In this document: one piece after another, positions 1 through 22,410 of the stretch | Numbering within the stretch: the first letter of the stretch is position 1 | Layout: each line of letters starts with the position of its first letter | Virus record (IMG/VR): IMGVR_UViG_3300009506_000203 | Strand: one strand, 5' to 3' | DNA length: 22,410 nt | From: a virus | The notes under the pieces: model-generated | Seen by the model: the letters and a program-made list of their open reading frames with translations, nothing else | Database searches by the model: none | Told to the model about the DNA's origin: nothing | Program-made: the position numbers and the translations under genes

Positions 1-1
1 G

Positions 2-958
2 GACCACGTCAACATCCGGCTGAAGCTGTCCCACCGGGTCAGCTTCGAGGGTGACCCCGAGAAGTGGTTCGACGTGGAGAACTACGTCAAGTTCCTGTGC
101 GACCACGTCCGGTCGGTGCTCAAGGGCGCCGTCAAGCGGATGACCGTCGAGAGCTTCTACGAGAACGCTGTGGACTTCGTCCGCGATACGATTCTCGGGA
201 AGGCCGAGGAGAAGGCCGGTCGGCCAGGCATGGTGTTCGAGGAGAACGGCATGCGCATCGTGGACATCGAGGTGCTGAGCATCCAGATCGTGGATCAGAC
301 GGTGTCCCAGCTGCTCGCGCAGGCGCAGCATGATGTCGTCGCCGGCAACATCATGCTCGACAAGGAGCGGCGCCAGCTGGTACTGACCCAGGAGCGTGAG
401 CGTGTCGCGCGCGAGCGCCGCGAGGCCGAGTACGAGACCGCCGCCCACGGGCTGAAGCTCACGTCGCAGCAGATCGCGGCCGAGCTTCAGGTCGAGATCG
501 AGCGGGCCAACAGCCAGCTCCAGCAGCAGAACAAGGAGAAGCAGGCCGTCGTGGCGGCCCGCGAGGCGATCTCCGACACCGAGCACAAGGCCAGCCTGGA
601 TCGGATCCAGGCGACCGAGCAGCAGCGGCTCAACGTCAAGAAGTCCGAGATCGACCTCCAGCGCGAGAGCCTGGAGGCCGAGGCCAACTCCGTGGTCAAG
701 CGGTTCGAGGCGCTTCAGCCACGGTTCACCGAGGCGCTGCTGGCGCTCCGCGACAGCCGCACCATCGAGGCCGTGGCCGAGGCGTGGAGCATGAACCGGG
801 TCGTCGGCGGCGCCAGCGTGGCCGACGCGCTGAGCACGGTGTTCAAGAACACCCCGCTCGGTGGGATCGCGCAGCGGCTCGCTGGCAGCAACGGCGAGTC
901 CGCTACGGTCGTTCCCGAGCCGCCGCAGCCGCCGACGAGGCCGCGTAGCCGGTCGTAG
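2..958 (+). CDS. SPFH/band-7 (flotillin-like) domain protein, 5'-truncated by the window edge
   Basis: The reading frame is open from nt 2, and listed ORF 74..958 is only its in-window Met-to-stop part. The block IVDIEVLSIQIVDQTVSQLLAQAQ followed by a long Q/E/R-rich coiled coil is typical of the C-terminal half of SPFH proteins. GC3 is high. Confidence 0.5.
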   Translation, partial: DHVNIRLKLSHRVSFEGDPEKWFDVENYVKFLCDHVRSVLKGAVKRMTVESFYENAVDFVRDTILGKAEEKAGRPGMVFEENGMRIVDIEVLSIQIVDQTVSQLLAQAQHDVVAGNIMLDKERRQLVLTQERERVARERREAEYETAAHGLKLTSQQIAAELQVEIERANSQLQQQNKEKQAVVAAREAISDTEHKASLDRIQATEQQRLNVKKSEIDLQRESLEAEANSVVKRFEALQPRFTEALLALRDSRTIEAVAEAWSMNRVVGGASVADALSTVFKNTPLGGIAQRLAGSNGESATVVPEPPQPPTRPRSRS

Positions 959-960
959 CG

Positions 961-1176
961 ATGCCTGACATCACGATGTGTACTGGAGGGGACTGCCCGT
1001 TCAAGGGCAACTGCTGGCGTGCTACGGCCACGCCGACGCCTATGCGCCAGTCCTGGTTCGAGGCGCCGCCGTTCCGTAAGGGACCTGGCGTGGACCGTGC
1101 AGGTGACGAGTTCGCCTGCTGCGCAGTAGACTCGTCGGTGGTCTCCTGCACCTACTACATCGATGACCGCTCCTAG
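961..1176 (+). CDS. small Cys-rich protein (CTGGDCPFKGNCWR...CC...C), possible metal-binding
   Basis: The ATG lies 2 nt after the upstream stop, suggesting coupling. It has 8 Cys in 71 aa. It is followed by a strong terminator. Confidence 0.45.
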   Translation: MPDITMCTGGDCPFKGNCWRATATPTPMRQSWFEAPPFRKGPGVDRAGDEFACCAVDSSVVSCTYYIDDRS

Positions 1177-1180
1177 ACAA

Positions 1181-1222
1181 GCCGGGGCCGGCGCCCTGCC
1201 ATCCACGCCGGCCCCGGTTTTG
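1181..1222 (+). terminator. intrinsic terminator (11-bp GC stem 1182-1192/1207-1217, then TTTT)
   Basis: CCGGGGCCGGC and GCCGGCCCCGG form a perfect inverted repeat followed by TTTTG, directly after the stop at 1176. Confidence 0.6.
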
Positions 1223-1251
1223 TCACCCCAGTCTGCTAACGTGCCCCCATC
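1218..1251 (+). promoter_or_regulatory. conserved cassette TTTGTCAC-N5-TCTGCTAA (copy A) preceding the operon head
   Basis: TTGTCAC at 1220-1226 and TCTGCTAA at 1232-1239 sit 12 nt upstream of ATG 1252. Copy B at 5116-5135 has identical spacing. TAACGT (1237-1242) is a possible -10. Confidence 0.4.
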
Positions 1252-1827
1252 ATGATCGCCGGGATCACAGGCCACCGGCCCTTGAAGCTAGGTGGCTACG
1301 ACGAACCCATGCGTGAGATTCTGGTCGAGACGCTGGCCGGACTTCTTGTCCGTGACGGCGCGACTCGTGGAGTCACCGGCATGGCCATCGGCGCTGATCA
1401 ATACTTCGCCGAGGCGTGCCTGTCTTTGCGCATTCCCTTCACGGCCGCGGTCCCCTTCGAGGGCCAGGAATCTAGGTGGCCGCCAGCTGCACAGCGCAAC
1501 TACCACAGGCTGCTCGCACTGGCCGCCAGCGTCGTCTACGTCTCGCCGCCGGGCTACGCCTTGTGGAAGATGCAGGCACGCAACCAGTGGGTGGTCGATC
1601 ACTGCGATCAACTCTACGCCGTCTGGGACGGCAGCACGGGCGGCACCGCCAACACGGTCATCTTGGCCAACAGGGCTCAGAGGATCGTGGAAGTCATCAA
1701 CCCAAGAGAGCTGATACATGCCCAACGAAACCCCCAACGATCAGCCGAGCGAAGACAGCCGGCCCTGGTGGCAACTGGTTCGCGTACAAGCCTTCGGCGG
1801 CCGGGTAAAGGAGCTGGAGACGCCTGA
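1252..1827 (+). CDS. YpsA/DUF1273-like SLOG-domain protein
   Basis: The N-terminal ITGHRP...LGG, the GMAIGADQYFAEA and the NQWVVDHCDQLYAVWDG blocks match the YpsA family pattern recalled from memory. The last ~36 codons overlap the next gene out of frame and have lower GC3. Confidence 0.5.
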   Translation: MIAGITGHRPLKLGGYDEPMREILVETLAGLLVRDGATRGVTGMAIGADQYFAEACLSLRIPFTAAVPFEGQESRWPPAAQRNYHRLLALAASVVYVSPPGYALWKMQARNQWVVDHCDQLYAVWDGSTGGTANTVILANRAQRIVEVINPRELIHAQRNPQRSAERRQPALVATGSRTSLRRPGKGAGDA

Positions 1828-2275
1828 GCTACGCGCCATCCACGAGGAGATTCAAGGAGCCGTACTGGGATTGCAGGGGGAGATAGAAGCCGAGAGCTAC
1901 GAGCTGCAAGTGGTCCGCGACCTGGCCCGCAAGCTTGGACCAGCCATCGCTTTCGATGCAGATCGGTTTGCTGCGGCCATCGTGAAGGAGTACGAGATTG
2001 CGCTCGACGAAGCGCATGAGATGGTGGACACCTTCGACTGGTGGCAGCGCGCGCGGAAGGCGCTCGGCTTCATGAAGCAGAAGCAGTCCATCGTCAGCGC
2101 CGAGGTAGCCCGCCGCCGAGCTGGCGATGCGGAGCAAGCTGTGTTCGCCATCAAAGGCAAGGTCAAGAAAGCCTCCTTGCTGCTCACTCGAATCCGCAGC
2201 AAGAACTCAGCCCTCGCCGAGGCCCGCAAGCTCATCGACGAGGTCGAATCACATCTGGACAAGGTAGGACCATGA
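1718..2275 (+). CDS. hypothetical protein (185 aa)
   Basis: It has an ATG start, high GC3 from the start, and an ATGA overlap with the next gene. Confidence 0.5.
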   Translation: MPNETPNDQPSEDSRPWWQLVRVQAFGGRVKELETPELRAIHEEIQGAVLGLQGEIEAESYELQVVRDLARKLGPAIAFDADRFAAAIVKEYEIALDEAHEMVDTFDWWQRARKALGFMKQKQSIVSAEVARRRAGDAEQAVFAIKGKVKKASLLLTRIRSKNSALAEARKLIDEVESHLDKVGP

Positions 2276-2472
2276 CACTCAGAGATACCAAGCCTGGTGA
2301 GCAGGTGATCAGCAACTCGTGGACCGGGTTCGTTTGGAAGACGGAGAACGTCCCCCGTGAGCTGACTGTGATCGAGCACGTCGGTGACTGCGTGTGGTGC
2401 AGATCCACTGACGGGTTCAACGCCGAGCGCTATCCCCTTCACGCCGACCTGGTCTGCCGCCGTGTCGTATGA
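2272..2472 (+). CDS. hypothetical small protein (66 aa, CxxC near the C-terminus)
   Basis: ATG 2272 overlaps the upstream stop in an ATGA, and AAGGTAGGA lies upstream. The listed ORF 2041..2472 is an upstream extension in the same frame. Confidence 0.45.
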   Translation: MTLRDTKPGEQVISNSWTGFVWKTENVPRELTVIEHVGDCVWCRSTDGFNAERYPLHADLVCRRVV

Positions 2473-2744
2473 TCGTCGTGCGGCTAGAGGTGTGGCCGCG
2501 GGGTAGGGAGGCGGCTAAGACCGAGCTGGGACTCGTGAAGATCGAGAACGATCTCACCGGAACGACCGCGCTCGGCAACTACATCTACACGTTTCTGCGC
2601 AAGCCGGCAGAGGCTATCCACCCGCGAGTCTGGATTCAGGGTCGCGTCGAGGGGTTTCCCCGCGCTCCTGCGGTCACGACCAGCCCCTGGCAGCTGCTGC
2701 GAGGTGTTCTCGACCACGCGCTAGGAGCTTCGGTATGGCCCTGA
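2469..2744 (+). CDS. hypothetical protein (91 aa)
   Basis: It has an ATGA overlap with the upstream gene and sits in an operon context. Confidence 0.5.
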   Translation: MIVVRLEVWPRGREAAKTELGLVKIENDLTGTTALGNYIYTFLRKPAEAIHPRVWIQGRVEGFPRAPAVTTSPWQLLRGVLDHALGASVWP

Positions 2745-3172
2745 CCCGTAAGATCGCCACCGAGCTGGTCGATGCCCTCAACGACCAGATGGAGCGTTGC
2801 CCTGGCTGCCACGGCGTCGGCAAGGTTCGACAGAGCGGCGACTACCAGGCCTGCTTCTGCCTGGTCTGCGAGGAGTCGGCGCGGGCGCTCTACCTGCTCA
2901 ACAGGAACGACCCCGACAGCATGGCCAAGCTCTCTGACCCGCACGTCCTGGAGGTGCTGCGGCCTGACTACGAGCGCACGGCCAACGCCGCTCGCGAGTT
3001 CGTCAAGCGCTGCCCTGGCTGCTTCGGAATCGGCAAGGTTTGGGCCGGAGCCCAACAGCGCTACTGCCTGGTGTGCCACCGACTCAGGCGTGCCATCGAA
3101 GCCTACGACGGCGTGACCGAGCTGGACAGCACACAGCCGAACGTCGTTCCGATCCCAACGAGGAAGCTATGA
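2735..3172 (+). CDS. tandem CxxCxGxG (DnaJ CR-type) zinc-finger protein
   Basis: Two repeats are present: RCPGCHGVGKV...CLVCE and RCPGCFGIGKV...CLVCH. AGGAG lies 7 nt upstream of the ATG. Confidence 0.55.
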   Translation: MALTRKIATELVDALNDQMERCPGCHGVGKVRQSGDYQACFCLVCEESARALYLLNRNDPDSMAKLSDPHVLEVLRPDYERTANAAREFVKRCPGCFGIGKVWAGAQQRYCLVCHRLRRAIEAYDGVTELDSTQPNVVPIPTRKL

Positions 3173-3756
3173 AGCAACGCGTGACGGCCACTGGCGTGGT
3201 CAACTGGGAAGGCACCGACCTCGATCCAGCTCGGGATGAGTTGATCGACGAGCGGTTCTTGCGCCCATCGATCGTGCGCGAGTTCATCCGTGCGACTGCA
3301 CCGAGCAAAGATGCTGCGAGCTGCCCCTGCTGTGGCCAGTTCGCCAAGGTCTACAAGCGGCACATCACAGGCGCGATGGCATGTGCTCTGATTCAGATCT
3401 ACCGGTACTACTGGAAGAACGCCTGGACTACCGAGTGGCTGCATGTCCCCGAGTACCTCGCGGCGCAGAAGATGCCCGCCAAGGTCAAAGCGGGTTGGCA
3501 CGGTGGAGATTGGTCGAAGCTCCGCTTCTGGCAGCTCATCGAGCCGAAGGACGACGAGCGCGCGGATGGTTCTCCTCGGGTCGGCTTCTACCGCATCACT
3601 GACCTCGGTCGGGACTTCGTCGAGCGCAAGATGGAGGTCCCCAAGTACGTCTTCCTCTACGCGAAGACACCGCTCGGGCTCGCGCTGCCCTACATCACCA
3701 TCGAGGACGCGCTCGGCGCTTCGTTTAGCTACAGCTCCTTGATGGACGGCATCTAA
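3169..3756 (+). CDS. hypothetical protein with a CPCCG motif (195 aa)
   Basis: ATG 3169 overlaps stop 3172 (ATGA). The listed ORF 3040..3756 is an upstream extension in the same frame. Confidence 0.5.
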   Translation: MKQRVTATGVVNWEGTDLDPARDELIDERFLRPSIVREFIRATAPSKDAASCPCCGQFAKVYKRHITGAMACALIQIYRYYWKNAWTTEWLHVPEYLAAQKMPAKVKAGWHGGDWSKLRFWQLIEPKDDERADGSPRVGFYRITDLGRDFVERKMEVPKYVFLYAKTPLGLALPYITIEDALGASFSYSSLMDGI

Positions 3757-3811
3757 CGCACCGATTCAACTCCAGTAGCCAGATACCTCACCCGGAAATG
3801 GTATCGCGACG

Positions 3812-3842
3812 TACACTCCGCCAATTGATCGCAGCTGCGATC
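3812..3842 (+). promoter_or_regulatory. -10-like TACACT (3812-3817) followed by palindrome GATCGCAGCTGCGATC (3827-3842, site 1)
   Basis: The 16-bp perfect palindrome lies in the 106-bp gap before gene 3863. The -10-like hexamer ends 9 nt upstream, and GGGGG (the SD) follows the palindrome. Confidence 0.4.
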
Positions 3843-3862
3843 CCATTTTCCAGGGGGTCACT

Positions 3863-4435
3863 ATGTTCCTTTTGCTTGTACTTCTCAGCGCGTTTCTAGC
3901 GCCCATTCAAACAGCGCAGATTCCGACTGGTGGCTCCATGCGCACGAGTCGCGGCATCTCGACGATCTTCGGCTACTACGGTGACCGCTATGGCCGAAGC
4001 CCAACTCGCTGCCTCTACGATGATGACGGCAACAAGCGCCCCGTTGATCCCGAGCACGATATCGGCATCGCGCACCGCGATCTAGACTGTGGCGCGGTCG
4101 TCTACATCACCAACCTGGAGACCGGGCTGTCGATCCGAGCTGTGGTCGTGGATGCAGGACCGTGGGGCGCGATGTCGAAGAACGCCGCTGGCAAGCCGAT
4201 CTGGTACGTCAAAAAGAACACGAATGCTCGGCCAGGCCGCGATGTCTGCCCTTCGAGGAAGTGCCCGGTCGGCCGCTGGCGCGGGATAGCCGACCTCACG
4301 CCCAAAGCGGCTGAGCTGCTCGGCCACGACGGCTGGGCGAAGATCGTCCTCACCTATGACAAGCGCGACCTGCGCAGCTACAAACGGCTTCAGAAGGCCA
4401 AAGAGGCTCACGAGGACAGGAGGAACCAGAGCTGA
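3863..4435 (+). CDS. secreted RlpA-like double-psi beta-barrel (DPBB) protein
   Basis: The N-terminal signal peptide is MFLLLVLLSAFLAPIQTA. YYGDRYGRSPTRCLYDD...IGIAHRDLDCGAVVYITNLETGLSIRAVVVDAGPWG matches the RlpA DPBB pattern. Confidence 0.6.
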   Translation: MFLLLVLLSAFLAPIQTAQIPTGGSMRTSRGISTIFGYYGDRYGRSPTRCLYDDDGNKRPVDPEHDIGIAHRDLDCGAVVYITNLETGLSIRAVVVDAGPWGAMSKNAAGKPIWYVKKNTNARPGRDVCPSRKCPVGRWRGIADLTPKAAELLGHDGWAKIVLTYDKRDLRSYKRLQKAKEAHEDRRNQS

Positions 4436-4809
4436 TGCGACGCGTGATCATCGAGAGTCCCTACGCCGGCAACATCGAGGAGAACCTGGCCTACGTCCGC
4501 GCAGCGATGAAGGACAGCTTGAGTCGAGGTGAAGCTCCATTCGCATCCCATGCGTTGTACACGCAGCCTGGCGTCCTCAACGACGATGTCCCCGAGGAGC
4601 GCGAATGGGGCATCCATGCGGGGTTCGCATGGCGAGCTGCTGCCGAGGCGACCGTCGTCTACACCGACTACGGCATCTCGAAGGGCATGACATACGGCAT
4701 CGAAGCCGCGCAGAAAATGGGACAGCCGGTCGAGTACCGCACGTTGACGGCCGCAGCCCTGGCAGTGCTGAAGGCGATCAGCGAGTCATCACAGCCAGTA
4801 CCAGCCTAG
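4435..4809 (+). CDS. DUF4406 / nucleoside 2-deoxyribosyltransferase-like protein
   Basis: The N-terminus VIIESPYAGNIEENLAYVRAA resembles the AGPxSG...N motif of NDT-like phage proteins. There is a TGATG overlap with the upstream gene. Confidence 0.4.
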   Translation: MRRVIIESPYAGNIEENLAYVRAAMKDSLSRGEAPFASHALYTQPGVLNDDVPEEREWGIHAGFAWRAAAEATVVYTDYGISKGMTYGIEAAQKMGQPVEYRTLTAAALAVLKAISESSQPVPA

Positions 4810-4845
4810 CTATCACGACTAGTGCCGCCGTGATAGGATTACGGG
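4810..4845 (+). promoter_or_regulatory. inverted repeat CTATCACG-N11-CGTGATAG overlapping the extended -10 TGATAGGAT; leaderless promoter for 4846
   Basis: The arms are at 4810-4817 and 4829-4836. TGA-TAGGAT (4831-4839) ends 6 nt before ATG 4846, and there is no SD. Confidence 0.45.
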
Positions 4846-5037
4846 ATGCCGCGCAAGAGTTCGTCGCCATCCATCCGCACCTACCCCTACGTAGTCCGCT
4901 ACAAGAAGGGCGGGGCGACCTTCATGACGACGAAGAAGGGCGCTTGCGAGATGGCTGGCGTGATGCGCGAGCACTCTCCTCGAATCTACCTTCGGACAAC
5001 TGCGGGGGAATCGCGTATCAGCTGCAAGCGTCGCTAG
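4846..5037 (+). CDS. small basic protein (63 aa), leaderless
   Basis: It has an ATG start, GC3 of about 70%, and a putative terminator downstream. Confidence 0.4.
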   Translation: MPRKSSSPSIRTYPYVVRYKKGGATFMTTKKGACEMAGVMREHSPRIYLRTTAGESRISCKRR

Positions 5038-5080
5038 CTCTAGCTGGACTGAGTTGGCTGCGTGGCTCTAGGCGCGAATA

Positions 5081-5110
5081 GCCCCAGACGGGGCCGAATC
5101 GCGTCTTTTT
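5081..5110 (+). terminator. putative intrinsic terminator (GCCCCAGACGGGGC hairpin ... TCTTTTT)
   Basis: A 5-bp GC stem sits at 5081-5094, and the alternative stem AGACG/CGTCT ends in the T-run 5106-5110. Confidence 0.45.
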
Positions 5111-5114
5111 CGCA

Positions 5115-5146
5115 TTTGTCACACCTCTCTGCTAAAAAGAGGGTCC
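5115..5146 (+). promoter_or_regulatory. conserved cassette TTTGTCAC-N5-TCTGCTAA (copy B) plus SD AAAAGAGGG
   Basis: TTGTCAC is at 5116-5122, TCTGCTAA at 5128-5135, and the ATG at 5147. The spacing is the same as in copy A. Confidence 0.4.
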
Positions 5147-5542
5147 ATGAAAGACATGTTCGATCTGGAATCGAAGGTCCCCGACGAGCCGGAGGCCGAG
5201 ACGACCGAGGAGCAGGCGCCTGAAGGGCAGCCCGCAGCGCAGCCGCCGGGCGGTAACTACATCGTGCAGAACATCGTTCCGATGTTTCCCGGGTGGAGCG
5301 CCTGCTACGGTGACCCTGAAGTGCCCGAAGGCGTGATCACCTTCCCGGTCGTCGCACTCGCGCTGGTCCTGCTGCAACACCCCGACGGCCGCGCTGAGCA
5401 GACGGTCCGACATCTGGTCTCGACGCCGGCCGGGCAGATCGACGACATCGTCGAGTTACCTAACTTCATCTGTGTTGTGTCGCCGGGGCAGTCGCCCGAG
5501 GCGATCATCTCAGCCATGCAGAAGCTGCAAACGGCTTCCTAG
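5147..5542 (+). CDS. hypothetical protein (131 aa, acidic N-terminus)
   Basis: It has an ATG with an SD. Confidence 0.5.
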   Translation: MKDMFDLESKVPDEPEAETTEEQAPEGQPAAQPPGGNYIVQNIVPMFPGWSACYGDPEVPEGVITFPVVALALVLLQHPDGRAEQTVRHLVSTPAGQIDDIVELPNFICVVSPGQSPEAIISAMQKLQTAS

Positions 5543-5556
5543 CAGAGGAGAAACGA

Positions 5557-5865
5557 ATGTCGATCGAACCTGGTCTCTATGAGCACTTCAAAGGCGGCAG
5601 AGTCGTCGTTCTCGGCACTGCCAAGCACTCCGAAGCGCACCACATGCAGCTCGTCGTCTACCACGACGCGAAGAACCCGGATCAACTCTGGGCGCGCCCC
5701 CTGGAGATGTTCGACCAGCGGCTCCAGCGCGGTGAGTACGACGGCCCGCGGTTCTGGCCCATCGAGGAAGACGGGACGCCCATCAAGCGTGCGGCCGAGG
5801 AGAAGAAGGCCGAGCCCGAGCAGCCTCGCCACGACGCTTCCATGGTCGGGCAGCGCCAGTCCTGA
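5557..5865 (+). CDS. DUF1653 family protein
   Basis: PGLYEHFKGGRVVVLGTAKHSE...LVVYHD...LWARPLEMF matches the DUF1653 signature. The SD is GAGGAG. Confidence 0.65.
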   Translation: MSIEPGLYEHFKGGRVVVLGTAKHSEAHHMQLVVYHDAKNPDQLWARPLEMFDQRLQRGEYDGPRFWPIEEDGTPIKRAAEEKKAEPEQPRHDASMVGQRQS

Positions 5866-5883
5866 TCCCACCGAGCCGCTGAC

Positions 5884-6507
5884 ATGGGCGGCGACAACCC
5901 ACTCAAGCGCTGGAATCACCCGAACCACCACGCCGGGTTCCTCGCTGATCTAGCCATCCTGATCTACCGCCGGGGTGCGCGAGAGCGCGCCCTTCCCGGC
6001 GACCGTCCGCCTCCGGCGAGCGACACAGAACCGAAGCGGCTCAAGCGGTACTACAAAGCCGCCAGGGCAACTGTACGCGGCACGAGGACGGTCTGGACCG
6101 CCGAGGACAAACAGCGCTTCCAAGCAAACTGGGGGCGGCTCACGCACAACCCACAGGGGTTGCTGAGCCTTTGGAGTGAGGGCATCTTCCCCTATGGAGA
6201 GCTGGTAGCTGCGGCCGGGCAAATCCTCATCGGCCGCCTACTCGACCTTCAGCCAGCTAAGCGCATTCAGTACCTGAGCAGCGTCCGCGCTTGGGCTACA
6301 ATCACAGAGGACGATGTCTCCGACCTCGAAATACGGTGGCGGATCCGTGACTGGCTCGCGCTGGCCGAGGACGAAGTCACCAACATACCGCCAAACGCCC
6401 GGCTCGCTGCGGCCGCGGCTTGGAGGGTCGGCGCTTACCCGGTTGCTTTCCAGATCGTCGTGGATGCGGCAGCAGCAGTGGTGGAGAAGGTTGGAACACG
6501 ACGTTAA
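5884..6507 (+). CDS. hypothetical protein (207 aa)
   Basis: It has an ATG start and coding-like composition through to the stop. Confidence 0.45.
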   Translation: MGGDNPLKRWNHPNHHAGFLADLAILIYRRGARERALPGDRPPPASDTEPKRLKRYYKAARATVRGTRTVWTAEDKQRFQANWGRLTHNPQGLLSLWSEGIFPYGELVAAAGQILIGRLLDLQPAKRIQYLSSVRAWATITEDDVSDLEIRWRIRDWLALAEDEVTNIPPNARLAAAAAWRVGAYPVAFQIVVDAAAAVVEKVGTRR

Positions 6508-6517
6508 CCGCTGGTTT

Positions 6518-7204
6518 GTGACGCCCTGGCATGACTGCCGCAAAGCAGCTGCATGCTGCGTCGAGCTGGCACGGCTCGTGATGGCAGCTGCCGCGAAGCC
6601 CGCTGGATTTGGGTCGCAACCGGTGAGGGCAGCCAAACACCGCCGCCAGATGACTGATGCGGAGAGGACGATCGAGTGCGCGCTCCAGTTCGTCGAGAGC
6701 TACATCGACGGGACGATCTGCGAGTGGGCTGTCAACGATGACGACTACGACGGTCGCGATCCAATCGCTTGGATCTATGACGCAGCGGCGGAGTACGCCG
6801 ATGACGCATGGCGCGCGGGGTTTCTGCATGGCGAAGCCGATCGTAGTGCAGCCGGGGACATCGCAAAGCTCGGTTGCACCATTGTGCAGAAGTGGGCCGC
6901 AAACTCTACTGGTGGGGGAGCAGTGCCAAACACGATGGTGCAGCAAGCGGCGCAACTAGCGATCGGAGTCCGCGGGAACGTTGACTACGACGAGGTCTCG
7001 GCCGTCGCCTGTCGATGGCGATTCCACGACGCGCTCGGTGATGACACGGCTCCGACCGAGGAGCTGCGGCTGGCCTTCGAGGCTGCGTGGGACATCGGCC
7101 AGTATGAGTTTGCCTACCAGCTATGCCGACCACTCGACGAGGATATGATAGAAGATGAGCATGGAGATCGAGAGGAAGTTCCTGCTGCCGAGTCTGCCGG
7201 CTGA
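6518..7204 (+). CDS. hypothetical acidic protein; start uncertain (GTG 6518 or ATG 6581)
   Basis: The listed ORF 6314..7204 overlaps the upstream gene, but its first ~65 codons look like off-frame S/R/P-rich sequence. The first plausible starts after stop 6507 are GTG 6518 and ATG 6581. Confidence 0.4.
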   Translation: MTPWHDCRKAAACCVELARLVMAAAAKPAGFGSQPVRAAKHRRQMTDAERTIECALQFVESYIDGTICEWAVNDDDYDGRDPIAWIYDAAAEYADDAWRAGFLHGEADRSAAGDIAKLGCTIVQKWAANSTGGGAVPNTMVQQAAQLAIGVRGNVDYDEVSAVACRWRFHDALGDDTAPTEELRLAFEAAWDIGQYEFAYQLCRPLDEDMIEDEHGDREEVPAAESAG

Positions 7205-7622
7205 GATCCGGTCCATCACTCCGCTTACGATCACTCAGGGCTACGTCTTCGTCGAGCCCGGTGAGCTGCGACTGCGCGAGCAGGGCGACATCCAGTTCGT
7301 CGTGACGGTCAAGGACGATGGCAACCTCGCGCGTCGTGAGTGGTCAACAGAGGTCCCACGCTGGGCGTTCGACCTGCTGTGGCGTCAGACTGAGGGGCGT
7401 CGGCTGCGCAAGCTCCGCCGTATCGTCAAGACTGAGAAGCACACTCTCGAAGTCGATGAGTACGTGGGCAGCCTGACTGGCCTGTTCATCCTCGAAGTCG
7501 AGTTCCCGAGCGAGGCAGCCGCCGCAGCGTTCGAGCTTCCATGGTGGGGCCGAGACGCGCAGGAGGTCACGCAGGACCCGGCCTACAAGAACAAGCGGCT
7601 GGCGGTCAGCGGGCGACCTTGA
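7155..7622 (+). CDS. CYTH-domain (triphosphate tunnel metalloenzyme) protein
   Basis: The N-terminal MSMEIERKFLL is the CYTH EIERKFL signature. GAGGA lies 12 nt upstream. There is a 50-nt overlap with the upstream gene. Confidence 0.55.
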   Translation: MSMEIERKFLLPSLPAEIRSITPLTITQGYVFVEPGELRLREQGDIQFVVTVKDDGNLARREWSTEVPRWAFDLLWRQTEGRRLRKLRRIVKTEKHTLEVDEYVGSLTGLFILEVEFPSEAAAAAFELPWWGRDAQEVTQDPAYKNKRLAVSGRP

Positions 7623-7635
7623 TAGACTGCTGAGC

Positions 7636-7920
7636 ATGCTGGAAGGGAAGCGCACGAAATGTCCGGCCGACGTTCGCCGGGACCTCGTTCGGCTGGCGAA
7701 GGTCGGCCGTAGGCTGCGGCGGCAGATCCGCGAACAAGGCTACACCTTCGACACCGCAGCCATGCCAGAGCGGAAGCTCCGACTGCGTGACGAGGAAGCC
7801 GTCCAGCACGGGCAGCGGCTCGTCGCCGAGGCCGAAGTCGCCGTTCGTCGGGGGCAGTGCGCTGCCGCGCGGGACAAGCTCAACGCGGCCGCGGAGTTCC
7901 TGAACTGGGCCGCGCTGTAA
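7636..7920 (+). CDS. hypothetical basic protein (94 aa), leaderless
   Basis: TGATAGACT (7620-7628) ends 7 nt before ATG 7636, and there is no SD. Confidence 0.4.
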   Translation: MLEGKRTKCPADVRRDLVRLAKVGRRLRRQIREQGYTFDTAAMPERKLRLRDEEAVQHGQRLVAEAEVAVRRGQCAAARDKLNAAAEFLNWAAL

Positions 7921-7939
7921 CCAGCTGAAATTACTCCGC

Positions 7940-7965
7940 TGTATCATCGATCGTAGCCACGATCG
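7940..7965 (+). promoter_or_regulatory. TGTATCAT -10-like element followed by palindrome site 3 (GATCGTAGCCACGATC, 7949-7964)
   Basis: The near-palindrome has GATCG/CGATC arms. TATCAT (7942-7947) is immediately upstream. Confidence 0.4.
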
Positions 7966-8036
7966 GGTTGAATAGCGGGCGGCCAGCAGCCGTCTGACTC
8001 TTGAACGCGCACGGTCCCCGAGGGGACGGAGGCAAG

Positions 8037-8267
8037 ATGAACAAGCCGAATCGAGTCGAGAACGTCGAGGAGTTCTGGTCGGACGCTCCGCCCACGCCGA
8101 GCCCGCGGTTGGTCTACTGGCAGGCGCGCATCGATGCCGGCTGGAGGCCCAACAAGCGCATCAGCAAGATGGGCTACTACAACGCCGCTGAGTTCTTCGG
8201 CGTCTGGATCTGGGAGTACATCAACGTCATCGCGCCGCGTCTCCAGGAGGCCCACGATGTTCCGTGA
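8037..8267 (+). CDS. hypothetical protein (76 aa)
   Basis: The SD CGGAGG (8027-8032) precedes ATG 8037, and a small hairpin GTCCCC/GGGGAC sits just upstream. The listed ORF 8001..8267 is an upstream extension in the same frame. Confidence 0.5.
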   Translation: MNKPNRVENVEEFWSDAPPTPSPRLVYWQARIDAGWRPNKRISKMGYYNAAEFFGVWIWEYINVIAPRLQEAHDVP

Positions 8268-9651
8268 CGAGCCCGACCTCGACTTCTCGAACCTGCCCGT
8301 CATCGAGCTGGAGTACACGGTCCCCGAGGACGACACCAGCCTGTTCCTCGTTCCGGCCGCGCGGCTGCCCTACCTGCTGGAGCGTATCAAGAAGCTCCAG
8401 AGCCGCCAGAAGCGGCTCGCGAAGGTTGGGCCGCTGGCGGACGCGGCGTTGATCACTGTCGAGGTGACCGCGCGGCAGCTCCGGCCGCCACGGTGCATCT
8501 TCTGCGGGCACGACCAGGTCCCGGCGCACTACAACGACGGCCGCTGCAAGTACGCCGCGGGGTACTGGCGTCCCGGCTCGCCGCGCGTCTACTACCTGTG
8601 CCGCGTCGAGGGTCCGCGCGCCAAGCTCGCCGACTGGGAGTTCATCGCGACTCTCCAGCACGAGGATGCAGGAACCATCCTCCGTGCTGTTCCGGGCGCT
8701 GAGATCGCCGAGGGTGAGCTGGACCGCTTTCGCAACGTGAAGCCGCATTGCGAGCACTGCAACGCTCGCCGCTACCGCAAGGACTCGTTCGTGGTCCGGC
8801 ACGATGACGGTACTCTCCGTCAGGTCGGCCGCACCTGCCTGGGCAAGTACCTGGGTGGCGGCGTCGATCCGAAGGCTATCGCGCGGCTCGCCGAGCTGCT
8901 CATCGAGGCCCGCGGCGCCGCCGATGAGGAGCCCGAGCTGGGCTGGGGGTCCGGCGGCCCGCTCGTCGGCCCGATCAGCGACTTCCTCATCTTCGTCGCT
9001 GCCTGCATCCGGCTCGAAGGCTGGCTGCCGCGCAGCAAGGCCGGGGACGACGAGGTCCCGACCGCAGACCGCGCCTGGGCGCTTCAGTTCCCCTGGTCCC
9101 AGAAGGGTCGTGAGGAAGCGGAGCGCTTCCGCAACCAGATCGAGGACCGCGATGTCGAGCTGGCCCAGGCCGCACTCGACTGCGTTCGGCGCGAACTGAA
9201 CGAGCACAACACCCGCAGCGACTATGAGCACAACCTGCGCGTCGCCTGCGCTGCTGATGTCGTCAAGGGCCGCACCGCTGGCCTGGCGGCCTCGGTGGTG
9301 ACCTGGTACGAGCGGCGCCTGGTCCACGAGCAGCGCCGCCAGGCCGCGCAGAGAGCGGCTCGAAGGGCTGCCAAGCACTCTGAGCACGTCGGCGCAGTCG
9401 GCGACATGATCAACGTCGTCGTGACCGTCCGCGGGATCTCCGATGGCTTCACCGACTACGGTGCCTACCACTTCCACCGCTTCGTCGATGTGAACGACAA
9501 CAACATCATTTGGCGCTCGACCCGTGAGCGGCTCGAAGTCGGCGCGACCTACGAGCTGCGCGGCAAGATCAAGGAGCACGGTGAGTGGAAGGGTATCAAG
9601 CAGACCCAGCTGACTCGGTGCCGGGTCCTCAACAAGATCGACAAGAACTAG
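8257..9651 (+). CDS. large hypothetical protein with C4 zinc ribbons (464 aa)
   Basis: GGAGG lies 6 nt upstream of ATG 8257. It has CIFCG...C and CEHCN...C motifs and a C-terminal beta-rich domain. The upstream part of listed ORF 8134..9651 is S/T-rich off-frame sequence. Confidence 0.55.
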   Translation: MFRDEPDLDFSNLPVIELEYTVPEDDTSLFLVPAARLPYLLERIKKLQSRQKRLAKVGPLADAALITVEVTARQLRPPRCIFCGHDQVPAHYNDGRCKYAAGYWRPGSPRVYYLCRVEGPRAKLADWEFIATLQHEDAGTILRAVPGAEIAEGELDRFRNVKPHCEHCNARRYRKDSFVVRHDDGTLRQVGRTCLGKYLGGGVDPKAIARLAELLIEARGAADEEPELGWGSGGPLVGPISDFLIFVAACIRLEGWLPRSKAGDDEVPTADRAWALQFPWSQKGREEAERFRNQIEDRDVELAQAALDCVRRELNEHNTRSDYEHNLRVACAADVVKGRTAGLAASVVTWYERRLVHEQRRQAAQRAARRAAKHSEHVGAVGDMINVVVTVRGISDGFTDYGAYHFHRFVDVNDNNIIWRSTRERLEVGATYELRGKIKEHGEWKGIKQTQLTRCRVLNKIDKN

Positions 9652-9661
9652 GAGCAAGCTG

Positions 9662-10348
9662 ATGACCGTACATCGCATCGATCTAAAGTGGTCACTCTGG
9701 TCCGTCAACGAGGAGACTTGGGAGGAGCGCGGCGCATCCAAGGCGCTCGCGGCAATGAAAGCGGCGGCGGCCGGCGGCGACCCAGTCACCGTCCACACGA
9801 CTCCTGGGAAGGAAATCAGGTACGGTACCGTGACCATCGGCCGCCGGCCCGATCACTTCATGGCTGAGCACGCGCGTTTCCTGCCCCAGCTGACGGCAGC
9901 CTACGATAGGCTGTCGGAGGAACAACGGGCCGAGGCCGAGGCGCTCGAAGCTGCCTTCTTCGACGGCGACCGGGCAGGATTCATCGCGTGGGCTCAGGAG
10001 CAGGTCCCGGAGGCGTTTACAACGCCCGAGCCACCCGCTCCGACCAACGTCGCCTACGTGCACTTCTGCGCCCTCTGGGACGATCCAGCCGACCTCGTGC
10101 CCGACAGTGTGTCCGAGGAGCGCCGCGAGGAAGTCGAGGATCAGATTCGGAGTTGGCTCGCCAACGGGGCAGGTTTCGACGAGTCCGGCGACGCCGTCGG
10201 CGCGCAGATCGATGCCGAGGTCGAGGCTGGGGACTTCGCCGAGCTGCTACGTGACATCGATGAGATCGAGAACGCGTTGCTGGAGCGCGAGGCGGCTAAC
10301 AGCAAGGCGCTCGACGAGTTCTTGACTACACTCGGGGCTGCTACCTAG
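9662..10348 (+). CDS. hypothetical acidic protein (228 aa)
   Basis: It has an SD GGAG and then an ATG. Confidence 0.5.
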   Translation: MTVHRIDLKWSLWSVNEETWEERGASKALAAMKAAAAGGDPVTVHTTPGKEIRYGTVTIGRRPDHFMAEHARFLPQLTAAYDRLSEEQRAEAEALEAAFFDGDRAGFIAWAQEQVPEAFTTPEPPAPTNVAYVHFCALWDDPADLVPDSVSEERREEVEDQIRSWLANGAGFDESGDAVGAQIDAEVEAGDFAELLRDIDEIENALLEREAANSKALDEFLTTLGAAT

Positions 10349-10871
10349 CCTGGTGGACGTAGGACTTCGCGCAGGTCACGGCTCGACGAAGCGTATTCTC
10401 GTGGCAGGGGAGCGCGCCCTGACCACGAAGGCGCTTCGCAGTCCACTTGCCGCCCTTCTGGTCGAAGGCGATGGACACGCCGTTGATCTTGCCCACCCAC
10501 CCAACGATCGACCGGCGGAACCGGATGCCGCTCATCTTGCGGTTCATCTGGACCCCAGCCAGCTCGACCTCGTCGTAGCGAGACTGGTCGTGCAGCGGCC
10601 GGCCGGAGTACTTGGTCGAGCAGACGGGAACGTCCTCGTGCGTCCAGGAGGCCGGAAGTCGGTTCCGCTTGTTGCAGCTCACCAGGAACAGGCCACCCTC
10701 CGGGCCCTTTCCAGGGCACGCGAAGTTGATGTCCACGTCGCCGACTCCTGAGCCGCTCTCGCTGATCGCCTTCTGCACGGCATCCTTCCAGCCGCGAGTA
10801 GACACTGGGTAGCTGCCGAAGCGCTGGCTTCCGGCGGGCGTCGTGACCACGAACTTGCACTTGCCGTTCAT
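10341..10871 (-). CDS. hypothetical Cys/His-containing protein (176 aa)
   Basis: The internal ATG at 10871 has AGGA upstream. The alternative frame 10345..10986 is R/P-rich sequence. There is an 8-nt convergent overlap with the gene ending at 10348. Confidence 0.45.
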   Translation of the reverse strand: MNGKCKFVVTTPAGSQRFGSYPVSTRGWKDAVQKAISESGSGVGDVDINFACPGKGPEGGLFLVSCNKRNRLPASWTHEDVPVCSTKYSGRPLHDQSRYDEVELAGVQMNRKMSGIRFRRSIVGWVGKINGVSIAFDQKGGKWTAKRLRGQGALPCHENTLRRAVTCAKSYVHQAR

Positions 10872-10882
10872 AGCTCTCAATC

Positions 10883-11509
10883 CTACTCGATCTCGTCGGC
10901 GCCGAGAACCCCTCGCAGGCCCGCGCTGACGTTGACGCAGCGGACGGCTGCCCGGAGCGACTTCTGCCGCCGACATGCCCGAGCAATCTTGCGGCCGCGG
11001 GGAGTTAGCGCGGCTTCGACGAACCACTCACCGTCGGGACGCTGCGTGAACCTGTACAGATCGCCTTCTACTTCAGCCTCCCAGCGGGGAACGATCGCCG
11101 CGCGTCTGCGGAGCAGCGTGTCCCCTACTCTCACGGCCTTTCCCAGCACGCCTTTGGCTATGAGCTGCGGGTCCAGCTCATAGACGTGCTCGATGCCCGA
11201 TGCCGTATGGAACACGACCGGTGTGCCGTCGGGGTATCGCGATCGATACCAGGTCACGCTCCAGTCATTGCGCATGAATTCGGCTGTGAGGTCCCGACCT
11301 TCACCCCACCAGTCGCGCTTGACCACCTTCCACCCTCCCACAGCCTTGGCAAACTGGTTCGGGGTGATCTCCTCGGCGTGGTTCGTGATGTACTGCACGA
11401 TGTCGTCGTCTGTTTCAGCAATAGCGGCAGCGTTGTGCTCGGGCGGTGGACTCGGGCAGTGCCAAGCGAAGTGGTAGCCTCCGGGCGTCAGCTTGGTGTT
11501 CTTCGACAT
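10883..11509 (-). CDS. hypothetical protein (208 aa), leaderless
   Basis: GTGATAGGAT on the minus strand ends 7 nt before ATG 11509. Confidence 0.5.
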   Translation of the reverse strand: MSKNTKLTPGGYHFAWHCPSPPPEHNAAAIAETDDDIVQYITNHAEEITPNQFAKAVGGWKVVKRDWWGEGRDLTAEFMRNDWSVTWYRSRYPDGTPVVFHTASGIEHVYELDPQLIAKGVLGKAVRVGDTLLRRRAAIVPRWEAEVEGDLYRFTQRPDGEWFVEAALTPRGRKIARACRRQKSLRAAVRCVNVSAGLRGVLGADEIE

Positions 11510-11550
11510 CGAATCGATCCTATCACCTGCCGATGATAGAGTGGAAGCTC
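11510..11550. promoter_or_regulatory. 41-bp divergent region: inverted repeat CTATCA-N8-TGATAG whose two arms are the extended -10 elements of back-to-back leaderless promoters
   Basis: On the minus strand, GTGATAGGAT is followed 7 nt later by ATG 11509. On the plus strand, GATGATAGAGT is followed 8 nt later by GTG 11551. Confidence 0.45.
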
Positions 11551-11835
11551 GTGAAGAAGCTCGCCACGGTTCGCCACATAGACGGTTCTTTCTATGCCTG
11601 GATCTTTCAGTGCCCAGGCTGCCACGACGTGCACCTCGTCGATGGTCGATGGTCCTTCAACAACGACCAAGAGAAGCCGACGTTCCAGCCGTCACTGAAA
11701 CGAACGCGCCCAGGTTACTGCTGCCACTCGTTCGTTCGTGACGGAAAGATCCAGTTTCTCGGTGATTGTACGCACGAGCTTGCGGGCCAAACCGTCGAGA
11801 TTCCAGACTGGGATGGATGGGGCGGCTACGAGTAG
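11551..11835 (+). CDS. hypothetical CPGC...CC protein (alternative start ATG 11533)
   Basis: The listed ORF 11446..11835 extends into the divergent gene. GTG 11551 fits the leaderless promoter, while ATG 11533 lies inside the -10. Confidence 0.45.
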   Translation: MKKLATVRHIDGSFYAWIFQCPGCHDVHLVDGRWSFNNDQEKPTFQPSLKRTRPGYCCHSFVRDGKIQFLGDCTHELAGQTVEIPDWDGWGGYE

Positions 11836-11888
11836 TTGCCGGCGCCCACGGCTGCGGCTAGAGTTGTGGTGCTGCAAGGAGGGGGACG

Positions 11889-12083
11889 GTGGAACAGGCG
11901 ACGCTGGACATGCTCCTGAGTACGTTGACGACGGAGAGTCTCACCGCGCTGGCGGAACCGCGCAAGGACGACGACTCGACGACTACTGCATTGCGGCAGC
12001 ATGCCGCAGTACAGCTCGCCGCTCGACGCGCGAGAGCGGCAGACGAGCTGCACACCGCTCCTGGTGCTCAGCCAGGAAGATGA
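11889..12083 (+). CDS. questionable small ORF (64 aa)
   Basis: A strong SD AAGGAGG sits 8 nt before GTG 11889. GC3 collapses in the second half, where it overlaps the minus-strand Cys-rich gene. Confidence 0.25.
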   Translation: MEQATLDMLLSTLTTESLTALAEPRKDDDSTTTALRQHAAVQLAARRARAADELHTAPGAQPGR

Positions 12084-12204
12084 CCCGCACAGGGACACGG
12101 CAGAACGCGCACGGAACGCAGACAGGGAAGCACTGGTGCTCAGGGTCGTGCTGAGCGCCCGGTGCGTGGCAATCGCAGTCACAGTAGGTCGAGATGGTGT
12201 ACAT
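11983..12204 (-). CDS. small Cys-rich protein (YCDCDCH...CFPVCVPCAFC)
   Basis: It has an ATG at 12204 with a GGGGGG SD, and GC3 of about 79%. Confidence 0.4.
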   Translation of the reverse strand: MYTISTYCDCDCHAPGAQHDPEHQCFPVCVPCAFCRVPVRVIFLAEHQERCAARLPLSRVERRAVLRHAAAMQ

Positions 12205-12267
12205 GGCAATTCCCCCCAGGGAAGCCACCCAACCTACTCGATCGCTGCATGCACTGCAAGCCGTTTG

Positions 12268-12390
12268 CTACGGCCGCTCACGACTCACGTCGATCATAGC
12301 CATGATCATCCCCAGCACGGAGAGGCCAACGGTGCCCCCGGCGACCCAGAGCATGATCCGCTCGCCTTTTGTCAACGGACGTGTGGCCAT
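12268..12390 (-). CDS. unlisted small membrane protein (40 aa: MATRPLTKGERIMLWVAGGTVGLSVLGMIMAMIDVSRERP)
   Basis: It was found by manual translation. It has a single TM helix, GC3 of about 78%, and an AAGG SD. Confidence 0.35.
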   Translation of the reverse strand: MATRPLTKGERIMLWVAGGTVGLSVLGMIMAMIDVSRERP

Positions 12391-12419
12391 GGCTTTGCTG
12401 CCTTACCCGCCAGCGGAGG

Positions 12420-12866
12420 CTAGTACGATTCCCCGCGGTACGGTTCCGATTGTGGACGAAGATACACATAGGCGCCGATGCTGACGACGGCCAGGAAGCT
12501 GAGCCCGACGGCCCCGATCTTGAGGTAGCTGGTCCGTCGCTCTTTGCGGACCTTCTCGATGAGAGGCTTCAGCGGCGCTTCAGCCCGGTAGTACATGTTC
12601 TTCAGCTCGGCCGCCGACGCTTGCCGAAGGATGGCCAAGGCTTCGTCGGTCATGCCGAACTGGCGCGCGCCATCGGCAAGGTAGATCATGTAACCTTCGC
12701 GGTCGGGGATGTGGTCCGTGCGAAGGTACACGGCGTAGATGCGATCGAAGCCGCCGGGCCGCGCAGCGTCCGTGACGATCTCGTGCTGCTCGTCGAGACT
12801 CCAACGCTCAGCGTTGTAGAGGTCGTCGAGCTGTTCATCGGTGAAGCCTAGTGAGAGGGTGAGCAT
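12420..12866 (-). CDS. hypothetical protein with a C-terminal transmembrane anchor (148 aa)
   Basis: It has an ATG start, and the hydrophobic stretch IGAVGLSFLAVVSIGAYVYL lies near the C-terminus. Confidence 0.5.
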   Translation of the reverse strand: MLTLSLGFTDEQLDDLYNAERWSLDEQHEIVTDAARPGGFDRIYAVYLRTDHIPDREGYMIYLADGARQFGMTDEALAILRQASAAELKNMYYRAEAPLKPLIEKVRKERRTSYLKIGAVGLSFLAVVSIGAYVYLRPQSEPYRGESY

Positions 12867-12870
12867 AGCG

Positions 12871-13086
12871 TCACTCTCCGATGCGACGGATGCAGCCGAG
12901 GTGAATCAAGTCGGTGAAGACCTGACTGGCAGCTTCTTCGGAGCCTTGATGGCCAAGCGCTGCGTCCCGCGAGAGATCTCCGAAGACCAACACTGCCCGC
13001 GTGCAATTGCGTCCCCGAGCGAGCTGCTCGGCTTCATCGACTGCGCGCATCGGGTTCTTGTAGCGGATTGCTTGTCTCCGAGCCAT
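12871..13086 (-). CDS. small hypothetical protein (71 aa), leaderless
   Basis: The -10-like TAGACT ends 6 nt before ATG 13086, and palindrome site 2 lies just upstream. Confidence 0.45.
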   Translation of the reverse strand: MARRQAIRYKNPMRAVDEAEQLARGRNCTRAVLVFGDLSRDAALGHQGSEEAASQVFTDLIHLGCIRRIGE

Positions 13087-13120
13087 AGCGTGAGTCTACA
13101 CCATGATCGCGGCTGCGATC
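13087..13120 (-). promoter_or_regulatory. palindrome site 2 (GATCGCGGCTGCGATC, 13105-13120) followed by GTGTAGACT promoter
   Basis: The palindrome abuts the stop of the upstream minus gene. On the minus strand, the -10 is 6 nt downstream of the palindrome. Confidence 0.45.
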
Positions 13121-13770
13121 TACTTTCGAGGGCGGCGTGGCCGGAAAGAGACGCGTGCCTGGACGGGCTCGCAGTTATAGCCCCATTCCGACAGTGAGTT
13201 GCCGTCCGTCCGAAGGCACGCGGCTGGGACTCGCTTCGAGAGCACACACATGTCCTGGGACGGGTCGGTCCCGTGCCGGCCGTGCTGGATCGCGTAGTCT
13301 CGGGACGTGGTCACCCAGTCGCCGTTGTTGATTTCGCGGACATCGCAGGGAACGGCGCGGTACATCCAGACGCGCGCATCTGGCCGACCTCGGACCCGGC
13401 TCGCGACGTGGAAAGACTCCCAATCGGTCGGTCCGTAGGCGTACCAGTCGGGGCGCCGATAGACATCGTCCGGGTAGACACCGTTGTCGGTCAGATCGTA
13501 GAGCGGCGCGCCTTCCTCACCCGCGGGCCGGTGTTGCATCCCGTAGTCATCCGGCGCCGCGCCGAACAGCCCGCGTAGGCCGCGGACCAAGCCACGTAGC
13601 AACCCGAAGCCGCGGAACTGGGGCCGCTGCTCCGCGTAGCTCGACGCGACGACGTAGCCGTTGGCGATCTTCTCGGCGTGTCGCTCGGCCTGGTCAGGAA
13701 ACTGGTAGACGGCGACCTGTCGAGGGCCGATACCAGGGCGATACTTGAACACCTTGTAGAAGGTTGCCAT
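13120..13770 (-). CDS. hypothetical protein (216 aa)
   Basis: The internal ATG at 13770 has a GAGGA SD and forms a TGATG overlap with the NUDIX stop. The listed ORF 13120..13842 is an upstream extension in the same frame. Confidence 0.5.
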   Translation of the reverse strand: MATFYKVFKYRPGIGPRQVAVYQFPDQAERHAEKIANGYVVASSYAEQRPQFRGFGLLRGLVRGLRGLFGAAPDDYGMQHRPAGEEGAPLYDLTDNGVYPDDVYRRPDWYAYGPTDWESFHVASRVRGRPDARVWMYRAVPCDVREINNGDWVTTSRDYAIQHGRHGTDPSQDMCVLSKRVPAACLRTDGNSLSEWGYNCEPVQARVSFRPRRPRK

Positions 13771-14168
13771 CAGTTCCTCACGAACAGCTCGACGCCCGGG
13801 TGCAGCGGCTGTGGAAGTTGGCCTGGATAGAACCACCCCCAAGCGTCATTCTCCCAGTTGAGTCGCGGCTGCCATCGAGCTGCGGCCCCGGTTGGGATGG
13901 TCGCGATGACGGTCGTGAAAACCCCGCGCGGTGTGCCATCCCTACGGAGGGTGCGCGATGGATGAAAGCTCACGAGCTGCATCGGGGGTAGACTGCCGGT
14001 CTCCTCCTGGAACTCTCGAAGCGCCGTCGCGATTAGGTCGGTATCGCCTGCATCTTCGCGGCCGGCTGGAATCGACCACCAGCCGGGCTCGCTGACCTGC
14101 TGGGACCGTCGGACAAGCAGGACGGCGCCATCATCTCGGACGAGAAGGATGCCAGCGCACTGAGGCAT
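13770..14168 (-). CDS. NUDIX hydrolase
   Basis: REFQEETG is the core of the Nudix box, preceded by PAGREDAGDTD. It is about 130 aa long. Confidence 0.7.
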   Translation of the reverse strand: MPQCAGILLVRDDGAVLLVRRSQQVSEPGWWSIPAGREDAGDTDLIATALREFQEETGSLPPMQLVSFHPSRTLRRDGTPRGVFTTVIATIPTGAAARWQPRLNWENDAWGWFYPGQLPQPLHPGVELFVRN

Positions 14169-14773
14169 CAGACGACCTCACGCAGCTCCGGCGCGTTCGC
14201 GTCCAGCCACCCGATCGCGCGTCGGCTGGCGTCGTTGATGATCGCGCCCTGCTCGATGGTCCTCGACGAGAGATTGAACTGCTTCTCGGCCACAGCGATA
14301 TCGGTCTCGTTGCACTTGTAGGCGCGCAGCAGCTCGGCGAGCTTGTGACCGGCCGGAACGTAACCGTAGCGCCAGTAGTGCATCTCCAGGTTGCAGCGGT
14401 AGGCATCGGCCTCGTAGTGCGCACGACCGGAGGAGCGCAGCAGGTACTTCCACACGAAGGTCTGGCCTTCCTTGTGGTACTGGTAGACGTGCTGGTGCTC
14501 GTGGACAGCTGTCGTGATCTGGTCCCACAAGCTCCACGCCTCGGCTTCAGCGTCGGGCACTTCCCCAACAGTGAAGGGGATGTAGATGCGATTACCGAGT
14601 GTGGTCGCGAACCTCGTCATGAAGGTCTTTACGTCCATCGCATTGATGAGGCGCAGGGCCTGTGCGATGACCTTCATCTCCAGCGCGTCGGAGCGCTTGA
14701 TGACGCGCGACTCGTAGTGGCCACTCATATAGGCCCAGAAGTCCCTGACCACCTCTGGAGTTGGATCAGCCAT
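14168..14773 (-). CDS. HExxH-motif protein, putative zinc metallopeptidase (201 aa)
   Basis: It has HEHQH with a downstream Glu (EADAY). The internal ATG at 14773 has a GGAGGG SD. The upstream part of listed ORF 14168..14968 is R/S/K-rich sequence. Confidence 0.5.
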   Translation of the reverse strand: MADPTPEVVRDFWAYMSGHYESRVIKRSDALEMKVIAQALRLINAMDVKTFMTRFATTLGNRIYIPFTVGEVPDAEAEAWSLWDQITTAVHEHQHVYQYHKEGQTFVWKYLLRSSGRAHYEADAYRCNLEMHYWRYGYVPAGHKLAELLRAYKCNETDIAVAEKQFNLSSRTIEQGAIINDASRRAIGWLDANAPELREVV

Positions 14774-14774
14774 C

Positions 14775-15275
14775 CTATTGGCCCTCCGCCGCGTGTTCAT
14801 CTGGTGGCGGTGCGGGGGACCAGGGCAGCGGCTGCGGCGCTTCCTTCTGCACCGTGTCCCAGTCACTGAGCGGTGCCGGTGAATCAGCTGGCCGCTTCTC
14901 CATCTTGGCGAGGCCATGCGGCTTCTCTTTGAGCGCGTGGAGCTTCGCTTCGTAGTCCCGTCTCTCAACTCCGGTCCGCGGCGGTTCGGTCCCGATCATC
15001 GAGATGGCTTCGTCGAGGTCGCGTTCCACCAGGGACAGTCGGTAGTAGAGGTCCGCACGGGCACGGTCAGCATCTATGAGCTTCTGACGAACCGCGTGGT
15101 AGGCGCGCTCAGCTCGTTGATCGGTCCATTCCCGTGTCTCCTTGACTTGCTCCTTTGCCTCGTTCCCTTTGCGGCGCGCAGCACGACTATCGAAGTAGGC
15201 GTTGGCAGCGCCAGCCACTGCGATGACCAGTGCAATCCACGGAGCGTATTTCTGTGCGGCCTCTTTTTTCGGCAT
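14775..15275 (-). CDS. membrane-anchored coiled-coil protein (166 aa)
   Basis: ATG 15275 has a GGGAGGGG SD. The N-terminal TM segment is YAPWIALVIAVAGAANAYF. Confidence 0.5.
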   Translation of the reverse strand: MPKKEAAQKYAPWIALVIAVAGAANAYFDSRAARRKGNEAKEQVKETREWTDQRAERAYHAVRQKLIDADRARADLYYRLSLVERDLDEAISMIGTEPPRTGVERRDYEAKLHALKEKPHGLAKMEKRPADSPAPLSDWDTVQKEAPQPLPWSPAPPPDEHAAEGQ

Positions 15276-15286
15276 TTCCCCTCCCA

Positions 15287-15544
15287 CTAAGTCGGCACGA
15301 ACGCGACCCTTTGAAACATGAATGCCGGATGCGTAAACCGCACCGTCAGCGGCGACCAGCGCGTCCAGGTTGTGCCGTCACCCTGGTGGTACTCGACGAG
15401 TGCCTGCGCCGTGAAGACGTGATCCTTGACATCGAGCAGCTTCCACCACTCCCTCTGCCCGCCAACTATCGCTGGTGTCACACCGTAGTCGATCACGTCA
15501 CCAACCTGGACATCCTTACCGCTGCGTGCATCGATAACTCTCAT
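15287..15544 (-). CDS. small hypothetical protein (85 aa)
   Basis: The internal ATG at 15544 has a GAGGA SD. The upstream part of the listed ORF is R/G-rich. Confidence 0.4.
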   Translation of the reverse strand: MRVIDARSGKDVQVGDVIDYGVTPAIVGGQREWWKLLDVKDHVFTAQALVEYHQGDGTTWTRWSPLTVRFTHPAFMFQRVAFVPT

Positions 15545-15552
15545 CGGTGTCC

Positions 15553-16371
15553 TCAGTACGCCAACAGCCGCCAGTAGATGCGCGGCGCCCCAGAGTTGAG
15601 TGTGGTCTTGATGAAAAGCCACTGGACATTGGGCGGGACGACCAGATCGAAGACCGCCTCGCCGCTTGGCGCTGCCATCGTCTGCGCGGTCGTGAGATCG
15701 AACTCGAAGGTGGGAGTCAACCCTGTCCACGGGCTCTGCGCCGCTGTCAACTGCACATCGCAGCTCCCCGCATGCGTGCTTCGTTTGAACAGCACCCGAA
15801 GCCGCTTTCGCCCAGAGATCGCGAGGACCCTGACGACGTTGGTGCCAGCTGGCACGATCATCTGGCTCGGAGATTCTGAGATCGGGCCCAAAGCAGTAGG
15901 CACGTTCGTGGGCGGCCGAAGATAGGCTATGAGTTGGAGCTTTGGGTAGACCGGCGTGACATCGTCACCGGAGGTGCCGCCGAAGATCGGAACGCCGTTG
16001 GGGTCGTTCCCCATCGCGAAGCCGAATGGCGTGCTGACGCTCGTGCCCACCGGGTAGTAGGCGTCGTCGAATCTCTGCATCGGAACCGACCGTCCTCGCC
16101 ACGGTCCGGGGATGTCTCCGATGAAGGGTGCTTCTGGCGTGACTATCTGCTGAGAGGCGATCCCCCACGCGTTCGATTGCACCGCGAACGTGTCCAGGTC
16201 GCTGTTGGGGTGGATGGCAATGCCTGCCAGGGAGAAGTTCTGAAGCCCTGTGTCGAGGCTTTGTGGATCCCCCGATGCGCCACCGTTTCCCCAGTTCGTC
16301 AGGGAGAATGCGAAGCGGTCATAGCCCTTGATGAGCGCCGTAGAGGGATCGACGATGTATTCGAGTGTCAC
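15553..16371 (-). CDS. G/S/T/P-rich beta-type protein (272 aa), possibly structural or secreted
   Basis: It has a GTG start with an AGAGGA SD and sits in a tightly packed operon. Confidence 0.5.
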   Translation of the reverse strand: MTLEYIVDPSTALIKGYDRFAFSLTNWGNGGASGDPQSLDTGLQNFSLAGIAIHPNSDLDTFAVQSNAWGIASQQIVTPEAPFIGDIPGPWRGRSVPMQRFDDAYYPVGTSVSTPFGFAMGNDPNGVPIFGGTSGDDVTPVYPKLQLIAYLRPPTNVPTALGPISESPSQMIVPAGTNVVRVLAISGRKRLRVLFKRSTHAGSCDVQLTAAQSPWTGLTPTFEFDLTTAQTMAAPSGEAVFDLVVPPNVQWLFIKTTLNSGAPRIYWRLLAY

Positions 16372-16374
16372 GCG

Positions 16375-16587
16375 TCAGTCCTCTTTCGCACGGCGCCGCA
16401 TGACGATACGACGAGCTGCTGCCAGCGCGTTGCTACACTTCCCCGGCGCGCCGCCACTCATGTGCCATCCAGTGCGATCATCCTTGATGGTGAACCTGCA
16501 CGCCCCATCGGTGCTTCGGACCGTGATGAAATAGTTGCCGACCTGGTCCTCAGCGTAGAAGTTACCCAGCTGTCGTCGCTTGCGCAT
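16375..16587 (-). CDS. small basic protein (70 aa)
   Basis: ATG 16587 has AGGAG 8 nt upstream. Confidence 0.4.
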   Translation of the reverse strand: MRKRRQLGNFYAEDQVGNYFITVRSTDGACRFTIKDDRTGWHMSGGAPGKCSNALAAARRIVMRRRAKED

Positions 16588-16589
16588 TG

Positions 16590-16853
16590 TCACTTCTCCT
16601 CGCAGGTCGGTAAACAGGTGTGCCCCTCTGGCGTCTCACAACAGACGAACGGCTGCTCGTCCTTCGAGCTGGTCACCCCGGAGCAATCCATGTTCGTGTC
16701 CCAGCGCTTGTCGCTGCCGCAGATCTCCGCAACGTTGCCGTTGCAGCGGGTCGCCGTCGGTTCGCAGTTGTCCTTCTTCTCCGTGGCTACGTTCCACAGA
16801 GGGCACCCTGACAGCATGCTCAGGGTCAGGATGATGATCAGCGCGCGCAGCAT
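16590..16853 (-). CDS. Cys-rich secreted lipoprotein
   Basis: The signal peptide MLRALIIILTLSMLSGC carries a lipobox. The mature part has 9 Cys. Confidence 0.55.
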   Translation of the reverse strand: MLRALIIILTLSMLSGCPLWNVATEKKDNCEPTATRCNGNVAEICGSDKRWDTNMDCSGVTSSKDEQPFVCCETPEGHTCLPTCEEK

Positions 16854-16906
16854 GTCTCAACATATCACGCTGCGATCACTCACGCGACCGCGATCAGATC
16901 AGCTTG

Positions 16907-17224
16907 TCACCACTTCTTCACGCACTTGCGCAGCTCGTCCGGGCAGCTTGGCTCACGAGCAAAGCAGCTGCGAACTGACTGGAGTGCGCGAAGCGCGTTG
17001 TCGCGATCTTCCAGCTTCACACGAGCGAGCGCTGTGTCCACGAGGCAAACCCACTCGGCTGATGACGCCACGCTCAGACCGTGTGAGACCGTCGTGACCG
17101 GCAGCCCGCTAGACTTCTGAACCGCCTTGGGATACCGCATCCCCCACTTCGACTCGATGTGGAACTCCATGTCCGGGTTCTTCGCCTTGCGGATCTTGAC
17201 CCCGGTCGCTTCCTTCTTCGCCAT
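16907..17224 (-). CDS. hypothetical protein (105 aa)
   Basis: It has an ATG with an AGGAG SD. Confidence 0.45.
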   Translation of the reverse strand: MAKKEATGVKIRKAKNPDMEFHIESKWGMRYPKAVQKSSGLPVTTVSHGLSVASSAEWVCLVDTALARVKLEDRDNALRALQSVRSCFAREPSCPDELRKCVKKW

Positions 17225-17225
17225 G

Positions 17226-17528
17226 CTATCTCCTGCGGGGACCGCTCAGCTTGAGCTTGTGCGTGAGGGGCGGCTGGTTCTGCCACCGCGCTGCAATCGG
17301 TGGAGGCTCCGGGATCGTGATCTCCTCACCGACACGCTGGCAGCTGCATCGCTTGATGATGAGTTTGCAGTTCCGCATCTCGCGGTTGTACTTGACCATG
17401 TCGCGGACCAGCGTCCGCAGCGCGTGCCGTCCACGACGGACGGCTTGCTTCATCGTGTCGCCCTCGACGGTCGTTTCGATGTTCGCTCGCGTCGGCTTGG
17501 TGCCGCAGTAGACGATCCCTTCGTACAT
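17226..17528 (-). CDS. hypothetical protein (100 aa)
   Basis: The internal ATG at 17528 has AGGAG 7 nt upstream. The upstream part of listed ORF 17226..17582 is P/S-rich. Confidence 0.45.
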   Translation of the reverse strand: MYEGIVYCGTKPTRANIETTVEGDTMKQAVRRGRHALRTLVRDMVKYNREMRNCKLIIKRCSCQRVGEEITIPEPPPIAARWQNQPPLTHKLKLSGPRRR

Positions 17529-17536
17529 GTTGGCTC

Positions 17537-18034
17537 CTACCGGTGGTGGCGGCGACCGCTCAGCTCGACTGGTGGCGGACATGCGACCGGGCGGGGCTTG
17601 CGCTCCTTCTTCAACCGCTGGAAGCCAGCAGCGCGCCCTCTCTCAATGCCGGCCTTCACGCCCTTCGTCTGCGGGACCTCACCGAGGATCCGCTCAGGTG
17701 GAATGGGCTCGCTGGTCATGTAGAACTCAGGCAGGTTCGGCGACCGCAACGGCCGGTAGACCGGGCAGTGCTCTTTGGTCCCGACGATCCTCACCTTGAG
17801 GATGGTTAGGGGCTCGTCGGGGCAGCCCTCCCTGACGGCCCGCTTCGCGATGTGCTCTGCGGCGTAGTTCGGGCTCCGCGTGAACCAGATGTCGCCCCGC
17901 GGGCCCTTCCTCAATCCCTGCTTCTTGATGAGGCTCGCACGGAGCTTGTAGGTCCCGTGGTAGCCCACGAAGTCACACTTGCCGAAGGGCTGGACCTCGA
18001 CCCACTTGCCTAGCTGGCGGCGTCGCCTTGACAT
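17537..18034 (-). CDS. minimal Tpt1/KptA-like (NAD-dependent ADP-ribosyl/2'-phosphotransferase fold) protein with a basic C-terminal tail
   Basis: VGYHGTYKLRASLIKKQGLRKGPRGDIWFTRS...EPLTILKV parallels KptA LYHGTASRFLDEIKKQGL...RHYVHLS...SPVILTV. The N-terminal RNA-binding lobe is absent. The start is leaderless at ATG 18034. Confidence 0.4.
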   Translation of the reverse strand: MSRRRRQLGKWVEVQPFGKCDFVGYHGTYKLRASLIKKQGLRKGPRGDIWFTRSPNYAAEHIAKRAVREGCPDEPLTILKVRIVGTKEHCPVYRPLRSPNLPEFYMTSEPIPPERILGEVPQTKGVKAGIERGRAAGFQRLKKERKPRPVACPPPVELSGRRHHR

Positions 18035-18073
18035 GGGCCCCAGTATACACGGTCTCGGATCGCAGCTGTGATC
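18035..18073 (-). promoter_or_regulatory. leaderless promoter GTGTATACT plus palindrome site 4 (GATCGCAGCTGTGATC, 18058-18073)
   Basis: On the minus strand, TATACT ends 7 nt before ATG 18034. The palindrome lies 10 nt upstream of the -10, in the -35 position. Confidence 0.45.
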
Positions 18074-18246
18074 GAGCGGCCTGCGACCGGGCCCGCGGTC
18101 GAACCCGCGGCCGAGACATCGAGACAGCGATACCGGAGCGGGGCCATCCCCCCGAATCGCCACGGGGTGGCGGCACAGTTCTGTGCAGGCCCACTGAGAT
18201 GTGCTCTACTGGTGGCGGAGACGTTCGAGGTGGCTGGGTGCCGCGG

Positions 18247-18284
18247 CGCCCGCCAGGCTGAGCTGGTCTGGCGGGCGTCATTTT
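18247..18284 (+). terminator. intrinsic terminator-like hairpin (10-bp stem CGCCCGCCAG/CTGGCGGGCG, then TCATTTTG)
   Basis: It is a perfect inverted repeat with a T-run, and no plus-strand CDS lies upstream. Confidence 0.45.
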
Positions 18285-18440
18285 GCCGGCCTTCGAGCCG
18301 CCCGAGCTGGCCGCCCCGCGCAGCTCGTGTGGGCTCCTGTCGCGCCCATGGCCGAGCTGGTTGGGCCGCGCGGCCAGCGCCCGCGACGAGGCCACAGAGG
18401 CGCTCCTGGAGCGTCCTGGAGGGCATGCACTATACGCCCG

Positions 18441-18720
18441 ATCGGAAGATCCAATTTTGGGGGTCTAACTACCTTGATCGGGCCCTTTTTCGGCCCGTTT
18501 CCCCTTTGATTACCGGCCTGTGTAGGTGATCGTTACTCAGGGTTAGATCCCTCCCCTACCCCTTATAGATCCGCTGGTACATCTATCAACTTTTCATAGA
18601 TTTACTAGCCGAAACTAAGGAGGGTATAGGGACTTCTAACCTTGTAGATTTCGGGTGTTTTCAGTAGGGATCTCACGGAGATCAAGGTCCCCCTCCAATT
18701 GTTAGTGGTACGGCGCGTCA
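18441..18720. repeat. AT-rich (about 45-50% GC) repeat island
   Basis: It contains TCTAAC twice and GGTTAGA as inverted copies. It has three YRTAGATYY direct repeats, a GATCTC-acg-GAGATC palindrome, and an orphan AAGGAGG. Confidence 0.4.
18479..18505 (+). terminator. hairpin CGGGCC-ctttttc-GGCCCG followed by TTTCCCCTTTGATT
   Basis: It has a 6-bp GC stem and a T-rich tail, at the edge of the AT-rich island. Confidence 0.4.
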
Positions 18721-18796
18721 AAGTTGAAATGTAGTCGTGGCAACGGGTAGTACACTGCAAGAAAGTCACTGGCCCTTGCGGCCGGTGACTGTGAAT

Positions 18797-18868
18797 GTCG
18801 TTGACGTGCTATGTCAACGTCGCACGCTGTCGTTGCACGTCGCGAGCGTGCCGTGTACGATCCCAACG
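18797..18868 (+). promoter_or_regulatory. operator repeats plus a sigma70-like promoter TTGCAC-17-TACGAT for the RHH-AP2 gene
   Basis: Direct repeats TGTCGTTGACGT (18797-18808) and TGTCGTTGCACGT (18829-18841) flank the inverted copy GTCAACG (18813-18819). The -10 at 18856-18861 ends 7 nt before ATG 18869. Confidence 0.45.
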
Positions 18869-19561
18869 ATGCCGCCGAAGCACCGTCTCACGGTTCGCAT
18901 GGAGGATGACCTCTATGACTACCTGCATCAACGCGCGGCACGAAATTTCCGCACGGCACCCGACGAAGTGCAGGCGATCGTATTTGCGCTGAGGGCTGCT
19001 GAGCGCGCTGCGGATACCTCTCCGTTGCCGTCGTCCGAGCTGCCGGCCGTGCTGACGGGCGCTTCCGACGCGGGACCTGAAGCGGAGCCCGAGGCGCCCC
19101 CCGAGCCCGGTGTGACCCACAAGCTCCGCGGCCCGCGCGGCACCCTCTCGGGCTACTTCGGCGTACACCGGTACGGGAAGCGTTGGATAGCCAAGCTGAC
19201 CAGAAATGGTGTAGCGACAAAGGTCGGTGTGTTCGACGACCCGGAGGAAGCTGCCCAAGCCTACGACGACGCCGTCAGGACCAGCGGAACTGGCGGCCGG
19301 CTCAACTTCCCGACGGAGCAGGAGGAAGCTGCACGGTCCAGCGGCGGCTTGGAGACGCTGCCTGACTGGATCCGCGTGCAGGGGCCCGGAGCGTCGGACA
19401 TCCCCCCAGAGCATCTTCCTGAAGCTCTACGGCGTGGTCTCATCGCGTCCGGCGAGATGGACGTGCCGCCAGTCGAGGACCACTACGAGGCGCCCTCTGA
19501 TGAGGACGCGGACCTGGTCCCGGACCCGGACATCGACCCCGATCCGCCCTCCCTCCACTGA
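18869..19561 (+). CDS. ribbon-helix-helix + AP2 DNA-binding domain regulator
   Basis: The N-terminal RLTVRMEDDLYDYLHQRAARNF is an RHH beta-strand and helix. GYFGVHRYGKRWIAKLTRNGVATKVGVFDDPEEAAQAYDDAV is an AP2 domain. The upstream 44 codons of listed ORF 18737..19561 cover the operator repeats. Confidence 0.6.
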   Translation: MPPKHRLTVRMEDDLYDYLHQRAARNFRTAPDEVQAIVFALRAAERAADTSPLPSSELPAVLTGASDAGPEAEPEAPPEPGVTHKLRGPRGTLSGYFGVHRYGKRWIAKLTRNGVATKVGVFDDPEEAAQAYDDAVRTSGTGGRLNFPTEQEEAARSSGGLETLPDWIRVQGPGASDIPPEHLPEALRRGLIASGEMDVPPVEDHYEAPSDEDADLVPDPDIDPDPPSLH

Positions 19562-19570
19562 GGCTGTGTG

Positions 19571-19603
19571 GGCGCCCCTCACTTGGGGGAAGCGAGGGGC
19601 GCC
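19571..19603. terminator. 10-bp GC stem-loop (GGCGCCCCTC/GAGGGGCGCC) between convergent genes
   Basis: It is a perfect inverted repeat with no clear U-tract. It may act as a bidirectional terminator. Confidence 0.4.
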
Positions 19604-19688
19604 GATAGGGTGCTGGGTTTCAGCCACCGGGCGGGCGGCGTTGACTCTTGATCTCTAGCAGAAAGTGTGCGGGGCGCGCAATTGAATT

Positions 19689-19704
19689 GATCGTGTGAGC
19701 GATC
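19689..19704. promoter_or_regulatory. palindrome-family site 5 (GATCGTGTGAGCGATC)
   Basis: It has the GATCG-N6-CGATC arms and overlaps the stop of the minus gene 19703..19951. Confidence 0.3.
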
Positions 19705-19951
19705 AGGCTCCCTTGAGCTTCGAGCGCCGCAGCCGGAGCGCGGTCCCGTTGGCCAGCATCACGGCCGGCTTACCGCGGAACTCGCACACGTAGGCGAAGC
19801 CGCCGGTTGGAATGCTTCGCCCCTTTCCAACGTAGGGCTTCCCGGAGATCTGGACGAAGCTCGCGTCGCCCTGGTGCTGGACCGGGATGTCCCGACAGGT
19901 CTCTAGATCCCAGCCGATCTCGCGTCGTCGGTGCCGACCCAGCCTCGTCAT
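19703..19951 (-). CDS. hypothetical protein (82 aa), leaderless
   Basis: On the minus strand, CGTGATAGATT ends 6 nt before ATG 19951. Confidence 0.4.
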   Translation of the reverse strand: MTRLGRHRRREIGWDLETCRDIPVQHQGDASFVQISGKPYVGKGRSIPTGGFAYVCEFRGKPAVMLANGTALRLRRSKLKGA

Positions 19952-20038
19952 GAGGCCAATCTATCACGAAGCAGAAACCGCCACCAGGCGTCGAAACGCT
20001 GTGGGACCGCGCTGGAGCGTCAGGATTAAAGAAGCGCA

Positions 20039-20812
20039 TCAGCGCAAGGATACCACGCGGTAGCCTTCGATGTGCACGTAGAGCAACGTCCCATCAGGTG
20101 GCCGCGGGTCTTCCTTCTTGGAGCGCTTCGTGAACCCAATGTCGAACTGGCCGTCGAAGTTCTGTCGCGGTGGGATGAAGACATCGAGCGGCTGCGGACG
20201 TAGTTGGAGCTGGTGTGCAAGGCCCGTTGCTATCGTCCTGCCGCCAAGATGCAGCGTGACAGCGCCGTAGAGCGGTTGGACAGCGGGGAGTGTCGTCACG
20301 TAGAAGTGGGTCGCGAACGCGATGTCGTCGCCCCAGACGAGCTGACCGGCTACTGTAAGGTTCGTCCGCTCGACGGCGCCAACGTTCGCGTTGCTGAATA
20401 ACCGGACTCGACTGAACTCTCCGAAGATGCCTCCGAACTCGATCGAGTCGTAGACGTGAAGACGCTGGAGGTCGTTGACGCGGATCTTCCGGTCGTCATC
20501 TACGCTGTCCATGAAGCGCTTGAGCAGCCAGGATGGAGCTTCGTCGAGCCGCCGTAGGTCCCGCAACAATCGAGCAGCGCGCACAGCCAGGTCACCAGGG
20601 CTGCTGGACTCCTGGCGCTTGATTCGCTCGATGATGGTCTCTTGGGCCTCGTCAGGCAGCGCATCCCAGGGCTGCGGGATCCCCTCGGCATCGCACCAGA
20701 GTGAACCGAGCAGACCCATTCGGTAGCGGTCTACTATCTCCGTAGCTACGTCGAGCTTGCCGACGACGGCAGCCGCTTCGGCTGCGTCCAGTACATCGTC
20801 GAGGTCGGACAC
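20039..20812 (-). CDS. hypothetical protein (257 aa)
   Basis: It has a GTG start. It is long and coding-like, with a divergent promoter region upstream. Confidence 0.5.
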   Translation of the reverse strand: MSDLDDVLDAAEAAAVVGKLDVATEIVDRYRMGLLGSLWCDAEGIPQPWDALPDEAQETIIERIKRQESSSPGDLAVRAARLLRDLRRLDEAPSWLLKRFMDSVDDDRKIRVNDLQRLHVYDSIEFGGIFGEFSRVRLFSNANVGAVERTNLTVAGQLVWGDDIAFATHFYVTTLPAVQPLYGAVTLHLGGRTIATGLAHQLQLRPQPLDVFIPPRQNFDGQFDIGFTKRSKKEDPRPPDGTLLYVHIEGYRVVSLR

Positions 20813-20820
20813 GCAGGCAG

Positions 20821-20852
20821 TTTGTCACAGCGGTGTGACAGACTAGCCGGCC
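20821..20852. promoter_or_regulatory. palindrome TGTCACA-gcgg-TGTGACA in a divergent intergenic region (contains TTTGTCAC)
   Basis: The arms are at 20823-20829 and 20834-20840. Each arm gives a GTGACAnACT -10-like element pointing at the flanking start codons. Confidence 0.35.
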
Positions 20853-21083
20853 ATGGCAATCATGCGATGGAATGTCCGGGTCGTGCGCGTCGAAGCGAGT
20901 GGCGAGGAGCGCTTCGAGTTTCACGAGGTAGAGCAAGATGAAGGCAAGGCGCCGCACGCGATCCACCGCGAGCAGTTCGACACCGACGGCAAAGACGTGA
21001 AGGAGCTTTACGACCGGCTCCGTCACATGCTCGGCGCCATCAACCAGCCCGTGCTCAACATGGGCGACTACCCCGACCGATGA
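20853..21083 (+). CDS. hypothetical protein (76 aa)
   Basis: It has an ATG start and an ATGA overlap with the next gene. Confidence 0.45.
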   Translation: MAIMRWNVRVVRVEASGEERFEFHEVEQDEGKAPHAIHREQFDTDGKDVKELYDRLRHMLGAINQPVLNMGDYPDR

Positions 21084-21316
21084 AGTACCACCTCCAGATA
21101 TCAACTGCGAAGCTCAGCATGCGCATCGTCTCCTTCGAGGAGCACAACGACTACGCAGCGATGGGAATCGCGGCCAAGTTCTGTACTGCGGACCAGGTCG
21201 GCGTTGAGCTGCTCGAAGGCGAGGGCCGACCAGTCGCGTGCTGGTTCTGGAGCATCGACAAAGAGGCTGCAATCCAATCGCGTGACTACACGCAGCAGGG
21301 AGGGACGCATGAGTGA
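21080..21316 (+). CDS. hypothetical protein (78 aa)
   Basis: It is coupled to the upstream gene by an ATGA overlap. Confidence 0.45.
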   Translation: MKYHLQISTAKLSMRIVSFEEHNDYAAMGIAAKFCTADQVGVELLEGEGRPVACWFWSIDKEAAIQSRDYTQQGGTHE

Positions 21317-21740
21317 GTTCGTACTTCAGCCGTGGGTGGCCGACGTTGGCTTGAAGATGCAGAGCATCCTGCTCTCTGGCCTGCGCGCCCCAGACGCGTC
21401 AACTAAAGCCGTGAAGCTCGCGGTGCGGTGGCTGCGCAGCAAGTGCCAGCTCGATGCCGACCCGAAGAAGCAGTCCTACATGCAGACGGTGGACATGAAC
21501 CGCCGGCTCATCGACCCCGCGATGGATGAGCTGGAGTACCTGCCTGTCCACTACGTGCATCACCTGGCCGACGCGTTCGCGGTCGTGGCCTACCACCACC
21601 CCAACGAGCTGGTAGCCAAGATGGCCTACGAGTTCCACGAGCAAGTAGCCGTCGAGCTGTTCCACTTCCACCCCGAGACGAAGGAGGAGTTCCTGGAGCG
21701 GCACAAGGACAAGCGAGAGCCCCAGGGAGGTCCAGCGTGA
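21309..21740 (+). CDS. hypothetical protein (143 aa, His-rich)
   Basis: ATG 21309 overlaps the upstream stop by 8 nt. The listed ORF 21204..21740 is an upstream extension. Confidence 0.45.
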   Translation: MSEFVLQPWVADVGLKMQSILLSGLRAPDASTKAVKLAVRWLRSKCQLDADPKKQSYMQTVDMNRRLIDPAMDELEYLPVHYVHHLADAFAVVAYHHPNELVAKMAYEFHEQVAVELFHFHPETKEEFLERHKDKREPQGGPA

Positions 21741-22410
21741 TCGTCCTGTTCACGGGGATGTCAGGCGCGGGCAAGACAACGCTCGCGAAGGCACTGGAGG
21801 TCGAGCTGCGCGAGCACGGGTACTACGTGAAGCGGCTCGACGGCGACACGATGCGCGAGGACCCATTGTGCAGTGGTCTGGGCTTCTCGAAGGAGGACCG
21901 CATCGAGAACATTCGCCGGCTGGGGATGCGCGCCAGGTCGCTAATAGATGCTGGCGTCGAGATCGTACTCATCGCCGCGATTGCGCCCTACGCGGAGTCA
22001 AGATCTGATCTTCGAGTGCACCCGAGATACCCCTTCTGCGAGATCTTCGTTGACTGTCCAATGGACGTGCTCATCGAGCGAGATCCGAAAGGGCTCTACA
22101 AGCTCGCACTCGCAGGGCAGCTCAAGCACTTCACCGGTGTGTCGGATCCGTATGAGGAGCCCGAGGCCCCCGATTTGCACCTCCGAACTGACCGCGACCA
22201 CGTAACGCCATGCGTGAGAGAGTGCTCGGAGTACATCAGGGCGCGCGTCCTCAAAGCAGGGCCCGGAGCACCCGAGGCCGTTGTCACCACCAACGGCTTG
22301 CAGCCAGCACAAACTGAGGTGCTGGCCTTGCTGGCCGAGGAGTGCGGTGAGGTCATTCAGGTCGTCGGCAAGATCCTCCGCAACGGACTCAACGGCCGAC
22401 ACCCCGACGG
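21737..22410 (+). CDS. cysC: adenylyl-sulfate (APS) kinase, 3'-truncated by the window edge, with an extra C-terminal helical region
   Basis: It is not in the ORF table because it has no stop in the window. GTG 21737 has a GGGAGG SD and a GTGA overlap with the upstream stop. LFTGMSGAGKTTLA, LDGDTMR, LGFSKEDRIENIRR, FCEIFVDCPMDVLIERDPKGLYKLALAGQLKHFTGVSDPYEEPEAPDLHL match the APS-kinase motifs. Confidence 0.8.
   Translation, partial: MIVLFTGMSGAGKTTLAKALEVELREHGYYVKRLDGDTMREDPLCSGLGFSKEDRIENIRRLGMRARSLIDAGVEIVLIAAIAPYAESRSDLRVHPRYPFCEIFVDCPMDVLIERDPKGLYKLALAGQLKHFTGVSDPYEEPEAPDLHLRTDRDHVTPCVRECSEYIRARVLKAGPGAPEAVVTTNGLQPAQTEVLALLAEECGEVIQVVGKILRNGLNGRHPD

Follow-up and report, generated by a model that had tools for sequence, protein, structure and literature searches.

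What is the short sequence that recurs, with constant internal spacing, ahead of separate genes in this viral DNA? The window, by which we mean the whole 22,410-nt stretch analysed, contains exact copies of TTTGTCAC-N5-TCTGCTAA at 1219-1239 and 5115-5135 on the + strand, ending 12 nt before ATG 1252 and 11 nt before ATG 5147, respectively. An earlier note had described these 15 defined nucleotides, their common spacing and their distance of 11-12 nt from the two start codons, all of which hold, although both copies begin one base earlier than it had given (1219 and 5115). The copies are identical at 18 of 21 bases (TTTGTCACnCCnnTCTGCTAA), and no further match exists in the window with up to three mismatches allowed. 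Shuffled sequences gave a mean of 0.05 matches, and none of 100 shuffles contained two copies. The more general composite TGTCAC-N5-TnTG-nnA is present at four sites, which represent three loci with a palindrome counted on both strands, versus 0.022 in 1000 dinucleotide shuffles. A chance likeness, or a functionless scar of recombination, might still be suspected from there being only two exact copies in the window and from the gene rearrangement around both. However, this idea is contradicted by the shuffles, by the rigid spacing and by the conservation of the TGTCAC box at orthologous sites in up to five lineages with proteins 40-70% identical; we give it practically no weight and reject it. 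The features of the three sites are collected in Table 1.

Table 1. Positions of the putative promoter elements and terminators, and of the genes, at the three sites in the window.
Feature	Position	Strand	Detail
Terminator-like hairpin, GC-rich, 3' of vault-like/ORF71 genes	1176-1224	+	-36.6 kcal/mol, z -6.3
Site 1 upstream box TTTGTCAC	1219-1226	+	core TGTCAC 1221-1226, predicted -28 to -23
Site 1 extended -10 (putative)	1232-1242	+	T(-17)-C-TG-C, hexamer TAACGT 1237-1242
Site 1 predicted transcription start zone and ATG 1252	1249-1254	+	from geometry; leader 0 to at most 3 nt
YpsA/SLOG-like gene	1252-1827	+	Pfam YpsA match from residue 5
Window-specific inserted transcription unit (putative moron)	4744-5114	+	missing in relatives
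Moron promoter TGATAGGAT (predicted)	4831-4839	+	
Moron 63-aa ORF	4846-5037	+	
Moron intrinsic terminator (predicted)	5070-5110	+	fold 5070-5106 plus CUUUUUC; -24 kcal/mol, z -3.0
Site 2 upstream box TTTGTCAC	5115-5122	+	core 5117-5122
Site 2 extended -10 (putative)	5128-5138	+	TCTGC, hexamer TAAAAA 5133-5138
Site 2 gene	5147-5542	+	ATG 5147, 8 nt past TAAAAA
257-aa gene	20039-20812	-	GTG 6 nt past CAAACT (CATCAT in relatives)
Site 3 bidirectional box promoter (predicted)	20819-20844	both	two overlapping divergent promoters
Site 3 hexamer CAAACT	20819-20824	-	reverse complement
Site 3 hexamer CAGACT	20839-20844	+	
76-aa gene	20853-21083	+	ATG 8 nt past CAGACT; 6-7 nt in relatives

The sites share a composite layout in which the TGTCAC box is followed by N5, T-N-TG-N, a -10 hexamer (NAnnnT/A), 6-9 nt and the start codon. 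Judged by its sequence, TCTGnTAnnnT, the right half is an extended -10 element of the ordinary sigma70-family kind, comprising TGn and a TAnnnT hexamer. In the window, the TG stands at -15/-14, one base 5' of the hexamer (TCTGC-TAACGT, TCTGC-TAAAAA, TGTGA-CAGACT and TGTGA-CAAACT), a register that is the same in orthologues and shifted by one base in groups G4-G6 of relatives. Orthologues of site 1 carry TCTGT-TAGTGT, TCTGG-TAGTGT, TTTGG-TAAGGT or TTTGT-TAGGGT, with the start codon 6-7 nt past the hexamer, and those of site 2 read TCTGA-TACATA-6 nt-ATG and TCTGT-TACAAC-7 nt-ATG. The hexamers of sites 1 and 3 have A at position 2 and T at position 6. Site 2 hexamers, in the window and in relatives, are without the T at position 6, and this was counted against a promoter reading.

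Many other genes of these phages use the extended -10 without TGTCAC. In five family loci (the window, L024, L026, L059 and L060), there are 54 TGnTAnnnT sites, of which 20 are followed at exactly 6-7 nt by the start codon of an ORF with 60 aa or more, and 22 lie 5-8 nt from a start codon as against 1.27 in shuffles (maximum 6). This placement suggests leaderless or near-leaderless mRNAs, and we infer from the geometry that transcription starts at, or within ~3 nt of, the start codon. Leaderless extended -10 promoters of Mycobacterium, Streptomyces and Deinococcus-Thermus have the same TG one base 5' of a TAnnnT-type hexamer and no -35; in Actinobacteria and Deinococcus-Thermus the start codon is likewise 6-7 nt past the hexamer, with the A or G of ATG or GTG as +1. 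The Streptomyces -10 consensus, TAGRRT, is similar to the general promoters of the phage family, TGATAGRNT. In mycobacteria, an ATG or GTG at +1 is enough for leaderless translation (PMC4633059). The hexamer-to-ATG distance in the window is 9 nt at copy 1 and 8 nt at copy 2, the family typically having 6-7 nt, and a Shine-Dalgarno-like GAGGG lies between the copy 2 hexamer and ATG 5147. These longer distances and the GAGGG were counted against the leaderless promoter reading.

No TTGACA-like hexamer was found 16-18 bp upstream at site 1, and 18 bp upstream at site 2 there is only a weak TTCGCA (4/6 match to -35). Since the spacer between TTGTCA and the hexamer is 11 bp at every site, compared with the canonical 16-19 bp, the cassette is not a sigma70 -35/-10 pair, as had been recognised at the outset.

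The class-specific part is the 5' half only, that is, TGTCAC plus T at -17. None of the general TGATAGnnT promoters has TGTCAC, and T at -17 is found in 12/12 box promoters versus 1/20 general promoters; the cassette thus has two features that ordinary promoters of these phages lack. The proposal in the earlier note of a phage-specific promoter or recognition element is thus right in that a promoter-type element stands at the heads of gene clusters, recurs and is conserved in relatives. It does not extend to the 15-mer as a whole, whose 3' half is the standard element and whose 5' half is specific to the class. TGTCAC occurs 67 times in the seven family loci compared; a TAnnnT follows at exactly 10 nt in 11 of these cases, and all other spacings from 0 to 30 score 0-3; this rigid spacing is observed directly in seven orthologous groups. 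Further box promoters precede a DUF87 ATPase gene, a 72-aa gene, a 542-aa gene and a 185-aa gene, the distribution being that in partial genomes (the window and the relatives' loci). At site 2 of L086 the box is lost and a canonical -35 (TTGACC, 16-bp spacer) is present, which suggests that the box substitutes for a -35. The loss of the box and gain of the -35 is a single event, and the sister lineage L087 has a weak -35-like TTGGAC as well as the box.

Two short elements separated by N5 also recall the sigma54-type -24/-12 promoter (TGGCAC-N5-TTGCW), which the cassette resembles superficially as TGTCAC-N5-TCTGC. Here the G of the -24 element is replaced by T in all copies and orthologues, the spacing is one base over (GT-N11-GC instead of the strict GG-N10-GC), the base after TG varies in orthologues (TCTGC, TCTGT, TCTGG, TCTGA, TGTGA), and it is the TAnnnT hexamer that is conserved instead. 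With the GG, the N10 spacing and the conserved GC all failing, a sigma54 promoter has a negligible probability and was ruled out.

The cassette had been defined as following terminators, and the strong hairpin before copy 1 and the hairpin with T-run before copy 2 are indeed present (Table 1). At site 1 the 3' arm of the hairpin runs into the TTTG of the box and is followed by UUUUGU, the features of an intrinsic terminator, which we predict it to be. In L024, L026, L086 and L087 a hairpin of equal strength and different sequence ends 1-5 nt 5' of the box; TTGTCAC is invariant in five lineages, the adjoining N5 is wholly changed and the hairpin sequence has diverged. The terminator before copy 2 is predicted to belong to a window-specific gene cassette. 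This insert has the make-up of a moron, with its own putative promoter, ORF and terminator between genes that are adjacent in relatives: in L024, L026 and L027 the DUF7768 gene directly joins the 131-aa gene, and the sequence ...TACCGCAC runs straight into TTGTCAC. The box is conserved before the orthologous 131-aa gene in L024/L025, L026/L027 and L087, and four lineages retain site 2, including where the upstream neighbour differs or the site falls in coding sequence. In relatives, copy 2 sits inside the upstream gene, at its 3' end, and no terminator precedes it; site 3 has none either, and a terminator is not a defining trait.

The hairpins upstream of copies 1 and 2 might suggest an RNA-level signal for processing or translation in read-through transcripts, or the loading site of a Q/N-type antiterminator that had also been proposed. 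The lambda Q binding site, which lies between the -35 and -10 of its promoter, would favour the latter. However, the distance that is fixed is that to the -10-like hexamer and the start codon, not to the hairpins, and the terminator is missing at site 2 of relatives and at site 3. Moreover, the palindromic site would work on both strands, the cassette has no Rfam match, and several copies head small gene groups, unlike a single late promoter. We found nothing in support of a loading site and consider an RNA-level role very improbable.

On balance, we think it probable that the cassette is a box-class promoter, with the extended -10 read by a sigma70-family RNA polymerase and TGTCAC by a trans-acting factor. 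A housekeeping-type holoenzyme would recognise the T at -17, the TG at -15/-14 and the hexamer, and transcription would start 6-9 nt 3' of the hexamer, at or ~3 nt from the start codon. TGTCAC (~ -28 to -23), 10 nt from the hexamer, would occupy the place of a -35 element and be read in fixed geometry. What we observe directly is the motif, how it is conserved and where it stands with respect to start codons; we infer the polymerase, the existence of a box factor and the sign of its effect. Most likely, the reader would be encoded by the phage, as an activator or a sigma-remodelling system comparable in concept to MotA/AsiA, and would define a co-regulated gene set.

In T4, the MotA box, (a/t)(a/t)(a/t)TGCTTtA, stands in for the -35 and lies 12±1 bp from the -10 element; about half of the MotA-box promoters have TGn (PMC2988021). 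As in T4 middle promoters, a phage-specific box would take over from the -35, its distance from a host-type -10, often with TGn, being short and fixed, and the promoters would form a co-regulated class scattered through the genome. It differs in the box itself (TGTCAC, not TGCTTtA, so that it is not a T4-type MotA box) and in its predicted leaderless or near-leaderless mRNAs, those of T4 being leadered. The spacing is exactly 10 bp rather than 12±1, and the box is therefore centred near -26, not -30. T4 encodes MotA and AsiA, whereas neither the window nor the family loci examined yielded an activator, a sigma factor or a MotA/AsiA-like protein; a Pfam search of the 42 ORFs of the window, ~22 kb of a phage genome that is probably >230 kb, gave no MotA- or AsiA-like match.

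A phage-encoded activator, a sigma-remodelling factor and a special sigma are all possible readers. One variant, which we hold to be doubtful, is that a phage factor replaces or repositions sigma region 4, so that the polymerase reads TTGTCA 11 bp from the hexamer in a MotA/AsiA-like manner that evolved independently. Less probable still is a displaced -35-like TTGTCA read by a phage sigma, or by the host sigma with region 4 moved. TTGTCA does match TTGACA at 5/6 positions with rigid spacing, and the displaced sigma4 of the gp39-bound Thermus holoenzyme, near DNA at -19 to -26, offers a precedent (PMC3950348). However, the first T of this hexamer varies (T/C/A/G) and shows only moderate conservation, whereas the C that trails TTGTCA never changes, and a sigma-like gene was not seen in the loci examined. 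Nor do we know of any sigma70-family factor with a spacer of ~11 bp. The Thermus phage P23-45 itself has extended -10 promoters without a -35 (PMC3950348). Its middle/late promoters, under the gp39/gp76 switch, share this -35-less element with the cassette, and the setting is likewise high in GC and prone to leaderless mRNAs; the loci examined here yielded no homologue of gp39 or gp76. To our knowledge, no upstream box has been described for P23-45 promoters, unlike the cassette. If a phage factor does replace or reposition sigma region 4, TTGTCA only 11 bp from the -10 would be a new promoter geometry, and the system one of sigma appropriation by a large, uncultivated phage with a high-GC host.

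The strongest challenge to an activator comes from site 3, where the third TTTGTCAC reported at 20821 was indeed found (20821-20828) within the TGTCACA/TGTGACA palindrome. The palindrome, TGTCACA-GCGG-TGTGACA (20823-20840), is a perfect 7-4-7 repeat of 18 bp, identical at 18/18 positions in the window, L059 and L060, and lies within a 22-nt invariant block with variable flanks. Such an inverted repeat between divergent genes has the look of a classic operator: a dimeric phage or host protein could bind it, and the degenerate TGTCACm-N4-TCTGnTA, to shut off constitutive leaderless promoters. The sites overlap the extended -10 and first hexamer bases, and in both promoters the palindrome reaches from ~ -28 to -11, where an occluding protein would typically sit. 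Furthermore, the class-specific T at -17 is the first base of the right half-site, and the right halves of copies 1 and 2 match the palindrome at 4-5/7 positions. CI/Cro-type operators and mycobacteriophage stoperators likewise place a perfect inverted repeat between divergent genes, overlapping both promoters, with partial copies at other promoters. The cassette differs in its rigid spacing, in the asymmetry of most copies and in having no recognisable DNA-binding gene next to it; even at E<10, Pfam gave no match to the flanking 76-aa and 257-aa proteins, in which no DNA-binding domain was seen, although a regulator might be encoded elsewhere. (The AlphaFold model of the 257-aa protein, with pLDDT 49, was unusable.) A repressor would not need the 10-nt spacing kept in seven orthologous groups; indeed, a second, operator-like intergenic palindrome, GATCGC-N4-GCGATC, lies a variable 3-9 nt from hexamers. 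The right halves in G4-G7 are not palindrome-like (TTGTG-TA, TCATG-TA, GTCGG-TA), position -22, the symmetry partner of the invariant T(-17), varies (A/C/T), and L086 has lost the box with a -35 present. We regard a repressor operator as a lesser, though serious, possibility and favour a positive, MotA-like role.

The cassette is thus most likely a conserved promoter of an uncultivated large phage with a box read by a regulatory factor. At site 3, each strand's box is the complement of the other strand's TGTGA-CA (20823-20840), and because of this one 18-bp palindrome may drive two divergent leaderless genes, forming a 41-bp bidirectional leaderless promoter in which the box complements the extended -10. 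The third TTTGTCAC begins 32 nt before ATG 20853, compared with 33 nt at copy 1 and 32 nt at copy 2, a common register that the earlier note had missed.

Both copies of the cassette, TTTGTCAC-N5-TCTGCTAA, were recovered exactly on the + strand and with equal spacing. They have 18 of 21 bases in common and end shortly before a start codon, 12 nt before ATG 1252 and 11 nt before ATG 5147, as the earlier note had described. No further match occurs in the window, even with three mismatches allowed; shuffled sequences gave a mean of 0.05 matches, and none of 100 contained two copies. The third TTTGTCAC is indeed embedded in the palindrome of site 3, where the note had placed it. Overlooked there was its distance from the gene: it begins 32 nt before ATG 20853, the corresponding values for copies 1 and 2 being 33 and 32 nt. 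The composite TGTCAC-N5-TnTG-nnA is present four times in the window, against 0.022 expected. On sequence grounds, the cassette is probably a promoter.

Coordinates and composition of predicted promoter elements, hairpins and genes (parts of site 1 given as box / N5 / extended -10 / hexamer)
Feature	Locus	Position	Strand	Details
Copy 1 (site 1)	window	1219-1239	+	TTTGTCAC / CCCAG / TCTGC / TAACGT; TG-C-TAACGT, 9 nt, ATG
Site 1	L024			CTTGTCAC / CCCGA / TCTGT / TAGTGT
Site 1	L026			CTTGTCAC / CCCAA / TCTGG / TAGTGT
Site 1	L086			CTTGTCAC / TGCTG / TTTGG / TAAGGT
Site 1	L087			TTTGTCAC / CGCTA / TTTGT / TAGGGT
Copy 2 (site 2)	window	5115-5135	+	TG-C-TAAAAA, 8 nt, ATG
Third TTTGTCAC	window	20821-20828		inside palindrome of site 3
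Site 3 palindrome	window	20823-20840		TGTCACA-GCGG-TGTGACA
Site 3 -10 region	window		+	TG-A-CAGACT, 8 nt, ATG 20853
Site 3 -10 region	window		-	TG-A-CAAACT, 6 nt, GTG 20812
Box promoter	L059			10-nt spacing; ahead of DUF87 ATPase
Box promoter	L024/L060			10-nt spacing; ahead of 72-aa gene
Box promoters	L086			10-nt spacing; ahead of 542-aa gene and of 185-aa gene
GATCGC palindromes	window	3827-3842, 13105-13120, 18058-18073, 19689-19704		
General-class element	window	11500-11560	-	TGATAGGAT, for gene 10883-11509
General-class element	window	11500-11560	+	TGATAGAGT
Hairpin before site 1	window	1176-1224		-36.6 kcal/mol, z -6.3
Hairpin + T-run before site 2	window	5070-5106		-24 kcal/mol, z -3.0
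Insertion (~370 nt)	window	about 4744-5114		TGATAGGAT promoter; 63-aa ORF 4846-5037; intrinsic terminator
Vault-like (MVP shoulder) protein, C-terminal part	window	2-958		
71-aa ORF	window	961-1176		
YpsA/SLOG-like gene	window	1252-1827		

Syntenic relatives were retrieved by exact-protein look-ups in metagenome assemblies: L024 (a 143-kb contig), L025, L026, L027 and L028; L059 (a 90-kb contig whose sample also yielded L024) and L060; and the more divergent L086 and L087. Their proteins are about 40-80% identical to those of the window, and about 130 kb of family sequence was compared in total. The 143-kb and 90-kb contigs of one sample suggest a genome above 230 kb.

In this family, TGnTAnnnT, usually as TGATAG(R)NT, stands upstream of many genes, with 6-7 nt between it and the ATG or GTG. 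Across the window, L024, L026, L059 and L060 we counted 54 such sites, 20 of them exactly 6 or 7 nt before the start codon of a reading frame with 60 aa or more; 22 lie at a distance of 5-8 nt, compared with 1.27 (maximum 6) in 100 dinucleotide shuffles. This placement is the signature of predicted sigma70-family extended -10 promoters with leaderless mRNAs, as in Actinobacteria, where ATG or GTG at +1 is enough for translation (PMC4633059). The 3' half of the cassette fits the same design. The hexamer-to-start distance in the relatives is mostly 6-7 nt; site 1 of L087 differs, having an 18-nt leader with a Shine-Dalgarno sequence.

The left half behaves as a separate, class-specific element. 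TGTCAC occurs in none of 20 general-class promoters (those of the TGATAGnnT type), and T at -17 is found in all 12 box promoters but in only one of those 20. Among the 67 occurrences of TGTCAC in seven family loci, TAnnnT lies exactly 10 nt downstream in 11, a count that excludes the palindrome sites with CAnnnT, which come on top; the remaining spacings between 0 and 30 score 0-3 each. When the hexamer is set at -12 to -7, TGTCAC occupies -28 to -23, which leaves 11 bp between TTGTCA and the hexamer, much less than a sigma70 -35 requires. The earlier claim that the cassette fits no -35/-10 pair is correct, but its right half is a standard -10 region. A canonical -35 is ruled out by spacing and base identity. 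Sigma54 was also rejected, there being T in place of G at -24, a spacing of N11 and a variable 'C' at -12. An antisense promoter, conceivable in that TGTCAC is the complement of TGTGACA, was discarded for copies 1 and 2, whose antisense hexamers lack T at position 6. An Rfam scan was empty, which disposes of a known RNA family, and a tRNA scan was empty as well.

Site 1, ahead of the YpsA-like gene, is retained in five lineages; its N5 and the sequence of its upstream hairpin have diverged, and the hairpin is strong in all five. Site 2 is retained ahead of the orthologous gene in L024/L025, L026/L027 and L087; L086 has lost the box there and shows a canonical -35, TTGACC, with a spacer of 16 bp. 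The palindrome of site 3 is identical at 18 of 18 positions in the window, L059 and L060, enclosed in a 22-nt invariant block with variable flanks, and the hexamers on both sides keep CAnnnT, 6-8 nt from the start codons. L060 also keeps the box and hexamer of the L059 DUF87 promoter, with no long ORF after them. Box promoters are absent from L125, a 241-kb contig of a more distant YpsA-bearing phage, which limits the box class to a narrower clade. What is established is a class-specific box at rigid spacing to a sigma70-type -10, the lack of a -35, and strong purifying selection. The promoter class is real and conserved; it is predicted to be factor-associated, -35-less and of the extended -10 type, and belongs to an uncultivated large phage. 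It would mark a co-regulated set comprising the SLOG/YpsA-like protein, the DUF87 ATPase and the divergent 76-aa/257-aa pair.

The description of the cassette as a 'post-terminator' element did not survive this comparison. The hairpin ahead of site 1 is structurally conserved, unlike the terminator ahead of site 2; site 3 has no terminator. At site 2 the terminator belongs to an insertion, seen in none of the relatives, between ...TACCGCAC and TTGTCAC. With its own promoter, ORF and terminator, this is a moron-like unit that came in directly ahead of a promoter already there; its arrival created the apparent 'terminator plus cassette' module. Both junctions carry short CGCA(n)nTTG microhomology. 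In L024 and L026 site 2 lies within the final codons of the DUF7768 gene, without a terminator, and L087 has another gene upstream of the site. Since a conserved terminator is missing at sites 2 and 3, the cassette goes with the gene that follows it rather than with terminators. In relatives, homologues of the 71-aa ORF before site 1 precede the vault-like gene at a distance of several kb (L024 1422-1601, L026 2284-2463), indicating that in the window's genome the ORF was relocated to a place between that gene and the site-1 hairpin.

The rigid geometry points to a trans-acting factor that would read TGTCAC in a fixed position, jointly with RNA polymerase; we infer the transcription starts, the polymerase, the factor and a host with actinobacterial-type transcription and translation from sequence features. 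On balance, and guardedly, we favour a promoter whose box acts positively and is read by such a factor. The box might instead be a repressor operator, as a perfect palindrome overlapping -10 regions is typical of such sites, and the right half-site starts with the T at -17; that no activator was found in the sequence compared also counts against a positive role. However, the spacing of box to hexamer is rigid, whereas GATCGC-N4-GCGATC lies at variable distances from its hexamers, and at L086 site 2 a canonical -35 is present and the box is gone. Both observations argue for a positive role, and we regard an operator as unlikely. A CI/Cro pair was rejected, the flanking 76-aa and 257-aa proteins having no HTH or other Pfam match; the AlphaFold model of the 257-aa protein (pLDDT 49) was too poor for a structure search.

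For a positively acting box, the closest analogy is with T4 middle promoters, in which an upstream box replaces the -35 near a host-type -10: the MotA box lies 12±1 bp from the -10, and TGn is present in about half (PMC2988021). Thermus phage P23-45 also has extended -10 promoters without a -35 (PMC3950348). A literature search for the motif itself returned nothing relevant. If the factor is an activator or sigma remodeller, this would be an independent case of phage promoter-specificity switching; for a repressor, the master operator would be the 18-bp palindrome. The elements form a regulatory code of an uncultivated phage lineage that is specific enough to be tested.

Another palindrome also recurs between genes: GATCGC-N4-GCGATC, mostly in the form GATCGCAGCTGCGATC, has many copies in L024, L026, L059, L060, L086 and L087. 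It is still present in L125 (near 16850), the more distant phage without the TGTCAC box. It often lies 3-9 nt before a -10 hexamer and leaderless start, or in short leaders; because this spacing varies, it may be an operator or a small hairpin. The lineage appears to have three putative promoter flavours, namely plain extended -10, TGTCAC box and GATCGC palindrome, all geared to leaderless mRNAs. Back-to-back general-class elements also occupy the short divergent intergenic region at 11500-11560, which may be another compact bidirectional promoter; the start on the + strand is ambiguous (ATG 11533 or GTG 11551).

Megablast of the window against GenBank phages gave no match, and there is no close relative of the lineage among sequenced phage isolates. 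Scans of IMG/VR (exact motif and family consensus) and of JGI metagenome contigs (consensus plus ATG) gave only single chance-level matches without homologous genes, indicating that these pattern-scannable collections do not contain the lineage; protein-based searches of IMG/VR found no relatives. The 18-bp palindrome TGTCACACCGCTGTGACA had 34 matches in bacterial genomes, none near phage homologues. In many Cupriavidus and several Streptomyces species the exact copies occupy orthologous sites that look intergenic, and an Acidimicrobiia MAG contig has two. With orthologues collapsed, the matches are close to the calculated chance number and give no host clue.

The window has a GC content of 63%. 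The vault-like protein, which has MVP shoulder and Vault_3 domains, is 878-894 aa at full length in L024, L026, L086 and L087. Homologues among GenBank phages (37-39% identity) are confined to uncultured huge phages of 462-735 kb (LR756500, LR756501, LR756503); the 462-kb phage (24% GC) has no related promoters. The window also encodes DUF7768, DUF1653, CYTH, NUDIX and APS kinase proteins, and a protein that matches PHROG families without known function; its best phage match is annotated RecT-like. The relatives also carry peptide deformylase, APS kinase and NUDIX genes, and intein/LAGLIDADG homing-endonuclease signatures lie in a 466-aa protein and an SNF2 helicase (L060 609-2009, L086 1-1985), in keeping with a large phage that has many auxiliary genes. 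Finally, the YpsA/SLOG-like gene (191 aa; homologues 166-188 aa), missed by one public gene caller, overlaps the next gene (1718-2275) by 110 nt (1718-1827), which may reflect an extended C-terminus or a difference in sequence or frame.

Follow-up and report, generated by a model that had tools for sequence, protein, structure and literature searches.

A 16-bp palindrome recurs in the non-coding DNA of the 22,410-nt stretch of viral DNA analysed here (the window), lies beside -10-like hexamers at several start codons and keeps its position between related phages. It is probably an operator: a dimeric DNA-binding protein would bind it and control a subset of the promoters, mainly by repression. 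The network is real but a fairly ordinary kind of phage control.

Recurrence and sequence of the palindrome

Four copies match GATCG-N6-CGATC exactly (at 3827, 7949, 13105 and 19689) against 0.06 expected, and 0 of 100 dinucleotide shuffles gave four; because these shuffles keep dinucleotide content only, they partly under-count GATC, which is enriched about 1.4-fold over them (165 tetramers observed in the window versus 121.7 ± 9.9 expected). When all palindromes with arms of 5 nt and gaps of 0–10 nt were scanned without bias, GATCG/6 ranked first in the window, with 4 copies (the next best had 2), and first again in relative D, with 8. The initial annotation had described ten fixed positions occurring five times, far above chance. 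Its coordinates and sequences match the window at all sites and the excess holds, with the qualification that four copies are exact and the fifth, at 18058, is a near match with one mismatch.

The centre, previously treated as six free bases, is constrained: because 20 of the 32 half-sites in the clade read GATCGCAG (a tally in which positions 1–5 were preset by the search pattern, making the invariance of the arms partly a search effect, and in which five L010 and L015 sites were retrieved with the exact 16-mer and are not independent evidence for the centre), the consensus is a perfect 16-bp palindrome, GATCGCAGCTGCGATC. Every copy carries two GATC tetramers, 12 bp apart.

Non-coding DNA makes up 9.2% of the window, according to the contig's own gene calls and three added ORFs, and contains all five sites and two half-sites; five of the six GATCGCAG half-sites in the window are non-coding. 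The earlier claim that the sites lie outside coding sequence is therefore borne out, except that the sites at 13105–13120 and 19689–19704 each share 1–2 nt with the stop codon of their minus-strand neighbour. With L010:878 and L010:6564, this makes four sites that reach into the stop codon of the gene upstream.

Table 1 Palindromes, half-sites and neighbouring promoter-like features in the window
Feature	Position	Strand	Description
W1	3827..3842		GATCGCAGCTGCGATC, perfect consensus; 20 nt before ATG 3863; between co-directional genes 3169-3756 (+) and 3863-4435 (+)
TACACT, putative -10-like hexamer	3812..3817	+	9 nt upstream of W1
AGGGGG, ribosome-binding site of gene 3863-4435	3852..3857	+	TTTCCAGGGG conserved in L028
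W2	7949..7964		GATCGTAGCCACGATC; 72 nt upstream of ATG 8037
Promoter-like block TTGAAT-N19-TCTGAC	7968..7998	+	Conserved in an alignment of four phages; starts 3 nt past W2
5'-leader hairpin	8013..8027	+	GGTCCCCGAGGGGAC, conserved; followed by GGAGG and ATG 8037
W3	13105..13120		GATCGCGGCTGCGATC; 1-nt overlap with the stop codon of gene 13120-13770 (-)
Putative leaderless promoter core	13084..13098	-	TAGACT 13093-13098, 6 nt, ATG 13084-13086
Direct half-sites	16870..16895	-	GATCGCGG 16888-16895 and GATCGCAG 16870-16877; 18 nt start to start
Putative promoter core	16851..16864	-	TATGTT 16859-16864, 5 nt, ATG 16851-16853; gene 16590-16853
W4	18058..18073		GATCGCAGCTGTGATC, one mismatch; left edge of 864-bp non-coding region
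Putative leaderless promoter core	18032..18047	-	TATACT 18042-18047, 7 nt, ATG 18032-18034
W5	19689..19704		GATCGTGTGAGCGATC, weakest centre

Promoter geometry

The sites stand in three arrangements relative to start codons and putative promoter elements. At 13105, 18058 and four sites in one relative, 3–10 nt separate the palindrome from a downstream TAnnnT -10 hexamer, which is itself 6–7 nt before a leaderless ATG; at 7949 it adjoins a -35-like hexamer, with a leader of 72–75 nt downstream; and at 3827 it is found 14–21 nt before a start led by a ribosome-binding site. The arrangement N3-10-TAnnnT-N5-7-ATG follows 6 of the 16 clade sites, with spacings from site to -10 of 3, 5, 5, 6, 6 and 10 nt, but not one of 116 similar 16-mers from unrelated viral contigs. 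W4 has the longest of these spacings, and W3 lies 6 nt from TAGACT, an arrangement also seen at L015:13452. Judged from their sequence, the TAnnnT hexamers are probably real promoters; a sigma-70 consensus scan found nothing at the sites.

Two sites had been placed at the -35 position of leaderless promoters before 13086 and 18034. This is correct for 13105 and 18058, which are the third and fourth sites of the initial annotation rather than the second and fourth. Its plus-strand -10-like hexamer at 13105 is the mirror image of the minus-strand TAGACT and not a separate promoter, and 7949 is most likely next to the -35-like TTGAAT and not at +1. The proposal that the whole window is under one repressor is too broad, as no copy accompanies at least five other promoters of the leaderless type (before 1252, 4846, 7636, 10883/11509 and 19951). 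Because the same -10 architecture occurs without the motif, the palindrome appears to add regulation to these promoters rather than to belong to their core.

The ATG downstream of W4 heads a leftward gene block that extends to about 13120, and the ORF downstream of W3 (12871–13086, 71 aa), missed by the contig's gene caller, had no family match. The half-site annotated earlier, GCTGCGATC at 16869–16877, is accompanied by a second direct half-site, CCGCGATC, at 16888–16895; the TATGTT hexamer beyond them is preceded by TGA, forming an extended -10, and is 5 nt from the proximal half-site core GATCGCAG and 4 nt from the 9-mer GATCGCAGC. The block next to W2 is a candidate promoter that is alternatively readable as ECF-like TGAATA-N16-CGTCT. 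The leader hairpin at 8013–8027 also occurs in L157, ahead of a different gene. W1, B1 and D4 lack a recognisable -10 on the downstream side and have no more than a weak one upstream; no TAnnnT occurs between W1 and ATG 3863, and the TACACT upstream of W1 is only partly conserved in the alignment with L028. W5 lies in a convergent gap, between 18899–19561 (+) and 19703–19951 (-), overlaps the stop codon of the latter gene by 2 nt and had no target promoter that we could find.

Conservation in related phages

The window phage is uncultured and high-GC. The motif is found at orthologous intergenic positions in three related, likewise uncultured phages, in which the flanking DNA diverges; the proteins of L028, L029 and L030 are 47–69% identical to those of the window. 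W1 has a counterpart at L028 6102 (GATCGCAGCTGTGATC), 21 nt before the orthologous gene (74% amino acid identity), and W2 has counterparts at L028 9910, L030 503 and L029 2573, the last of which lies 58 nt further upstream. That the sites are kept while the intergenic flanks diverge indicates purifying selection on the motif. The motif-bearing sequence examined amounts to around 82 kb, all from partial genomes. The motif is present in the window phage (W) and in relatives B, C and D; it is absent from the available parts of two other close relatives, F and G. Such presence and absence among close relatives is as expected of a fast-swapping pair of regulator and operator.

A probable operator and its alternatives

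Enrichment, restriction to non-coding DNA, positional conservation and overlap with promoter elements uphold the operator regulon proposed in the initial annotation, which overstated its scope and details of its geometry. The reader of the palindrome would be a two-fold symmetric, sequence-specific DNA-binding protein, dimeric or a dimer of dimers and most likely phage-encoded; this one protein would act on a subset of the promoters in the early or DNA-metabolism region. Where the promoter is leaderless (13105, 18058, the half-sites at 16870–16895 and the four sites in a relative), the palindrome would occupy the -35/spacer contact of RNA polymerase, and a protein bound in that space would block initiation, that is, repress. 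At 3827, with a possible -10 on one side and the ribosome-binding site on the other, the palindrome is placed much as the lac operator is, and would span roughly +3 to +20 if TACACT serves as the -10; at 7949, where it adjoins a -35-like hexamer, the same protein could repress or activate. The variable -10 spacing and the three geometries fit steric occlusion better than a promoter element in fixed register, and the constant GATCG arms with a sequence-specific centre suggest base readout rather than bare structure.

Activation is the reading suggested by 7949, L028:9910, L030:503, L029:295 and L002:10136, where the palindrome adjoins the upstream edge of the -35-like hexamer (TTGAAT/ATGAAT/TTGACT/TTGACG) and the dyad centre falls near -44 to -49, the classical activator position. 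An activator, or a mainly activating dual regulator, might there recruit RNA polymerase to middle-class promoters from a dimer just upstream of or overlapping the -35, in the manner of Mu Mor/C or lambda CI at PRM. The leaderless promoters lack their own -35, and the regulated genes are of the DNA-metabolism and replication type (for example, an OB-fold protein) that is typical of middle genes. We nevertheless consider activation rather unlikely: at leaderless promoters the dyad centre falls near -23 to -30 and the spacing varies by 7 bp, so that the site is both too near and not constant enough for activation from one face of the helix, identical -10-type promoters occur without the motif, -10-only promoters suffice in Actinobacteria, and 3827, L028:6102 and L015:10792 precede ribosome-binding sites with no downstream promoter to activate. 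It is quite improbable that the palindrome acts as structure, either as an RNA hairpin (terminating, processing or stabilising, placed between cistrons; similar to REP elements or the T4 promoter-stem-loop cassettes) or as an extruded DNA hairpin. It does fold into a perfect stem of 6 bp closed by a 4-nt loop, but such hairpins are of low stability (-2.2 to -7.6 kcal/mol), no U-tract follows any of them and none matched Rfam. One compensatory pair at 7949 (C6:G11 to T6:A11) and two G-to-T changes, at 18058 and 19689, which leave G-U pairing possible in a plus-strand transcript, are changes that a hairpin could also accommodate; however, the outer five pairs never covary, so that selection for pairing is not separable from selection for sequence, and inner pairs are broken at L029:2573 and L002:10136. 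The four stop-codon overlaps and the position of W5 at a gene 3' end in a convergent gap would suit an RNA element, whereas at leaderless promoters the element is upstream of the inferred start and hence outside that transcript. The half-sites at 16870 and 16888, being in direct repeat, are incapable of a mutual hairpin, although they could bind protein subunits; and pairing does not require the same 16-mer, yet it is kept across 30–50% protein divergence.

The functional part could instead be the two GATC tetramers, which every copy carries 12 bp apart. They would then depend on Dam methylation and serve replication, packaging or the discrimination of strands, as at P1 pac or at oriC with SeqA, and not transcription as an operator. 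Relative D encodes a D12-class methylase, the closest solved relatives of which are the GATC enzymes DpnM, E. coli Dam and T4 Dam, and carries a motif copy 59 nt past the methylase gene. In addition to the over-representation of GATC in the window, 9 copies cluster in non-coding DNA at 18440–18862, and a distant relative, L032, has around 12 TTGATCG repeats in one non-coding region, which adjoins a portal gene, a Phage_Mu_F head-protein gene and an unannotated 561-aa gene. Against this, conservation extends past GATC (GATCGCAG), the sites are dispersed, one per promoter and without clustering, they track -10 hexamers and start codons, and the window encodes no methylase; we judge such an element very unlikely. 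An artefact of chance or composition in a high-GC genome rich in GATC and CGATCG is effectively refuted by the shuffles, the palindrome scan, the confinement to non-coding DNA and the conserved positions between phages, even though GATC is over-represented and similar 16-mers turn up as single copies in many unrelated contigs, and as two copies within long ORFs of relative F.

Comparison with known systems

The stoperators of Cluster A mycobacteriophages, which are bound by the immunity repressors of L5 and Bxb1, are asymmetric 13-mers that are bound by monomers and oriented to transcription (PMC9283540, PMC6550527). The palindrome resembles them in being a short, conserved site that returns every few kb in the small gaps between genes of an actinobacteriophage-like genome, with some copies overlapping an early promoter and with presence or absence among close relatives, as for immunity specificities. 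It differs from the stoperator model, which the initial annotation had raised, in being a symmetric 16-mer that lacks both defining traits, the asymmetric 13-mer and the orientation bias, and no gp71-like repressor was found. Cluster O mycobacteriophages carry a 17-bp repeat, TGTTCGGNNNCCGAACA, with an unknown binding factor and function, in more than 30 copies per 70 kb, around one-third of which lie inside genes in Corndog (PMC4351075). Both motifs are palindromes with invariant arms that recur many times in each genome, chiefly in intergenic gaps or at gene starts, and are shared by the phages of a cluster; the sequence and layout (7-3-7 in Cluster O versus 8-0-8 here) differ, the copy number is lower here and a tie to leaderless -10 hexamers is not reported for Cluster O.

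The operators of dimeric phage repressors and Cro, and LexA-type boxes, are palindromes of 14–17 bp over the -35/spacer or +1. They share with the present sites a tolerance of half-site degeneracy and the use of one protein for several promoters, whereas here single-copy positions are spread over more than 16 kb, tandem operator triplets around a repressor gene are absent and no repressor of the helix-turn-helix type was found. KorB, a ParB-family protein of plasmid RK2, has palindromic OB operators at many promoters, at variable distances from the -35. The palindrome is likewise repeated at many promoters of one replicon at variable -35 distances, including directly upstream of the -35, but the replicon is a phage and not a plasmid, and the window has no protein with a ParB N-terminal or helix-turn-helix domain. 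Dam-sensitive sites include Mu mom/OxyR, pap/Lrp and SeqA at paired GATC. The two GATC tetramers, about one helical turn apart, and the Dam-family methylase in a relative recall these sites, unlike the conserved sequence beyond GATC. The host is probably an actinobacterium, and Dam/SeqA systems are not the rule in actinobacteria.

Search for the regulator

No cognate regulator gene was found in the window or in common among the motif-bearing phages, and no window ORF has a recognisable DNA-binding domain; the PHROG 'ParB C-terminal domain' match of 13120–13770 spans only the non-ParB C-terminal part of the profile. Many window ORFs are orphans, and the results are compatible with a regulator gene outside the window. 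Two leads come from relative D: the Dam-type GATC methylase and a divergent CopG-type ribbon-helix-helix gene beside one site, the product of which has no homologue in the protein database or in the window.

Recurrence of the palindrome in non-coding DNA

The palindrome GATCG-N6-CGATC occurs exactly four times in the window, at 3827, 7949, 13105 and 19689, against an expectation of 0.06, and no shuffled sequence gave four copies. The fifth copy counted in the initial annotation, at 18058, carries one mismatch. The half-site at 16869-16877 was confirmed, and a second one (CCGCGATC) lies at 16888-16895 as a direct repeat of it. All 5 full sites and the 2 half-sites are non-coding, as had been proposed, in a 22.4-kb window of which 9.2% is non-coding DNA; according to the contig's own gene calls, five of its six GATCGCAG octamers are also non-coding. 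The length of stop-free stretches is uninformative as a coding test in this high-GC DNA. Among palindromes with 5-nt arms and gaps of 0-10 nt, GATCG with a 6-nt gap ranks first in a scan of the window. In four cases the site runs into the stop codon of the gene upstream of it, partly because the frequent 5' flanking T forms TGA with the first bases of the motif. The observation as a whole (recurrence and non-coding location) is confirmed; its reading as an operator is supported in outline, but was over-extended in its details.

Gene content and phage relatives

The window is a complete 22.4-kb metagenomic contig with a G+C content of 63%, which was also assembled from run SRR14699975; gene calls were taken from locus L027, which is the window offset by 334 nt. 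Megablast of the whole window gave no nucleotide match among GenBank phages, and protein-level matches are distant only, to large phages of Actinobacteria and others. The majority of the open reading frames (ORFs) are orphans. The recognisable ones point to a phage DNA-metabolism and early region: they encode the C-terminal part of a major-vault-protein-like protein, a YpsA/DprA-like protein, a nucleoside deoxyribosyltransferase-like protein (DUF7768), DUF1653, CYTH and NUDIX proteins, an HNH endonuclease, a kinase/MazG-like protein and a 464-amino-acid protein (PHROG 2319) with distant homologues in large phages of Streptomyces, Rhodococcus, Gordonia and other hosts. Portal, capsid and tail genes were found in more distant relatives of the contig.

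The major-vault-protein-like gene (MVP_shoulder, Vault_3) is kept in several of these phages (window 2-958; L028:785-3436, 883 amino acids; L052:10664-13792). The YpsA/GTP-binding-like ORF at 1252-1827, which is 57% identical to its counterpart in L010, was missed by the contig's gene caller and overlaps gene 1718-2275 by 110 nt; the apparent 759-bp gap at 959-1717, where 961-1176 was also noted, is therefore coding.

A scan of viral contigs with the consensus 16-mer returned 26 stretches. Each contig held a single copy except IMGVR_UViG_3300035128_000105 (61.5 kb), which has five (loci L010 and L015); L010 is syntenic with window 1200-7100 at around 55% amino-acid identity, and L002 extends L015. 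Further relatives were reached through homologues of the 464-amino-acid protein: L028 (NCBI GCA_975970675.1; 69% identity, fully syntenic), L030/L031 (66%), L029 (47%) and the more distant L032, L033 and L034 (37-45%). We refer to the window as phage W, L028 as B, L030 as C and L032 as E; phage D combines L010, L015, L002 and L029, which were grouped by G+C content and common sample source, not by sequence overlap. A degenerate motif scan of viral contigs, in which the matches listed were mostly chance single copies, exposed a further relative, F (L052 and L157, a 150-kb viral contig), which shares 75% DNA identity with B over the vault-protein gene. Relative G (L144) is syntenic with window 738-7030. 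A search of genome contigs with the phrog_2319 alignment gave no match and thus no host or prophage link.

Consensus and conservation

The initial annotation left the six central positions free, which is too loose: of the 32 half-sites that make up 16 sites in four phages, 20 are GATCGCAG, so that the consensus is the perfect palindrome GATCGCAGCTGCGATC, a symmetric 16-mer that is its own reverse complement, although positions 1-5 were fixed by the search pattern and five of the sites (in L010 and L015) were retrieved with the exact 16-mer. Each site holds two invariant GATC tetramers 12 bp apart. The exact 16-mer was not found in the searchable literature.

Positional conservation in relatives is the strongest evidence that the element is under selection. 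Gene 3863-4435 and its 74%-identical orthologue in B share an upstream site (GATCGCAGCTGTGATC in B), which lies 20 nt from the ATG in the window and 21 nt in B. Counterparts of the site at 7949 lie upstream of the same gene, that of the 464-amino-acid protein, in B, C and D, and when this upstream region is aligned (alignment A1) few columns are invariant, those of the palindrome arms among them. In 33.7 kb of phage D the pattern was matched exactly 8 times, once within a gene, and L002 adds a further match.

No intergenic copies occur in the retrieved sequence of F and G (the only two copies in F are within long ORFs), and L033 and L034 have none. Phage E has no full site, and carries around twelve half-site-like repeats, TTGATCG(C/G/T)(A/G)CT, in an 820-bp non-coding region. 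These repeats (L032:4800-5170) are both direct and inverted, share the core TGATCG with the window motif, and lie beside three genes: one for the portal, one for a Phage_Mu_F head protein and an unannotated one for a 561-amino-acid protein. The pac site of phage P1 carries clusters of TGATCA/G Dam sites, which the repeats of E recall.

Geometry of sites and promoters

The sites fall into three classes, with one site outside them. In class I, the palindrome is followed after 3-10 nt by TAnnnT and, 6-7 nt later, by an ATG without a ribosome-binding site, a layout that is the predicted signature of a leaderless transcript; the dyad centre would be at about -23 to -30 of these sequence-predicted promoters. 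This flank was found in 0 of 116 look-alike 16-mers from unrelated viral contigs, and a metagenome scan for the motif followed by N3-10, TAnnnT, N5-7 and ATG gave three unrelated single matches and no new relatives. In class II, the palindrome abuts a -35-like hexamer followed by a long leader; in the three orthologous members, the hexamer is succeeded by N19, a conserved TCTGAC (7993 in the window), a leader of 72-75 nt, the hairpin GGTCCCCGAGGGGAC and a ribosome-binding site. In class III, a start with a ribosome-binding site follows 14-21 nt after the palindrome, and the interval has no -10 element.

Positions of palindromes, predicted promoters and associated motifs in the window and its relatives
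Feature	Arrangement	Position	Flanking elements or context
Palindrome	Class I	13105	TAGACT, ATG 13086
Palindrome	Class I	18058	TATACT, ATG 18034
Palindrome (D)	Class I	L010:878	
Palindrome (D)	Class I	L010:6564	
Palindrome (D)	Class I	L015:1301	
Palindrome (D)	Class I	L015:13452	
Half-site pair	In class I manner	16870/16888	TATGTT, ATG 16853
Palindrome	Class II	7949	TTGAAT or ATGAAT 3 nt after site
Palindrome (B)	Class II	L028:9910	TTGAAT or ATGAAT 3 nt after site
Palindrome (C)	Class II	L030:503	TTGAAT or ATGAAT 3 nt after site
Palindrome (D)	Class II	L029:295	TTGACT-17-TATTCT, 75-nt leader
Palindrome (D)	Class II, probable	L002:10136	TTGACG
Palindrome (D)		L029:2573	Counterpart of 7949
Palindrome	Class III	3827	
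Palindrome (B)	Class III	L028:6102	
Palindrome (D)	Class III	L015:10792	
Palindrome	Outside classes	19689	Between convergent genes, no obvious target
Promoter	No site	Before 4846	GTGATAGGAT/GTGATAGATT extended -10
Promoter	No site	Before 10883/11509	GTGATAGGAT/GTGATAGATT extended -10
Promoter	No site	Before 19951	GTGATAGGAT/GTGATAGATT extended -10
Promoter	No site	Before 7636	TAGACT
Promoter	No site	Before 1252	TTGTCA-N11-TAnnnT, different type
TTGTCA-N11-TAnnnT		1220-1254	7-9 nt before ATG
TTGTCA-N11-TAnnnT		5116-5149	7-9 nt before ATG
TTGTCA-N11-TAnnnT		20822-20855	7-9 nt before ATG
TTGTCA-N11-TAnnnT (B)		L028:3506	
TTGTCA-N11-TAnnnT (D)		L010:10589(-)	
TTGTCA-N11-TAnnnT (F)		L052:13301	
CTATCAC(G)...(C)GTGATAG		4810-4845	Leaderless promoter of 4846
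CTATCAC(G)...(C)GTGATAG		11510-11532	Divergent pair 11509(-)/11533(+)
Leader hairpin, ribosome-binding site		8013-8036	Before OB-fold gene
Leader hairpin (F)		L157:2622-2650	Before SNF2-type helicase gene

Other leaderless-type promoters of the window have no site, which argues that the palindrome adds regulation to some promoters and is not a core promoter element. Control is therefore not uniform, contrary to the proposal that the whole window is under one repressor.

Recognition of the element and search for a regulator

A nucleic-acid structure could account for a recurrent intergenic palindrome, as an intrinsic terminator, a REP-like element or a promoter stem-loop of the T4 kind. Folded as RNA, the 16-mers reach only -2.2 to -7.6 kcal/mol; a terminator scan found no terminator-like tail or U-tract after any site, Rfam gave no match, and no tRNA was detected at the sites. 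The five outer pairs are invariant and so provide no covariation evidence, and among four orthologous sites the sixth pair has changed once in a compensatory way, become a wobble once and been broken once. Such structures are improbable in view of the weak energies, the lack of a terminator-like match and the lack of a covarying outer stem. The alternative of a fixed -35 substitute or a promoter for a phage sigma factor was rejected on the variable spacing, the symmetry and the presence of sites before genes led by a ribosome-binding site; a consensus promoter scan had no match at any site. We favour base-specific recognition by a symmetric protein, as suggested by the direct-repeat half-sites, the retention of the same 16-mer despite 30-50% protein difference, and the location upstream of inferred transcript starts. 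Variable spacing to the -10 element favours occlusion, and hence repression, at class I sites. With its centre at about -44 to -49, a class II site would serve an activator as well, so one regulator may both repress and activate.

Pfam and PHROG scans found no recognisable DNA-binding domain in any ORF of the window, and the 94-amino-acid basic protein at 7636-7920 and nine other small ORFs gave no helix-turn-helix (HTH) or ribbon-helix-helix signal even at E <= 1. The 464-amino-acid protein was rejected as the regulator: its model (pLDDT 82.8) ends in an RPA/SSB-like OB fold, and it is thus a replication or single-stranded-DNA protein, not a reader of double-stranded operators. The 'ParB C-terminal domain' protein at 13120-13770 was also rejected, as it lacks the HTH part of ParB and any relative in PDB; its phrog_2579 match covers only profile positions 335-469, the non-ParB part. 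The sole candidate found is an 85-amino-acid CopG-type ribbon-helix-helix protein of D (L029:2277-2534; RHH_1, 22.7 bits); its gene and the OB-fold gene are divergent and flank the palindrome at L029:2573. Its appeal as a candidate is that every GATC forms a small palindrome of its own, which would suit a ribbon-helix-helix dimer. No homologue of it was found in 5.8 billion proteins, and none in the window.

Phage D also encodes a D12-class adenine methylase (L002:9163-10077, Pfam 122 bits) whose best PDB relatives (DpnM, E. coli Dam and T4 Dam) act on GATC, from which we infer its specificity. A motif copy lies 59 nt downstream of the gene, and together they make a methylation-sensitive operator conceivable, if speculative. 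A phage Dam-type enzyme would methylate both GATCs and the regulator would bind one methylation state only, possibly as a ribbon-helix-helix dimer-of-dimers reading each palindromic GATC. Promoters would then switch as phage DNA goes from unmethylated to hemimethylated to fully methylated (incoming, replicating and mature), a replication-coupled timer for the early and middle genes of a large actinobacterial-type phage. No D12-class or GATC methylase is encoded in the window, and we consider such gating very improbable.

Relation to known systems

As an operator read by a symmetric protein, the element would come closest in function to the repeated operators that global regulators of phages and plasmids use. 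Its nearest analogies are the stoperators of Cluster A phages (PMC9283540, PMC6550527), the 17-bp palindrome of Cluster O (PMC4351075), classical Cro/CI- or LexA-type operators and KorB OB sites. It shares with stoperators the many copies in short intergenic gaps; however, it lacks defining features of the stoperator-like network initially proposed, as the element is a symmetric 16-mer and not an asymmetric, oriented 13-bp site, and Pfam and PHROG detected no repressor domain of the L5 gp71/Bxb1 gp69 type in any window ORF. It resembles lambda- or LexA-type dimeric operators in being a palindrome within 14-17 bp with two equivalent half-sites, but no cognate DNA-binding protein was found here. 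Six sites lie 3-10 nt upstream of the TAnnnT of sequence-predicted promoters, with which they may overlap. Like KorB/ParB networks, it is a palindromic operator at several promoters at variable distance (three geometry classes), although the window has no ParBc domain. The unexplained Cluster O repeat, TGTTCGG-N3-CCGAACA, differs in sequence and spacing (PMC4351075). Dam-methylation-sensitive sites are alike in having GATC within a predicted protein-binding site. Because the element would work like the sites of global regulators, lacks the defining features of stoperators and terminators and has no ParB-family partner in the window, we file it as an operator regulon of a known sort.

The palindrome provides a concrete, testable cis-element for transcription control in an uncultured high-GC phage clade whose genes are almost wholly without known function and in which one relative contig is at least 150 kb in length. 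It flags co-regulated promoters and defines promoter positions, several of them predicted to be leaderless, and can serve as bait (DNA pull-down, DAP-seq or co-folding) for a regulator among orphan genes. Whether close relatives carry it could mark immunity or temporal-program groups. We regard the finding as solid and as a help in the annotation of a dark phage clade; unsurprising in kind, it leaves known principles of phage gene regulation unchanged.

Additional features

The promoter-like motif TTGTCA-N11-TAnnnT, 7-9 nt from an ATG, keeps its position ahead of the YpsA/DprA-like gene (window ORF 1252) in four phages. The PafBC-bound mycobacterial RecA-independent DNA-damage promoter has the consensus tTGTCRgtg-N8-TAnnnT, with the same spacing. 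The resemblance is a hint that the host is an actinobacterium and that phage genes are induced by damage; PafBC has been linked to this promoter (PMC6789036). The inverted repeat CTATCAC(G)...(C)GTGATAG overlaps the extended -10 element (TGATAGGAT) of leaderless promoters and may be a second operator type.

The leader hairpin and ribosome-binding site are kept before the OB-fold gene in four phages (including L028, L030 and L029) and precede a different gene in F, and look like a portable translation or regulatory cassette. In the window, a 76-amino-acid ORF (8037-8267) takes the conserved start position of the OB-fold gene, which itself begins only at 8257; this insert is absent from B, C and D in alignment A1.

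An 864-bp non-coding region (18035-18898) between the site at 18058 and the HNH gene has a right half of lower G+C content, 9 GATC within 18440-18862 and several TAGATC/TAGATT-like repeats. Not shared by any of the relatives examined, it might represent an origin, a packaging site or one end of the genome. In D, a replication module (L002:493-10077) encodes a 1,599-amino-acid fusion of UDG, 3'-5' exonuclease and family-A polymerase, split by an intein with a LAGLIDADG domain, together with a thymidylate kinase, a helicase and the Dam-type methylase. Two proteins of the leftward block show patterns that, read by eye, are reminiscent of ADP-ribosyltransferases: MYRAV...TTS...SEW in 13120-13770 and GYHGT...FTRSP in 17537-18034.

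Follow-up and report, generated by a model that had tools for sequence, protein, structure and literature searches.

The window analysed here, a stretch of viral DNA of 22,410 nt, carries a family of about 14 start-adjacent −10-like motifs, which are best read as host σ70/SigA-type promoters that lack a −35 element, are mostly of the extended −10 kind and would give leaderless mRNAs; we put the probability of this reading at about 80%. Counted over both strands, the 22.4 kb contain 134 copies of the hexamer TANNNT. A copy ends 6–8 nt upstream of the start codon at 9 of the 43 gene starts, where 0.9% per gene would be expected (binomial p = 1.6e-10); the starts at 11551, 13086 and 18869 in this count were picked partly by the motif, and the six starts also called by an independent gene caller remain. 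Chance is excluded as the source of the start-adjacent hexamers. A TG or GTG prefix accompanies 10 of the 11 start-proximal hexamers and 10 of the other 123 (Fisher p = 5e-9). Half of the TGnTAnnnT/GTGTAnnnT sites (10/20) are located 5–9 nt upstream of an annotated start, and all five copies of TGATAGNNT lie immediately upstream of an ORF start.

The first-pass annotation had listed eight genes with TAnnnT 6–8 nt before the start codon. Each of these strings was found at its stated place, but the list was incomplete, as six further members were identified (Table 1). The family shows an A at −11 (14/14 members), a T at −7 (13/14) and a near-invariant A at −13, with G common at −16 and −10 (GTGATAG). 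The shared prefix had been interpreted as an extended −10 (TGn), which holds for the TGATAG subclass but not for the GTGTAnnnT subclass (13086, 18034 and 18869), where the TG abuts the hexamer at −14/−13, shifted by one base, and therefore departs from the canonical register. No recognisable −35 element is found at the motif promoters, and no −35 consensus appears at a spacing of 16–19 nt. In the preferred reading, the motifs would be −10 elements read by the host primary σ70-family (SigA/HrdB-like) RNA polymerase holoenzyme, and most of the promoters would rely on an extended −10, either TGn (TGATAG subclass) or a G/TG-rich equivalent (GTGTA subclass).

Table 1. Motif sites, palindromes and terminators in the window. 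Spacing is the number of nucleotides between the hexamer and the start codon; added members are those beyond the eight noted at first.
Feature	Coordinates	Strand	Spacing, start codon	Remark
TGCTAACGT	1234..1254	+	9 nt, ATG 1252	YpsA/SLOG-like gene; added member
Palindrome GATCGCAGCTGCGATC	3827..3842			ends 20 nt 5′ of SD-led ATG 3863; conserved at orthologous site in L002, L108
GTGATAGGAT (hexamer 4834–4839)	4830..4848	+	6 nt, ATG 4846	63-aa gene
Intrinsic terminator, 13-pair interrupted stem then UUUUU	5070..5110	+		closes 4846 cassette
TGCTAAAAA	5130..5149	+	8 nt, ATG 5147	atypical: A at −7, GAGG near ATG; added member
TTGATAGACT (hexamer 7623–7628)	7619..7638	+	7 nt, ATG 7636	94-aa gene
Palindrome GATCGTAGCCACGATC	7949..7964			upstream of 8037/8257 genes; conserved at orthologous site in L002, L003, L004, L108
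TAGGAT, no TG prefix	10869..10885	-	8 nt, ATG 10871	176-aa gene; added, uncertain member
GTGATAGGAT (hexamer 11522–11517)	11507..11526	-	7 nt, ATG 11509	208-aa gene; leftward unit head
ATGATAGAGT (hexamer 11537–11542)	11533..11553	+	8 nt, GTG 11551	DUF6527/BubE-like gene
Palindrome GATCGCAGCCGCGATC (13105–13120), 6 nt, TAGACT (13098–13093)	13084..13120	-	6 nt, ATG 13086	
GTGATATGTT	16851..16868	-	5 nt, ATG 16853	87-aa gene; added member
Palindrome GATCACAGCTGCGATC (18058–18073), 10 nt, TATACT (18047–18042)	18032..18073	-	7 nt, ATG 18034	
GTGTACGAT (hexamer 18856–18861)	18853..18871	+	7 nt, ATG 18869	HNH endonuclease gene
GC-rich hairpin, probably a bidirectional terminator	19571..19603			between convergent genes 18869–19561 (+) and 19703–19951 (-)
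GTGATAGATT (hexamer 19963–19958)	19949..19967	-	6 nt, ATG 19951	82-aa gene
GTGACAAACT (C at −12)	20810..20828	-	6 nt, GTG 20812	257-aa gene; added member
GTGACAGACT (C at −12)	20835..20855	+	8 nt, ATG 20853	76-aa gene; added member

Since the hexamer ends 5–9 nt (mostly 6–8 nt) before the ATG or GTG, transcription is predicted to begin on the initial base of that codon or no more than a few nucleotides away from it. Such an mRNA would possess neither a leader nor a Shine–Dalgarno (SD) sequence and would depend on leaderless translation, a route that works efficiently in Actinobacteria and Deinococcus-Thermus. What the analysis shows directly is the sequence pattern, its position, its exclusivity with the SD, its conservation in relatives and the terminators; recognition by RNA polymerase, the exact 5′ ends and leaderless translation, like the actinobacterial host, are inferred. 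The 8–9 nt spacings at 1252, 5147, 10871, 11551 and 20853 count against the leaderless reading, because they require either an unusually distal start site or a remaining leader of 1–3 nt. The non-canonical register of the GTGTAnnnT sites, the C at −12 in two added members and the A at −7 in another also weigh against the preferred reading. In agreement with the earlier claim that the motif genes lack an SD, GGAG, GAGG or AGGA occurs at −17 to −4 in 1 of the 14 motif genes and in 20 of the 29 others (p = 2e-4). The motif and the SD are thus nearly exclusive of each other, and with so few SDs the motif genes would carry no initiation signal unless the start codon is 5′-terminal.

The motif had also been used to predict start codons, and the start is the first possible one of the ORF at five of the eight noted sites. 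For the HNH gene, the choice of ATG 18869 over GTG 18737 is supported by the alignment of the L109 orthologue, which begins at residue 9, upstream of the ATG 18899 chosen by the gene caller; GC3 falls to 0.64 across 18737–18868. The preference for GTG 11551 over ATG 11533 is weakly supported by a PHROG profile, position 15 of which aligns with residue 16. The 71-aa ORF at 13086, which the gene caller missed, can be taken as real from its 65% identity to a called 69-aa gene of L108 with the same upstream architecture.

The proposal that leaderless −10 promoters stand at the heads of transcription units is supported, and all the computational tests capable of contradicting it spoke in its favour. 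Each of the three divergent intergenic regions (11509/11551, 18034/18869 and 20812/20853) contains one motif per direction. The 11509 and 11551 promoters lie back to back with 8 bp between their TGATA motifs, the 20812/20853 pair shows the same 8-bp gap, and 18034 heads a long leftward operon. Besides heading the transcription units of this contig, the promoters would serve small genes of accessory or mobile character that have been inserted within operons, for example the HNH endonuclease gene and the 4846 moron cassette. The 4846 gene lies after a 36-nt gap, is equipped with a motif and a strong U-tract terminator of its own, and is missing in L002 and L108, both of which are otherwise syntenic; it is a self-contained promoter–gene–terminator cassette. 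An inverted copy of its motif, CTATCAC, is located at 4810–4816.

Longer transcripts, leadered or polycistronic, could in principle account for the same starts through translational coupling or reinitiation after an upstream stop, with the hexamers being by-products of stop codons and intergenic composition. The TGA of TTGATAG at 7636 is indeed the stop codon of the upstream CYTH gene, 13 nt before the ATG, and the TAG of TAGGAT at 10871 is likewise an upstream stop. At a 6-nt spacing, moreover, the TAG of the hexamer is an in-frame stop that bounds the ORF, which introduces a mild ascertainment bias. This explanation is nonetheless highly improbable, as it leaves unexplained the invariant A−11 and T−7, the TG prefix, the 7–8 nt spacings and the fact that orthologues keep the hexamer although their flanks differ. 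It also fails for the six heads of units that lie in divergent regions, which have no upstream gene on the same strand, and for 4846, which is an insertion with its own terminator.

The window is an entire metagenomic phage contig. Such starts are just as frequent in its relatives: L108 has them at 5 of 29 called genes, L105 at 5–6 of 35. Three related contigs (L002, L108 and L109), two of them from 143–147 kb assemblies, keep a −10-like hexamer 6–7 nt upstream of the orthologous start codon. The promoter geometry is retained at 56–80% amino-acid identity for the YpsA, 71-aa and 87-aa genes, and the hexamer-to-ATG geometry persists while the flanks diverge. The orthologues of the YpsA gene (1252) carry TGGTAGTGT at 7 nt in L002 and TGTTAGTGT at 6 nt in L108, together with a conserved upstream block, and those of the 87-aa gene (16853) carry TGATAGGCT in L108 and TGATAAGCT in L109, both at 6 nt. 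At the counterpart of 5147, L002 and L108 share TGTCACAC-N-TGATACATA followed after 6 nt by ATG, and the L108 counterpart of 13086 has an identical architecture of palindrome, 6 nt, TAGACT, 6 nt and ATG. Both L002 and L108 also place GTGATAGAGT 6 nt before the ATG of a gene missing from the window.

The size of these relatives, together with the 175–350 kb contigs that carry more distant family members, raises the question of whether a phage-encoded RNA polymerase or sigma factor, rather than the host primary sigma, reads the motif. Some large phages carry genes for a transcription apparatus of their own, and the motif is unusually uniform (GTGAYAG). We consider this very unlikely: no RNA polymerase or sigma gene was detected in the window or the flanks examined, and the motif is exactly a σ70-family −10 (TANNNT with TGn) at the canonical distance. 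Actinobacteria and Deinococcus-Thermus use the same signal across their genomes (PMC3160421).

Two additional elements, both absent from the first-pass annotation, accompany subsets of the promoters. The first is a conserved 16-bp palindrome, GATCGCAGCTGCGATC, for which nine matches at ≤3 mismatches were counted where 1.5 would be expected (none of 100 shuffled sequences gave as many) and which adjoins two of the eight noted promoters (13086 and 18034). It is kept at orthologous intergenic sites in L002, L003, L004 and L108, and the more distant L105 contains three copies within one divergent intergenic region. In five cases, the palindrome ends 3–10 nt upstream of a hexamer that lies 6–9 nt before an ATG. 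The second element, a TRTCAC box, is located exactly 10 nt upstream of the hexamer in 6 of the 14 promoters (1252, 5147, 11509, 11551, 20812 and 20853). It reads TTGTCAC at 1220–1226 (promoter 1252) and 5116–5122 (promoter 5147), and L002 and L108 retain it at the two promoters that are unidirectional.

These elements could define phage-specific promoter classes, in which host RNA polymerase binds the core and recognition depends on phage-encoded factors that bind the palindrome or the box, creating temporal classes comparable to the MotA-box middle promoters of T4 or to repressor-controlled early promoters. The core itself is consistent with this idea: GTGATAG is tighter than a generic TANNNT, and A−13, G−16 and G−10 go beyond what a generic SigA −10 would need, which leaves room for a phage-specific factor. 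The idea is nevertheless tentative and somewhat unlikely, because six of the eight noted promoters lack the palindrome and six lack the box, whereas the core is common to all. The palindrome is also found downstream of candidate −10 hexamers (3827 and 7949 in the window; 16952 in L108), a position that suits a repressor operator better than a positioned activator. Furthermore, four of the six boxes are merely the reverse complement of the extended −10 of the divergent partner, and no gene of the window could be identified as coding for a DNA-binding protein.

The host-polymerase reading is accompanied by a hint of an actinobacterial host, since all 241 phage matches of the 195-aa protein (3169–3756) are actinobacteriophages. 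This assignment is limited by its basis in one protein family and is weakened by the neighbouring 464-aa protein, whose family is found in phages or MAGs of many phyla.

Among known systems, σ70 extended −10 (TGn) promoters are matched by a TG at −15/−14, one base 5′ of the hexamer, in 7 of 14 members; the figure becomes 9 with the two members that have C at −12, whereas the GTGTAnnnT subclass falls outside that register. T4 middle promoters combine a MotA box centred near −30 with a σ70 −10. By analogy only, the TRTCAC box or the palindrome takes the place of the −35 here, set a short and constant distance away from a good −10; these elements are, however, in part palindromic, divergent promoters account for some of them, and no MotA or AsiA homologue was found. 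Phage morons are promoter–gene–terminator cassettes, which 4846–5037 resembles in its own promoter, its intrinsic terminator and its absence from syntenic relatives, although its promoter is predicted to be leaderless. The Thermus phage phiYS40, for which Sevostyanova et al. reportedly described leaderless middle and late transcripts in 2007, is a large phage that combines host RNA polymerase with leaderless mRNAs, as proposed here. The "−10 motif adjacent to ORFs" of Deinococcus-Thermus, where TANNNT leaderless genes were verified experimentally in Deinococcus, is similarly a −10-only promoter a few base pairs from the ORF with a spacing requirement (PMC4007540, PMC12340547). In contrast to these two systems, the sole host hint here points to Actinobacteria rather than Thermus, and temporal classes are hypothetical.

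A TANNNT that begins ~12 nt ahead of the start codon is a mark of leaderless genes, which amount to ~19% of genes in Actinobacteria and ~39% in Deinococcus-Thermus (PMC3160421). Experimental verification exists for Mycobacterium (PMC4633059) and for Streptomyces, where 22% are leaderless with a TANNNT −10 (PMC8780764). Leaderless genes of Mycobacterium, Streptomyces and Corynebacterium share with the present family a first T ~12–14 nt before the ATG or GTG, a missing SD, a weak or absent −35, a preference for ATG, a high-GC genome and AGGAG-type SDs on other genes. Their share of ~20–30% of genes compares with 14 of 43 here, and these predicted sites of an uncultured phage show far less variation in the TG/GTG prefix and the G at −10 (TGATAG) than genome-wide host logos do. 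The Cluster O mycobacteriophages, to which this phage has no sequence relationship, have divergent SigA-like promoters predicted to be leaderless and a repeated palindrome, TGTTCGGNNNCCGAACA (PMC4351075). Their palindrome differs in sequence from GATCGCAGCTGCGATC, and −35 elements are undetectable here. Both nevertheless display divergent promoter pairs with +1 at the first codon (predicted here), internal promoters in long operons and a lineage-specific palindromic repeat scattered through the intergenic DNA.

A TANNNT-like hexamer resembling a −10 element (positions −12 to −7) precedes 14 start codons in the window. The first-pass annotation had proposed eight such promoters, and all eight quoted strings are present in the sequence, each with TANNNT ending 6, 7, or 8 nt before the start codon. 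The list was nevertheless incomplete, as six more starts share the same architecture (see the table). In the GC-rich DNA of the window, TANNNT is rare: the two strands together contain 134 copies. It ends 6–8 nt upstream of 9 of the 43 starts, versus a chance expectation of 0.9% per start (p = 1.6e-10), and all five copies of TGATAGNNT in the window immediately precede an ORF start. A TG or GTG prefix accompanies 10 of 11 start-proximal hexamers versus 10 of the 123 others (p = 5e-9), and this concentration indicates that the prefix is part of the signal. The hexamers conform to the −10 element of the sigma-70 family, with A at −11 in 14 of 14 members, T at −7 in 13, and T at −12 in 12. The reading of the prefix as an extended −10 (TGn) applies to the TGATAG subclass but not to the GTGTAnnnT subclass, in which the TG at −14/−13 directly abuts the hexamer. 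The sole departure of the 20812 and 20853 motifs from the GTGATAG consensus is a C at −12.

Promoter motifs, 16-bp palindromes, and TRTCAC boxes in the window and related contigs. Promoters are named by start-codon coordinate; spacing is the distance between hexamer and start codon; TG at −15/−14 corresponds to TGnTANNNT.
Feature	Contig	Position	Strand	Motif	Spacing (nt)	TG	Remark
Promoter	window	1252	+	TGCTAACGT	9	−15/−14	added member
Promoter	window	4846	+			−15/−14	first-pass member
Promoter	window	5147	+	TGCTAAAAA	8	−15/−14	added member
Promoter	window	7636	+			−15/−14	first-pass member
Promoter	window	10871	−	TAGGAT	8	absent	added member
Promoter	window	11509	−			−15/−14	first-pass member
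Promoter	window	11551	+			−15/−14	first-pass member
Promoter	window	13086	−	TAGACT	6	abuts hexamer	first-pass member
Promoter	window	16853	−	GTGATATGTT	5	−15/−14	added member
Promoter	window	18034	−			abuts hexamer	first-pass member
Promoter	window	18869	+			abuts hexamer	first-pass member
Promoter	window	19951	−			−15/−14	first-pass member
Promoter	window	20812	−	GTGACAAACT	6	−15/−14	added member; GTG start
Promoter	window	20853	+	GTGACAGACT	8	−15/−14	added member
Palindrome	window	3827-3842, 7949-7964, 13105-13120, 18058-18073
Palindrome	window	12292-12307, 19689-19704					weaker copies
Palindrome	L002	6102, 9910
Palindrome	L003	295, 2573
Palindrome	L004	503
Palindrome	L108	6266, 9914, 13277, 14139, 16952, 19307
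Palindrome	L105	1516, 9551, 9588, 9632, 12225
TRTCAC box	window	1220-1226, 5116-5122					promoters 1252, 5147
TRTCAC box	window	11521-11526, 11533-11538					divergent pair 11509/11551
TRTCAC box	window	20823-20828, 20835-20840					divergent pair 20812/20853

The reported lack of a Shine–Dalgarno (SD) sequence is borne out across the enlarged family: GGAG, GAGG, or AGGA occurs at −17 to −4 in 1 of 14 motif genes versus 20 of the 29 others (p = 2e-4). The motif genes start with ATG in 12 cases and GTG in two. The genes of the window fall into two clean classes, SD-led and −10-led, a pattern known from genomes rich in leaderless genes (PMC3160421, PMC12340547). Inspection of the aligned upstream sequences by eye revealed no common −35 hexamer 16–19 nt upstream. 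A generic sigma-70 −35/−10 scan returned three sites versus 2.8 expected, none at the motif promoters. Combined with a terminator scan, it gave no enrichment and recovered none of the motif sites, because these promoters lack a recognizable −35 and the terminators are GC-rich. The hexamer-to-start spacing of 5–9 nt suggests that the mRNAs are leaderless, with a primary 5′ end at the start codon or within about 5 nt upstream of it. In the most economical mechanism proposed, the host primary-sigma holoenzyme would recognize the −10, mostly an extended −10, without a −35. Initiation would occur 6–9 nt downstream of the hexamer, at or beside the first base (A or G) of the initiation codon, and the 5′-terminal AUG or GUG would then be translated without SD pairing. 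With the corrections to the membership and prefix described here, all of the in silico tests favored the leaderless −10 interpretation.

Three contigs are syntenic with the window at a protein identity of about 56–80%: L002 (a contig from an NCBI MAG), L108 (the terminal stretch of the 143-kb JGI contig Ga0373609_0000002), and L109 (a portion of the 147-kb IMG/VR viral genome IMGVR_UViG_3300034782_000041). L105 is a more distant relative, and the longest contig of its phage is 243 kb. The leaderless-type architecture is kept where orthologues exist in L002, L108, and L109, while the flanks diverge, as seen for the YpsA, 71-aa, and 87-aa genes. The YpsA gene carries TGCTAACGT at a spacing of 9 nt in the window, TGGTAGTGT at 7 nt in L002, and TGTTAGTGT at 6 nt in L108; the corresponding motifs of the 87-aa gene are TGATATGTT at 5 nt in the window, TGATAGGCT at 6 nt in L108, and TGATAAGCT at 6 nt in L109. 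The 71-aa ORF at 13086 was missed by the gene caller, has a GC3 of only 0.65, and shares 65% identity with a 69-aa gene that was called in L108; both are preceded by the arrangement palindrome–6 nt–TAGACT–6 nt–ATG. A 350-aa gene, absent from the window, is preceded by GTGATAGAGT, 6 nt, and ATG in both L002 and L108. The 105-aa gene is SD-led in the window and preceded by the leaderless-type TGATAGGAT at 6 nt in L109, which points to a turnover of initiation mode between orthologues, as reported in Actinobacteria (PMC3160421). The motif signal is found on about 15–20% of the called genes in L108 and L105.

The motif also predicts start codons. The proposed ATG 18869 is corroborated by the L109 orthologue, whose alignment sets in at window residue 9, a position that precedes the ATG 18899 chosen by the gene caller; the orthologue's own ATG lies four codons inside. 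GC3 is 0.64 in the 18737–18868 extension versus 0.76 in the ORF. The preference for GTG 11551 receives mild support, as position 15 of the PHROG profile aligns with residue 16 of the GTG-started protein. With ATG 11533 as the start, the hexamer would fall within the gene, with only TATCAC, which lacks T at −7, upstream. Two further starts deserve mention. The 185-aa gene has a questionable called start, ATG 1718, which gives a 110-nt overlap with the YpsA gene (1718–1827); the similarity of its product to L002 and L108 sets in at residue 6, and in both contigs a GTG with a 23-nt overlap was called instead. At 8037–8267, the conserved leader and SD that serve a 465-aa gene in L002 and L108 instead head an extra 76-aa ORF with no counterpart in the relatives, and the 464-aa gene (8257–9651) comes next with its own AGGAG. 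The arrangement resembles the insertion of a small gene precisely where the conserved gene begins.

The distribution of the motifs agrees with the proposal that they mark transcription-unit heads. All three divergent intergenic regions (11509/11551, 18034/18869, and 20812/20853) contain one motif per direction, as expected of such heads, and the internal family members precede small accessory genes. The 4846–5037 cassette is wholly absent from the otherwise collinear L002 and L108; its promoter is preceded by a 36-nt gap, and downstream of the gene, at 5070–5110, lies a strong hairpin ending in a U tract. With its predicted promoter, predicted terminator, and absence from relatives, it presents the classic moron arrangement. 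An inverted repeat, CTATCAC-N13-GTGATAG, is located at the 4846 promoter (4810–4836). A divergent promoter in its upstream arm was considered and rejected, as the minus-strand hexamer, TAGCTA, lacks the T at −7 and is not succeeded by a start codon. The 18869 gene encodes a free-standing HNH endonuclease, another mobile-gene type needing its own promoter. Its L109 orthologue (7903–8580) aligns in two frames, is probably frameshifted, and has GTGATACGGAT, without TANNNT, upstream; in L109, coding sequence and promoter may thus be undergoing joint decay. Between the divergent 18034 and 18869 genes lies a non-coding region of ~830 nt (18035–18868), with an AT-rich part containing repeated GGGACTTCTAA-like units and blocks conserved with L109 at about 18539–18562, 18654–18692 (including GATCTCAYGGAGATC), and 18707–18727. 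This region, which has no Rfam match, may serve as an origin, have a regulatory role, or encode an ncRNA.

Two additional elements, a 16-bp palindrome and a TRTCAC box, had escaped the first-pass annotation. The palindrome, GATCGCAGCTGCGATC (GATC-N8-GATC; GATCGYR-N2-YRCGATC), is intergenic and near promoters. Allowing up to three mismatches, nine matches were found versus 1.5 expected, a number reached in none of 100 shuffles. It is found at orthologous intergenic positions in L002, L003, L004, and L108, and recurs in L105, with three copies within one divergent intergenic region. The palindrome ends 3–10 nt upstream of the hexamer at 13086, 18034, and three L105 promoters, thereby overlapping the −35/spacer region, and accompanies two of the three GTGTA-subclass promoters. 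At window 3827 and 7949 and at L108 16952, it is positioned just downstream of a candidate −10. This variable placement is best fitted by a repressor operator; an activator site is a less likely option. Given its dyad symmetry, its copies at several promoters, and its conservation in relatives, the palindrome is probably the operator of a phage regulator, with a repressor as the best fit. Searches for an HTH or RHH protein encoded in the window were negative, and Pfam and PHROG searches revealed no regulator among the leaderless gene products or palindrome-neighbor genes.

Six promoters carry a TRTCAC box whose end lies precisely 10 nt upstream of the hexamer. In the divergent pairs 11509/11551 and 20812/20853, the box corresponds to the partner's extended −10 in reverse complement, and the motifs stand back to back with the same 8-bp gap (TRTCA-N8-TGAYA); the latter pair forms a perfect inverted repeat, TGTCACA-GCGG-TGTGACA. 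The box is conserved in L002 and L108 at the two unidirectional promoters, 1252 and 5147. This conservation suggests a possible factor site or a −35-like element set at a short spacer. Read as a −35, the TTGTCA form matches BTGACN at four of five specified positions, but the spacer would be only 11 nt; a promoter class with a 12-nt spacer exists in Streptomyces (PMC8780764). The palindrome and the box raise a modest possibility, which we regard as rather unlikely, that the GTGAYAG core combined with the palindrome, or with the box at a fixed 10 nt, defines phage-specific, factor-dependent promoter classes. Phage regulators would then impose a temporal program on the host RNA polymerase, in a previously undescribed lineage of actinobacterial-type phages represented by 143–147 kb metagenomic contigs, and the divergent pairs with the 8-bp gap would act as symmetric switches.

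The window is a complete 22,410-bp metagenomic contig with a GC content of 61–67%, and the identical sequence is also present in the assembly of SRR14699975. The sizes of the related contigs and the protein matches identify it as a fragment of a large uncultured phage. Its densely spaced small genes mostly lack an assigned function; recognizable products are a vault/MVP-shoulder-like protein, YpsA/SLOG, DUF7768, DUF1653, CYTH, NUDIX, DUF6527/BubE, and the HNH endonuclease. The lineage encodes an ~880-aa protein with major-vault-protein shoulder/Vault_3 domains (window 2–958; L002 785–3436), with distant homologues in uncultured huge phages of 460–735 kb. The tRNA and Rfam scans of the window returned no matches, and a comparison of 16 kb with 50,697 phage records by megablast gave no nucleotide match. 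All 241 phage-collection records matching the 195-aa product of 3169–3756 are actinobacteriophages (234 Mycobacterium, 5 Gordonia, 1 Mycolicibacterium, and 1 Microbacterium phages), and the best listed Mycobacterium phage matches have genomes of about 151–161 kb. The other window proteins searched matched uncultured huge phages only, or nothing. An actinobacterial host seems likely. Host assignment from the titles of MAGs carrying the 464-aa family was rejected, because this family, which occurs across phyla, is scattered over unrelated ones, probably as phage DNA binned into MAGs. A 505-aa ORF had no match in the IMG/VR scan or in an exact-protein look-up, the latter because the called gene is the 464-aa version. 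The relatives from the metagenome scan did not exceed 39% identity and were too divergent for their promoters to be compared. The homologue search for the 208-aa gene at a divergent promoter yielded a single truncated contig of 1.3 kb, which was uninformative, with 31 nt upstream of the gene.

For annotation, the motif pins down start codons and recovers genes that a standard caller overlooks or truncates, such as the 71-aa ORF and the gene starting at ATG 18869. It delimits transcription units in a contig of almost all unknown genes and hints at a leaderless-proficient, high-GC host, most likely an actinobacterium. The palindrome and the box would be the more interesting follow-up. The motif extends a well-described mode of expression to another uncultured phage lineage and opens no new question. 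The leaderless mode is reportedly used by the middle and late genes of the Thermus phage phiYS40. Experiments in Mycobacterium (PMC4633059), Streptomyces (PMC8780764), and Deinococcus (PMC4007540, PMC12340547) have demonstrated leaderless −10-driven expression, and leaderless mRNAs have been predicted for the divergent promoters of Cluster O mycobacteriophages (PMC4351075). Set beside these systems, the promoter family of the window represents a further case of a well-known mode of expression rather than a new kind of element.

Follow-up and report, generated by a model that had tools for sequence, protein, structure and literature searches.

The window, by which we mean the whole stretch of DNA analysed here, is a 22.4-kb contig with a GC content of 63% and is phage-like by its PHROG matches, with no close relative among GenBank phages. 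At 11510-11550 two of its predicted transcription units diverge (Table 1). The leftward unit begins with gpA and gpB. gpB has a TAGGAT-N8-ATG of its own, in which the TAG is the stop codon of gpA, and each of the two gpB domains has stand-alone homologues. The rightward gene codes for a DUF6527 protein. DUF6527 (BubE) was recently shown to be a zinc-finger serine peptidase that acts in bacterial Bub operons to remove ubiquitin-like conjugates (bioRxiv 10.1101/2024.11.21.623953). A stand-alone phage copy transcribed from its own strong promoter is plausible as a counter-defence gene.

The first-pass annotation of this DNA described gpA and gpB (10341-11509) as a reversed two-gene insert. This is doubtful: the DUF6527 gene has the lowest GC content in the window and is perhaps itself the reversed gene. 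Downstream of it, the called plus-strand ORF 11889-12083 has a competitor on the minus strand, a Cys-rich ORF (11983-12204). If the minus-strand ORF is real, DUF6527 may be a single reversed gene in a leftward array running from 18034 to 10341.

The minus-strand ATG (11507-11509) and the plus-strand GTG (11551-11553) are separated by 41 bp, and a check of the sequence found the coordinates given in the first-pass annotation to be exact. The inverted repeat reported there, composed of CTATCA (11520-11525), the spacer cctgccga and TGATAG (11534-11539), is also present. CTATCA-N4..16-TGATAG has two matches in the window against 0.01 expected from shuffles; this pairing is not due to chance. On the minus strand TGATAGGAT (11525-11517) constitutes the TGnTAnnnT element of the leftward promoter, located 7 nt from ATG 11509, while the plus-strand arm reads GATGATAGAGT at 11532-11542, with its -10 element 8 nt from GTG 11551. 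The two -10 hexamers (11517-11522 and 11537-11542) do not overlap and have 14 bp between them; the predicted start sites are at 11509 and 11551, a distance of 42 bp. An independent assembly (L054) differs by 14 SNPs in 20.5 kb, none of them within the dyads, and is therefore uninformative.

Table 1. Coordinates of the divergent junction and of related promoter features in the window. Distances in nt are those between the -10 box and the start codon.
Feature	Position	Strand	Description
gpA	10883..11509	-	208 aa, of no known family; leads the leftward unit
gpB	10341..10871	-	176 aa in two domains, of no known family; follows gpA in the leftward unit
DUF6527 gene (PF20137, BubE-like zinc-finger peptidase family)	11551..11835	+	94 aa; lowest GC in the window (0.57)
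Inverted repeat CTATCA-N8-TGATAG	11520..11539	both	Corresponds to two putative -10 boxes, one per strand
Putative extended -10 GTGATAGGAT	11526-11517	-	Leftward promoter; hexamer TAGGAT 11522-11517; identical 10-mer before ATG 4846
Putative extended -10 TGATAGAGT	11534..11542	+	Rightward promoter; hexamer TAGAGT 11537-11542
gpA start ATG, predicted transcription start (leaderless)	11507..11509	-	No independent Shine-Dalgarno; homologous domain of P0002 begins at residue 4
DUF6527 start GTG, predicted transcription start (leaderless)	11551..11553	+	Homologue N-termini, PHROG/Pfam register, no Shine-Dalgarno, 8-nt spacing as at ATG 20853
Back-to-back junction, 40 bp	20813..20852	both	Leftward TGACAAACT, 6 nt, GTG 20812; rightward TGACAGACT, 8 nt, ATG 20853
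Second dyad CTATCACG-N11-CGTGATAG	4810..4836	both	CTATCACG 4810-4817; CGTGATAG 4829-4836; -10 region of the 4846 promoter forms the right arm
Putative extended -10 TGATAGGAT, 6 nt, ATG 4846 (leaderless)	4831..4839	+	Same 10-mer GTGATAGGAT as in the leftward promoter
Moron-like insertion, 372 bp	4747..5118	+	Absent from the 69% relative L067
TGATAGACT, 7 nt, ATG 7636	7620..7628	+	TGATAG class; no partner arm
TGATAGATT, 6 nt, ATG 19951	19958..19966	-	TGATAG class; no partner arm
TGATATGTT, 5 nt, ATG 16853	16859..16867	-	Related box
TATACT-N7-ATG 18034		-	Variant box obeying the spacing rule

TGATAG occurs eight times in the 22.4 kb of the window. Its extension TGATAGnnT (TGATAGNNT), followed after 5-8 nt by an RTG codon, was observed five times against 0.08 expected from shuffles, and all five matches are at ORF starts: 4846, 7636, 11509 (minus strand), 11551 and 19951 (minus strand), with spacing of 6-8 nt. 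The more general TGnTAnnnT is found 5-8 nt upstream of six of the 38 gene starts, 11551 being included among them, compared to one of the 1241 other ATG/GTG codons (p = 3e-9). Genes preceded by the box have no independent Shine-Dalgarno sequence (only the AGGA inside TAGGAT), while nearly all the others carry a GGAGG-like one at the normal distance. No recognisable -35 element was found at any TGATAG-class site in the window, as expected for extended -10 promoters. None of these sites was detected by a generic sigma-70 promoter scan, since such a scan requires a -35 hexamer.

Relatives of the window were found via its 464-aa marker protein (phrog_2319), whose homologues have 69-37% identity. 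Three related contigs (L067, L071 and L070) share the -10 box design with leaderless spacing. The exact 9-mer of the rightward promoter occurs in L067 as TGATAGAGT-N6-ATG (at 11502), and again as TGATAGAGT-N6-ATG in a 45-bp divergent gap of L071, upstream of a minus-strand gene starting at 4442; L070 has TAGAGT-N5-ATG. L071 additionally contains several textbook TTGACA-N17-TAnnnT-N6-ATG sites. The 11510-11550 unit itself is not covered by the relatives found.

The recurrence of the motif, its fixed distance to the start, its complementarity to Shine-Dalgarno use and its conservation in relatives were thus all obtained by computation. Together with the box variants, they point to leaderless transcription from sigma-70-type promoters as a trait of this phage lineage. 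Both sides of the junction have what a leaderless extended -10 promoter is expected to have, namely TGnTAnnnT on the coding strand, a purine-first start codon 5-8 nt further on and no Shine-Dalgarno sequence. The proposal of the first-pass annotation that each arm reads as an extended -10 and that the promoters are opposed therefore fared well: box recurrence at a fixed distance from starts, the relatives, the absence of Shine-Dalgarno sequences and the N-termini of DUF6527 homologues (see below) speak for it. That the arms are extended -10 elements of two divergent leaderless promoters can be considered a well supported prediction.

On the rightward side this prediction depends on the start codon of the DUF6527 gene. 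The automatic gene caller chose the in-frame ATG 11533, which is inside the right arm; with this choice the gap shrinks to 23 bp and the -10 element falls inside the gene. In about 20 DUF6527 homologues the CPGC zinc motif is preceded by 15-22 residues, with M-A/K-K-V/L as a typical start. GTG 11551 leaves 20 residues before CPGC (MKKLATV) and ATG 11533 leaves 26, and the register of both the PHROG and the Pfam profiles agrees with GTG 11551. There is no usable Shine-Dalgarno sequence in front of either GTG 11551 or ATG 11533 (cacctgccgATG). GTG 11551 is favoured over ATG 11533, and the comparison with homologues appears to settle the start; the ORF of the gene caller would then be 18 nt too long. 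With 8 nt between the -10 box and this GTG, the spacing is among the longest of the usual range; ATG 20853 has the same.

If ATG 11533 were nevertheless the true start, only the leftward promoter would be real. The DUF6527 gene would be transcribed from a promoter inside gpA, and TGATAG would simply belong to codons 1-3 (A-TGA-TAG). A TGnTAnnnT match suitable for producing a leadered mRNA does exist there (TGGTAGCCT, 11472-11480), ATG is a commoner start codon than GTG and was the choice of the gene caller, and the 45-bp divergent gap of L071 has one leadered side with a Shine-Dalgarno sequence. These points (the long rightward spacing, the GTG start, the preference of the caller for ATG 11533 and the alternative TGGTAGCCT box) also count against the reading we prefer. 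However, leadered genes in this phage have strong Shine-Dalgarno sequences and ATG 11533 has none. GTG 11551 agrees with both the homologue N-termini and the profile register, the 9-mer TGATAGAGT stands unchanged before leaderless ATGs in L067 and L071, and ATG 20853 has the same 8-nt spacing. We therefore regard transcription from within gpA as unlikely.

The reading we prefer, with a probability of roughly two in three, is that the junction contains two back-to-back leaderless promoters of the sigma-70/SigA type and that the inverted repeat is their by-product and not a dedicated operator. Both would be extended -10 promoters (TGnTAnnnT) with no recognisable -35, assigned to a host SigA type by motif resemblance only. 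From the leftward GTGATAGGAT promoter, transcription would begin at the A of ATG 11509 and provide expression of gpA and gpB. The rightward TGATAGAGT promoter would express DUF6527 from a start at the G of GTG 11551 or not more than 1-2 nt away from it. Both start positions are deduced from spacing only. Both mRNAs would be leaderless, with translation independent of a Shine-Dalgarno sequence. The inverted repeat would then exist because the 6-nt core TGATAG is written once on each strand. As the start sites are 42 bp apart, each -10 box should lie within the upstream DNA covered by polymerase at the partner promoter. Since polymerase is known to cover about -55 to +20, the two promoters most likely compete for host polymerase and are used one at a time.

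The window has a second divergent junction (20812/20853) with nearly the same layout. Reading from left to right, it consists of 6 nt, a 9-nt box, 8 nt, another 9-nt box and 8 nt, compared to 7, 9, 8, 9 and 8 nt at 11509/11551. The box is TGACAnACT in this case, as opposed to TGATAGnnT at 11510-11550. Since the geometry is the same and the box is different, it is the architecture and not the TGATAG word that is repeated: two -10 boxes 8 nt apart with start sites about 42 bp apart. The 20812/20853 junction also forms an 11/13 palindrome with a predicted hairpin of -23.5 kcal/mol (z -5.2).

A second promoter class, TGTCAC-N10-hexamer-N6..8-start, is present before ATG 5147, in front of its L067 orthologue and on both sides of the 20812/20853 junction (sites at 5117 and 20823/20840). 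Its spacing equals that of the PafBC motif of mycobacteria. The "-26 element" promoters controlled by PafBC have tGTCgg-N10-tAnnnT, where the capitalised G of GTC is strongly conserved (PMC8635444). The TGTCAC-N10 sites, in which the gg positions read AC, fit this motif better than the 11510-11550 junction does.

The existence of this class in the phage group allows for another explanation of the inverted repeat. The complement of each -10 box (TATCAC or TATCAT) could serve as a "-26-type" element (T[A/G]TCAC-N10-hexamer) of the partner promoter, and a factor such as an activator of the PafBC/WYL type ("sigma adaptation") would act in both directions. Indeed, TATCAC at 11521-11526 matches TGTCAC in five of six positions, and both combinations at the junction (TATCAC-N10-TAGAGT and TATCAT-N10-TAGGAT) have the right spacing. 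They deviate from the consensus, however: the strongly conserved G of the published tGTCgg (PMC8635444) is replaced by A. Furthermore, TGATAGnnT is a near-consensus extended -10 and should need no activator, no upstream element of this sort precedes the promoters at 7620, 19966 and 16867, and the left arm at 4810-4836 is 7 nt out of register. Bidirectional activation of this kind appears improbable.

The first-pass annotation also stated that the same pairing recurs at 4810-4836, overlapping the promoter of the gene starting at 4846, and this is correct. The second dyad is a part of an insertion. In L067, the DUF7768 gene is followed after 6 nt by a gene for a 130-aa protein; the alignment shows that the window has 372 extra bp between these two genes, with an imperfect direct repeat (CGCACGTTG ... 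CGCATTTG) on either side. The extra DNA gives the DUF7768 gene a different C-terminal tail and stop codon, and it also contains the dyad with its promoter. Next come an ORFan of 63 aa (4846-5037), for which 5.8 billion proteins yielded no homologue, and a terminator hairpin (5070-5106, -22.1 kcal/mol, z -3.1) that leads into a U-tract.

Phage morons are autonomous promoter-gene-terminator insertions between conserved genes, a concept which reportedly goes back to Juhala and Hendrix. The 4747-5118 segment separates genes that are adjacent in a relative and has its own putative promoter, a single ORFan and a hairpin terminator with a U-tract, so by its sequence it looks like a textbook moron. 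Unlike other morons, it also rewrites the C-terminus of the upstream gene.

The left arm of this dyad (4810-4817) is an orphan. It reads TGATAGCTA on the minus strand, with no start codon downstream, and does not constitute a usable promoter. The 9-mer of the arm, CTATCACGA, is nevertheless complementary, base for base, to the promoter in front of ATG 19951 when reversed. An in-frame patch of 21 nt in the insertion also has a significant match in gpB, at the other dyad locus (20 of 21 nt identical, E = 5e-4). The probability of finding CTATCA within 16 nt of the 4831 promoter is about 0.01 or less; together with its orphan state, this speaks against the inverted repeats being purely a by-product of promoter boxes. 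We also considered that the left arm had been cut at the insertion boundary and rejected this, as the boundary is 63 nt further to the left. Our best, though unproven, guess is that the cassette brought along a back-to-back module, of which this arm is the leftward promoter in decayed form. The arm is the only observation for which the by-product model has no account.

A more elaborate possibility may be formulated for these sites. The units at 11516-11542 and 20819-20844 could be two-in-one regulated promoters where each -10 element doubles as an upstream element for its partner, the dyad is perhaps an operator, and a single factor of the host or the phage sets the balance between directions; the 4810-4817 arm would then be a functional element of a mobile promoter cassette. 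We mention this as a speculation with rather low odds.

In the first-pass annotation, the inverted repeat was interpreted as the target of one dyad-symmetric protein occluding both promoters, and the whole region as a compact bidirectional switch. Neither proposal found support in our analysis. Symmetry at 11516-11542 is limited to the TGATAG core and scattered bases (9/14), and the last three box positions differ between the arms (GAT and AGT). The symmetric bases at 11520-11539 are exactly those common to the whole promoter class, and the spacer is not palindromic. The distance between the hexamers is not constant either: it is N8 at 11520-11539 and N15 at 4810-4836, a difference of 7 bp. 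A partner arm is altogether missing from the promoters at 7620 and 19966, which are equally good. Thus, neither symmetry beyond the promoter consensus nor constant half-site spacing, as expected of a repressor-operator switch, was found, and the dyad is explained by the common promoter box.

It is conceivable that the dyad has an operator function in addition to its promoter role, with one dimeric phage or host regulator binding to both 11520-11539 and 4810-4836 and shutting off the two divergent promoters and the 4846 promoter together. Any protein bound at the dyad would occlude the -10 boxes, and both dyads are located on GTGATAGGAT promoters. The arms at 4810-4836 match over 8 bp in spite of the left one being an orphan, and the patch of 21 nt shared elsewhere by the two loci suggests a common history. 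However, the arms are 14 bp apart (centre to centre) at one site and 19 bp at the other, which places them on opposite helical faces. Half-sites shifted by about half a helical turn are incompatible with one rigid dimer. Given also the restriction of symmetry to class-wide promoter bases, the unpaired promoters and the lack of a candidate regulator among the ORFs of the window (see below), a shared operator is not a likely role for the TGATAG dyads.

Searches of Pfam, PHROGs and NCBIfam with about 40 ORFs of the window revealed no DNA-binding regulator (HTH, RHH or other), and a PDB sequence search with gpA and gpB retrieved no regulator either. AlphaFold models were poor (pLDDT of 51 for gpB and 57 for the 63-aa protein), and Foldseek comparison to PDB produced nothing below E = 0.4. 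An AP2-like C-terminus of gpB, considered at first, was not confirmed. A different repeat, the 16-bp palindrome GATCGCAGCTGCGATC, has four intergenic copies in the window against 0.38 expected. Of these copies, one lies across part of the -35 region of the promoter at 18034, and another is conserved at the orthologous position in L067. This palindrome seems a more convincing operator candidate than the TGATAG dyad.

The dyads could alternatively act as nucleic acid structures, i.e., an RNA hairpin, a terminator or a DNA cruciform. The 4810-4836 dyad directly follows the stop codon of the upstream gene, and read-through RNA could fold into an 8-bp stem. Yet in folding energy the two dyads do not surpass shuffled sequences (z -0.65, -0.72 and -1.16), a U-tract is absent, and the moron has a clear terminator of its own elsewhere. 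No transcript should cross 11510-11550 if both mRNAs are leaderless; this, combined with the unremarkable hairpin energies, would exclude an RNA role at the main junction. Neither Rfam families nor tRNAs were found. A structural role is thus highly improbable for the dyads.

Searches for the same junction in other phages returned little. A megablast search of GenBank phages gave no match, and tblastn with gpA gave none in phages or in IMG/VR. Among 5.8 billion proteins, gpA has one partial homologue of a different architecture and with no common upstream region. The 257-aa protein of the 20812/20853 junction has no relative in IMG/VR, and relatives of the DUF7768 protein have 36% identity at most. 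Scanning of IMG/VR with CTATCA-N8-TGATAGNNT-N5..8-ATG found 116 matches, almost all of them in AT-rich contigs, as chance predicts; the mirrored half was present in only one of 80 matches. Two high-GC matches (L081 and L151) have orphan left arms, numbers too small to interpret. As the matches are at the chance level, the exact module is not a widespread mobile element. Protein matches of the window are scattered over phages of Actinobacteria, Acidobacteria, Alphaproteobacteria and Gammaproteobacteria, and a scan of genome contigs with the 464-aa family found nothing.

The value of these results is mainly in annotation and in the flagging of two autonomous expression cassettes. Gene callers misplace leaderless starts in uncultured high-GC phages, and a simple rule (TGAyAnnnT, 5-8 nt, start codon) may correct them; it can also be used to map the transcription units in a lineage of phages none of which has been cultured. 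The two small self-contained cassettes flagged by the rule are the 63-aa ORFan moron and the stand-alone BubE-family peptidase, and the latter could plausibly counteract ubiquitin-like antiphage conjugation systems. A word of caution also follows: an inverted repeat between divergent genes can be just two strong promoter boxes, and calling it an operator needs further symmetry or a binding protein.

Control of divergent genes by a single operator is well known from the E. coli bioA/bioBFCD locus with BirA, from tetR/tetA of Tn10 and from phage switches of the cI/cro type. Such systems have an identified repressor gene and operator symmetry extending beyond promoter hexamers. The 11510-11550 junction resembles them in being a compact divergent pair with a central dyad whose occupant would block both promoters. 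It differs in that no regulator or additional symmetry was found and that dyad spacing varies between the two sites.

Another kind of divergent transcription is represented by symmetry-type bidirectional promoters, where start sites are 7-25 bp apart (mode 18 bp) and -10 hexamers overlap and pair with each other (Warman et al., bioRxiv 10.1101/2020.01.31.928960; PMC12825309). Here, transcription would also diverge from a pseudo-symmetric region, and one polymerase is expected to exclude the other. The junction does not belong to that class, as its predicted start sites are 42 bp apart and its hexamers are separate. In E. coli bidirectional promoters, such competition is of consequence mostly where one of the two sides is under strong activation (PMC12825309).

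The closest precedent is the divergent PL1/PR2 pair of Cluster O mycobacteriophages, both promoters of which are predicted to be leaderless (PMC4351075). In both cases a short intergenic region contains a divergent pair with the predicted +1 at the first base of the start codon, and in both a separate short dyad repeat, of 17 bp in Cluster O and of 16 bp in the window, is scattered between genes. Unlike in Cluster O, the gap studied here is a 41-bp GC-rich and not an AT-rich one, there is no -35 element, and the -10 boxes carry a TGA extension. The two have no sequence relationship. Overall, divergent leaderless promoters that probably compete for polymerase are not a new kind of mechanism, and what is new is this example of them in an uncultured phage.

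A second back-to-back junction in the window repeats the geometry of the 11510-11550 gap and carries a far stronger palindrome, AGTTTGTCACAGC|GGTGTGACAGACT, with 11/13 positions matched (dG -23.5 kcal/mol, z -5.2). As a dyad, it is more striking than the 11510-11550 junction itself. Coordinates of this and other features discussed here are collected in the table.

Leaderless promoters are also present in L071, the relative at 37% identity. One of its divergent gaps (45 bp) has a leaderless side, TGATAGAGT-N6-ATG, and a leadered opposite side; several near-consensus TTGACAAT-N17-TAnnnT-N6-start promoters were found there as well. Since the GC content of L071 is only 51%, the leaderless design is kept over a wide GC range in this phage lineage.

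The moron carries its own promoter, a terminator (hairpin plus U-tract, 5070-5112) and, between them, a 63-aa ORFan; it is bordered by an imperfect direct repeat CGCACGTTG/CGCATTTG and replaces the C-terminal end of the DUF7768 protein. It shares a 21-nt patch with gpB, the second gene of the leftward unit (4765-4785 versus the reverse complement of 10758-10778; identity at 20 of 21 positions, E = 5e-4 for a comparison inside the window). The patch is in frame on both sides, coding for AVLKAISES in the moron-derived DUF7768 tail and AVQKAISES in gpB. It links the two loci bearing the GTGATAGGAT promoter. At the gpA/gpB boundary, TAGGAT-N8-ATG can be read either as an internal leaderless promoter of gpB or as a coupling signal.

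In the public annotation, the rightward DUF6527 gene has probably been called 18 nt too long (start at 11533 versus 11551). The ORF called next after it has a weak codon bias, and the minus-strand ORF competing with it is preceded by a good Shine-Dalgarno sequence. Whether DUF6527 stands alone as a reversed gene depends on which of these two ORFs is genuine. Members of the DUF6527/BubE family are described in recent work as Zn-finger serine peptidases which strip ubiquitin-like conjugates (bioRxiv 10.1101/2024.11.21.623953). The family (phrog_3362) is common in viral contigs, with 53 loci in IMG/VR, and the phage stand-alone copy is possibly a counter-defence gene.

A 16-bp palindrome, GATCGCAGCTGCGATC, occurs four times in the window with 0-3 mismatches (0.38 copies expected), each time between genes. 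Among the copies, one overlaps the 18034 promoter in its -35 region, another adjoins the stop codon of a gene (13120-13770) with similarity to the C-terminus of ParB, and one is kept at the orthologous site in L067, the relative at 69% identity. The palindrome may serve as an operator or as a parS-like site.

The region without a called gene has the leftward array on one side and an HNH endonuclease gene (18899-19561) on the other. Several short repeats lie in it, as does an orphan TGATAGATG on the minus strand at 18588, and Rfam and tRNA searches gave no match within it. This region may serve as an origin, as a packaging site or in regulation. The first ORF of the window is unusual for a phage in being vault-protein-like; its L067 homologue (785-3436, 883 aa) matches Vault_3 and MVP_shoulder.

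Features discussed in the text (window coordinates unless a relative is named)
Feature	Position	Remarks
First ORF	74-958	Major Vault Protein shoulder domain PF11978, E = 4e-17
Moron	4747-5118	372 bp, missing from L067
TAGGAT-N8-ATG of gpB	10871-10885	TAG doubles as gpA stop codon
DUF6527/BubE-family protein	11551-11835	phage stand-alone copy
Competing ORFs	11889-12083 (+); 11983-12204 (-)	called, 64 aa; Cys-rich, 73 aa
Region without called gene	18035-18898	865 bp, GC partly lower (0.575)
Second back-to-back junction	20813-20852	GTG 20812 (-) / ATG 20853 (+)
Palindrome GATCGCAGCTGCGATC	3827-3842, 7949-7964, 13105-13120, 18058-18073	L067 copy about 6102-6117
TGTCACA[C/G] promoters	5117-5149; 20823-20844 (both strands)	L067 about 7020-7057
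L071 promoter sites	4442/4488, 6204, 10001, 12808, 19134	

A second promoter class, TGTCACA[C/G]-N8-hexamer-N6..8-start codon, was recognised in the window and L067. The -10 hexamers of this class depart from the consensus (TAAAAA, TACATA, CAGACT, CAAACT), as would be expected of activator-dependent promoters. The spacing is identical to that of the mycobacterial PafBC '-26 element' motif, tGTCgg-N10-tAnnnT (PMC8635444).

Follow-up and report, generated by a model that had tools for sequence, protein, structure and literature searches.

Positions 13120-18034 of the window, i.e. the whole 22,410-nt stretch of viral DNA analysed here (IMG/VR record IMGVR_UViG_3300009506_000203), hold 11 tightly packed minus-strand genes (g1 to g11), transcribed leftward and showing a coding-type GC3 of 0.68-0.86. 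On balance, these genes constitute an accessory block with mosaic content in a large uncultured phage, most likely involved in manipulation of the host or of its defences rather than in a dedicated metabolic pathway. The best reading would be a modular block for host manipulation, early or accessory, whose enzymatic core would be ADP-ribosylation. The enzyme assignments of a preliminary description hold, and the NAD theme is even stronger than it proposed, since two ADP-ribosyltransferase (ART)-fold proteins (g1 and g11) are predicted beside a NUDIX hydrolase among the 11 genes. The block thus fits a known habit of big phages, which carry NAD and ADP-ribose enzymes.

The window itself is phage-like: several products match PHROG families only, an HNH gene is present and homologues of a 464-aa product occur in 135 phage genomes, which measure 80-310 kb. 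The window contains no MuF or head-packaging context.

Gene organization and control modules

The same genes were obtained by an independent gene call on a Logan contig with 99.9% identity. The successive junctions from g1 to g11 measure 8, 1, 53, 2, 3, 8, 11, 1, -1 and -1 nt, the last two (g9/g10 and g10/g11) being CTGATG overlaps. The block had been described as a single operon with gaps of 1-12 nt; the tight leftward packing is confirmed but this spacing fails between g3 and g4. Their 53-nt gap carries a degenerate GATC element and TATGTT followed, after 5 nt, by ATG, and the same place before g4 in the closest relative (locus L004) reads GATCACAGTCACGATC-N4-TATGTT-N6-ATG. Since g4 is thus preceded by its own promoter-like module, the block is probably not one operon; there are probably at least two transcription units, g1-g3 and g4-g11, with a third beginning directly after g11.

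Table 1. Coordinates of the genes and candidate control elements of the block
Feature	Position	Strand	Description
16-bp palindrome GATCGCAGCTGTGATC	18058..18073		candidate operator covering the -35 region of the g1 promoter
-10-like TATACT	18042..18047	-	7 nt before g1 ATG, without Shine-Dalgarno; putative leaderless-type promoter
g1	17537..18034	-	165 aa, pI 10.6; predicted stand-alone minimal ART-fold protein
g2	17226..17528	-	100 aa, basic ORFan, accessory
g3	16907..17224	-	105 aa, conserved, function unassigned
Degenerate GATCGCAGC-GTGA element + TATGTT	16859..16877	-	5 nt before g4 ATG; probable internal promoter
g4	16590..16853	-	87 aa, lipoprotein (lipobox LSGC), 9 Cys
g5	16375..16587	-	70 aa, basic ORFan, accessory
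g6	15553..16371	-	272 aa, G/S/T/P-rich ORFan, accessory
g7	15287..15544	-	85 aa, ORFan, accessory
g8	14775..15275	-	166 aa, N-terminal transmembrane segment, then coiled-coil-like and Pro-rich regions
g9	14168..14773	-	201 aa, zincin-like, HEHQH + E121 (gluzincin pattern)
g10	13770..14168	-	132 aa, NUDIX hydrolase
g11	13120..13770	-	216 aa; residues 80-216, predicted second ART-fold domain
Second palindrome copy GATCGCGGCTGCGATC	13105..13120		overlaps g11 stop codon
71-aa ORF	12871..13086	-	conserved; opens next palindrome-headed unit

The palindrome GATCGCAGCTG(C/T)GATC occurs at four sites in the window, all of them intergenic, for 0.38 expected. The copy at the head of the block sits 10 nt upstream of TATACT (18047-18042). 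This g1 control module, made of the palindrome, the -10 box and an ATG devoid of Shine-Dalgarno, is kept in three related metagenomic loci (L002, L003 and L004), and GTGTATACTGGG..ATG is invariant across the four loci, in agreement with the operator and leaderless promoter previously placed at this end of the block. Downstream of the copy that follows g11, TAGACT (13098-13093), 6 nt and the ATG at 13086 compose a second full operator/promoter module. In L004, the equivalent palindrome is a perfect copy at 14973, and the 71-aa ORF shares 67% identity with the L004 gene at 15290-15499. Short leaderless-type promoters (TAnnnT boxes located 5-7 nt before ATG) would drive leftward transcription. 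In front of each promoter, or overlapping it, is a GATC-N8-GATC palindrome to which a predicted dimeric regulator would probably bind; no such regulator was found among the window products.

ART-fold proteins and their neighbours

The g1 product displays YHGT and GIWFT motifs and four conserved Cys; its CPPPV tail is basic, and it has no conserved Glu. The signature of its family consists of H26, W50 and H61 and lacks any conserved acidic residue. The weak Pfam matches of the family are confined to ART families (Tpt1 C-lobe, PARP, ART-PolyVal and DUF3990), and structural comparison also retrieves the Tpt1/Ap4A-hydrolase fusion of Bodo saltans virus (BFVD). These models indicate an ART fold nearest to Tpt1 and Arr. 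The family is rare: among 1.84 billion representatives, only nine members reach E<1e-10, and tblastn against 50,697 phage records gave no match.

Since Tpt1 is the top structural match of g1 and KptA occurs in jumbo phages, with a KptA-Nudix fusion in Bodo saltans virus (PMC9503650), g1 might be viewed as a Tpt1-type enzyme that converts 2'-PO4 RNA into 2'-OH RNA with NAD+. This is however extremely unlikely. The match to PF01885 (14.5 bits, under the gathering threshold of 26) covers only model positions 103-139 and H26, in the HGT motif, lies just 26 residues from the N-terminus, which confirms the earlier remark that the N-terminal catalytic lobe of Tpt1 is missing. The whole RNA-binding lobe with its catalytic Arg-His-Arg is lacking, and therefore three of the four catalytic Arg/His residues of Tpt1; moreover, the invariant Trp appears to occupy the position of the second His, and the scanned window ORFs contained no RNA ligase, 2H or PNK domain. 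We infer instead that g1 is a stand-alone NAD-lobe ART with very basic tails, which would transfer ADP-ribose from NAD+ onto a phosphate or hydroxyl of a nucleic acid or small molecule and would differ from a Glu-dependent protein toxin. Since it has no conserved catalytic acid, it could also be a binding protein or a NADase.

The "216-aa protein" g11, which the preliminary description left unassigned, is here newly modelled as an ART-fold protein. Its conserved domain carries the label "ParB C-terminal domain" in about 180 deposited phages, actinophages among them. Modelling gives this domain an ART fold, with the pattern R...TT...E (R138, T154/T155, E195, with H163); R138, GDWVTT and E195 are invariant in the family, and a profile link joins it to the g1 family. 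No sequence-level match was found to ART models or PDB chains. This R-(S/T)-E-type protein would probably modify a host macromolecule.

The NUDIX call for g10 is confirmed (PF00293, 1.8e-18): its core is REFQEETG, the first E of the NUDIX box is replaced by D and one extra residue is inserted in this box. The similarity of g10 in PDB and in phages is of the generic MutT/NUDIX kind. Its substrates for hydrolysis would be ADP-ribose, NAD-type dinucleotides, or else ADPr adducts or caps arising from or related to the ART reactions. The HExxH metallopeptidase motif noticed in g9 was likewise recovered, H91, E92, H95 and E121 being invariant in 29 homologues (HExxH...E). This protein matches phrog_13834 (7.7e-53); 10 of the 29 homologues weakly match DUF6782, a putative metallopeptidase, six match eCIS_core, and g9 does not match the MPTase-PolyVal model. 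It would be a putative protease or processing factor.

Six of the 11 block products have no assignable function. The g6 product has no Pfam, PHROG or PADLOC match and no tblastn match in phages. The Cys-rich lipoprotein reported earlier is g4, which matches phrog_14364 (2.4e-12; 74% identity in L004); among the membrane proteins reported, g8 weakly matches a holin PHROG (0.0054; 57% identity in L004). Both g4 and g8 would act at the envelope. Superinfection exclusion is a classic role of small lipoproteins and membrane proteins. The block might serve toxin/immunity or such exclusion, ART toxins being restrained by small neighbours such as g3 and g4 and g8 barring competing phages. The position of g3 (68% identity to L004 10505-10822), directly downstream of g1 in all relatives with 105-aa genes at the same place, and the hydrophobic C-terminal tails of two distant g1 homologues are consistent with this scenario, which is nevertheless very improbable: neither Macro, ARG, DarG nor any other known ART antitoxin domain was found, the window harbors no integrase or lysogeny module, and having an ART fold is not by itself a sign of toxicity.

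Mosaic gene content and the counter-defence question

Only 6 of the 11 genes (g1, g3, g4, g8, g9 and g10) are common to the block and its closest relative, L004, from which g2, g5-g7 and g11 are missing. In two relatives, inserted genes split g9 from the NUDIX gene, one insertion being preceded by a perfect palindrome. The proposed translational coupling of g9 and NUDIX is thus broken in these relatives. Furthermore, more distant g9 and g11 homologues show no linkage to NUDIX and are found in unrelated contexts, those of g9 being located in head-tail morphogenesis or regulatory regions.

Since gene content differs between relatives, the block genes may not cooperate at all. The region could be a recombination hot spot gathering unrelated 'moron'-type cassettes, each with or beside a palindrome/promoter module; ART and NUDIX genes would be there because they are common in large phages: more than 40% of jumbo phages have ARTs and 45% have Nudix, with early deployment (PMC9503650). 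We consider this unlikely, though credible, because the order g1, g3, g4 ... g8, g9 ... NUDIX is kept across relatives at 57-77% protein identity and the control module is conserved. Moreover, where the block has g11, L004 has a different mini-ART of 105 aa (LYHGT), which matches the Tpt1 and ART-PolyVal models. Both blocks therefore end with an ART-fold gene, from different families, which suggests that selection favours this function at this slot and argues for the host-manipulation block.

The preliminary description saw in the block a candidate counter-defence island that could degrade or sequester cADPR, cyclic oligonucleotides and ADP-ribose. More generally, its enzymes could act on immune signals that derive from NAD or are cyclic nucleotides, as in systems of the Thoeris, CBASS, Pycsar or DSR type, with the NUDIX and the Tpt1-like protein processing cADPR isomers or ADP-ribose derivatives. 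The idea is already published as a general hypothesis for large phages, a possible role against soluble ADPr signals being suggested there for phage Nudix, SLOG and Macro domains (PMC9503650). In addition, the literature connects the H-H-h ART clade, nearest to g1, with small molecules and soluble ADPr derivatives. The NUDIX of the block and the SLOG, CYTH and DUF7768 domains elsewhere in the window also speak for this reading. The calls made outside the block are partly concordant: CYTH (1.5e-5), YpsA/SLOG (6.9e-14), DUF1653 (6.4e-15) and APS kinase (7.5e-51) were recovered, but the gene at 4435, formerly called DUF4406, is Pfam DUF7768 (1.8e-31). However, the SLOG, CYTH and DUF7768 genes lie 6-16 kb from the block, on the opposite strand and in separate transcription units. 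The block products have no PADLOC match except a weak generic NUDIX one, and Pfam and PHROG reveal no family with a known anti-defence role. Furthermore, the similarity of the NUDIX is only of the generic MutT-like kind and its linkage is limited to close relatives, ARTs transfer ADP-ribose instead of degrading signals, and the remaining genes encode a lipoprotein, a membrane protein and ORFans. With these searches negative and the gene set mosaic, the island as first described is not supported here. Immune-signal degradation is a minority possibility, distinctly unlikely in our opinion; a counter-defence role is a plausible candidate function of the block.

Comparison with known systems

The g1 protein resembles the C-terminal NAD+ lobe of the Tpt1/KptA RNA 2'-phosphotransferase (PF01885), to which it adds a basic C-terminal helix and the CPPPV tail with conserved Cys. 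Like the rifampin ART Arr and small uncharacterised phage ARTs, it is minimal and stand-alone, without significant sequence similarity to them. Compared to the R-S-E clade ARTs (cholera and pertussis toxins, T4 Alt/ModA/ModB), g11 has an Arg-to-TTS spacing of only 17 residues, a single Glu instead of an ExE/QxE motif, and an extra conserved N-terminal sub-domain (residues 80-130, His80 invariant). The resemblance to AcrIF11, a phage/plasmid anti-CRISPR ART, does not extend beyond the fold (9% identity over 64 aligned residues), and nothing suggests CRISPR or another specific target.

Among early-phase phage effectors, the ART, zincin MPTase and ParB domains act as hubs (PMC5512222). The polyvalent proteins of phages and conjugative elements include the same kinds of domains as the block, for which an action early in infection is predicted (PMC5512222), i.e. 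an H-type ART (g1 relatives weakly match ART-PolyVal), a zincin-like domain as in g9 and a g11-type ART, the latter being fused to ParB in mycobacteriophages; the block, however, has separate small genes and not one giant polypeptide. Unlike KptA-Nudix fusions, its ART and Nudix genes are neither adjacent nor fused, although they belong to the same block, and their linkage is restricted to one clade. As in the phage NAD+/ADPr network of Iyer et al. (2022), a survey that proposes both host-macromolecule modification and countering of ADPr-derived signals (PMC9503650), a large phage would here associate ART and Nudix genes, with SLOG elsewhere, the ART families of the block not being among those annotated in that network.

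Organization of the block and its promoter/operator modules

The preliminary description had presented the eleven minus-strand genes of the block (g1 being the first and g11 the last) as a single operon under one palindromic operator. The eleven genes are real: they show coding-type codon-position GC, their successive junctions from g1 to g11 measure 8, 1, 53, 2, 3, 8, 11, 1, -1 and -1 nt, and CTGATG overlaps join g9 to g10 and g10 to g11. A single operon is improbable, since the 53-nt gap between g3 (no assigned function) and g4 (a lipoprotein) harbors a promoter-like module of its own, namely a degenerate GATC element followed by TATGTT, 5 nt and ATG. At this gap, the related metagenomic locus L004 carries GATCACAGTCACGATC-N4-TATGTT-N6-ATG. 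Intrinsic terminator prediction inside the block gave two weak matches only, both within g4.

The palindrome itself (GATCGCAGCTGCGATC) occurs in four copies with at most three mismatches, against 0.38 expected, and every copy is located between genes. Upstream of g1, it is followed by 10 nt, TATACT, 7 nt and the ATG of g1, with no Shine-Dalgarno sequence. In three related loci, the g1 homologues are preceded by a near-invariant version of this palindrome/TATACT/ATG module, despite differing flanking DNA. Another copy overlaps the stop codon of g11 and precedes TAGACT, 6 nt and the ATG of a conserved 71-aa ORF; it appears to be the head of the next unit. Because of this copy and of the module in the g3-g4 gap, the block is best described, from its sequence, as putatively bracketed and subdivided by one type of promoter/operator module, not as one operon under one site. 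The two remaining copies both lie 5' of plus-strand genes: one is perfect, located 20 nt before the ATG at 3863 and preceded by TACACT, and the other has three mismatches and is located 74 nt before the ATG at 8038. These plus-strand copies imply that the predicted regulon would reach beyond the block. No HTH regulator for the palindrome was detected among the ORFs of the window. The conserved palindrome and leaderless-promoter module offers a handle for finding both the regulon and its regulator.

Two non-coding stretches lie beyond the g1 operator. The proximal one (346 bp, 73% GC) is considered non-coding because codon-position periodicity is absent in every frame; it separates the operator from a conserved AT-richer block, and RNA folding gave z-scores of -1.1 for the minus and -2.8 for the plus strand. 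The relatives have a divergent Kyano_Gp96 gene in its place, and this homologue, sought 5' of g1, is missing from the window. The stretch matches no tRNA and no Rfam family, and a tRNA-like T-arm suspected upstream of g1 was matched by neither ARAGORN nor Rfam. The distal stretch (about 300 bp, 49% GC, fold z-scores of -2.7 and -3.8) is about 70-82% conserved in the related loci L002 and L004. Four sub-blocks are invariant within it: GATCTC-N3-GAGATC, AAGGGGTAGGGG, CCGATCAAGGT..TAGACCCCCAAAATTG and a -10-like box GTATAGTGCA facing g1. The stretch may serve as a regulatory region, an ncRNA or an origin.

Comparison with L004, the closest relative with full coverage (67-77% nucleotide identity), reveals a mosaic block: g1, g3, g4, g8, g9, g10, the 71-aa ORF and g12 are kept, and g2, g5, g6, g7 and g11 are replaced. 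At the position of g11, L004 encodes a different mini-ADP-ribosyltransferase (mini-ART) of 105 aa with an LYHGT motif; it matches the models of Tpt1 and ART-PolyVal, and a perfect palindrome comes after its gene. In addition, g12, which encodes a tail-anchored membrane protein, is present there as a tandem duplicate.

The window (63% GC, densely packed small ORFs) has no near-identical relative, either for its whole length or for the block, among 50,697 deposited phage records searched for near-identity. A 21-kb Logan assembly contig, SRR14699975, is 99.9% identical to it, and independent gene calls match. Several products have matches in PHROG families only, an HNH-like gene adjoins the block, and 135 phage genomes (about 80-310 kb) encode homologues of a 464-aa product; these three features point to a large phage. 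As to the host, the best match of the 464-aa product is in a 308-kb Acidobacteria phage and many others are in Vibrio and Aeromonas phages; matches of the g11 type come mostly from actinobacterial phages. Contigs related to the window are as long as 90.5 kb and 243.7 kb. Elsewhere in the window, one product has a match to PF11978, the 'shoulder' domain of the major vault protein (4.1e-17), an unusual domain for a phage-like setting. Another is Cys-rich and contains CxxC-type motifs in repeats (DnaJ_CXXCXGXG and cytochrome c3 are matched weakly), and its ORF spans a 35-nt direct repeat with a spacing of 213 nt.

Coordinates of the features discussed, in the window unless another sequence is named
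Feature	Sequence	Coordinates	Strand
Major-vault-protein 'shoulder' product	window	74-958	+
Cys-rich product	window	2735-3172	+
35-nt direct repeat	window	2793-2827 and 3006-3040	
Palindrome copies 5' of plus-strand genes	window	3827-3842 and 7949-7964	
464-aa product	window	8257-9651	
g12	window	12420-12866	
Palindrome copy at the g11 stop codon	window	13105-13120	
Block g1-g11	window	13120-18034	-
g11	window	13120-13770	-
g11-type domain (appears ART-fold)	window	13120-13560	-
g11-type domain (appears ART-fold)	NC_021309.1	68342-68731	
g10 (NUDIX)	window	13770-14168	-
g9 (HExxH protein)	window	14168-14773	-
g9 C-terminus	window	14168-14310	-
g1	window	17537-18034	-
g1 Cys-containing tail	window	17537-17600	-
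Palindrome copy 5' of g1	window	18058-18073	
Proximal non-coding stretch	window	18075-18420	
Distal non-coding stretch	window	18422-18722	
Tandem g12 genes	L004	15508-15942 and 15944-16378	
R2K ATP-grasp and TnpB/Cas12f-like genes	L005	11455-12213 and 18498-20582	

The first gene and the Tpt1/KptA family

Tpt1/KptA enzymes combine an N-terminal RNA-binding lobe, which carries the catalytic Arg-His...Arg, with a C-terminal NAD+-binding lobe of ART fold, which carries the HGT motif. The second lobe is present in g1, whereas the first is absent. The HGT motif (H26) comes after just 25 residues, AF2 models a single ART domain, and the match to Pfam PF01885 (14.5 bits, under the gathering cutoff of 26) covers model positions 103-139 of 177 only. 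Hence, the earlier guess of an NAD-lobe ART without the Tpt1 RNA lobe is borne out. Other members of the family score 13.7-18.7 bits against PF01885, and their Pfam matches, like those of remote tandem-domain relatives, are solely to ART families (Tpt1 C-lobe, PARP at 1.1e-7, ART-PolyVal and DUF3990). The alignment of 14 members shows invariant H26, T28, Y29, R32, W50, H61, G70 and C71. Apparently in place of the second active-site His of Tpt1 ('VHLS' strand of the H-H-h triad), the g1 strand reads (I/V)W(F/L)(T/A/S) with the invariant W50, an equivalence drawn from motif order only, and the EFYMT strand is devoid of any conserved acidic residue. On this evidence, g1 is a stand-alone ART that does not belong to the Tpt1 family.

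Four Cys are conserved in the same alignment (20, 71, 90 and 152), C152 being located in a conserved basic CPPP[VI]xL tail; their conservation in the family (P0070-P0077) suggests that they bind a metal with a structural role. At the C-terminus, the distant members P0070 and P0077 are extended by hydrophobic, transmembrane-like segments.

The family is extremely rare. Five relatives were found in an index of 5.8 billion proteins and only nine at E<1e-10 when 1.84 billion representatives were searched exhaustively with a profile; none was found in IMG/VR or in 185,579 species genomes, and a metagenome scan returned one short contig. Neither g1 nor g6 (a protein without assigned function) had a tblastn match in the 50,697 phage records. 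Searches of g1, g9 and g11 against PDB chains, as single sequences and as profiles, gave chance matches only, and virginiamycin lyase repeats, the superantigen SpeA and a His-tag artefact were discarded as such. The closest structural matches of g1 include Tpt1 and Arr, with the Rhs toxin TreX ranked between them. Since the catalytic Glu is absent, these matches include Tpt1 and Arr, and the pI is 10.6, g1 may transfer ADP-ribose (ADPr), the acceptor being a phosphate or hydroxyl group of a nucleic acid or small molecule. Comparable bare ARTs are found as uncharacterised small proteins in many phages. The first gene of a putatively regulated unit, g1 would provide a compact test of what a Tpt1-type NAD lobe does without the RNA lobe.

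The distal genes g9, g10 and g11

The assignment of g10 to the NUDIX hydrolases stands firmly (PF00293, 67.3 bits against a cutoff of 21.1). In its Nudix box (consensus GX5EX7REUXEEXGU), the REFQEETG core is intact, with a D at the first E and a one-residue insertion; the L004 orthologue has a canonical box. Its best PDB matches are generic MutT/NUDIX proteins (E 6.5e-5) and its phage matches are likewise generic. No particular similarity to ADPRase, NudC, NudE or NadM-type enzymes was found, the ADPRases of the PDB appearing at E about 0.008 over the box region only. The enzyme may handle ADPr-type products.

The HExxH protein g9 belongs to phrog_13834. The motif and a putative third ligand (H91, E92, H95 and E121) are invariant in 29 homologues, about a third of which match putative zincin families, below threshold only (DUF6782 in 10 and eCIS_core in 6 of the 29); no peptidase was matched among PDB sequences. 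Over roughly its final 45 residues, the g9 profile is similar to the C-terminal helix of the E. coli ADP-ribose pyrophosphatase NudF (1g0s, E 0.043), probably by chance; g9 lies directly upstream of the NUDIX gene. Translational coupling of g9 and g10 had been proposed, and the overlap does exist in the window; its conservation fails, as genes are inserted in relatives. A palindrome and a 99-aa gene separate g9 from the NUDIX gene in L004, and three genes do so in JGI 3300042731. Furthermore, a 45%-identical g9 homologue lies in a prophage between capsid and tail-completion genes, with no NUDIX gene nearby. These insertions, together with remoter g9 homologues unlinked to NUDIX, rule out an obligate pair. 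In L005, a 243.7-kb groundwater contig, an R2K ATP-grasp gene and a TnpB/Cas12f-like gene are located near the g9-NUDIX pair; a 153-aa gene following NUDIX there was considered as g11-like and rejected.

The 216-aa product of g11, left unassigned in the preliminary description, probably adopts an ART fold, although this is not certain. Residues 70-207 of g11 correspond to the C-terminal portion of phrog_2579 ('ParB C-terminal domain'), and most g11 homologues stand alone, with a length of about 140 aa. Proteins of this type occur in 180 deposited phages, 159 of which are Mycobacterium phages, under the labels ParB C-terminal domain, ParB-like or hypothetical; in Phrux, for instance, the product has 129 aa and is encoded among small right-arm genes. 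Consistent neighbours are absent elsewhere. The model of g11 shows the split beta-sheet fold of ARTs. R138 (MYRAV) and E195 (SEWGY) are invariant, a helix containing YA..H comes after GDWVTT, and T155, set in V-[TSA]-T, is nearly so. Enzymes of the R-S-E clade carry Arg on strand 1, Ser-Thr-Ser on strand 2 and Glu-x-Glu on strand 5; R138, GDWVTT and E195 sit on the strands that hold this triad, as read from the secondary structure of the model, but g11 has no ExE or QxE. With hhalign, the g1 motif 'GIWFTRSPxYAxEH' was aligned to 'GDWVTTSxxYAxxH' of g11, weakly (E 1.3e-3, probability 19%). A weak match to the g1 ART model is also seen for the ParB-fused forms of Mycobacterium phages Bigswole and Stubby. 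The assignment is held to probable because no curated ART model (Pfam scan of 24 family members) and no PDB sequence (profile search, chance matches only) was matched. The g11 protein would probably modify a host macromolecule. Since the family is widespread, a true ART fold would call for re-annotation of a gene that is common in actinophages, for which phages of Mycobacterium smegmatis would be an easy experimental system.

The block compared with phage ADP-ribosylation systems

These data support the view of the block as a modular, regulated accessory unit whose recognisable enzymes centre on NAD+/ADP-ribose chemistry. The preliminary description is largely right as an observation; its enzymology holds in part, and its biology, a counter-defence island, is unproven. 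Degradation or sequestration of immune signals receives no direct support, since defence and anti-defence models are unmatched, the SLOG, CYTH and DUF7768 genes belong to other transcription units and such domains have a high base rate in large phages. PADLOC returned nothing for g1, g3, g6, g9, g11, g12, SLOG, CYTH or DUF7768, its NUDIX/PDC-S07 match was the only one and was weak, and neither Pfam nor PHROGs revealed homology to known defence or anti-defence proteins among the products scanned. In a fuller proposal, which we regard as improbable, g1 would represent a new clade of stand-alone, Glu-less 'H-W' ARTs (Cys4-anchored CPPPV tail, basic arms). In that scheme, the enzyme, encoded first in an operator-controlled phage unit, would attach ADP-ribose to a nucleic-acid end bearing a phosphate or to a nucleotide signal of immunity; alternative ART cassettes would be exchanged at the distal slot (the window having the g11 type and L004 the LYHGT mini-ART), ADPr products would be processed by NUDIX and the whole would form a modular, ART-centred counter-defence locus.

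If the predictions are true, two uncharacterised and so far unannotated ART families, of the g1 and g11 types, would be added to the NAD+/ADP-ribose enzymes of phages, a useful by-product of this analysis. Current views are not overturned, and the block fits the published picture of large phages investing heavily in ADP-ribosylation. ARTs are found in >40% and Nudix proteins in 45% of jumbo phages, which often deploy them as infection begins, and KptA-Nudix fusions exist (PMC9503650). Moreover, ART, zincin and ParB domains serve as hubs among the effectors of the early phase (PMC5512222), and AcrIF11 is a small phage ART acting as an anti-defence enzyme (PMC12421852).

Follow-up and report, generated by a model that had tools for sequence, protein, structure and literature searches.

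Tpt1-type ADP-ribosylation of nucleic acids and phosphates is well documented in vitro; its biological use beyond tRNA splicing is unclear. Tpt1 enzymes, which have no Glu on strand β5, ADP-ribosylate nucleic acids carrying a 5'-phosphate (PMC10415124), and a substrate-assisted attack of the 5'-phosphate on C1'' has been described for them (PMC10415124; PMC6582358 as cited in PMC8120803). The first three residues of their essential tetrad (Arg-His-Arg) are located in the RNA lobe (PMC6333775), and the NAD+ lobe of the yeast enzyme still binds NAD+ in the crystal when present in isolation (PMC10415124). In the Runella enzyme RslTpt1, residues contacting NAD+ have been tested by mutagenesis: the HGT motif contacts the adenosine ribose and nicotinamide, an Ile contacts adenine, R119 represents the sole tetrad Arg within the NAD+ lobe, the H123 position is the second His of the H-H-h triad, and an Arg arches over ADP-ribose (PMC6333775, PMC10415124). 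Mono-transferase activity is also possible in other ADP-ribosyltransferases (ARTs) with a hydrophobic third triad residue (PMC9825190, PMC10415124), which applies to PARP10/11/15 with H-Y-I/L (PMC10415124) and to TreTu, which is active on EF-Tu with an R-H-W triad (PMC9825190). In phages, most ARTs are fast-evolving conflict proteins according to a survey (PMC9503650). Here, we describe a phage gene whose product resembles the NAD+ lobe of Tpt1/KptA in the absence of the RNA lobe.

Gene, family, and genomic setting

The analyzed stretch of DNA, referred to as the window, is a whole 22.4-kb contig (22,410 nt). Several PHROG families are represented on it, and its RecT-like gene has distant relatives in cultured phages. 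The window shares synteny with two further contigs, L001 (90.5 kb) and L003 (23 kb), and the setting of the window and its closest relatives is that of a phage. The ART gene is bounded by start codon ATG (18034–18032) and stop codon TAG (17539–17537) on the minus strand. The coordinates given in a first-pass annotation, which did not name the strand, coincide exactly with this ATG-to-stop ORF of 165 aa. A longer ORF starting from GTG 18163 is mechanically possible; we dropped it, since all homologues begin at the equivalent of ATG 18034 with Met-(Ala/Ser)-Arg-Arg, and since a conserved, non-coding, promoter-like box is located directly 5' of this ATG. Comparison to L001 and L003, the two best syntenic relatives, revealed dN/dS values of 0.11–0.21 at a dS near 1, and the codon-position GC of 0.65/0.53/0.83 (GC3 0.83) is typical for genes of this 63% GC contig. 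We therefore conclude that the ART gene is genuine and subject to purifying selection.

A word-indexed search of 5.8 billion proteins identified six family members with 60–100% identity. Furthermore, when 1.84 billion cluster representatives (clusters at 50% identity) were scanned exhaustively with HMMER, nine true family clusters were obtained with E-values from 1e-81 to 4e-12. The scan also picked up a few multi-domain proteins in which the similarity is confined to the first half of the domain. A broader clade sharing the pattern HGT...IWFT was linked to the family by hhalign over residues 21–69 only (probability 89%). When the ART domain of P0015, a relative with tandem domains, served as query in a word-indexed search, no match was obtained. 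All members originate from metagenome assemblies, and their contexts are phage-like wherever the flanking sequence suffices to judge, while the more distant members are found on short contigs among small unannotated ORFs. The window protein had no match in 50,697 phage genomes (tblastn), no PHROG, PADLOC, or NCBIfam match, and no relatives in a pattern scan of GTDB species genomes and IMG/VR. Overall identity within the family is only 33–49%. The family is a complete and conserved stand-alone domain that is rare and so far unnamed.

The ART gene leads a run of minus-strand genes extending from 17537 down to ~12420. Directly upstream, the sequence CGTGTATACTGGGGC(C/G)C-ATG is kept in four contigs (the window, L001, L002, and L003) within otherwise diverging DNA. 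A scan for consensus sigma-70 promoters did not call the TATACT box contained in it. As 7 nt with no Shine-Dalgarno sequence among them separate the box from the ATG, it likely represents a promoter that would yield a leaderless mRNA. The ART gene is followed by a 100-aa gene, whose GGAG ribosome-binding site overlaps the ART stop codon; this gene is not conserved among the relatives and has no Pfam or PHROG match. In the window, conserved 105-aa and 87-aa genes come after the 100-aa gene. The position directly 3' of the ART gene is occupied by the 105-aa gene in L003 and by a 69-aa gene in contig E0f7cr4f. A NUDIX gene of the same strand is located 3.4 kb downstream, an arrangement shared by L003 and contig E0f7cr4f. 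No conserved gene for a macrodomain, ARH, NADAR, 2H phosphoesterase, RNA ligase, or antitoxin-like protein was detected among the neighbours, and PADLOC defence-system models had no match. We also considered a toxin–antitoxin or defence ART system such as DarTG, ParST, CmdTAC, or RES-Xre, and rejected it for lack of a conserved neighbour across the window and L001–L008.

Fold and relation to the NAD+ lobe of Tpt1/KptA

Two AlphaFold2 models were built from 6- and 14-sequence alignments (pLDDT 76 and 81, pTM 0.74 and 0.76). Both agree on a short strand (residues 11–13), six core strands (21–29, 49–52, 76–84, 92–95, 104–107, and 116–119), two core helices (30–39 and 55–68), a C-terminal helix, and disordered ends. 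With the split β-sheet of six core strands in the predicted model and a β1 His in an HGT-like motif (H26 and T28 invariant), the protein shares the NAD+-binding-type fold of the ART superfamily. In a Foldseek comparison with the whole PDB, ranks 1–15 were all occupied by Tpt1 (probability 1.00), followed by Arr and CC0527. As modelled, the protein has a complete ART fold, and among solved structures the NAD+ lobe of Tpt1/KptA comes closest to it.

Sequence comparisons pointed to the same relative. The Pfam model PTS_2-RNA matched the window protein weakly (E 0.036; 14.5 bits with a cut-off of 26) over residues 24–63, corresponding to model positions 103–139, so that the curated threshold for Tpt1/KptA (PF01885) was not reached; the same model and region were matched by 8 of the 14 family members, with a best E-value of 0.0019. 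The NCBIfam model for RNA 2'-phosphotransferase matched family member P0012 (E 0.0018), but scores of 12–18 bits stayed below the equivalog cut-offs of >230. When the 14-sequence family profile was compared to PDB sequences, the two best matches were Tpt1 chains (E 0.009 and 0.012), followed by exotoxin A; a profile of the six closest homologues had no match, showing that the wider profile was needed. Taken together, the likeness to the NAD+ lobe of Tpt1/KptA is more than chance. A segment of RslTpt1 aligns without gaps to residues 26–65, with H26, T28, I36, and G40 corresponding to H99, T101, I109, and G113, and with R46, W50, and K64/R65 corresponding to R119, H123, and R137/H138. The NAD+ lobe fold is thus accompanied by the contact residues His, Thr, and Ile, and by the Arg/His pair after helix α2. 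Further downstream, PLTILKV matches the Tpt1 strand PVVL after a 7-residue insert carrying Cys71, and EFYMT..IPPERIL appears to correspond to the final Tpt1 strands VWL..VP..YI, judged by comparison with the fragment KVWLAD. As the matches continue through these final strands, the protein is collinear with the whole NAD+ lobe and does not represent a fragment. A similarity of the C-terminal CPPPV to CPPEV, which precedes HGT in the Tpt1 of C. thermocellum, could have indicated circular permutation; at 1.3 bits, it was treated as chance.

These results agree in part with the first-pass annotation, which had proposed a truncated Tpt1/KptA-like domain without the N-terminal RNA lobe, and which had named a structure prediction as the test of an ART or Tpt1-like fold. 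The prediction yielded this fold, and the likeness to the NAD+ lobe was borne out by the Pfam matches of eight members, the top PDB matches of the profile, and the 15 leading Foldseek matches. All listed motifs are present, i.e., YHGT at residues 25–28, IKKQGL at 36–41, and PLTILKV at 75–81. Only 25 residues precede the HGT histidine, and the winged-helix RNA lobe (~85 aa) is indeed absent. The term truncated is misleading, as the domain is complete and belongs to a stand-alone family under purifying selection. The proposed basic tail of ~100 aa has to be shortened as well: the ART fold reaches to about residue 120, with the last strand at 116–119, and the remaining ~45 aa comprise a confidently modelled helix and a Pro-rich basic end of ~21 aa (Table 1).

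Table 1. Location of the ART gene, its parts, and adjacent features in the window
Feature	Position	Strand	Basis
-10-like hexamer TATACT, ending 7 nt before ATG	18042–18047	−	conserved box
ART-fold protein gene, 165 aa	17537–18034	−	ORF and translation
N-terminal basic stretch MSRRRRQLGK, residues 1–10, predicted disordered	18005–18034	−	pLDDT <50 for residues 1–7
ART-fold core, residues 11–120	17675–18004	−	models
YHGT motif, residues 25–28, strand β1	17951–17962	−	invariance and Tpt1 alignments
Strand β2–helix α2 segment IWFT...HIAKR, residues 49–65	17840–17890	−	invariance and Tpt1 alignments
Strand β5 EFYMT, residues 103–107	17714–17728	−	strand 104–107 in both models
C-terminal basic helix, residues 124–144, invariant G133	17603–17665	−	pLDDT 94–96 for residues 111–140
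Pro-rich basic tail, residues 145–165, RRHHR end	17540–17602	−	pLDDT 36–73
C152-P-P-P motif in tail	17570–17581	−	C152, P153, and P154 invariant or nearly so
Next operon gene, 100 aa, MYEGIVYCG...	17226–17528	−	sequence

Both ends of the protein are basic, and the pI of the whole protein is 10.6. Residues 1–10, which the first-pass annotation did not mention, contain five K/R and no acidic residue, and the R-rich start is kept in close homologues. We also considered RRRRQLGK as a Tat signal and dropped this option, because no hydrophobic h-region follows. At the C-terminus, helix 124–144, which has no counterpart in Tpt1, is followed by KPRPVACPPPVELSGRRHHR, modelled at lower confidence. In 2 of the 14 members (P0007 and P0014), a hydrophobic segment comes after the CPPP motif, and its hydropathy reaches transmembrane levels (Kyte-Doolittle mean of 1.7–1.8 over 19 residues). 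As a consequence, the ligand of the basic end could be nucleic acid or, alternatively, the anionic surface of a membrane.

NAD+ pocket and predicted activity

Throughout the family, H26, T28, I36, W50, and H61 are invariant, and G27 is found in 13 of 14 members. W50 (codon 17885–17887) and H61 (codon 17852–17854) are spaced by 11 residues, which equals the spacing of Tyr470 and Tyr481 in exotoxin A, and H61 aligns to Tyr481 in the HMMER alignment. Tyrosines of this type stack on nicotinamide and ribose in diphtheria-toxin/PARP-type ARTs. Because the spacing of W50 and H61 matches that of these stacking tyrosines, the predicted pocket reads H-W-H-h. In comparison to the H-Y-[EDQ] clade (diphtheria toxin, PARP, Arr, and DarT-like), W50 and H61 stand at the two positions where that clade has aromatic residues about 11 residues apart, and no acidic residue or Gln is conserved on β5. 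The third triad position is probably hydrophobic or aromatic ([FLV][YF]) and not acidic, going by canonical ART topology for its placement on β5 (PMC13285283, PMC9825190); no invariant Asp or Glu was found anywhere in the alignment of the 14 members. Regarding the H-H-h triad of Tpt1, the first His is kept (H26), and the second is an invariant Trp (W50). Regarding the essential Tpt1 tetrad, Arg-His-Arg is lost with the RNA lobe, and just 6 of the 14 members have Arg or Lys at the position of the fourth residue (R46). In the alignment, the residues equivalent to those binding adenosine ribose, adenine, and nicotinamide in Tpt1 or toxin ARTs are strictly conserved (H26, G27, T28, I36, W50, H61, and R65).

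Further invariant residues are specific to the family, namely Y29, R32, A58, A63, G70, C71, P75, G133, P153, and P154. Four cysteines (positions 20, 71, 90, and 152) are invariant or nearly so, and the sole member without C20 also lacks C90. This pattern hints at paired or clustered roles, and may reflect a structural metal site through which the tail is fastened to the core.

We are highly confident that the protein is a stand-alone Tpt1-like ART-fold domain, and consider it probable that it acts as an NAD+-using enzyme. The best explanation is an ART domain that has the NAD+ lobe of Tpt1/KptA as its ancestor or closest relative, with a basic helix and a Cys/Pro-rich basic tail added at the C-terminus. 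Like Tpt1, the protein would bind NAD+ and work as a mono-ADP-ribosyltransferase by substrate-assisted chemistry: a nucleophile would attack C1'' of NAD+, and nicotinamide would leave. This nucleophile would most likely be the terminal phosphate of an RNA or DNA, or else belong to another anionic substrate. We infer a nucleophile supplied by the substrate from the conserved pocket, the lack of an acidic catalytic residue, and the Tpt1 precedents. The substrate-holding role of the lost RNA lobe would pass to the basic N-terminus, the basic helix, and the tail, the latter perhaps held to the core by metal-bound cysteines. Made early from its own leaderless promoter, the protein would serve host takeover or counter-defence, with early expression suggested by gene position and the promoter-like box. 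The choice of a phosphate or nucleic-acid substrate as the acceptor is tentative. The statement as a whole, i.e., a stand-alone Tpt1-like ART domain acting as an NAD+-using mono-ADP-ribosyltransferase with a tentative phosphate or nucleic-acid target, is quite possible, though short of probable. Against this explanation, the second triad His of Tpt1 is exchanged for Trp, three of the four tetrad residues are gone with the RNA lobe and the fourth (R46) is variable, and a conserved partner gene pointing to a substrate is absent.

A host-protein target is nearly as likely as a phosphate or nucleic-acid target, and the data agree almost as well with a protein target, or with mere hydrolysis of NAD+. 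With a protein target, the phage enzyme would mono-ADP-ribosylate RNA polymerase, a translation factor, or a defence complex, with the basic tails recognizing the target. T4 Alt/ModA, AcrIF11, and the Rhs toxin TreTu could serve as models: TreTu modifies EF-Tu despite its non-canonical triad (PMC9825190), the H26-W50-H61 pocket resembles the H-F-H-D residues of the ~130-aa stand-alone phage ART AcrIF11 (PMC12421852), and modification of macromolecules is the predicted first-line strategy of most phage ARTs (PMC9503650). However, AcrIF11 needs D115 or D146/E147, whereas no acidic residue at or near β5 is conserved in the family, and the nearest relatives by sequence and fold are the Tpt1 enzymes, which act on phosphates. 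Members of the H-H-h clade, moreover, are described as acting chiefly on the ends of RNA, on small molecules, and on soluble ADPr derivatives (PMC9503650). On balance, we regard modification of a host protein as somewhat unlikely.

The absence of a catalytic Glu or Asp would also be in line with a protein without transferase activity, either a binder of NAD+ or ADPR that serves as an immune-signal sponge, or an NAD+ glycohydrolase that reshapes host NAD+ pools. NAD(P) glycohydrolases with an ART fold exist (PMC13285283), and some members of the H-H-h clade produce soluble ADPr derivatives (PMC9503650). The recurrent NUDIX gene downstream, the small size of the protein, and a position consistent with early expression would fit as well. 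A small-molecule sponge, however, would have no need for the conserved basic termini, extra helix, and CPPP tail, and we know of no sponge with an ART fold. The invariant nicotinamide-side residues (H26, G27, W50, and H61) suggest chemistry on NAD+ and, as far as can be read from the sequence, favour an NAD+-using enzyme over a pure ADPR-derivative sponge. Depletion of NAD+, in turn, would hurt a phage relying on host metabolism. This explanation is distinctly unlikely in our view.

Loss of catalysis altogether could be suspected from the non-canonical triad and the absence of most of the Tpt1 tetrad, leaving an ART-fold scaffold or a binder of nucleic acid or membranes, comparable to the pseudo-PARP domains of PARP13 or TASOR. 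Pseudo-ARTs, however, typically lose residues of the NAD pocket, whereas the five invariant pocket residues and the nearly invariant G27 are retained here despite the low overall identity, which makes a dead enzyme improbable. An Arr-like enzyme inactivating a host-made or environmental anti-phage compound is the least probable option and very hard to reconcile with the family: Arr is likewise a stand-alone ART domain (~140 aa) and its sequence contains a YHGT motif, but the family lacks the conserved Asp of the Arr triad, polybasic termini are ill-suited to a hydrophobic drug substrate, and Pfam and profile searches gave no sequence-level match to Arr. NADase or binder, Arr-like, and pseudo-enzyme roles are thus less likely than an enzyme acting on phosphate or host-protein targets.

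Returning to the best explanation, the transmembrane-like segment in P0007 and P0014 suggests membrane-proximal action, in which case the basic tail could be membrane-binding instead of nucleic-acid-binding. In its most specific form, which we consider unlikely, the family would be a hitherto undescribed lineage of mini-ARTs that arose from Tpt1, have an H-W-H pocket, and carry polybasic termini and a Cys4-tethered CPPP tail (membrane-anchored in some members) in place of the RNA lobe. Such mini-ARTs would ADP-ribosylate phosphate early in infection. The target would be RNA or DNA ends, which would receive an ADP-ribose cap, or a membrane-proximal phospho-substrate, and the purpose would be to shield phage nucleic acids or to disable host defence. 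If true, the family would provide the first demonstrated case of a phage enzyme employing phosphate ADP-ribosylation of the Tpt1 type as a weapon and not for RNA repair. A host-protein-modifying ART or a pseudo-enzyme would instead be of routine interest.

Comparison with known systems

A phage family in which the NAD+ lobe alone is retained under strong constraint, supplemented with basic elements of its own for holding the substrate, would amount to a natural experiment on the capacities of the isolated lobe and on its use in biological conflicts. It also adds an H-W-H-h signature without an acidic residue to the non-canonical ARTs. At 165 aa, the protein lends itself to quick and cheap biochemistry, but the family as such will not surprise the specialist.

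The protein is predicted to work like the NAD+ lobe of Tpt1 and yet is not a Tpt1, because it scores below the threshold, has no RNA lobe, and keeps neither the full tetrad nor the second triad His. Common to both are the HGT motif, the Ile (I36), the Gly (G40), the Arg/His pair after helix α2 (K64/R65), a hydrophobic third triad residue, and the absence of a catalytic Glu. Unlike Tpt1, the phage protein has the invariant H61, the 7-residue insert bearing Cys71, the C-terminal helix, and the CPPP tail. CC0527/DUF952 and BC2332 are stand-alone ART-fold proteins of the H-H-h type with unknown function; they are bacterial chromosomal and not phage proteins, and possess neither the basic tail nor the Cys pattern. 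The family did not match the DUF3990 and DUF952 models and showed no sequence similarity to CC0527 or BC2332. The rifampin ADP-ribosyltransferase Arr has an H-Y-D triad with an essential Asp. It acts on a small-molecule substrate, and has no polybasic termini and no Cys pattern.

Several ARTs of phages and mobile elements are closer in setting. AcrIF11 is a stand-alone ART of ~130 aa as well, serving as an anti-CRISPR on phages and plasmids (PMC12421852, PMC8120803). Its key residues H-F-H-D compare to H-W-H-h in the phage protein and to the canonical H-Y-Y-E (PMC12421852), and its requirement for an acidic residue contrasts with the lack of a conserved one in the family; furthermore, AcrIF11 was outside the top structural matches and had no sequence similarity. 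T4 Alt/ModA/ModB and other phage ARTs are likewise phage-encoded, use NAD+, and are deployed at the start of infection (PMC9503650). Unlike the protein described here, these ARTs belong to the R-S-E clade with a catalytic Glu, are larger, and are in some cases packaged into the virion; no sequence relation or close structural relation to the phage protein was seen. The same fold is found in many small stand-alone phage proteins of ~100–150 aa in BFVD (Foldseek E 5.6e-6 to 1e-2, probability 1.00), including S5WKF0 of Pseudomonas phage PaBG, a 'putative RNA 2'-phosphotransferase' of 121 aa, and proteins of the Mycobacterium phages Barnyard (Q856G7) and Tonenili. These proteins had no detectable sequence similarity to the family (tblastn, 50,697 phage genomes) and carry annotation labels only, with no further functional description in the BFVD table. 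Stand-alone ART-fold proteins are therefore already known, and the phage family described here is a distinct and unnamed variant, characterized by its H-W-H-h pocket, its Cys pattern, and its C-terminal helix with the CPPP tail.

Conserved non-coding block and the adjoining DNA-binding gene

To one side of the ART gene, which encodes a stand-alone ADP-ribosyltransferase-fold protein, we identified a non-coding block of about 300 nt that recurs in three relative contigs carrying ART-gene homologues (L001, L002, and L003). Its DNA is almost the same across the four contigs, whereas the flanking genes share just 43-76% protein identity, and its GC content is 48% compared to 63% for the whole contig. 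The block contains nested inverted repeats (GGGGGACCTTGATC with GATCAAGGT..CCCCC, and CCCTACCCTCCTTA with TAAGGGGTAGGGG), and pairing is kept at eight predicted pairs despite two-sided changes. Checks for tRNA and Rfam families returned no matches within the block. It could represent a replication origin, a regulatory hub for the divergent operons, or a structured RNA.

The neighboring divergent gene encodes a 274-aa protein, which shows a weak ribbon-helix-helix match (residues 55-81) and an AP2/HNH-associated DNA-binding region (residues 133-199; phrog_99, E 2e-10). It is likely a regulator or DNA binder derived from a homing endonuclease.

Coordinates of the features in the window and of their counterparts in relative contigs
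Feature	Window	Strand	Counterparts or match
ORF with major vault protein "shoulder" domain	74-958	+	residues 1-74 match PF11978, E 4e-17
CYTH (triphosphate tunnel metalloenzyme) domain protein	7155-7622	+	Pfam E 1.5e-5, slightly over gathering score
NUDIX hydrolase gene	13770-14168	-	Pfam E 1.8e-18
Interval between block and ART gene	18035-18425		L001 9409-9932; L003 9612-9947
Non-coding block, ~300 nt	18426-18725		L001 ~9045-9345; L002 ~7640-7940; L003 ~9113-9415
274-aa gene, divergent, adjoining the block	18737-19561	+	
Contig end past ART gene			L001 10510-10608; L002 9105-9204

Variable surroundings of the ART gene

The stretch separating the ART gene from the conserved block holds one small gene in L003 and two in each of L001 and L002. 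A Kyano_Gp96-like gene (105-111 aa), located on the opposite strand, is common to all three contigs, and the second gene, of 69 aa, applies to L001 and L002. Where the relatives have these small genes, the window holds 390 nt at 72% GC, in which a convincing ORF was not found.

On the other side of the ART gene, L001 (a 90.5-kb JGI contig) and L002 (a 9.2-kb Logan contig) both stop about 100 nt past the ART stop codon; the two are independent assemblies with a matching end point. A third contig continues through this point. What follows ART differs among the relatives: a gene of 100 aa, one of 69 aa, or no gene. The site resembles a variable locus at which assemblies break; alternatively, it may mark the end of a genome.

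Regarding other genes of the window, the NUDIX hydrolase gene is located on the same strand as the ART gene and 3.4 kb downstream of it, a layout also found in L003 and in a further contig with an ART-family gene (E0f7cr4f), and may be linked to ADP-ribose or NAD metabolism. A CYTH domain protein is encoded as well. The "shoulder" domain is uncommon in a phage contig; the ORF containing it begins close to the contig end and is possibly incomplete.

Distant and multi-domain ART relatives

Two distant members of the ART family from outside the window, P0007 and P0014, carry a hydrophobic, transmembrane-like C-terminal segment (residues ~181-199) past the CPPP motif. Because of this segment, their sequences suggest that the family may work at the membrane.

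The multi-domain relatives P0015 (470 aa) and P0018 (337 aa) each comprise two ART-like domains in tandem, which have the motif "HGT...G(F)K...IWFTR..A..A" in common; P0015 additionally possesses an excisionase-type HTH. Both may belong to a wider uncharacterised clade with the beta2 Trp. They match the PARP, PTS_2-RNA, ART-PolyVal, and DUF3990 models, in all cases below the curated cut-offs except for PARP on P0015 (32.0 bits versus a cut-off of 26.7).

Follow-up and report, generated by a model that had tools for sequence, protein, structure and literature searches.

The window analysed here is a stretch of 22,410 nt from an uncultivated phage lineage, and the region under study, 18035–18868 (~830 bases), lies in it between the head of a leftward operon (ATG 18034) and a plus-strand gene (ATG 18869) for a protein with an RHH-like N-terminus and an AP2 domain, RHH-AP2. 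The region falls into three unequal parts, 18035–18073, 18074–18421 and 18422–18725, with 18726–18868 as its right edge. Three usable relatives, L001, L243 and L245, were retrieved by protein-anchored searches; L249 and L250 are identical to L001, and L244 is the same phage from a different sample. Four-genome comparisons are those of the window, L243, L245 and L001, three of these four sequences being closely related. With its many promoters, the window has the look of an early or accessory gene region. From left to right, the features of the region are:

18042–18047, minus strand: TATACT, -10 hexamer of P_L1, the leftward operon promoter
18058–18073, no strand: palindromic operator GATCGCAGCTGTGATC, 16 bp, covering the -35 position of P_L1
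18074–18421, no strand: GC-rich spacer (GC 0.70–0.745), non-coding and lineage-specific
18247–18284, plus strand: GC-rich hairpin followed by CAUUUUG, terminator-like, in the window phage only
18429–18434, minus strand: TATAGT, -10 hexamer of a second leftward promoter, P_L2, with the conserved upstream block CCCCCAAAATTG
18464–18469, plus strand: TCTAAC copy to the left of the palindrome
18479–18505, plus strand: CGGGCC-N7-GGCCCG, a short hairpin with a U-rich tail after it
18540–18641, no strand: long imperfect palindrome, ~36 base pairs
18570–18627, no strand: AT-rich palindrome centre, with arms 18570–18589 and 18593–18612 matching at 16/20 positions
18669–18691, no strand: palindrome GATCTC-N3-GAGATC (18669–18683) followed by AAGGTCC, invariant
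18706–18720, no strand: conserved 15-nt block TGGTACRGYGCGTCA, always 14 nt after AAGGTCC
18764–18790, plus strand: 11-bp hairpin AGTCACTGGCC/GGCCGGTGACT (z -4.4), upstream of the RHH-AP2 promoter
18799–18819, no strand: CGTTGAC-N7-GTCAACG, an inverted repeat shortly before the RHH-AP2 promoter
18833–18871, plus strand: RHH-AP2 promoter (P_RHH), with -35 TTGCAC, a 17-nt spacer, -10 TACGAT (18856–18861), 7 nt and ATG 18869

The region is non-coding: in line with the preliminary description, which had seen no convincing ORF there, no credible gene was found in 18035–18868 by stop codons, codon log-odds, homology search or an independent gene call. Across the AT-rich island, each of the six frames has at least four stops in all four genomes. 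Codon-usage log-odds, trained on the window's genes, are at most 0.03 in all six frames of 18074–18425, against 0.30 ± 0.16 for real window genes and 0.31–0.39 for the small genes that occupy the spacer position in relatives, and the independent gene call, on L244, left 18035–18898 empty. The GC-rich half might conceal a small protein gene, the best candidate being ORF 18283–18468 on the plus strand (ORF61), which starts directly after the first hairpin and ends directly before the second, and in whose phase GC3 peaks at 0.86–0.88 over 18240–18420. However, its codon log-odds are 0.07 at best and -0.02 over its full length, its GC2 of 0.68 is atypical for genes here, no -10 lies upstream on the plus strand, its 3' end overlaps the conserved P_L2 block, in which L243 has a stop in this frame, and gene callers left it uncalled. 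Detection of a protein-coding gene by homology had been named beforehand as what would speak against a regulatory region, and ORF61 has no homologue among 1.84 billion representative proteins. On codon log-odds and the absence of homologues we reject it as a gene, and we regard a hidden gene of this sort as very improbable.

At the left edge, the mRNA of the leftward operon is predicted to be leaderless because TATACT sits 7 nt upstream of ATG 18034. The same TANNNT-N6-7-ATG layout is found at 7636, 11509, 13086, 18869 and 19951, and also in L243. The operator follows the pattern GATCGC-N4-GCGATC, which has 7 matches against 0.43 expected; copies lie elsewhere at 3827 and 13105, with a degenerate copy at 7949, and at operon heads in L243 and L001. 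Judged by its sequence, 18035–18073 is a leaderless leftward-operon promoter with a putative palindromic operator over its -35.

The GC-rich spacer that follows (348 nt) has no nucleotide homology to L243 or L001, its sole match being L244. In relatives its position is occupied by small genes, namely a Kyano_Gp96-like gene and a further small gene in L243 and L245 and an RF-1-like gene in L001, and a search of the window spacer for these genes by tblastn and six-frame comparison found no homologue. The spacer appears to have no conserved function and to fill the position that is used for accessory genes in relatives. Two hairpins, one in the spacer and one in the AT-rich half, had been put forward as plus-strand intrinsic terminators with no gene to terminate. 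Their stems are real: the first has 10 perfect base pairs, or 15–20 when G.U pairs on the plus strand are counted, and over 18247–18277 it folds at -35.9 kcal/mol on the plus strand (z -3.5, against -1.4 on the minus strand), and the second, at 18479–18497, is a modest one, with -11.8 kcal/mol and z scores from -2.4 to -2.8 (window and L245). Their orphan status is also borne out, with no plus-strand gene or -10 upstream of either, but an intrinsic-terminator scan called 0 sites, both hairpins failing its criteria. They share with intrinsic terminators a GC-rich stem and a short plus-strand T-run, and differ in that the U-tracts are short (4 U, or interrupted) and in that neither hairpin is kept in all relatives, the second being absent from L243 (z +0.7) and without an equivalent in L001. 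A similar GC-rich hairpin stands after the RHH-AP2 stop codon (19571–19604, z -4.3/-6.1). The ~200-nt plus-strand small RNA that had been suggested for 18075–18285 is unsupported because the spacer has no plus-strand promoter, there being zero TANNNT -10 hexamers on the plus strand throughout 18035–18469; that stretch is also without a counterpart in any relative, and the folding of 18074–18290 is ordinary (z -1.3).

Conservation in related phages, on which the preliminary description had staked its case, is found in one part of the region: 18422–18725 alone is kept in all three relatives. From 18422 to 18722 it aligns with L243 at 70% identity, similar to neighbouring genes, and blocks of it align with L001, the more distant relative. 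Nucleotide searches with 17500–19600 and with 18074–18421 against 50,697 phage records gave no match, and three block patterns run against viral contigs found the L001 contig alone, plus chance matches within coding sequence. Metagenome contigs were scanned for exact copies of GATCTCANGGAGATCAAGG and genome contigs for exact copies of GGTTAGATCCCTCC, with at least 120 matches each, these patterns being too short for collections so large; among the matches listed, two of the three conserved blocks in a matching arrangement were seen in the L001 contig only. L066 and L104 were considered as further relatives and rejected, the partial co-occurrences of blocks in them being coding sequence. A genome end or cos site at the island was also rejected, as the island is interior in contigs of differing length.

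The division into a GC-rich first half and a low-GC second half was correctly drawn, with GC at 0.685–0.745 over 18000–18400 against 0.47–0.53 over 18400–18800, a window mean of 0.633. Nowhere else in the 22.4-kb window is the drop in GC nearly as strong: apart from this one, a single 150-nt stretch, 3751–3900, is below 0.52 GC (at 0.51), and in each related locus nothing but the homologous stretch falls below the cut-off applied. Duplex stability is extremely low here: 18578–18627 is the least stable 50 bp of the window, at +4.7 SD against +3.2 SD for the next site, and the palindrome centre is the least stable 50 bp in the relatives too (L243 +5.5, L245 +5.0 and L001 +4.5 SD), with GC dropping to 0.37–0.44. 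Both the length (40–80 nt) and the sequence of this AT-rich centre vary across the genomes while its AT-richness is kept, which would be expected of an unwinding element, and by these properties 18578–18627 seems to behave like one.

The palindrome around this centre is built in tiers, with GGTTAGA/TCTAACC at its base and then CCCCTACCCCTT (18553–18564) facing AAGGAGGGTATAGGG (18617–18631), and the centre is bracketed by the repeats TTCTAAC/GTTAGA and CCCCTACCCC/GGGTAGGG. It spans 100–130 bp, is imperfect, and keeps its palindromic potential in all four genomes, with fold z scores (plus/minus strand) of -4.5/-4.2 in the window, -2.4/-2.3 in L243, -2.0/-0.8 in L245 and -3.0/-5.9 in L001. When the palindromes are aligned, 92% of cells are paired and six pairs have changed on both sides, a count that 2 of 500 shuffles reach in what is a comparison of low power. 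Such a fold might also be the core, ~100–130 nt long, of a structured non-coding RNA read from one strand. It beats shuffled sequences in 4/4 genomes, pair counts are above those of shuffles, all reading frames are closed, and in L001 the minus strand gains nine G.U pairs and folds at -47.2 kcal/mol (z -5.9), compared with -22.5 kcal/mol (z -3.0) for the plus strand. In the window, however, the palindrome has 35–36 Watson-Crick pairs and one G.U on both strands, as is expected of symmetry at the level of DNA, and in L001 wobble pairs favour the plus strand in the base helix but the minus strand in the centre. Apparent compensatory changes at TACCC/GGGTA vanish under an equally good alignment, the stem substitutions between L243 and L245 are not cleanly compensatory, and no conserved -10 hexamer is positioned to start a transcript. 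An Rfam search, which had been proposed as a check, gave 0 matches at the gathering score over the whole window and none in the region even at E values up to 10, the best score in the region being 17 bits against gathering scores of at least 62. An RNA of this kind strikes us as unlikely.

The short motifs that had been listed for the AT-rich half are all present, with TCTAAC at 18464 and 18635, GGTTAGA at 18541–18547 and YRTAGATYY at 18564, 18595 and 18643; the TAGAT core occurs in four copies plus one inverted copy, and three of the four TCTAAC/GTTAGA copies of the window fall within 1.3% of its length. As iterons the YRTAGATYY copies do not hold up, being largely absent from L243 and L245 and matched in L001 by three TTAGAT at non-corresponding positions. 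The orphan AAGGAGG exists, at 18617–18623, but as the G-rich arm of the CCCCTACCCCTT/AAGGAGGGTATAGGG inverted repeat and not as a ribosome-binding site. In the 6-3-6 palindrome GATCTC-N3-GAGATC all six pairs are invariant in the four genomes and the 3-nt centre alone varies (ACG, GTG, ATA, ATG); between AAGGTCC and TGGTACRGYGCGTCA, the 14 nt are conserved in L001 in length but not in sequence. GATC occurs at eight sites in 281 nt, against ~1 expected locally and ~2 at the genome-wide rate, which is the highest density in the window, and the elements of the relatives have 5–6 sites. Four things had escaped the preliminary description: the palindrome of 100 nt, the clustering of GATC sites, the leaderless promoter on each flank and the confinement of conservation to 18422–18725. 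TGGTACGGY was rejected as an extended -10, the window having C at the key last position, as was the minus-strand TTGACG as a -35, which no -10 follows in any genome; a G-quadruplex was considered, and the G-rich strand of the window element has only three G-runs.

In L001 the position equivalent to 18464 is occupied by four tandem CCCCTTCTAAC-like copies that are 10–11 bp apart and thus in helical phasing. ParR, ParG and omega-type RHH proteins bind repeat arrays upstream of their own genes, and this array, together with the RHH-like gene adjoining the island, would suit the RHH-bound, centromere-like partition site that had been proposed, but the window, L243 and L245 carry single motif copies instead of arrays, there is no ParA, ParM or TubZ-type partner in 22 kb, and there is no sign of a plasmid-prophage lifestyle. 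Also proposed was an attP with arm-type integrase sites, with which the element shares the general features of an AT-rich core and scattered short repeats; yet no integrase or recombinase and no tRNA or tRNA fragment were detected in the 22-kb window, and when a 14-nt block was sought in 185,579 genomes the listed matches were scattered over unrelated phyla, none of them with the other conserved blocks. Gene context leaves both proposals unsupported, so that we consider a partition site highly unlikely and an attP scarcely credible.

Of the promoters on the flanks of the element, P_L2 fires to the left and P_RHH to the right, each away from it, and the element itself contains no conserved -10. 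P_L2 is conserved in the window, L243 and L245, and in the latter two it precedes a small minus-strand gene that differs between them at seven synonymous and two non-synonymous positions. For transcription away from the element, the RHH-AP2 gene uses a nearby leaderless promoter of its own, with equivalent layouts in L243 (TTGACC-17-TAGTGT-7-ATG) and L245 (TTGAAT-17-TACCGT-7-ATG). Upstream of it, the hairpin at 18764–18790 lies in a non-conserved spacer and is not kept in L243, L245 or L001; CGTTGAC-N7-GTCAACG is a candidate auto-operator, and at the equivalent position L243 has GTTGTCAAC...TTGACC. The top Pfam matches of the N-terminus of the protein are all RHH families and all sub-threshold (E values of 0.002 for FitA-like_RHH, 0.012 for Arc, 0.1 for TraY and 0.11 for RHH_4), and a low-confidence model (overall pLDDT 46) has helices at 11–26 and 30–49 (pLDDT <50) in this part and strands at 99–122 and a helix at 125–139 in the AP2 part. 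The latter is an AP2/ERF DNA-binding domain, with phmmer matches to plant AP2/ERF structures (7wq5, E 1.3e-4; 5wx9, E 0.003) and a match to the AP2 segment of phrog_99 (E 1.4e-10). The protein has no similarity to known initiators.

A replication origin was among the readings first offered for this DNA, and the AT-rich half is indeed a conserved cis element with an origin-like layout. We infer, tentatively, that 18422–18725 is a protein-bound, strand-opening DNA element, and most likely a replication origin. The 6-3-6 palindrome and the flanking repeats would be contacted by sequence-specific proteins, for which RHH-AP2, encoded next to the element, is the obvious candidate, and their binding would open or extrude the AT-rich palindrome, which could then serve as the entry point for the replication machinery and make the element the origin of the phage. 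The 6-3-6 palindrome, whose centre is free to vary, and the 15-nt block, whose spacing is constant while the spacer sequence changes, have the geometry of protein sites, TCTAAC-type repeats flank the palindrome on both sides, and the adjacent gene encodes a DNA-binding protein. As for the hallmarks of an iteron-type origin, the AT-rich unwinding element is present; an array of at least 3–4 direct repeats of ~17–22 bp is absent from the window, where repeats are 6–10 nt long and few (2–5 copies), and the four-repeat array of L001 is not conserved. The 22-kb window has no recognisable gene for an initiator, helicase, primase or polymerase, hence none for replication, and no DnaA boxes were found in the island; GC skew over the 22 kb tracks gene orientation and is uninformative.

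A regulator-binding or insulator role would suit the same anatomy. The element might be only a hub for the control and insulation of transcription, with blocks that bind one or more phage regulators, either RHH-AP2 or a protein recognising GATCGC-N4-GCGATC, to set P_L2 and P_RHH, and with hairpins that stop read-through. This would fit the resemblance of the island half-site GATCTC to the half-site GATCGC of operators at operon heads, the recurrence of GATCG half-sites at positions shared by the window, L243 and L245, the fact that P_L2 itself accounts for the leftmost conserved 50 nt, and the early or accessory, promoter-rich look of the window. A plus-strand T-run also follows the big palindrome, as TTTTTT in L001 and TTTT in L243 and L245, but it is weak in the window itself, where the element is kept although more than 8 kb upstream of the island is free of plus-strand genes and promoters. 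Moreover, the invariant blocks are an estimated ~80–145 nt from the RHH-AP2 promoter, at a distance that varies, which is unusual for an operator or activator site, and an AT-rich palindrome of 100–130 nt far exceeds the needs of a terminator or operator. A purely regulatory hub is, in our estimation, possible but doubtful.

If the element is an origin or the main docking site of a regulator, it would offer an experimental handle on an uncultivated phage lineage of ~147 kb that is essentially without annotated genes, and a function could be assigned to a phage AP2-domain protein that is unattached to a homing nuclease. Were it only a regulatory spacer, there would still be a corrected RHH-AP2 start, a map of leaderless promoters and palindromic operators, and a hotspot for the swapping of accessory genes. 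A further reading, though a distinctly unlikely one, would make the element a phage origin or strand-opening site of a new type, at which an RHH-AP2 fusion binds the repeats and the 6-3-6 palindrome and drives the extrusion of an AT-rich hairpin of 100–130 bp; a bacterial-virus AP2-domain protein that is no nuclease would then have, for the first time, a defined target in cis and a role in the cell. Alternatively, the hairpin would be the core of an undescribed phage non-coding RNA.

Origins that combine an AT-rich unwinding element, initiator-binding repeats and a palindrome include lambda ori and those of iteron plasmids; two reviews bear on the subject (PMC5043065, PMC4980987). The element shares with them the succession of short repeats, an AT-rich, easily melted core and a palindrome, as well as a non-coding character, a conserved position and an adjoining gene for a DNA-binding protein. 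It differs in that its repeats are 6–11 nt long, against 17–22 nt, and number only 2–3 in the window, and in that there are no DnaA boxes and no recognisable initiator, helicase loader or replication gene nearby; furthermore, the element is intergenic, unlike lambda ori, which is located within gene O. At T4 oriF and oriG, a promoter and a downstream A+T-rich unwinding element form a primer R-loop (PMC3016281). The core of ~100 bp, the A+T-rich unwinding element as key property and the large-phage setting among early or accessory genes are common to both, but the T4 promoter fires into the unwinding element and here no conserved -10 does: the TANNNT hexamers of the island are not conserved and P_L2 and P_RHH are directed outwards, which does not fit an R-loop origin of the T4 type.

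Two further systems offer structural parallels. The early promoters of the N4 virion RNA polymerase are DNA hairpins in which a stem of 5–7 bp carries a 3-nt loop centred on a purine; as a hairpin, GATCTC-N3-GAGATC would have a stem of 6 bp and a loop of 3 nt, and on the minus strand all four genomes have a purine in the middle of that loop (G, A, A, A). It is present in a single copy per locus, however, its flanks are dissimilar, and no N4-like giant RNA polymerase was seen in the DNA examined; the resemblance is a lead only. In origins of the oriS and oriL type of herpes simplex virus, inverted binding sites flank an AT-rich palindrome, and the promoters on either side diverge from it. Host domain and proteins are unrelated to those here and the likeness is architectural only, but it extends to an AT-rich imperfect palindrome, a conserved motif on either side of it in opposite orientation (CCCCTACCCC and GGGTAGGG), and two outward promoters.

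The gap at 18035-18868, between the head of the leftward operon (18034) and the RHH-AP2 gene (18869), is not a single unit. In a BLASTN comparison with the related locus L243, 17549-18073 and 18422-18722 align and the intervening 348 nt do not, so that conservation of the gap in related phages holds for its edge up to 18073 and for 18422-18722, and fails for the 348 nt before 18422, which match nothing but the same phage. The window (63% GC, with no tRNA and no Rfam match) has no nucleotide relatives among 50,697 deposited phage genomes, and its proteins are for the most part orphans, the recognizable ones being NUDIX, YpsA/SLOG, CYTH, DUF1653 and DUF7768 proteins and one with a vault-shoulder-like domain. 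For the product of the first ORF (74-958) the match is to PF11978 (E 4e-17), the major vault protein shoulder domain of eukaryotes, an unusual domain in a phage. Searches anchored on proteins gave three distinct relatives in which the gene order is retained: L001 (IMG/VR contig, 146,941 bp, to which L249 and L250 are identical), L243 (a 23 kb Logan contig) and L245 (a 90.6 kb JGI contig). Pattern scans of large collections for further relatives gave chance hits only, and the lineage is one without a cultured representative. Because L244, the window phage from an independent sequencing run (SRR14699975), shows 1 mismatch in 5,505 bases, neither the GC-rich spacer (18074-18421) nor the AT-rich island (18422-18725) is an assembly artefact. 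The window as a whole has 165 GATC sites where base composition predicts 75, an excess that suggests Dam-type methylation or at least an absence of GATC-directed restriction pressure, and CTAG is strongly avoided (26 occurrences).

The observation of the gap is real and goes beyond chance. Its GC profile, all of the motifs listed in the preliminary description and both hairpins lie where they were placed; its drop in GC is by a wide margin the most pronounced in the window, and in each relative only the homologous stretch falls below the applied GC cut-off. Its non-coding character is borne out by closed frames, with at least four stops in each of the six frames of the island in all four genomes, and by log-odds codon scoring with window genes as the training set, in which all frames of 18074-18425 score at most 0.03 (real genes, 0.30 ± 0.16; wrong frames, -0.27; the relatives' small genes at this position, 0.31-0.39 by the same table). 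The sole ORF with a GC3 signal, 18283-18468 on the plus strand, has no homologue among 1.84 billion representative proteins.

The spacer lies between the apparent operator at the operon head and the conserved island, at a gene-replacement hotspot with the following contents.

L243 8992-9470 and L245 8199-8722: a leaderless plus-strand Kyano_Gp96-like gene and a small minus-strand gene
L001 4513-5320: an RF-1/ArfB-like peptidyl-tRNA hydrolase gene
Window 18074-18421: GC-rich non-coding DNA only

By these contents, 18074-18421 is a gene-turnover slot. The small minus-strand gene encodes a membrane-like product and has seven synonymous and two non-synonymous differences between the two phages. 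The plus-strand sRNA earlier proposed at 18075-18285 finds no support here: it falls wholly within this non-conserved slot, no plus-strand TANNNT -10 occurs anywhere in 18035-18469, and folding of the stretch is not unusual relative to shuffled sequences (z -1.3). The hairpin at 18247-18277 is strong, with the plus strand favored, and is not conserved.

The following promoter and operator elements flank the slot and the island or recur elsewhere.

18047-18042, minus strand: TATACT, -10 of the leftward promoter P_L1, which serves the leftward operon
18058-18073: palindrome GATCGCAGCTGTGATC, spanning the P_L1 -35 position
3827-3842, 13105-13120, 18058-18073 and, degenerate, 7949-7964: window copies of GATCGC-N4-GCGATC
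L243 3951, 5508 and 8961; L001 2313 and 10927: copies in relatives
18434-18429, minus strand: TATAGT, -10 of a second leftward promoter, P_L2, conserved in the window, L243 and L245
P_RHH, promoter of the RHH-AP2 gene: TTGCAC, 17-nt spacer, TACGAT, 7 nt, ATG 18869; same layout in L243 and L245

A TANNNT followed 6-7 nt on by ATG, a layout typical of leaderless mRNAs, is found at the window starts 7636(+), 11509(-), 13086(-), 18034(-), 18869(+) and 19951(-); genes close to a promoter thus seem as a rule to have leaderless mRNAs, a hint that the host is actinobacterial or of a similar kind. Copies of the 16-bp palindrome GATCGC-N4-GCGATC sit at the heads of operons in the window and its relatives (7 matches against 0.43 expected). 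In four cases (window 13105 and 18058; L243 3951 and 8961) a GTGTAKACT -10 and a leaderless ATG follow 3-10 nt downstream. The palindrome looks like an operator shared across a phage-wide regulon. A second promoter-like motif, TTTGTCACNCC, occurs five times in the window against one expected (1219-1229, 5115-5125, 6515-6525, 20821-20842); CTGCTAA comes next upstream of genes 1252 and 5147, and genes 20812(-) and 20853(+), which diverge, have an inverted pair of the motif between them.

Promoter geometry and N-terminal beta-strand residues conserved in relatives favor ATG 18869, so that the RHH-AP2 gene probably starts there (230 aa) and not at the automatic call, 18899 (220 aa). With a full layout of its own, this gene does not need the island as a promoter. 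The P_L2 -10 lies upstream of the small minus-strand gene in L243 and L245, and both island-bounding promoters, P_L2 and P_RHH, are directed away from the island. Beyond the RHH-AP2 stop codon, the non-coding 19562-19702 is ~75% conserved with L001 and L243, contains a strong GC-rich hairpin without a U-tract (19571-19604; z -4.3 on one strand, -6.1 on the other) and probably serves two convergent genes as a bidirectional terminator.

The island is 70% identical to its counterpart in L243, about the identity of neighboring genes, and with the more distant L001 only blocks are conserved.

Conserved blocks shared with L001
TCTAAC
CCCYTACCC(C)TT
AAGG(A)GGGTA
CTTCTAAC
GATCTC-N3-GAGATCAAGGTCC, with only the 3-nt centre variable
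TGGTACRGYGCGTCA, exactly 14 non-conserved nt after GATCTC-N3-GAGATCAAGGTCC

GATC is concentrated here (8 sites in 281 nt; 5-6 in relatives), and left of the palindrome L001 carries a tandem set of four CCCCTTCTAAC-like repeats spaced by 10-11 bp. The whole of 18540-18641 forms a single long, imperfect palindrome that has 36 pairs (folding z -4.5 plus, -4.2 minus), and in L243, L245 and L001, too, folding of the homologous segment is better than that of shuffled sequence. In its outer tiers, conserved motifs face each other as inverted copies; its AT-rich centre (40-80 nt) is not conserved in sequence, is self-complementary in the window (16/20) and in L001, and is the least stable 50-bp duplex in all four loci (+4.5 to +5.5 SD within each locus; next site at most +3.3 SD). 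In the four-sequence alignment 92% of cells are paired and six pairs change on both sides, a level attained by just 2 of 500 shuffles, although this test has low power, with a structure derived from the same four sequences and a partly alignment-dependent signal.

Such pairing might reflect a long-hairpin RNA, and L001 does fold much better on the minus strand, but in the window both strands of the palindrome pair almost wholly by Watson-Crick rules, no promoter is positioned to start such an RNA and there is no Rfam signal, which leaves this reading improbable. Closed frames, block conservation with fixed spacing, a symmetric 6-3-6 site whose centre is free to vary, short repeats flanking an AT-rich core that keeps its composition and not its sequence, and outward promoters together point to an element that acts as DNA, is bound by protein and has easy strand opening as its key property. 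The main rival, a purely regulatory or insulating island, strikes us as somewhat unlikely; in its favor, the GATCTC half-site is similar to GATCGC in the operator, and three of the four genomes have a plus-strand T-run after the big palindrome.

We tentatively rank a replication origin first among the readings. The arrangement of the island is origin-like, with repeats for binding, a putative element for unwinding and a palindrome, next to a gene whose product has two DNA-binding modules, AP2 being confirmed and RHH only suggested. Confidence is modest because several defining features are missing (no long iterons in the window, no DnaA boxes, no recognizable replication gene within 22 kb). 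For the AT-rich half, the earlier view that the site is origin-like or protein-bound is a reasonable one; its sRNA, attP and partition readings find no support, gene context arguing against the latter two. In the T4 oriF/oriG model a promoter is paired with a downstream unwinding element (PMC3016281); the island differs in that no conserved promoter fires into its core, and so does not fit that model. It appears to be a new element within a well-known class, that of cis-acting intergenic elements in phages, and lends itself readily to testing.

Follow-up and report, generated by a model that had tools for sequence, protein, structure and literature searches.

We report that a 22,410-nucleotide viral metagenome contig (IMG/VR record IMGVR_UViG_3300009506_000203; hereafter the window) ends in an open reading frame (ORF) that encodes a genuine-looking APS kinase (CysC, EC 2.7.1.25; activity predicted from sequence) joined in frame to the first half of a MazG-type domain. 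We hold with moderate confidence that this is the APS kinase of a phage lineage, boosting the PAPS supply of the host, and that it became incidentally fused to MazG through local indels. Phage APS kinases are already known and only the fusion, seen in a single contig, is new; the gene is therefore of a known type, and its novel domain architecture is probably incidental.

The kinase ORF starts at GTG 21737 on the forward strand and, read in the window, is stop-free through base 22410, a span of 224 codons. A Shine-Dalgarno (SD) sequence, GGGAGG (21725..21730, forward strand), can be read directly six bases 5′ of the start codon, which itself overlaps the stop of the preceding ORF in the tetranucleotide GTGA (21737-21740). 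The first-pass annotation had described an unlisted ORF running off the window end from this GTG and SD, which the lack of any stop up to 22410 confirms, and had considered it coupled to the genes upstream, in agreement with the GTGA overlap and with a chain of overlapping ORFs. That chain consists of three called genes on the forward strand. The first encodes 76 amino acids (20853..21083), matches phrog_21321 (E = 3e-6) and has conserved counterparts on the upstream side of the kinase in two phage-like contigs, L001 (68% identity) and L069 (71%). The second, a 78-aa ORF (21080..21316) whose start overlaps the preceding stop (ATGA), has no Pfam or PHROG match and, because it is absent from L001 and L069, appears to be a window-specific insertion. 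The third, of 143 aa (21309..21740), overlaps the second by 8 nt, ends within the GTGA and has no homologue in L001 or L069.

Residues 1-170 (21737..22246, forward strand) constitute an APS kinase (CysC) domain, delimited from Pfam, TIGR00455, structure matches and residue conservation. The product matches the Pfam APS_kinase profile PF01583 with E = 7.5e-51 and 172.6 bits (cutoff 21.1), residues 2-149 covering profile positions 4-151 of 152, and reaches 188.4 bits with TIGR00455 against a curated cutoff of 138.7. Its best match among solved structures is the Synechocystis APS kinase 5cb6 (E = 3.6e-41), and the weakest of the 24 solved APS kinases that match it has E = 7.5e-25. All five motifs previously put forward as APS-kinase hallmarks (GMSGAGKTTLA, LDGD, ENIRR, DPKGLYK and FTGVSDPYE) are found in the translation, and the profile search suggested at that stage returned an APS kinase.

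The N-terminus of the kinase is very short, with the P-loop GMSGAGKTT occupying residues 7-15. The columns of this motif and of LDGD (residues 34-37), which contains the catalytic-base Asp, are invariant in 120 homologues; the roles of both motifs in APS kinase have been described (PMC4373884). Of 59 columns with a conservation of 90% or more, the kinase retains 50, among them K13, D35, D37, R40, F50, R55, N58, R61, R115, K118 and F132, a set with catalytic and APS- or ATP-binding functions in Mycobacterium tuberculosis CysC (PMC4373884). Mapping by alignment to Arg483, Arg497, Phe492, Arg559 and Lys562 of the M. tuberculosis enzyme (PMC4373884) indicates that the APS-binding set is kept, comprising the phosphosulfate arginines R40 and R55, the adenine phenylalanine pair F50 and F132, and the lid residues R115 and K118. 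In the alignment of homologues, the phage clade is altered at three near-invariant positions (W4L, D56I and S83A), the last of which converts the motif I-S-P to I-A-P at a site occupied by Ser in 118 of the 120 homologues, and the window alone carries K/R123L and a one-residue insertion. In the Penicillium enzyme, mutants with Ala in place of Ser reportedly remain active. A literature search on the role of the I-S-P serine led only to the structure paper on M. tuberculosis CysC. Since Ile523 and Ser524, the M. tuberculosis counterparts at I-S-P, touch APS through main-chain N (PMC4373884), alanine at position 83 should be tolerated.

Past the kinase core, from about residue 170, the frame stays open into what the first-pass annotation called a helical region and took for a fusion to a further domain. 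The segment is indeed homologous to known proteins, and the domain can now be identified as a MazG-type NTP pyrophosphohydrolase, the N-terminal part of which occupies residues 186-224 (22292..22410, forward strand; phrog_4856, family alignment and PDB matches) before the contig end severs it, leaving only the first half within the contig. Residues 179-224 match phrog_4856, annotated as 'NTP pyrophosphohydrolase', with E = 1.2e-7, and the extension aligns in register with a family of about 100 aa characterized by an invariant LAEECGE...K..R.G, sharing 60-82% identity with single members. The first metal-binding motif (E-x-x-E) lies in EECGE at residues 201-205 and is invariant in the family alignment; the second (E-x-x-D), which falls beyond the contig end of the window, reads ELGD in L001 and throughout the aligned homologues. 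Homologues of the extension include some 55 stand-alone phage ORFs and gp32 of Pseudomonas phage Lana. By itself, the 50-aa window fragment has no Pfam match; among full-length family members, 21 of 22 match PF03819, and the L001 MazG ORF scores 22.8 bits with this profile (cutoff 22). The family profile also matches the PDB entries for MazG (5ie9) and YpjD (2gta). The modelled structure is that of a stand-alone homologue, P0122 (AlphaFold, pLDDT 92), not of the fusion; its top eight PDB matches are DCTPP1, RS21-C6 and MazG, with probabilities of 0.84-1.0 for DCTPP1/MazG folds and weak E-values (0.06-0.4). Judged by homology, the extension is the N-terminal half of a small, putatively all-alpha phage MazG-type NTP pyrophosphohydrolase of about 100 aa. 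Such enzymes are common stand-alone phage proteins that hydrolyse (d)NTPs or alarmones.

In both phage-like contigs this kinase recurs at the corresponding locus, with 61% (L001) and 59% (L069) identity, and it is under purifying selection, with dN/dS of about 0.2. Downstream of it, L001 and L069 encode a terminase-like ATPase, an endolysin-like protein and a peptide deformylase, and PHROG matches are spread over the window ORFs upstream. Viral genes thus lie on both sides of the kinase, upstream in the window itself and downstream in its syntenic relatives, bearing out the earlier description of the context as phage-like. Accessory genes for nucleotide handling (NUDIX, YpsA-SLOG and MazG) abound in the neighbourhood. 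The genome of a relative measures 90.5 kb (contig Ga0373609_0000003), and genomes of the lineage are about 90 kb. Searches with a neighbouring 257-aa protein, alone or as a two-sequence alignment, yielded no further lineage members in IMG/VR or metagenome contigs, and in the protein database this protein is found only in L069, L001 and a 3.2-kb contig. GenBank phages contain no DNA nearly identical to the window.

The presence of this gene had been called rare for phages. This holds for reference phages, for which there is no APS-kinase PHROG and where 50,697 GenBank records contain only a handful of kinase matches, mostly dubious; it does not hold more broadly, as cysC is already a published viral auxiliary gene. 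Chen & Banfield (2024, PMC10914622) counted 62 cysC genes in 7,334 freshwater phage genomes, with in situ transcription, and Kieft et al. (bioRxiv 10.1101/2021.01.05.425418) found that viral cysC keeps its conserved motifs and is under purifying selection. Two GenBank matches were rejected as precedents: MT839805.1 ('Bacteriophage sp.'), where the neighbours (QueE-like, a permease) and the 203-aa CysC look bacterial, and AGRM01000002, which is a Salmonella genome record.

Comparison with known systems places the window kinase close to the viral cysC auxiliary metabolic genes (AMGs). Like them, it is an APS-kinase domain among phage accessory genes that keeps the P-loop and DGD under purifying selection; viral cysC AMGs favour larger phage genomes, and the 90.5-kb relative fits this tendency. 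It departs from them in being fused to a MazG-type domain instead of standing alone, in the clade substitutions S83A, D56I and W4L, and in belonging to a lineage without close relatives among GenBank phages or in IMG/VR. With bacterial CysC and related kinases (Synechocystis 5cb6, M. tuberculosis CysC 4bzq, the human PAPSS1 kinase domain 2pey) it shares 44-57% identity, a full core of equal length and all catalytic and substrate-binding residues, but it lacks the usual fusion partners of bacterial CysC, CysN or ATP sulfurylase, and a cys operon. Residues 186-224 align in register, including EExGE, with small phage MazG proteins (PF03819, phrog_4856, Lana gp32, cyanophage MazG PMC6850273 and Atd1); unlike these stand-alone proteins, the window domain lacks its own start and forms a C-terminal appendage of the kinase. 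PAPS synthase-type fusions (ATP sulfurylase-APS kinase; CysN-CysC) likewise join an APS kinase to a nucleotide-handling domain, whereas the partner in the window, an NTP pyrophosphohydrolase, performs no known step of sulfate activation.

The two domains are connected by a linker rich in Pro, Gly and Ala (VLKAGPGAPEAVVTT; residues 171-185, 22247..22291, forward strand), delimited by alignment with L001 and a start/stop map. In L001, MazG is a separate gene that overlaps the kinase in another frame and has its own SD and start codon (AAGGAG-N7-ATG), and the next gene 3′ of it lies on the opposite strand; in L069 the kinase is present and MazG absent. The earlier description of the kinase gene as the last of a coupled operon goes beyond the window, in which the contig end cuts the ORF. 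The window linker is 35 nt longer than that of L001, bringing kinase and MazG into one frame, and the window counterpart of the L001 MazG start contains no start codon. Where stand-alone MazG genes begin, the window linker offers neither an in-frame ATG nor an SD-preceded start. A kinase-MazG fusion is absent from the best 270 kinase homologues and from the 86 MazG homologues listed; in all 86 of these listed matches the MazG domain stands alone, in proteins of 85-177 aa. The fused junction is known from one assembly only, the JGI contig ending inside the MazG domain, and an independent Logan contig of the same phage ends at 21403, before the junction. When the sequence of the junction or of the window end was searched for as exact DNA, IMG/VR, JGI metagenome contigs and GTDB genomes gave no match. 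The kinase C-terminus takes a different form in each of the three contigs (it reads through into antisense sequence in L069, overlaps MazG out of frame in L001 and is fused in the window), which fits an accidental fusion without selected function.

Under the preferred reading, the phage kinase would take APS from the host ATP sulfurylase and, with ATP, convert it to PAPS, raising the host supply of activated sulfate during infection as in the scenario proposed for viral cysC auxiliary genes. The sister phage L001 still has two separate, overlapping genes; most likely, local indels (+35 nt) created the fusion by deleting the kinase stop together with the SD and ATG of MazG. We infer that the fusion protein is actually made; its kinase and MazG activities would probably be independent, the fusion reflecting neighbourhood and not pathway.

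An unlikely alternative is that the two domains were joined in frame only by an artefact of assembly or sequencing, or that MazG is translated from an internal start, leaving two proteins as in L001. The genes of L001 are separate in an identical assembly from two samples, a single contig spans the window junction and stops 120 nt beyond it, and the assembly break falls at a block conserved among many phages, making a chimeric join at the MazG block conceivable. In-frame TTG 22298, GTG 22319 and TTG 22328 could serve as internal starts, the last with GAGG eight bases upstream. Against an artefact, the difference from L001 resides in three indels (12, 15 and 8 nt) within a diverged stretch and involves no homopolymer slip. 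Internal initiation is at odds with the loss of the L001 SD and ATG, and the candidate starts either have no SD or would drop conserved N-terminal residues. The GC content by codon position (0.78/0.64/0.43 in the kinase, 0.78/0.77/0.37 in MazG) follows the same pattern across both domains, and this continuity argues against two proteins. Granting the fusion, the ORF might be a nucleotide-remodelling or counter-defence enzyme without a role in sulfur assimilation, for example by 3′-phosphorylating another adenylate, or by raising PAPS/pAp while MazG removes alarmones or signalling nucleotides. The NUDIX, YpsA-SLOG and MazG genes of the neighbourhood and the clade-specific substitutions at near-invariant kinase positions speak for this idea, and one phage MazG, Atd1, has been shown to deplete (p)ppGpp and to block abortive infection driven by TIR (bioRxiv 2022.06.09.495361). 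Yet every residue binding the phosphosulfate and adenine of APS is conserved, and the adjacency of kinase and MazG is limited to this lineage: of 57 IMG/VR loci that encode this MazG, not one has a kinase within 10 kb, and MazG is missing from L004 and L005, which are AT-rich phages with cysC, and from L069, which has the kinase. We regard this proposal as very doubtful, and give slightly less credence still to its strongest form, in which the fusion is a selected bifunctional enzyme combining adenylate 3′-phosphorylation (PAPS/pAp or a non-APS substrate) with NTP/alarmone pyrophosphohydrolysis.

A different possibility, which we judge improbable, is that the kinase feeds PAPS to a phage or host sulfotransferase acting on a glycan, a small molecule or a virion component. 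In its favour, sulfuryl transfer universally draws on PAPS, and bacteria that reduce APS directly use CysC only for sulfation; in such a host, with no CysC step in reduction, a role in assimilation would hardly be meaningful. Of the relative's genome of roughly 90 kb, the scans covered only about one third. The sulfotransferase target that had been expected nearby was nonetheless not encountered: across this roughly one third of the genome, the window ORFs that were scanned, the Pfam calls of the Logan copy, the 10 kb downstream in L001 and the 20.8-kb L069 yielded no sulfotransferase, ATP sulfurylase or PAPS reductase domain, and a literature search found no pairing of a phage APS kinase with a sulfotransferase. 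That no ATP sulfurylase or cysNDC cluster was detected in these scanned parts of the window and its relatives, where the neighbours are phage ORFans, also bears on the earlier suggestion that the window leaves a prophage and enters host sulfate-assimilation genes or a biosynthetic cluster. In favour of this suggestion, the nearest cellular kinases are ordinary bacterial CysC proteins at 45-57% identity. However, the right end, proposed as a possible att junction, is merely the end of a metagenome contig; the window has no tRNA, no integrase match and a flat GC profile without any shift in composition; cysD, cysN and cysH are absent nearby; and phage-lineage genes flank the kinase on both sides in L001 and L069. 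Among 185,579 genomes the closest relative reaches no more than 46% identity; this search, made in GTDB genomes with the clade kinase alignment, recovered nothing but ordinary CysC. Because downstream synteny in the relatives stays phage-like, an exit from a prophage is not supported, and we consider it scarcely credible.

The finding is otherwise an ordinary one, a member of a known auxiliary-gene class beside an enzyme that is very common in phages. Provided that the fusion is real and expressed, it represents an architecture unseen in the closest public APS kinases or MazG proteins. Should the bifunctional reading prove true, the enzyme would rewire host nucleotide signalling or blunt abortive-infection defence, and would constitute a new phage counter-defence or takeover module instead of a sulfur-assimilation gene. 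Phage cysC genes are widely counted as 'sulfur-cycling AMGs', and we know of no member that has been biochemically characterised; the fusion provides a compact construct for asking what these genes do. The three-way series of kinase alone (L069), overlapping genes (L001) and fusion (window) offers a snapshot of how gene fusions may originate in the accessory regions of high-GC phages.

The open reading frame (ORF) that runs off the right end of the window starts at GTG 21737 and extends on the plus strand to the last base, 22410, spanning 224 codons with no stop. A Shine-Dalgarno sequence, GGGAGG (21725-21730, +), lies six bases before the start codon, which shares bases with the TGA stop of the ORF before it (GTGA). 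Because the three ORFs upstream of the kinase (20853-21083, 21080-21316 and 21309-21740, all +) overlap one another in a chain, the wording of the first-pass annotation, a coupled operon, is accurate, and every APS-kinase motif that it quoted is present in the ORF.

Residues 2-149 match the Pfam APS_kinase domain (E=7.5e-51); the ORF also scores 188 bits against the NCBIfam equivalog domain TIGR00455 (cutoff 139) and retrieves 24 solved APS kinases, led by Synechocystis 5cb6 (E=3.6e-41). Conservation was scored by aligning the kinase with its best 120 database homologues, a column being considered conserved at ≥90%, and 50 of the 59 columns conserved in this way are retained. The residues kept, comprising the P-loop lysine K13, aspartates D35 and D37 of the LDGD motif, R40, F50, R55, N58, R61, F132 and the lid residues R115 and K118, correspond to functional residues of M. 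tuberculosis CysC, for which the roles of the catalytic base, two phosphosulfate-binding arginines, adenine-stacking and lid residues have been described (PMC4373884). Three deviations (W4L, D56I and S83A) are common to the window and two related phage-like contigs with the same kinase at the same locus (L001 and L069), and K/R123L, together with a one-residue insertion, is found in the window kinase alone. S83A converts the I-S-P motif, with serine in 118 of the 120 homologues, to I-A-P. By analogy this change would not be obviously disabling, because Ile523 and Ser524 of the M. tuberculosis enzyme, equivalent to window I82 and S83, contact APS via main-chain nitrogens (PMC4373884). We infer that the window ORF very probably encodes an active APS kinase.

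Past the kinase the frame stays open into a further domain, as had been proposed: residues 179-224 match phrog_4856, ‘nucleoside triphosphate pyrophosphohydrolase’ (E=1.2e-7), Pseudomonas phage Lana gp32, annotated as an NTP pyrophosphohydrolase, and about 55 stand-alone ORFs on IMG/VR contigs. The 86 database homologues listed are all 85-177 aa long, many already carrying a MazG or NTP pyrophosphatase label. When 22 sequences are aligned, the window segment is in register with the family N-terminus and shares the invariant LAEECGE...K..R.G...P block; PF03819 MazG is matched by 21 of the 22 aligned members, and a PDB search with the family profile retrieves Bacillus MazG 5ie9 and YpjD 2gta. 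For a stand-alone homologue (P0122), the top eight PDB matches of an AlphaFold model (pLDDT 92) are DCTPP1, RS21-C6 and MazG, with the weak Foldseek E-values usual for small helical bundles. On the strength of these profile, alignment and model matches, the extension is predicted to be the N-terminal half of a MazG-type domain. Of the two metal motifs, the first is present (EECGE, residues 201-205), and the other, ELGD in relatives, is expected past the contig end. We hold the identities of both domains with high confidence.

The best kinase homologue (P0001, 61% identity) lies on L001, a 90.5-kb JGI contig syntenic with window positions 17534-22410. There, each domain has a gene of its own: kinase (3737-4306) and MazG (4230-4535, +; 101 aa, with an AAGGAG-N7-ATG start at 4230) overlap by 77 nt in different frames. 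The JGI call for the latter begins at ATG 4329 (68 aa), too late to retain the conserved EECGE, and ATG 4230 yields the full protein. Compared with L001, the window contains 12 + 15 + 8 = 35 extra bases within a diverged stretch, and therefore the two domains share one frame. The L001 MazG Shine-Dalgarno and ATG are replaced by sequence without a start codon, and the in-frame alternative starts (TTG 22298, GTG 22319 and TTG 22328) either lack a Shine-Dalgarno or would cost conserved N-terminal residues. The codon-position GC pattern is the same in the kinase and MazG halves of the ORF (window G+C, 63%). The third relative, L069, whose version of the neighbouring 257-aa protein is 70% identical, carries the kinase at the same locus and no MazG there. 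Its kinase ORF (8967-9596, -; 209 aa) was missed by the Logan gene caller, which called a 121-aa opposite-strand ORF instead, and overlaps a convergent 134-aa gene (8746-9150, +) by 184 nt, leaving a low-complexity tail of ~40 aa that is an antisense read into this neighbour. Kinase dN/dS is ~0.2 in all pairs (L001 vs L069: dN 0.18, dS 0.90), and the three relatives present three states: kinase alone (L069), separate overlapping MazG (L001) and fused (window). The kinase gene has therefore been maintained in this lineage, although its 3′ end is unstable.

The window is an entire JGI contig of 22,410 bp, and its break falls inside the most conserved MazG block. An independent Logan assembly of the same phage (SRR14699975_181634, 99.9% identical) covers approximately window positions 335-21403 and ends ~330 nt upstream of the kinase. 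That both assemblies break in the accessory region suggests strain-level variation there. The sequence is best explained by a fusion, which is likely to be real; the junction rests on one assembly.

When a local MazG-family HMM was run on the best 120 kinase homologues from a set of 5.8 billion proteins and the best 150 among 1.84 billion cluster representatives, the window-type MazG domain was found in none; the APS-kinase fusion partners seen were CysN GTPase, PUA_2/ATP sulfurylase and AraC HTH. Conversely, none of the 86 MazG homologues listed contains a kinase domain, no kinase lies within 10 kb of this MazG at any of its 57 IMG/VR loci, and no MazG lies near the sole IMG/VR kinase matches, in AT-rich phage (L004/L005). 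The kinase-MazG adjacency is specific to this lineage, and incidental fusion of neighbours fits the pattern better than a conserved functional module. The L004/L005 kinase domain resides in a 282-aa ORF (9656-10504, +) of a ~30% GC phage, preceded by ~110 residues of no assigned function, with a GIY-YIG endonuclease and a pentapeptide-repeat protein nearby and no sulfotransferase near it.

The first-pass annotation had also proposed a nearby sulfotransferase target or, alternatively, a window that exits a prophage. The prophage reading is not supported: the window contains no tRNA or integrase match and no GC or skew shift toward its right end, in L001 and L069 the kinase is followed by phage-like genes (small ORFans, a terminase-like/DUF87 ATPase, an endolysin-like protein and peptide deformylase), and the 185,579 GTDB genomes hold no close relative (top kinase, 46% identical). 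Nor did a sulfotransferase, ATP sulfurylase or PAPS reductase domain appear in the genes examined, about one third of a ~90-kb genome. In content the window resembles a phage accessory region. Most of its ORFs have no match; PHROG matches are phrog_2319 (505 aa, ‘RecT-like’ in Tunturiibacter phage Tunturi_5), phrog_2693, phrog_13834, phrog_6660 and phrog_3362. Nucleotide- and DNA-handling accessory genes (1252-1827, +; 13770-14168, -; 13120-13770, -; 11533-11835, +; 18899-19561, +) could constitute an anti-defence or takeover region, and the cluster holds YpsA-SLOG, NUDIX hydrolase, ParB C-terminal-domain (ParB-C-like), BubE-family (PF20137) and AP2/HNH-like proteins.

Several further features of these contigs deserve mention. 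A 318-codon partial ORF off the left end of the window (2-958, +; GC3 0.93) matches Pfam MVP_shoulder (E=4e-17) and PDB entries 9z4w (E=4e-7), 4hl8 and 7pkz, its residues 1-312 aligning to 533-881 of eukaryotic major vault protein (shoulder and cap-helix); such a homologue is unusual on a phage-like contig. In L069 (7407-7602) the counterpart of the 578-aa terminase-like/DUF87 ATPase of L001 (6044-7780, -; phrog_2666, E=3e-21) comprises just its 37 N-terminal and 28 C-terminal residues, side by side; the in-frame difference of ~513 codons could reflect a large insertion/deletion or a mobile insert. A 466-aa L069 ORF (609-2009, +) with intein-splicing and LAGLIDADG homing-endonuclease domains adjoins the peptide deformylase gene.

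The suggestion that such a kinase is rare for phages holds among reference phages, but phage cysC is already published. PHROGs has no APS-kinase family, the top match of the kinase part being a generic ‘kinase’ family (26.6 bits), and only 7 of 50,697 GenBank records match the ORF: two match in the MazG part only, one comes from a Salmonella genome, and at least one ‘Bacteriophage sp.’ fragment is bacterial-looking. In MT839805.1 (‘UNVERIFIED Bacteriophage sp.’, 4 kb), a 203-aa CysC adjoins a QueE-like radical-SAM protein and a 516-aa permease; we rejected it as a phage cysC because these neighbours look bacterial. Chen and Banfield (PMC10914622) reported 62 cysC in 7,334 freshwater phage genomes, with a preference for larger ones and transcription in situ, and viral cysC shows both conserved motifs and purifying selection (Kieft et al., bioRxiv 10.1101/2021.01.05.425418).

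MazG enzymes are common in phages, and published work shows that they hydrolyse dGTP and dCTP (PMC6850273) or deplete (p)ppGpp, thereby protecting against TIR-STING toxicity (bioRxiv 10.1101/2022.06.09.495361). Most likely, the kinase would turn host-made APS into PAPS during infection in an auxiliary-metabolism role, the appended MazG domain would hydrolyse nucleotides independently, and the fusion would be a by-product of indels in a stop-codon-poor region; for the assimilation role specifically, we see the chances as even. The kinase-MazG protein is a new domain architecture of an already known phage gene type.
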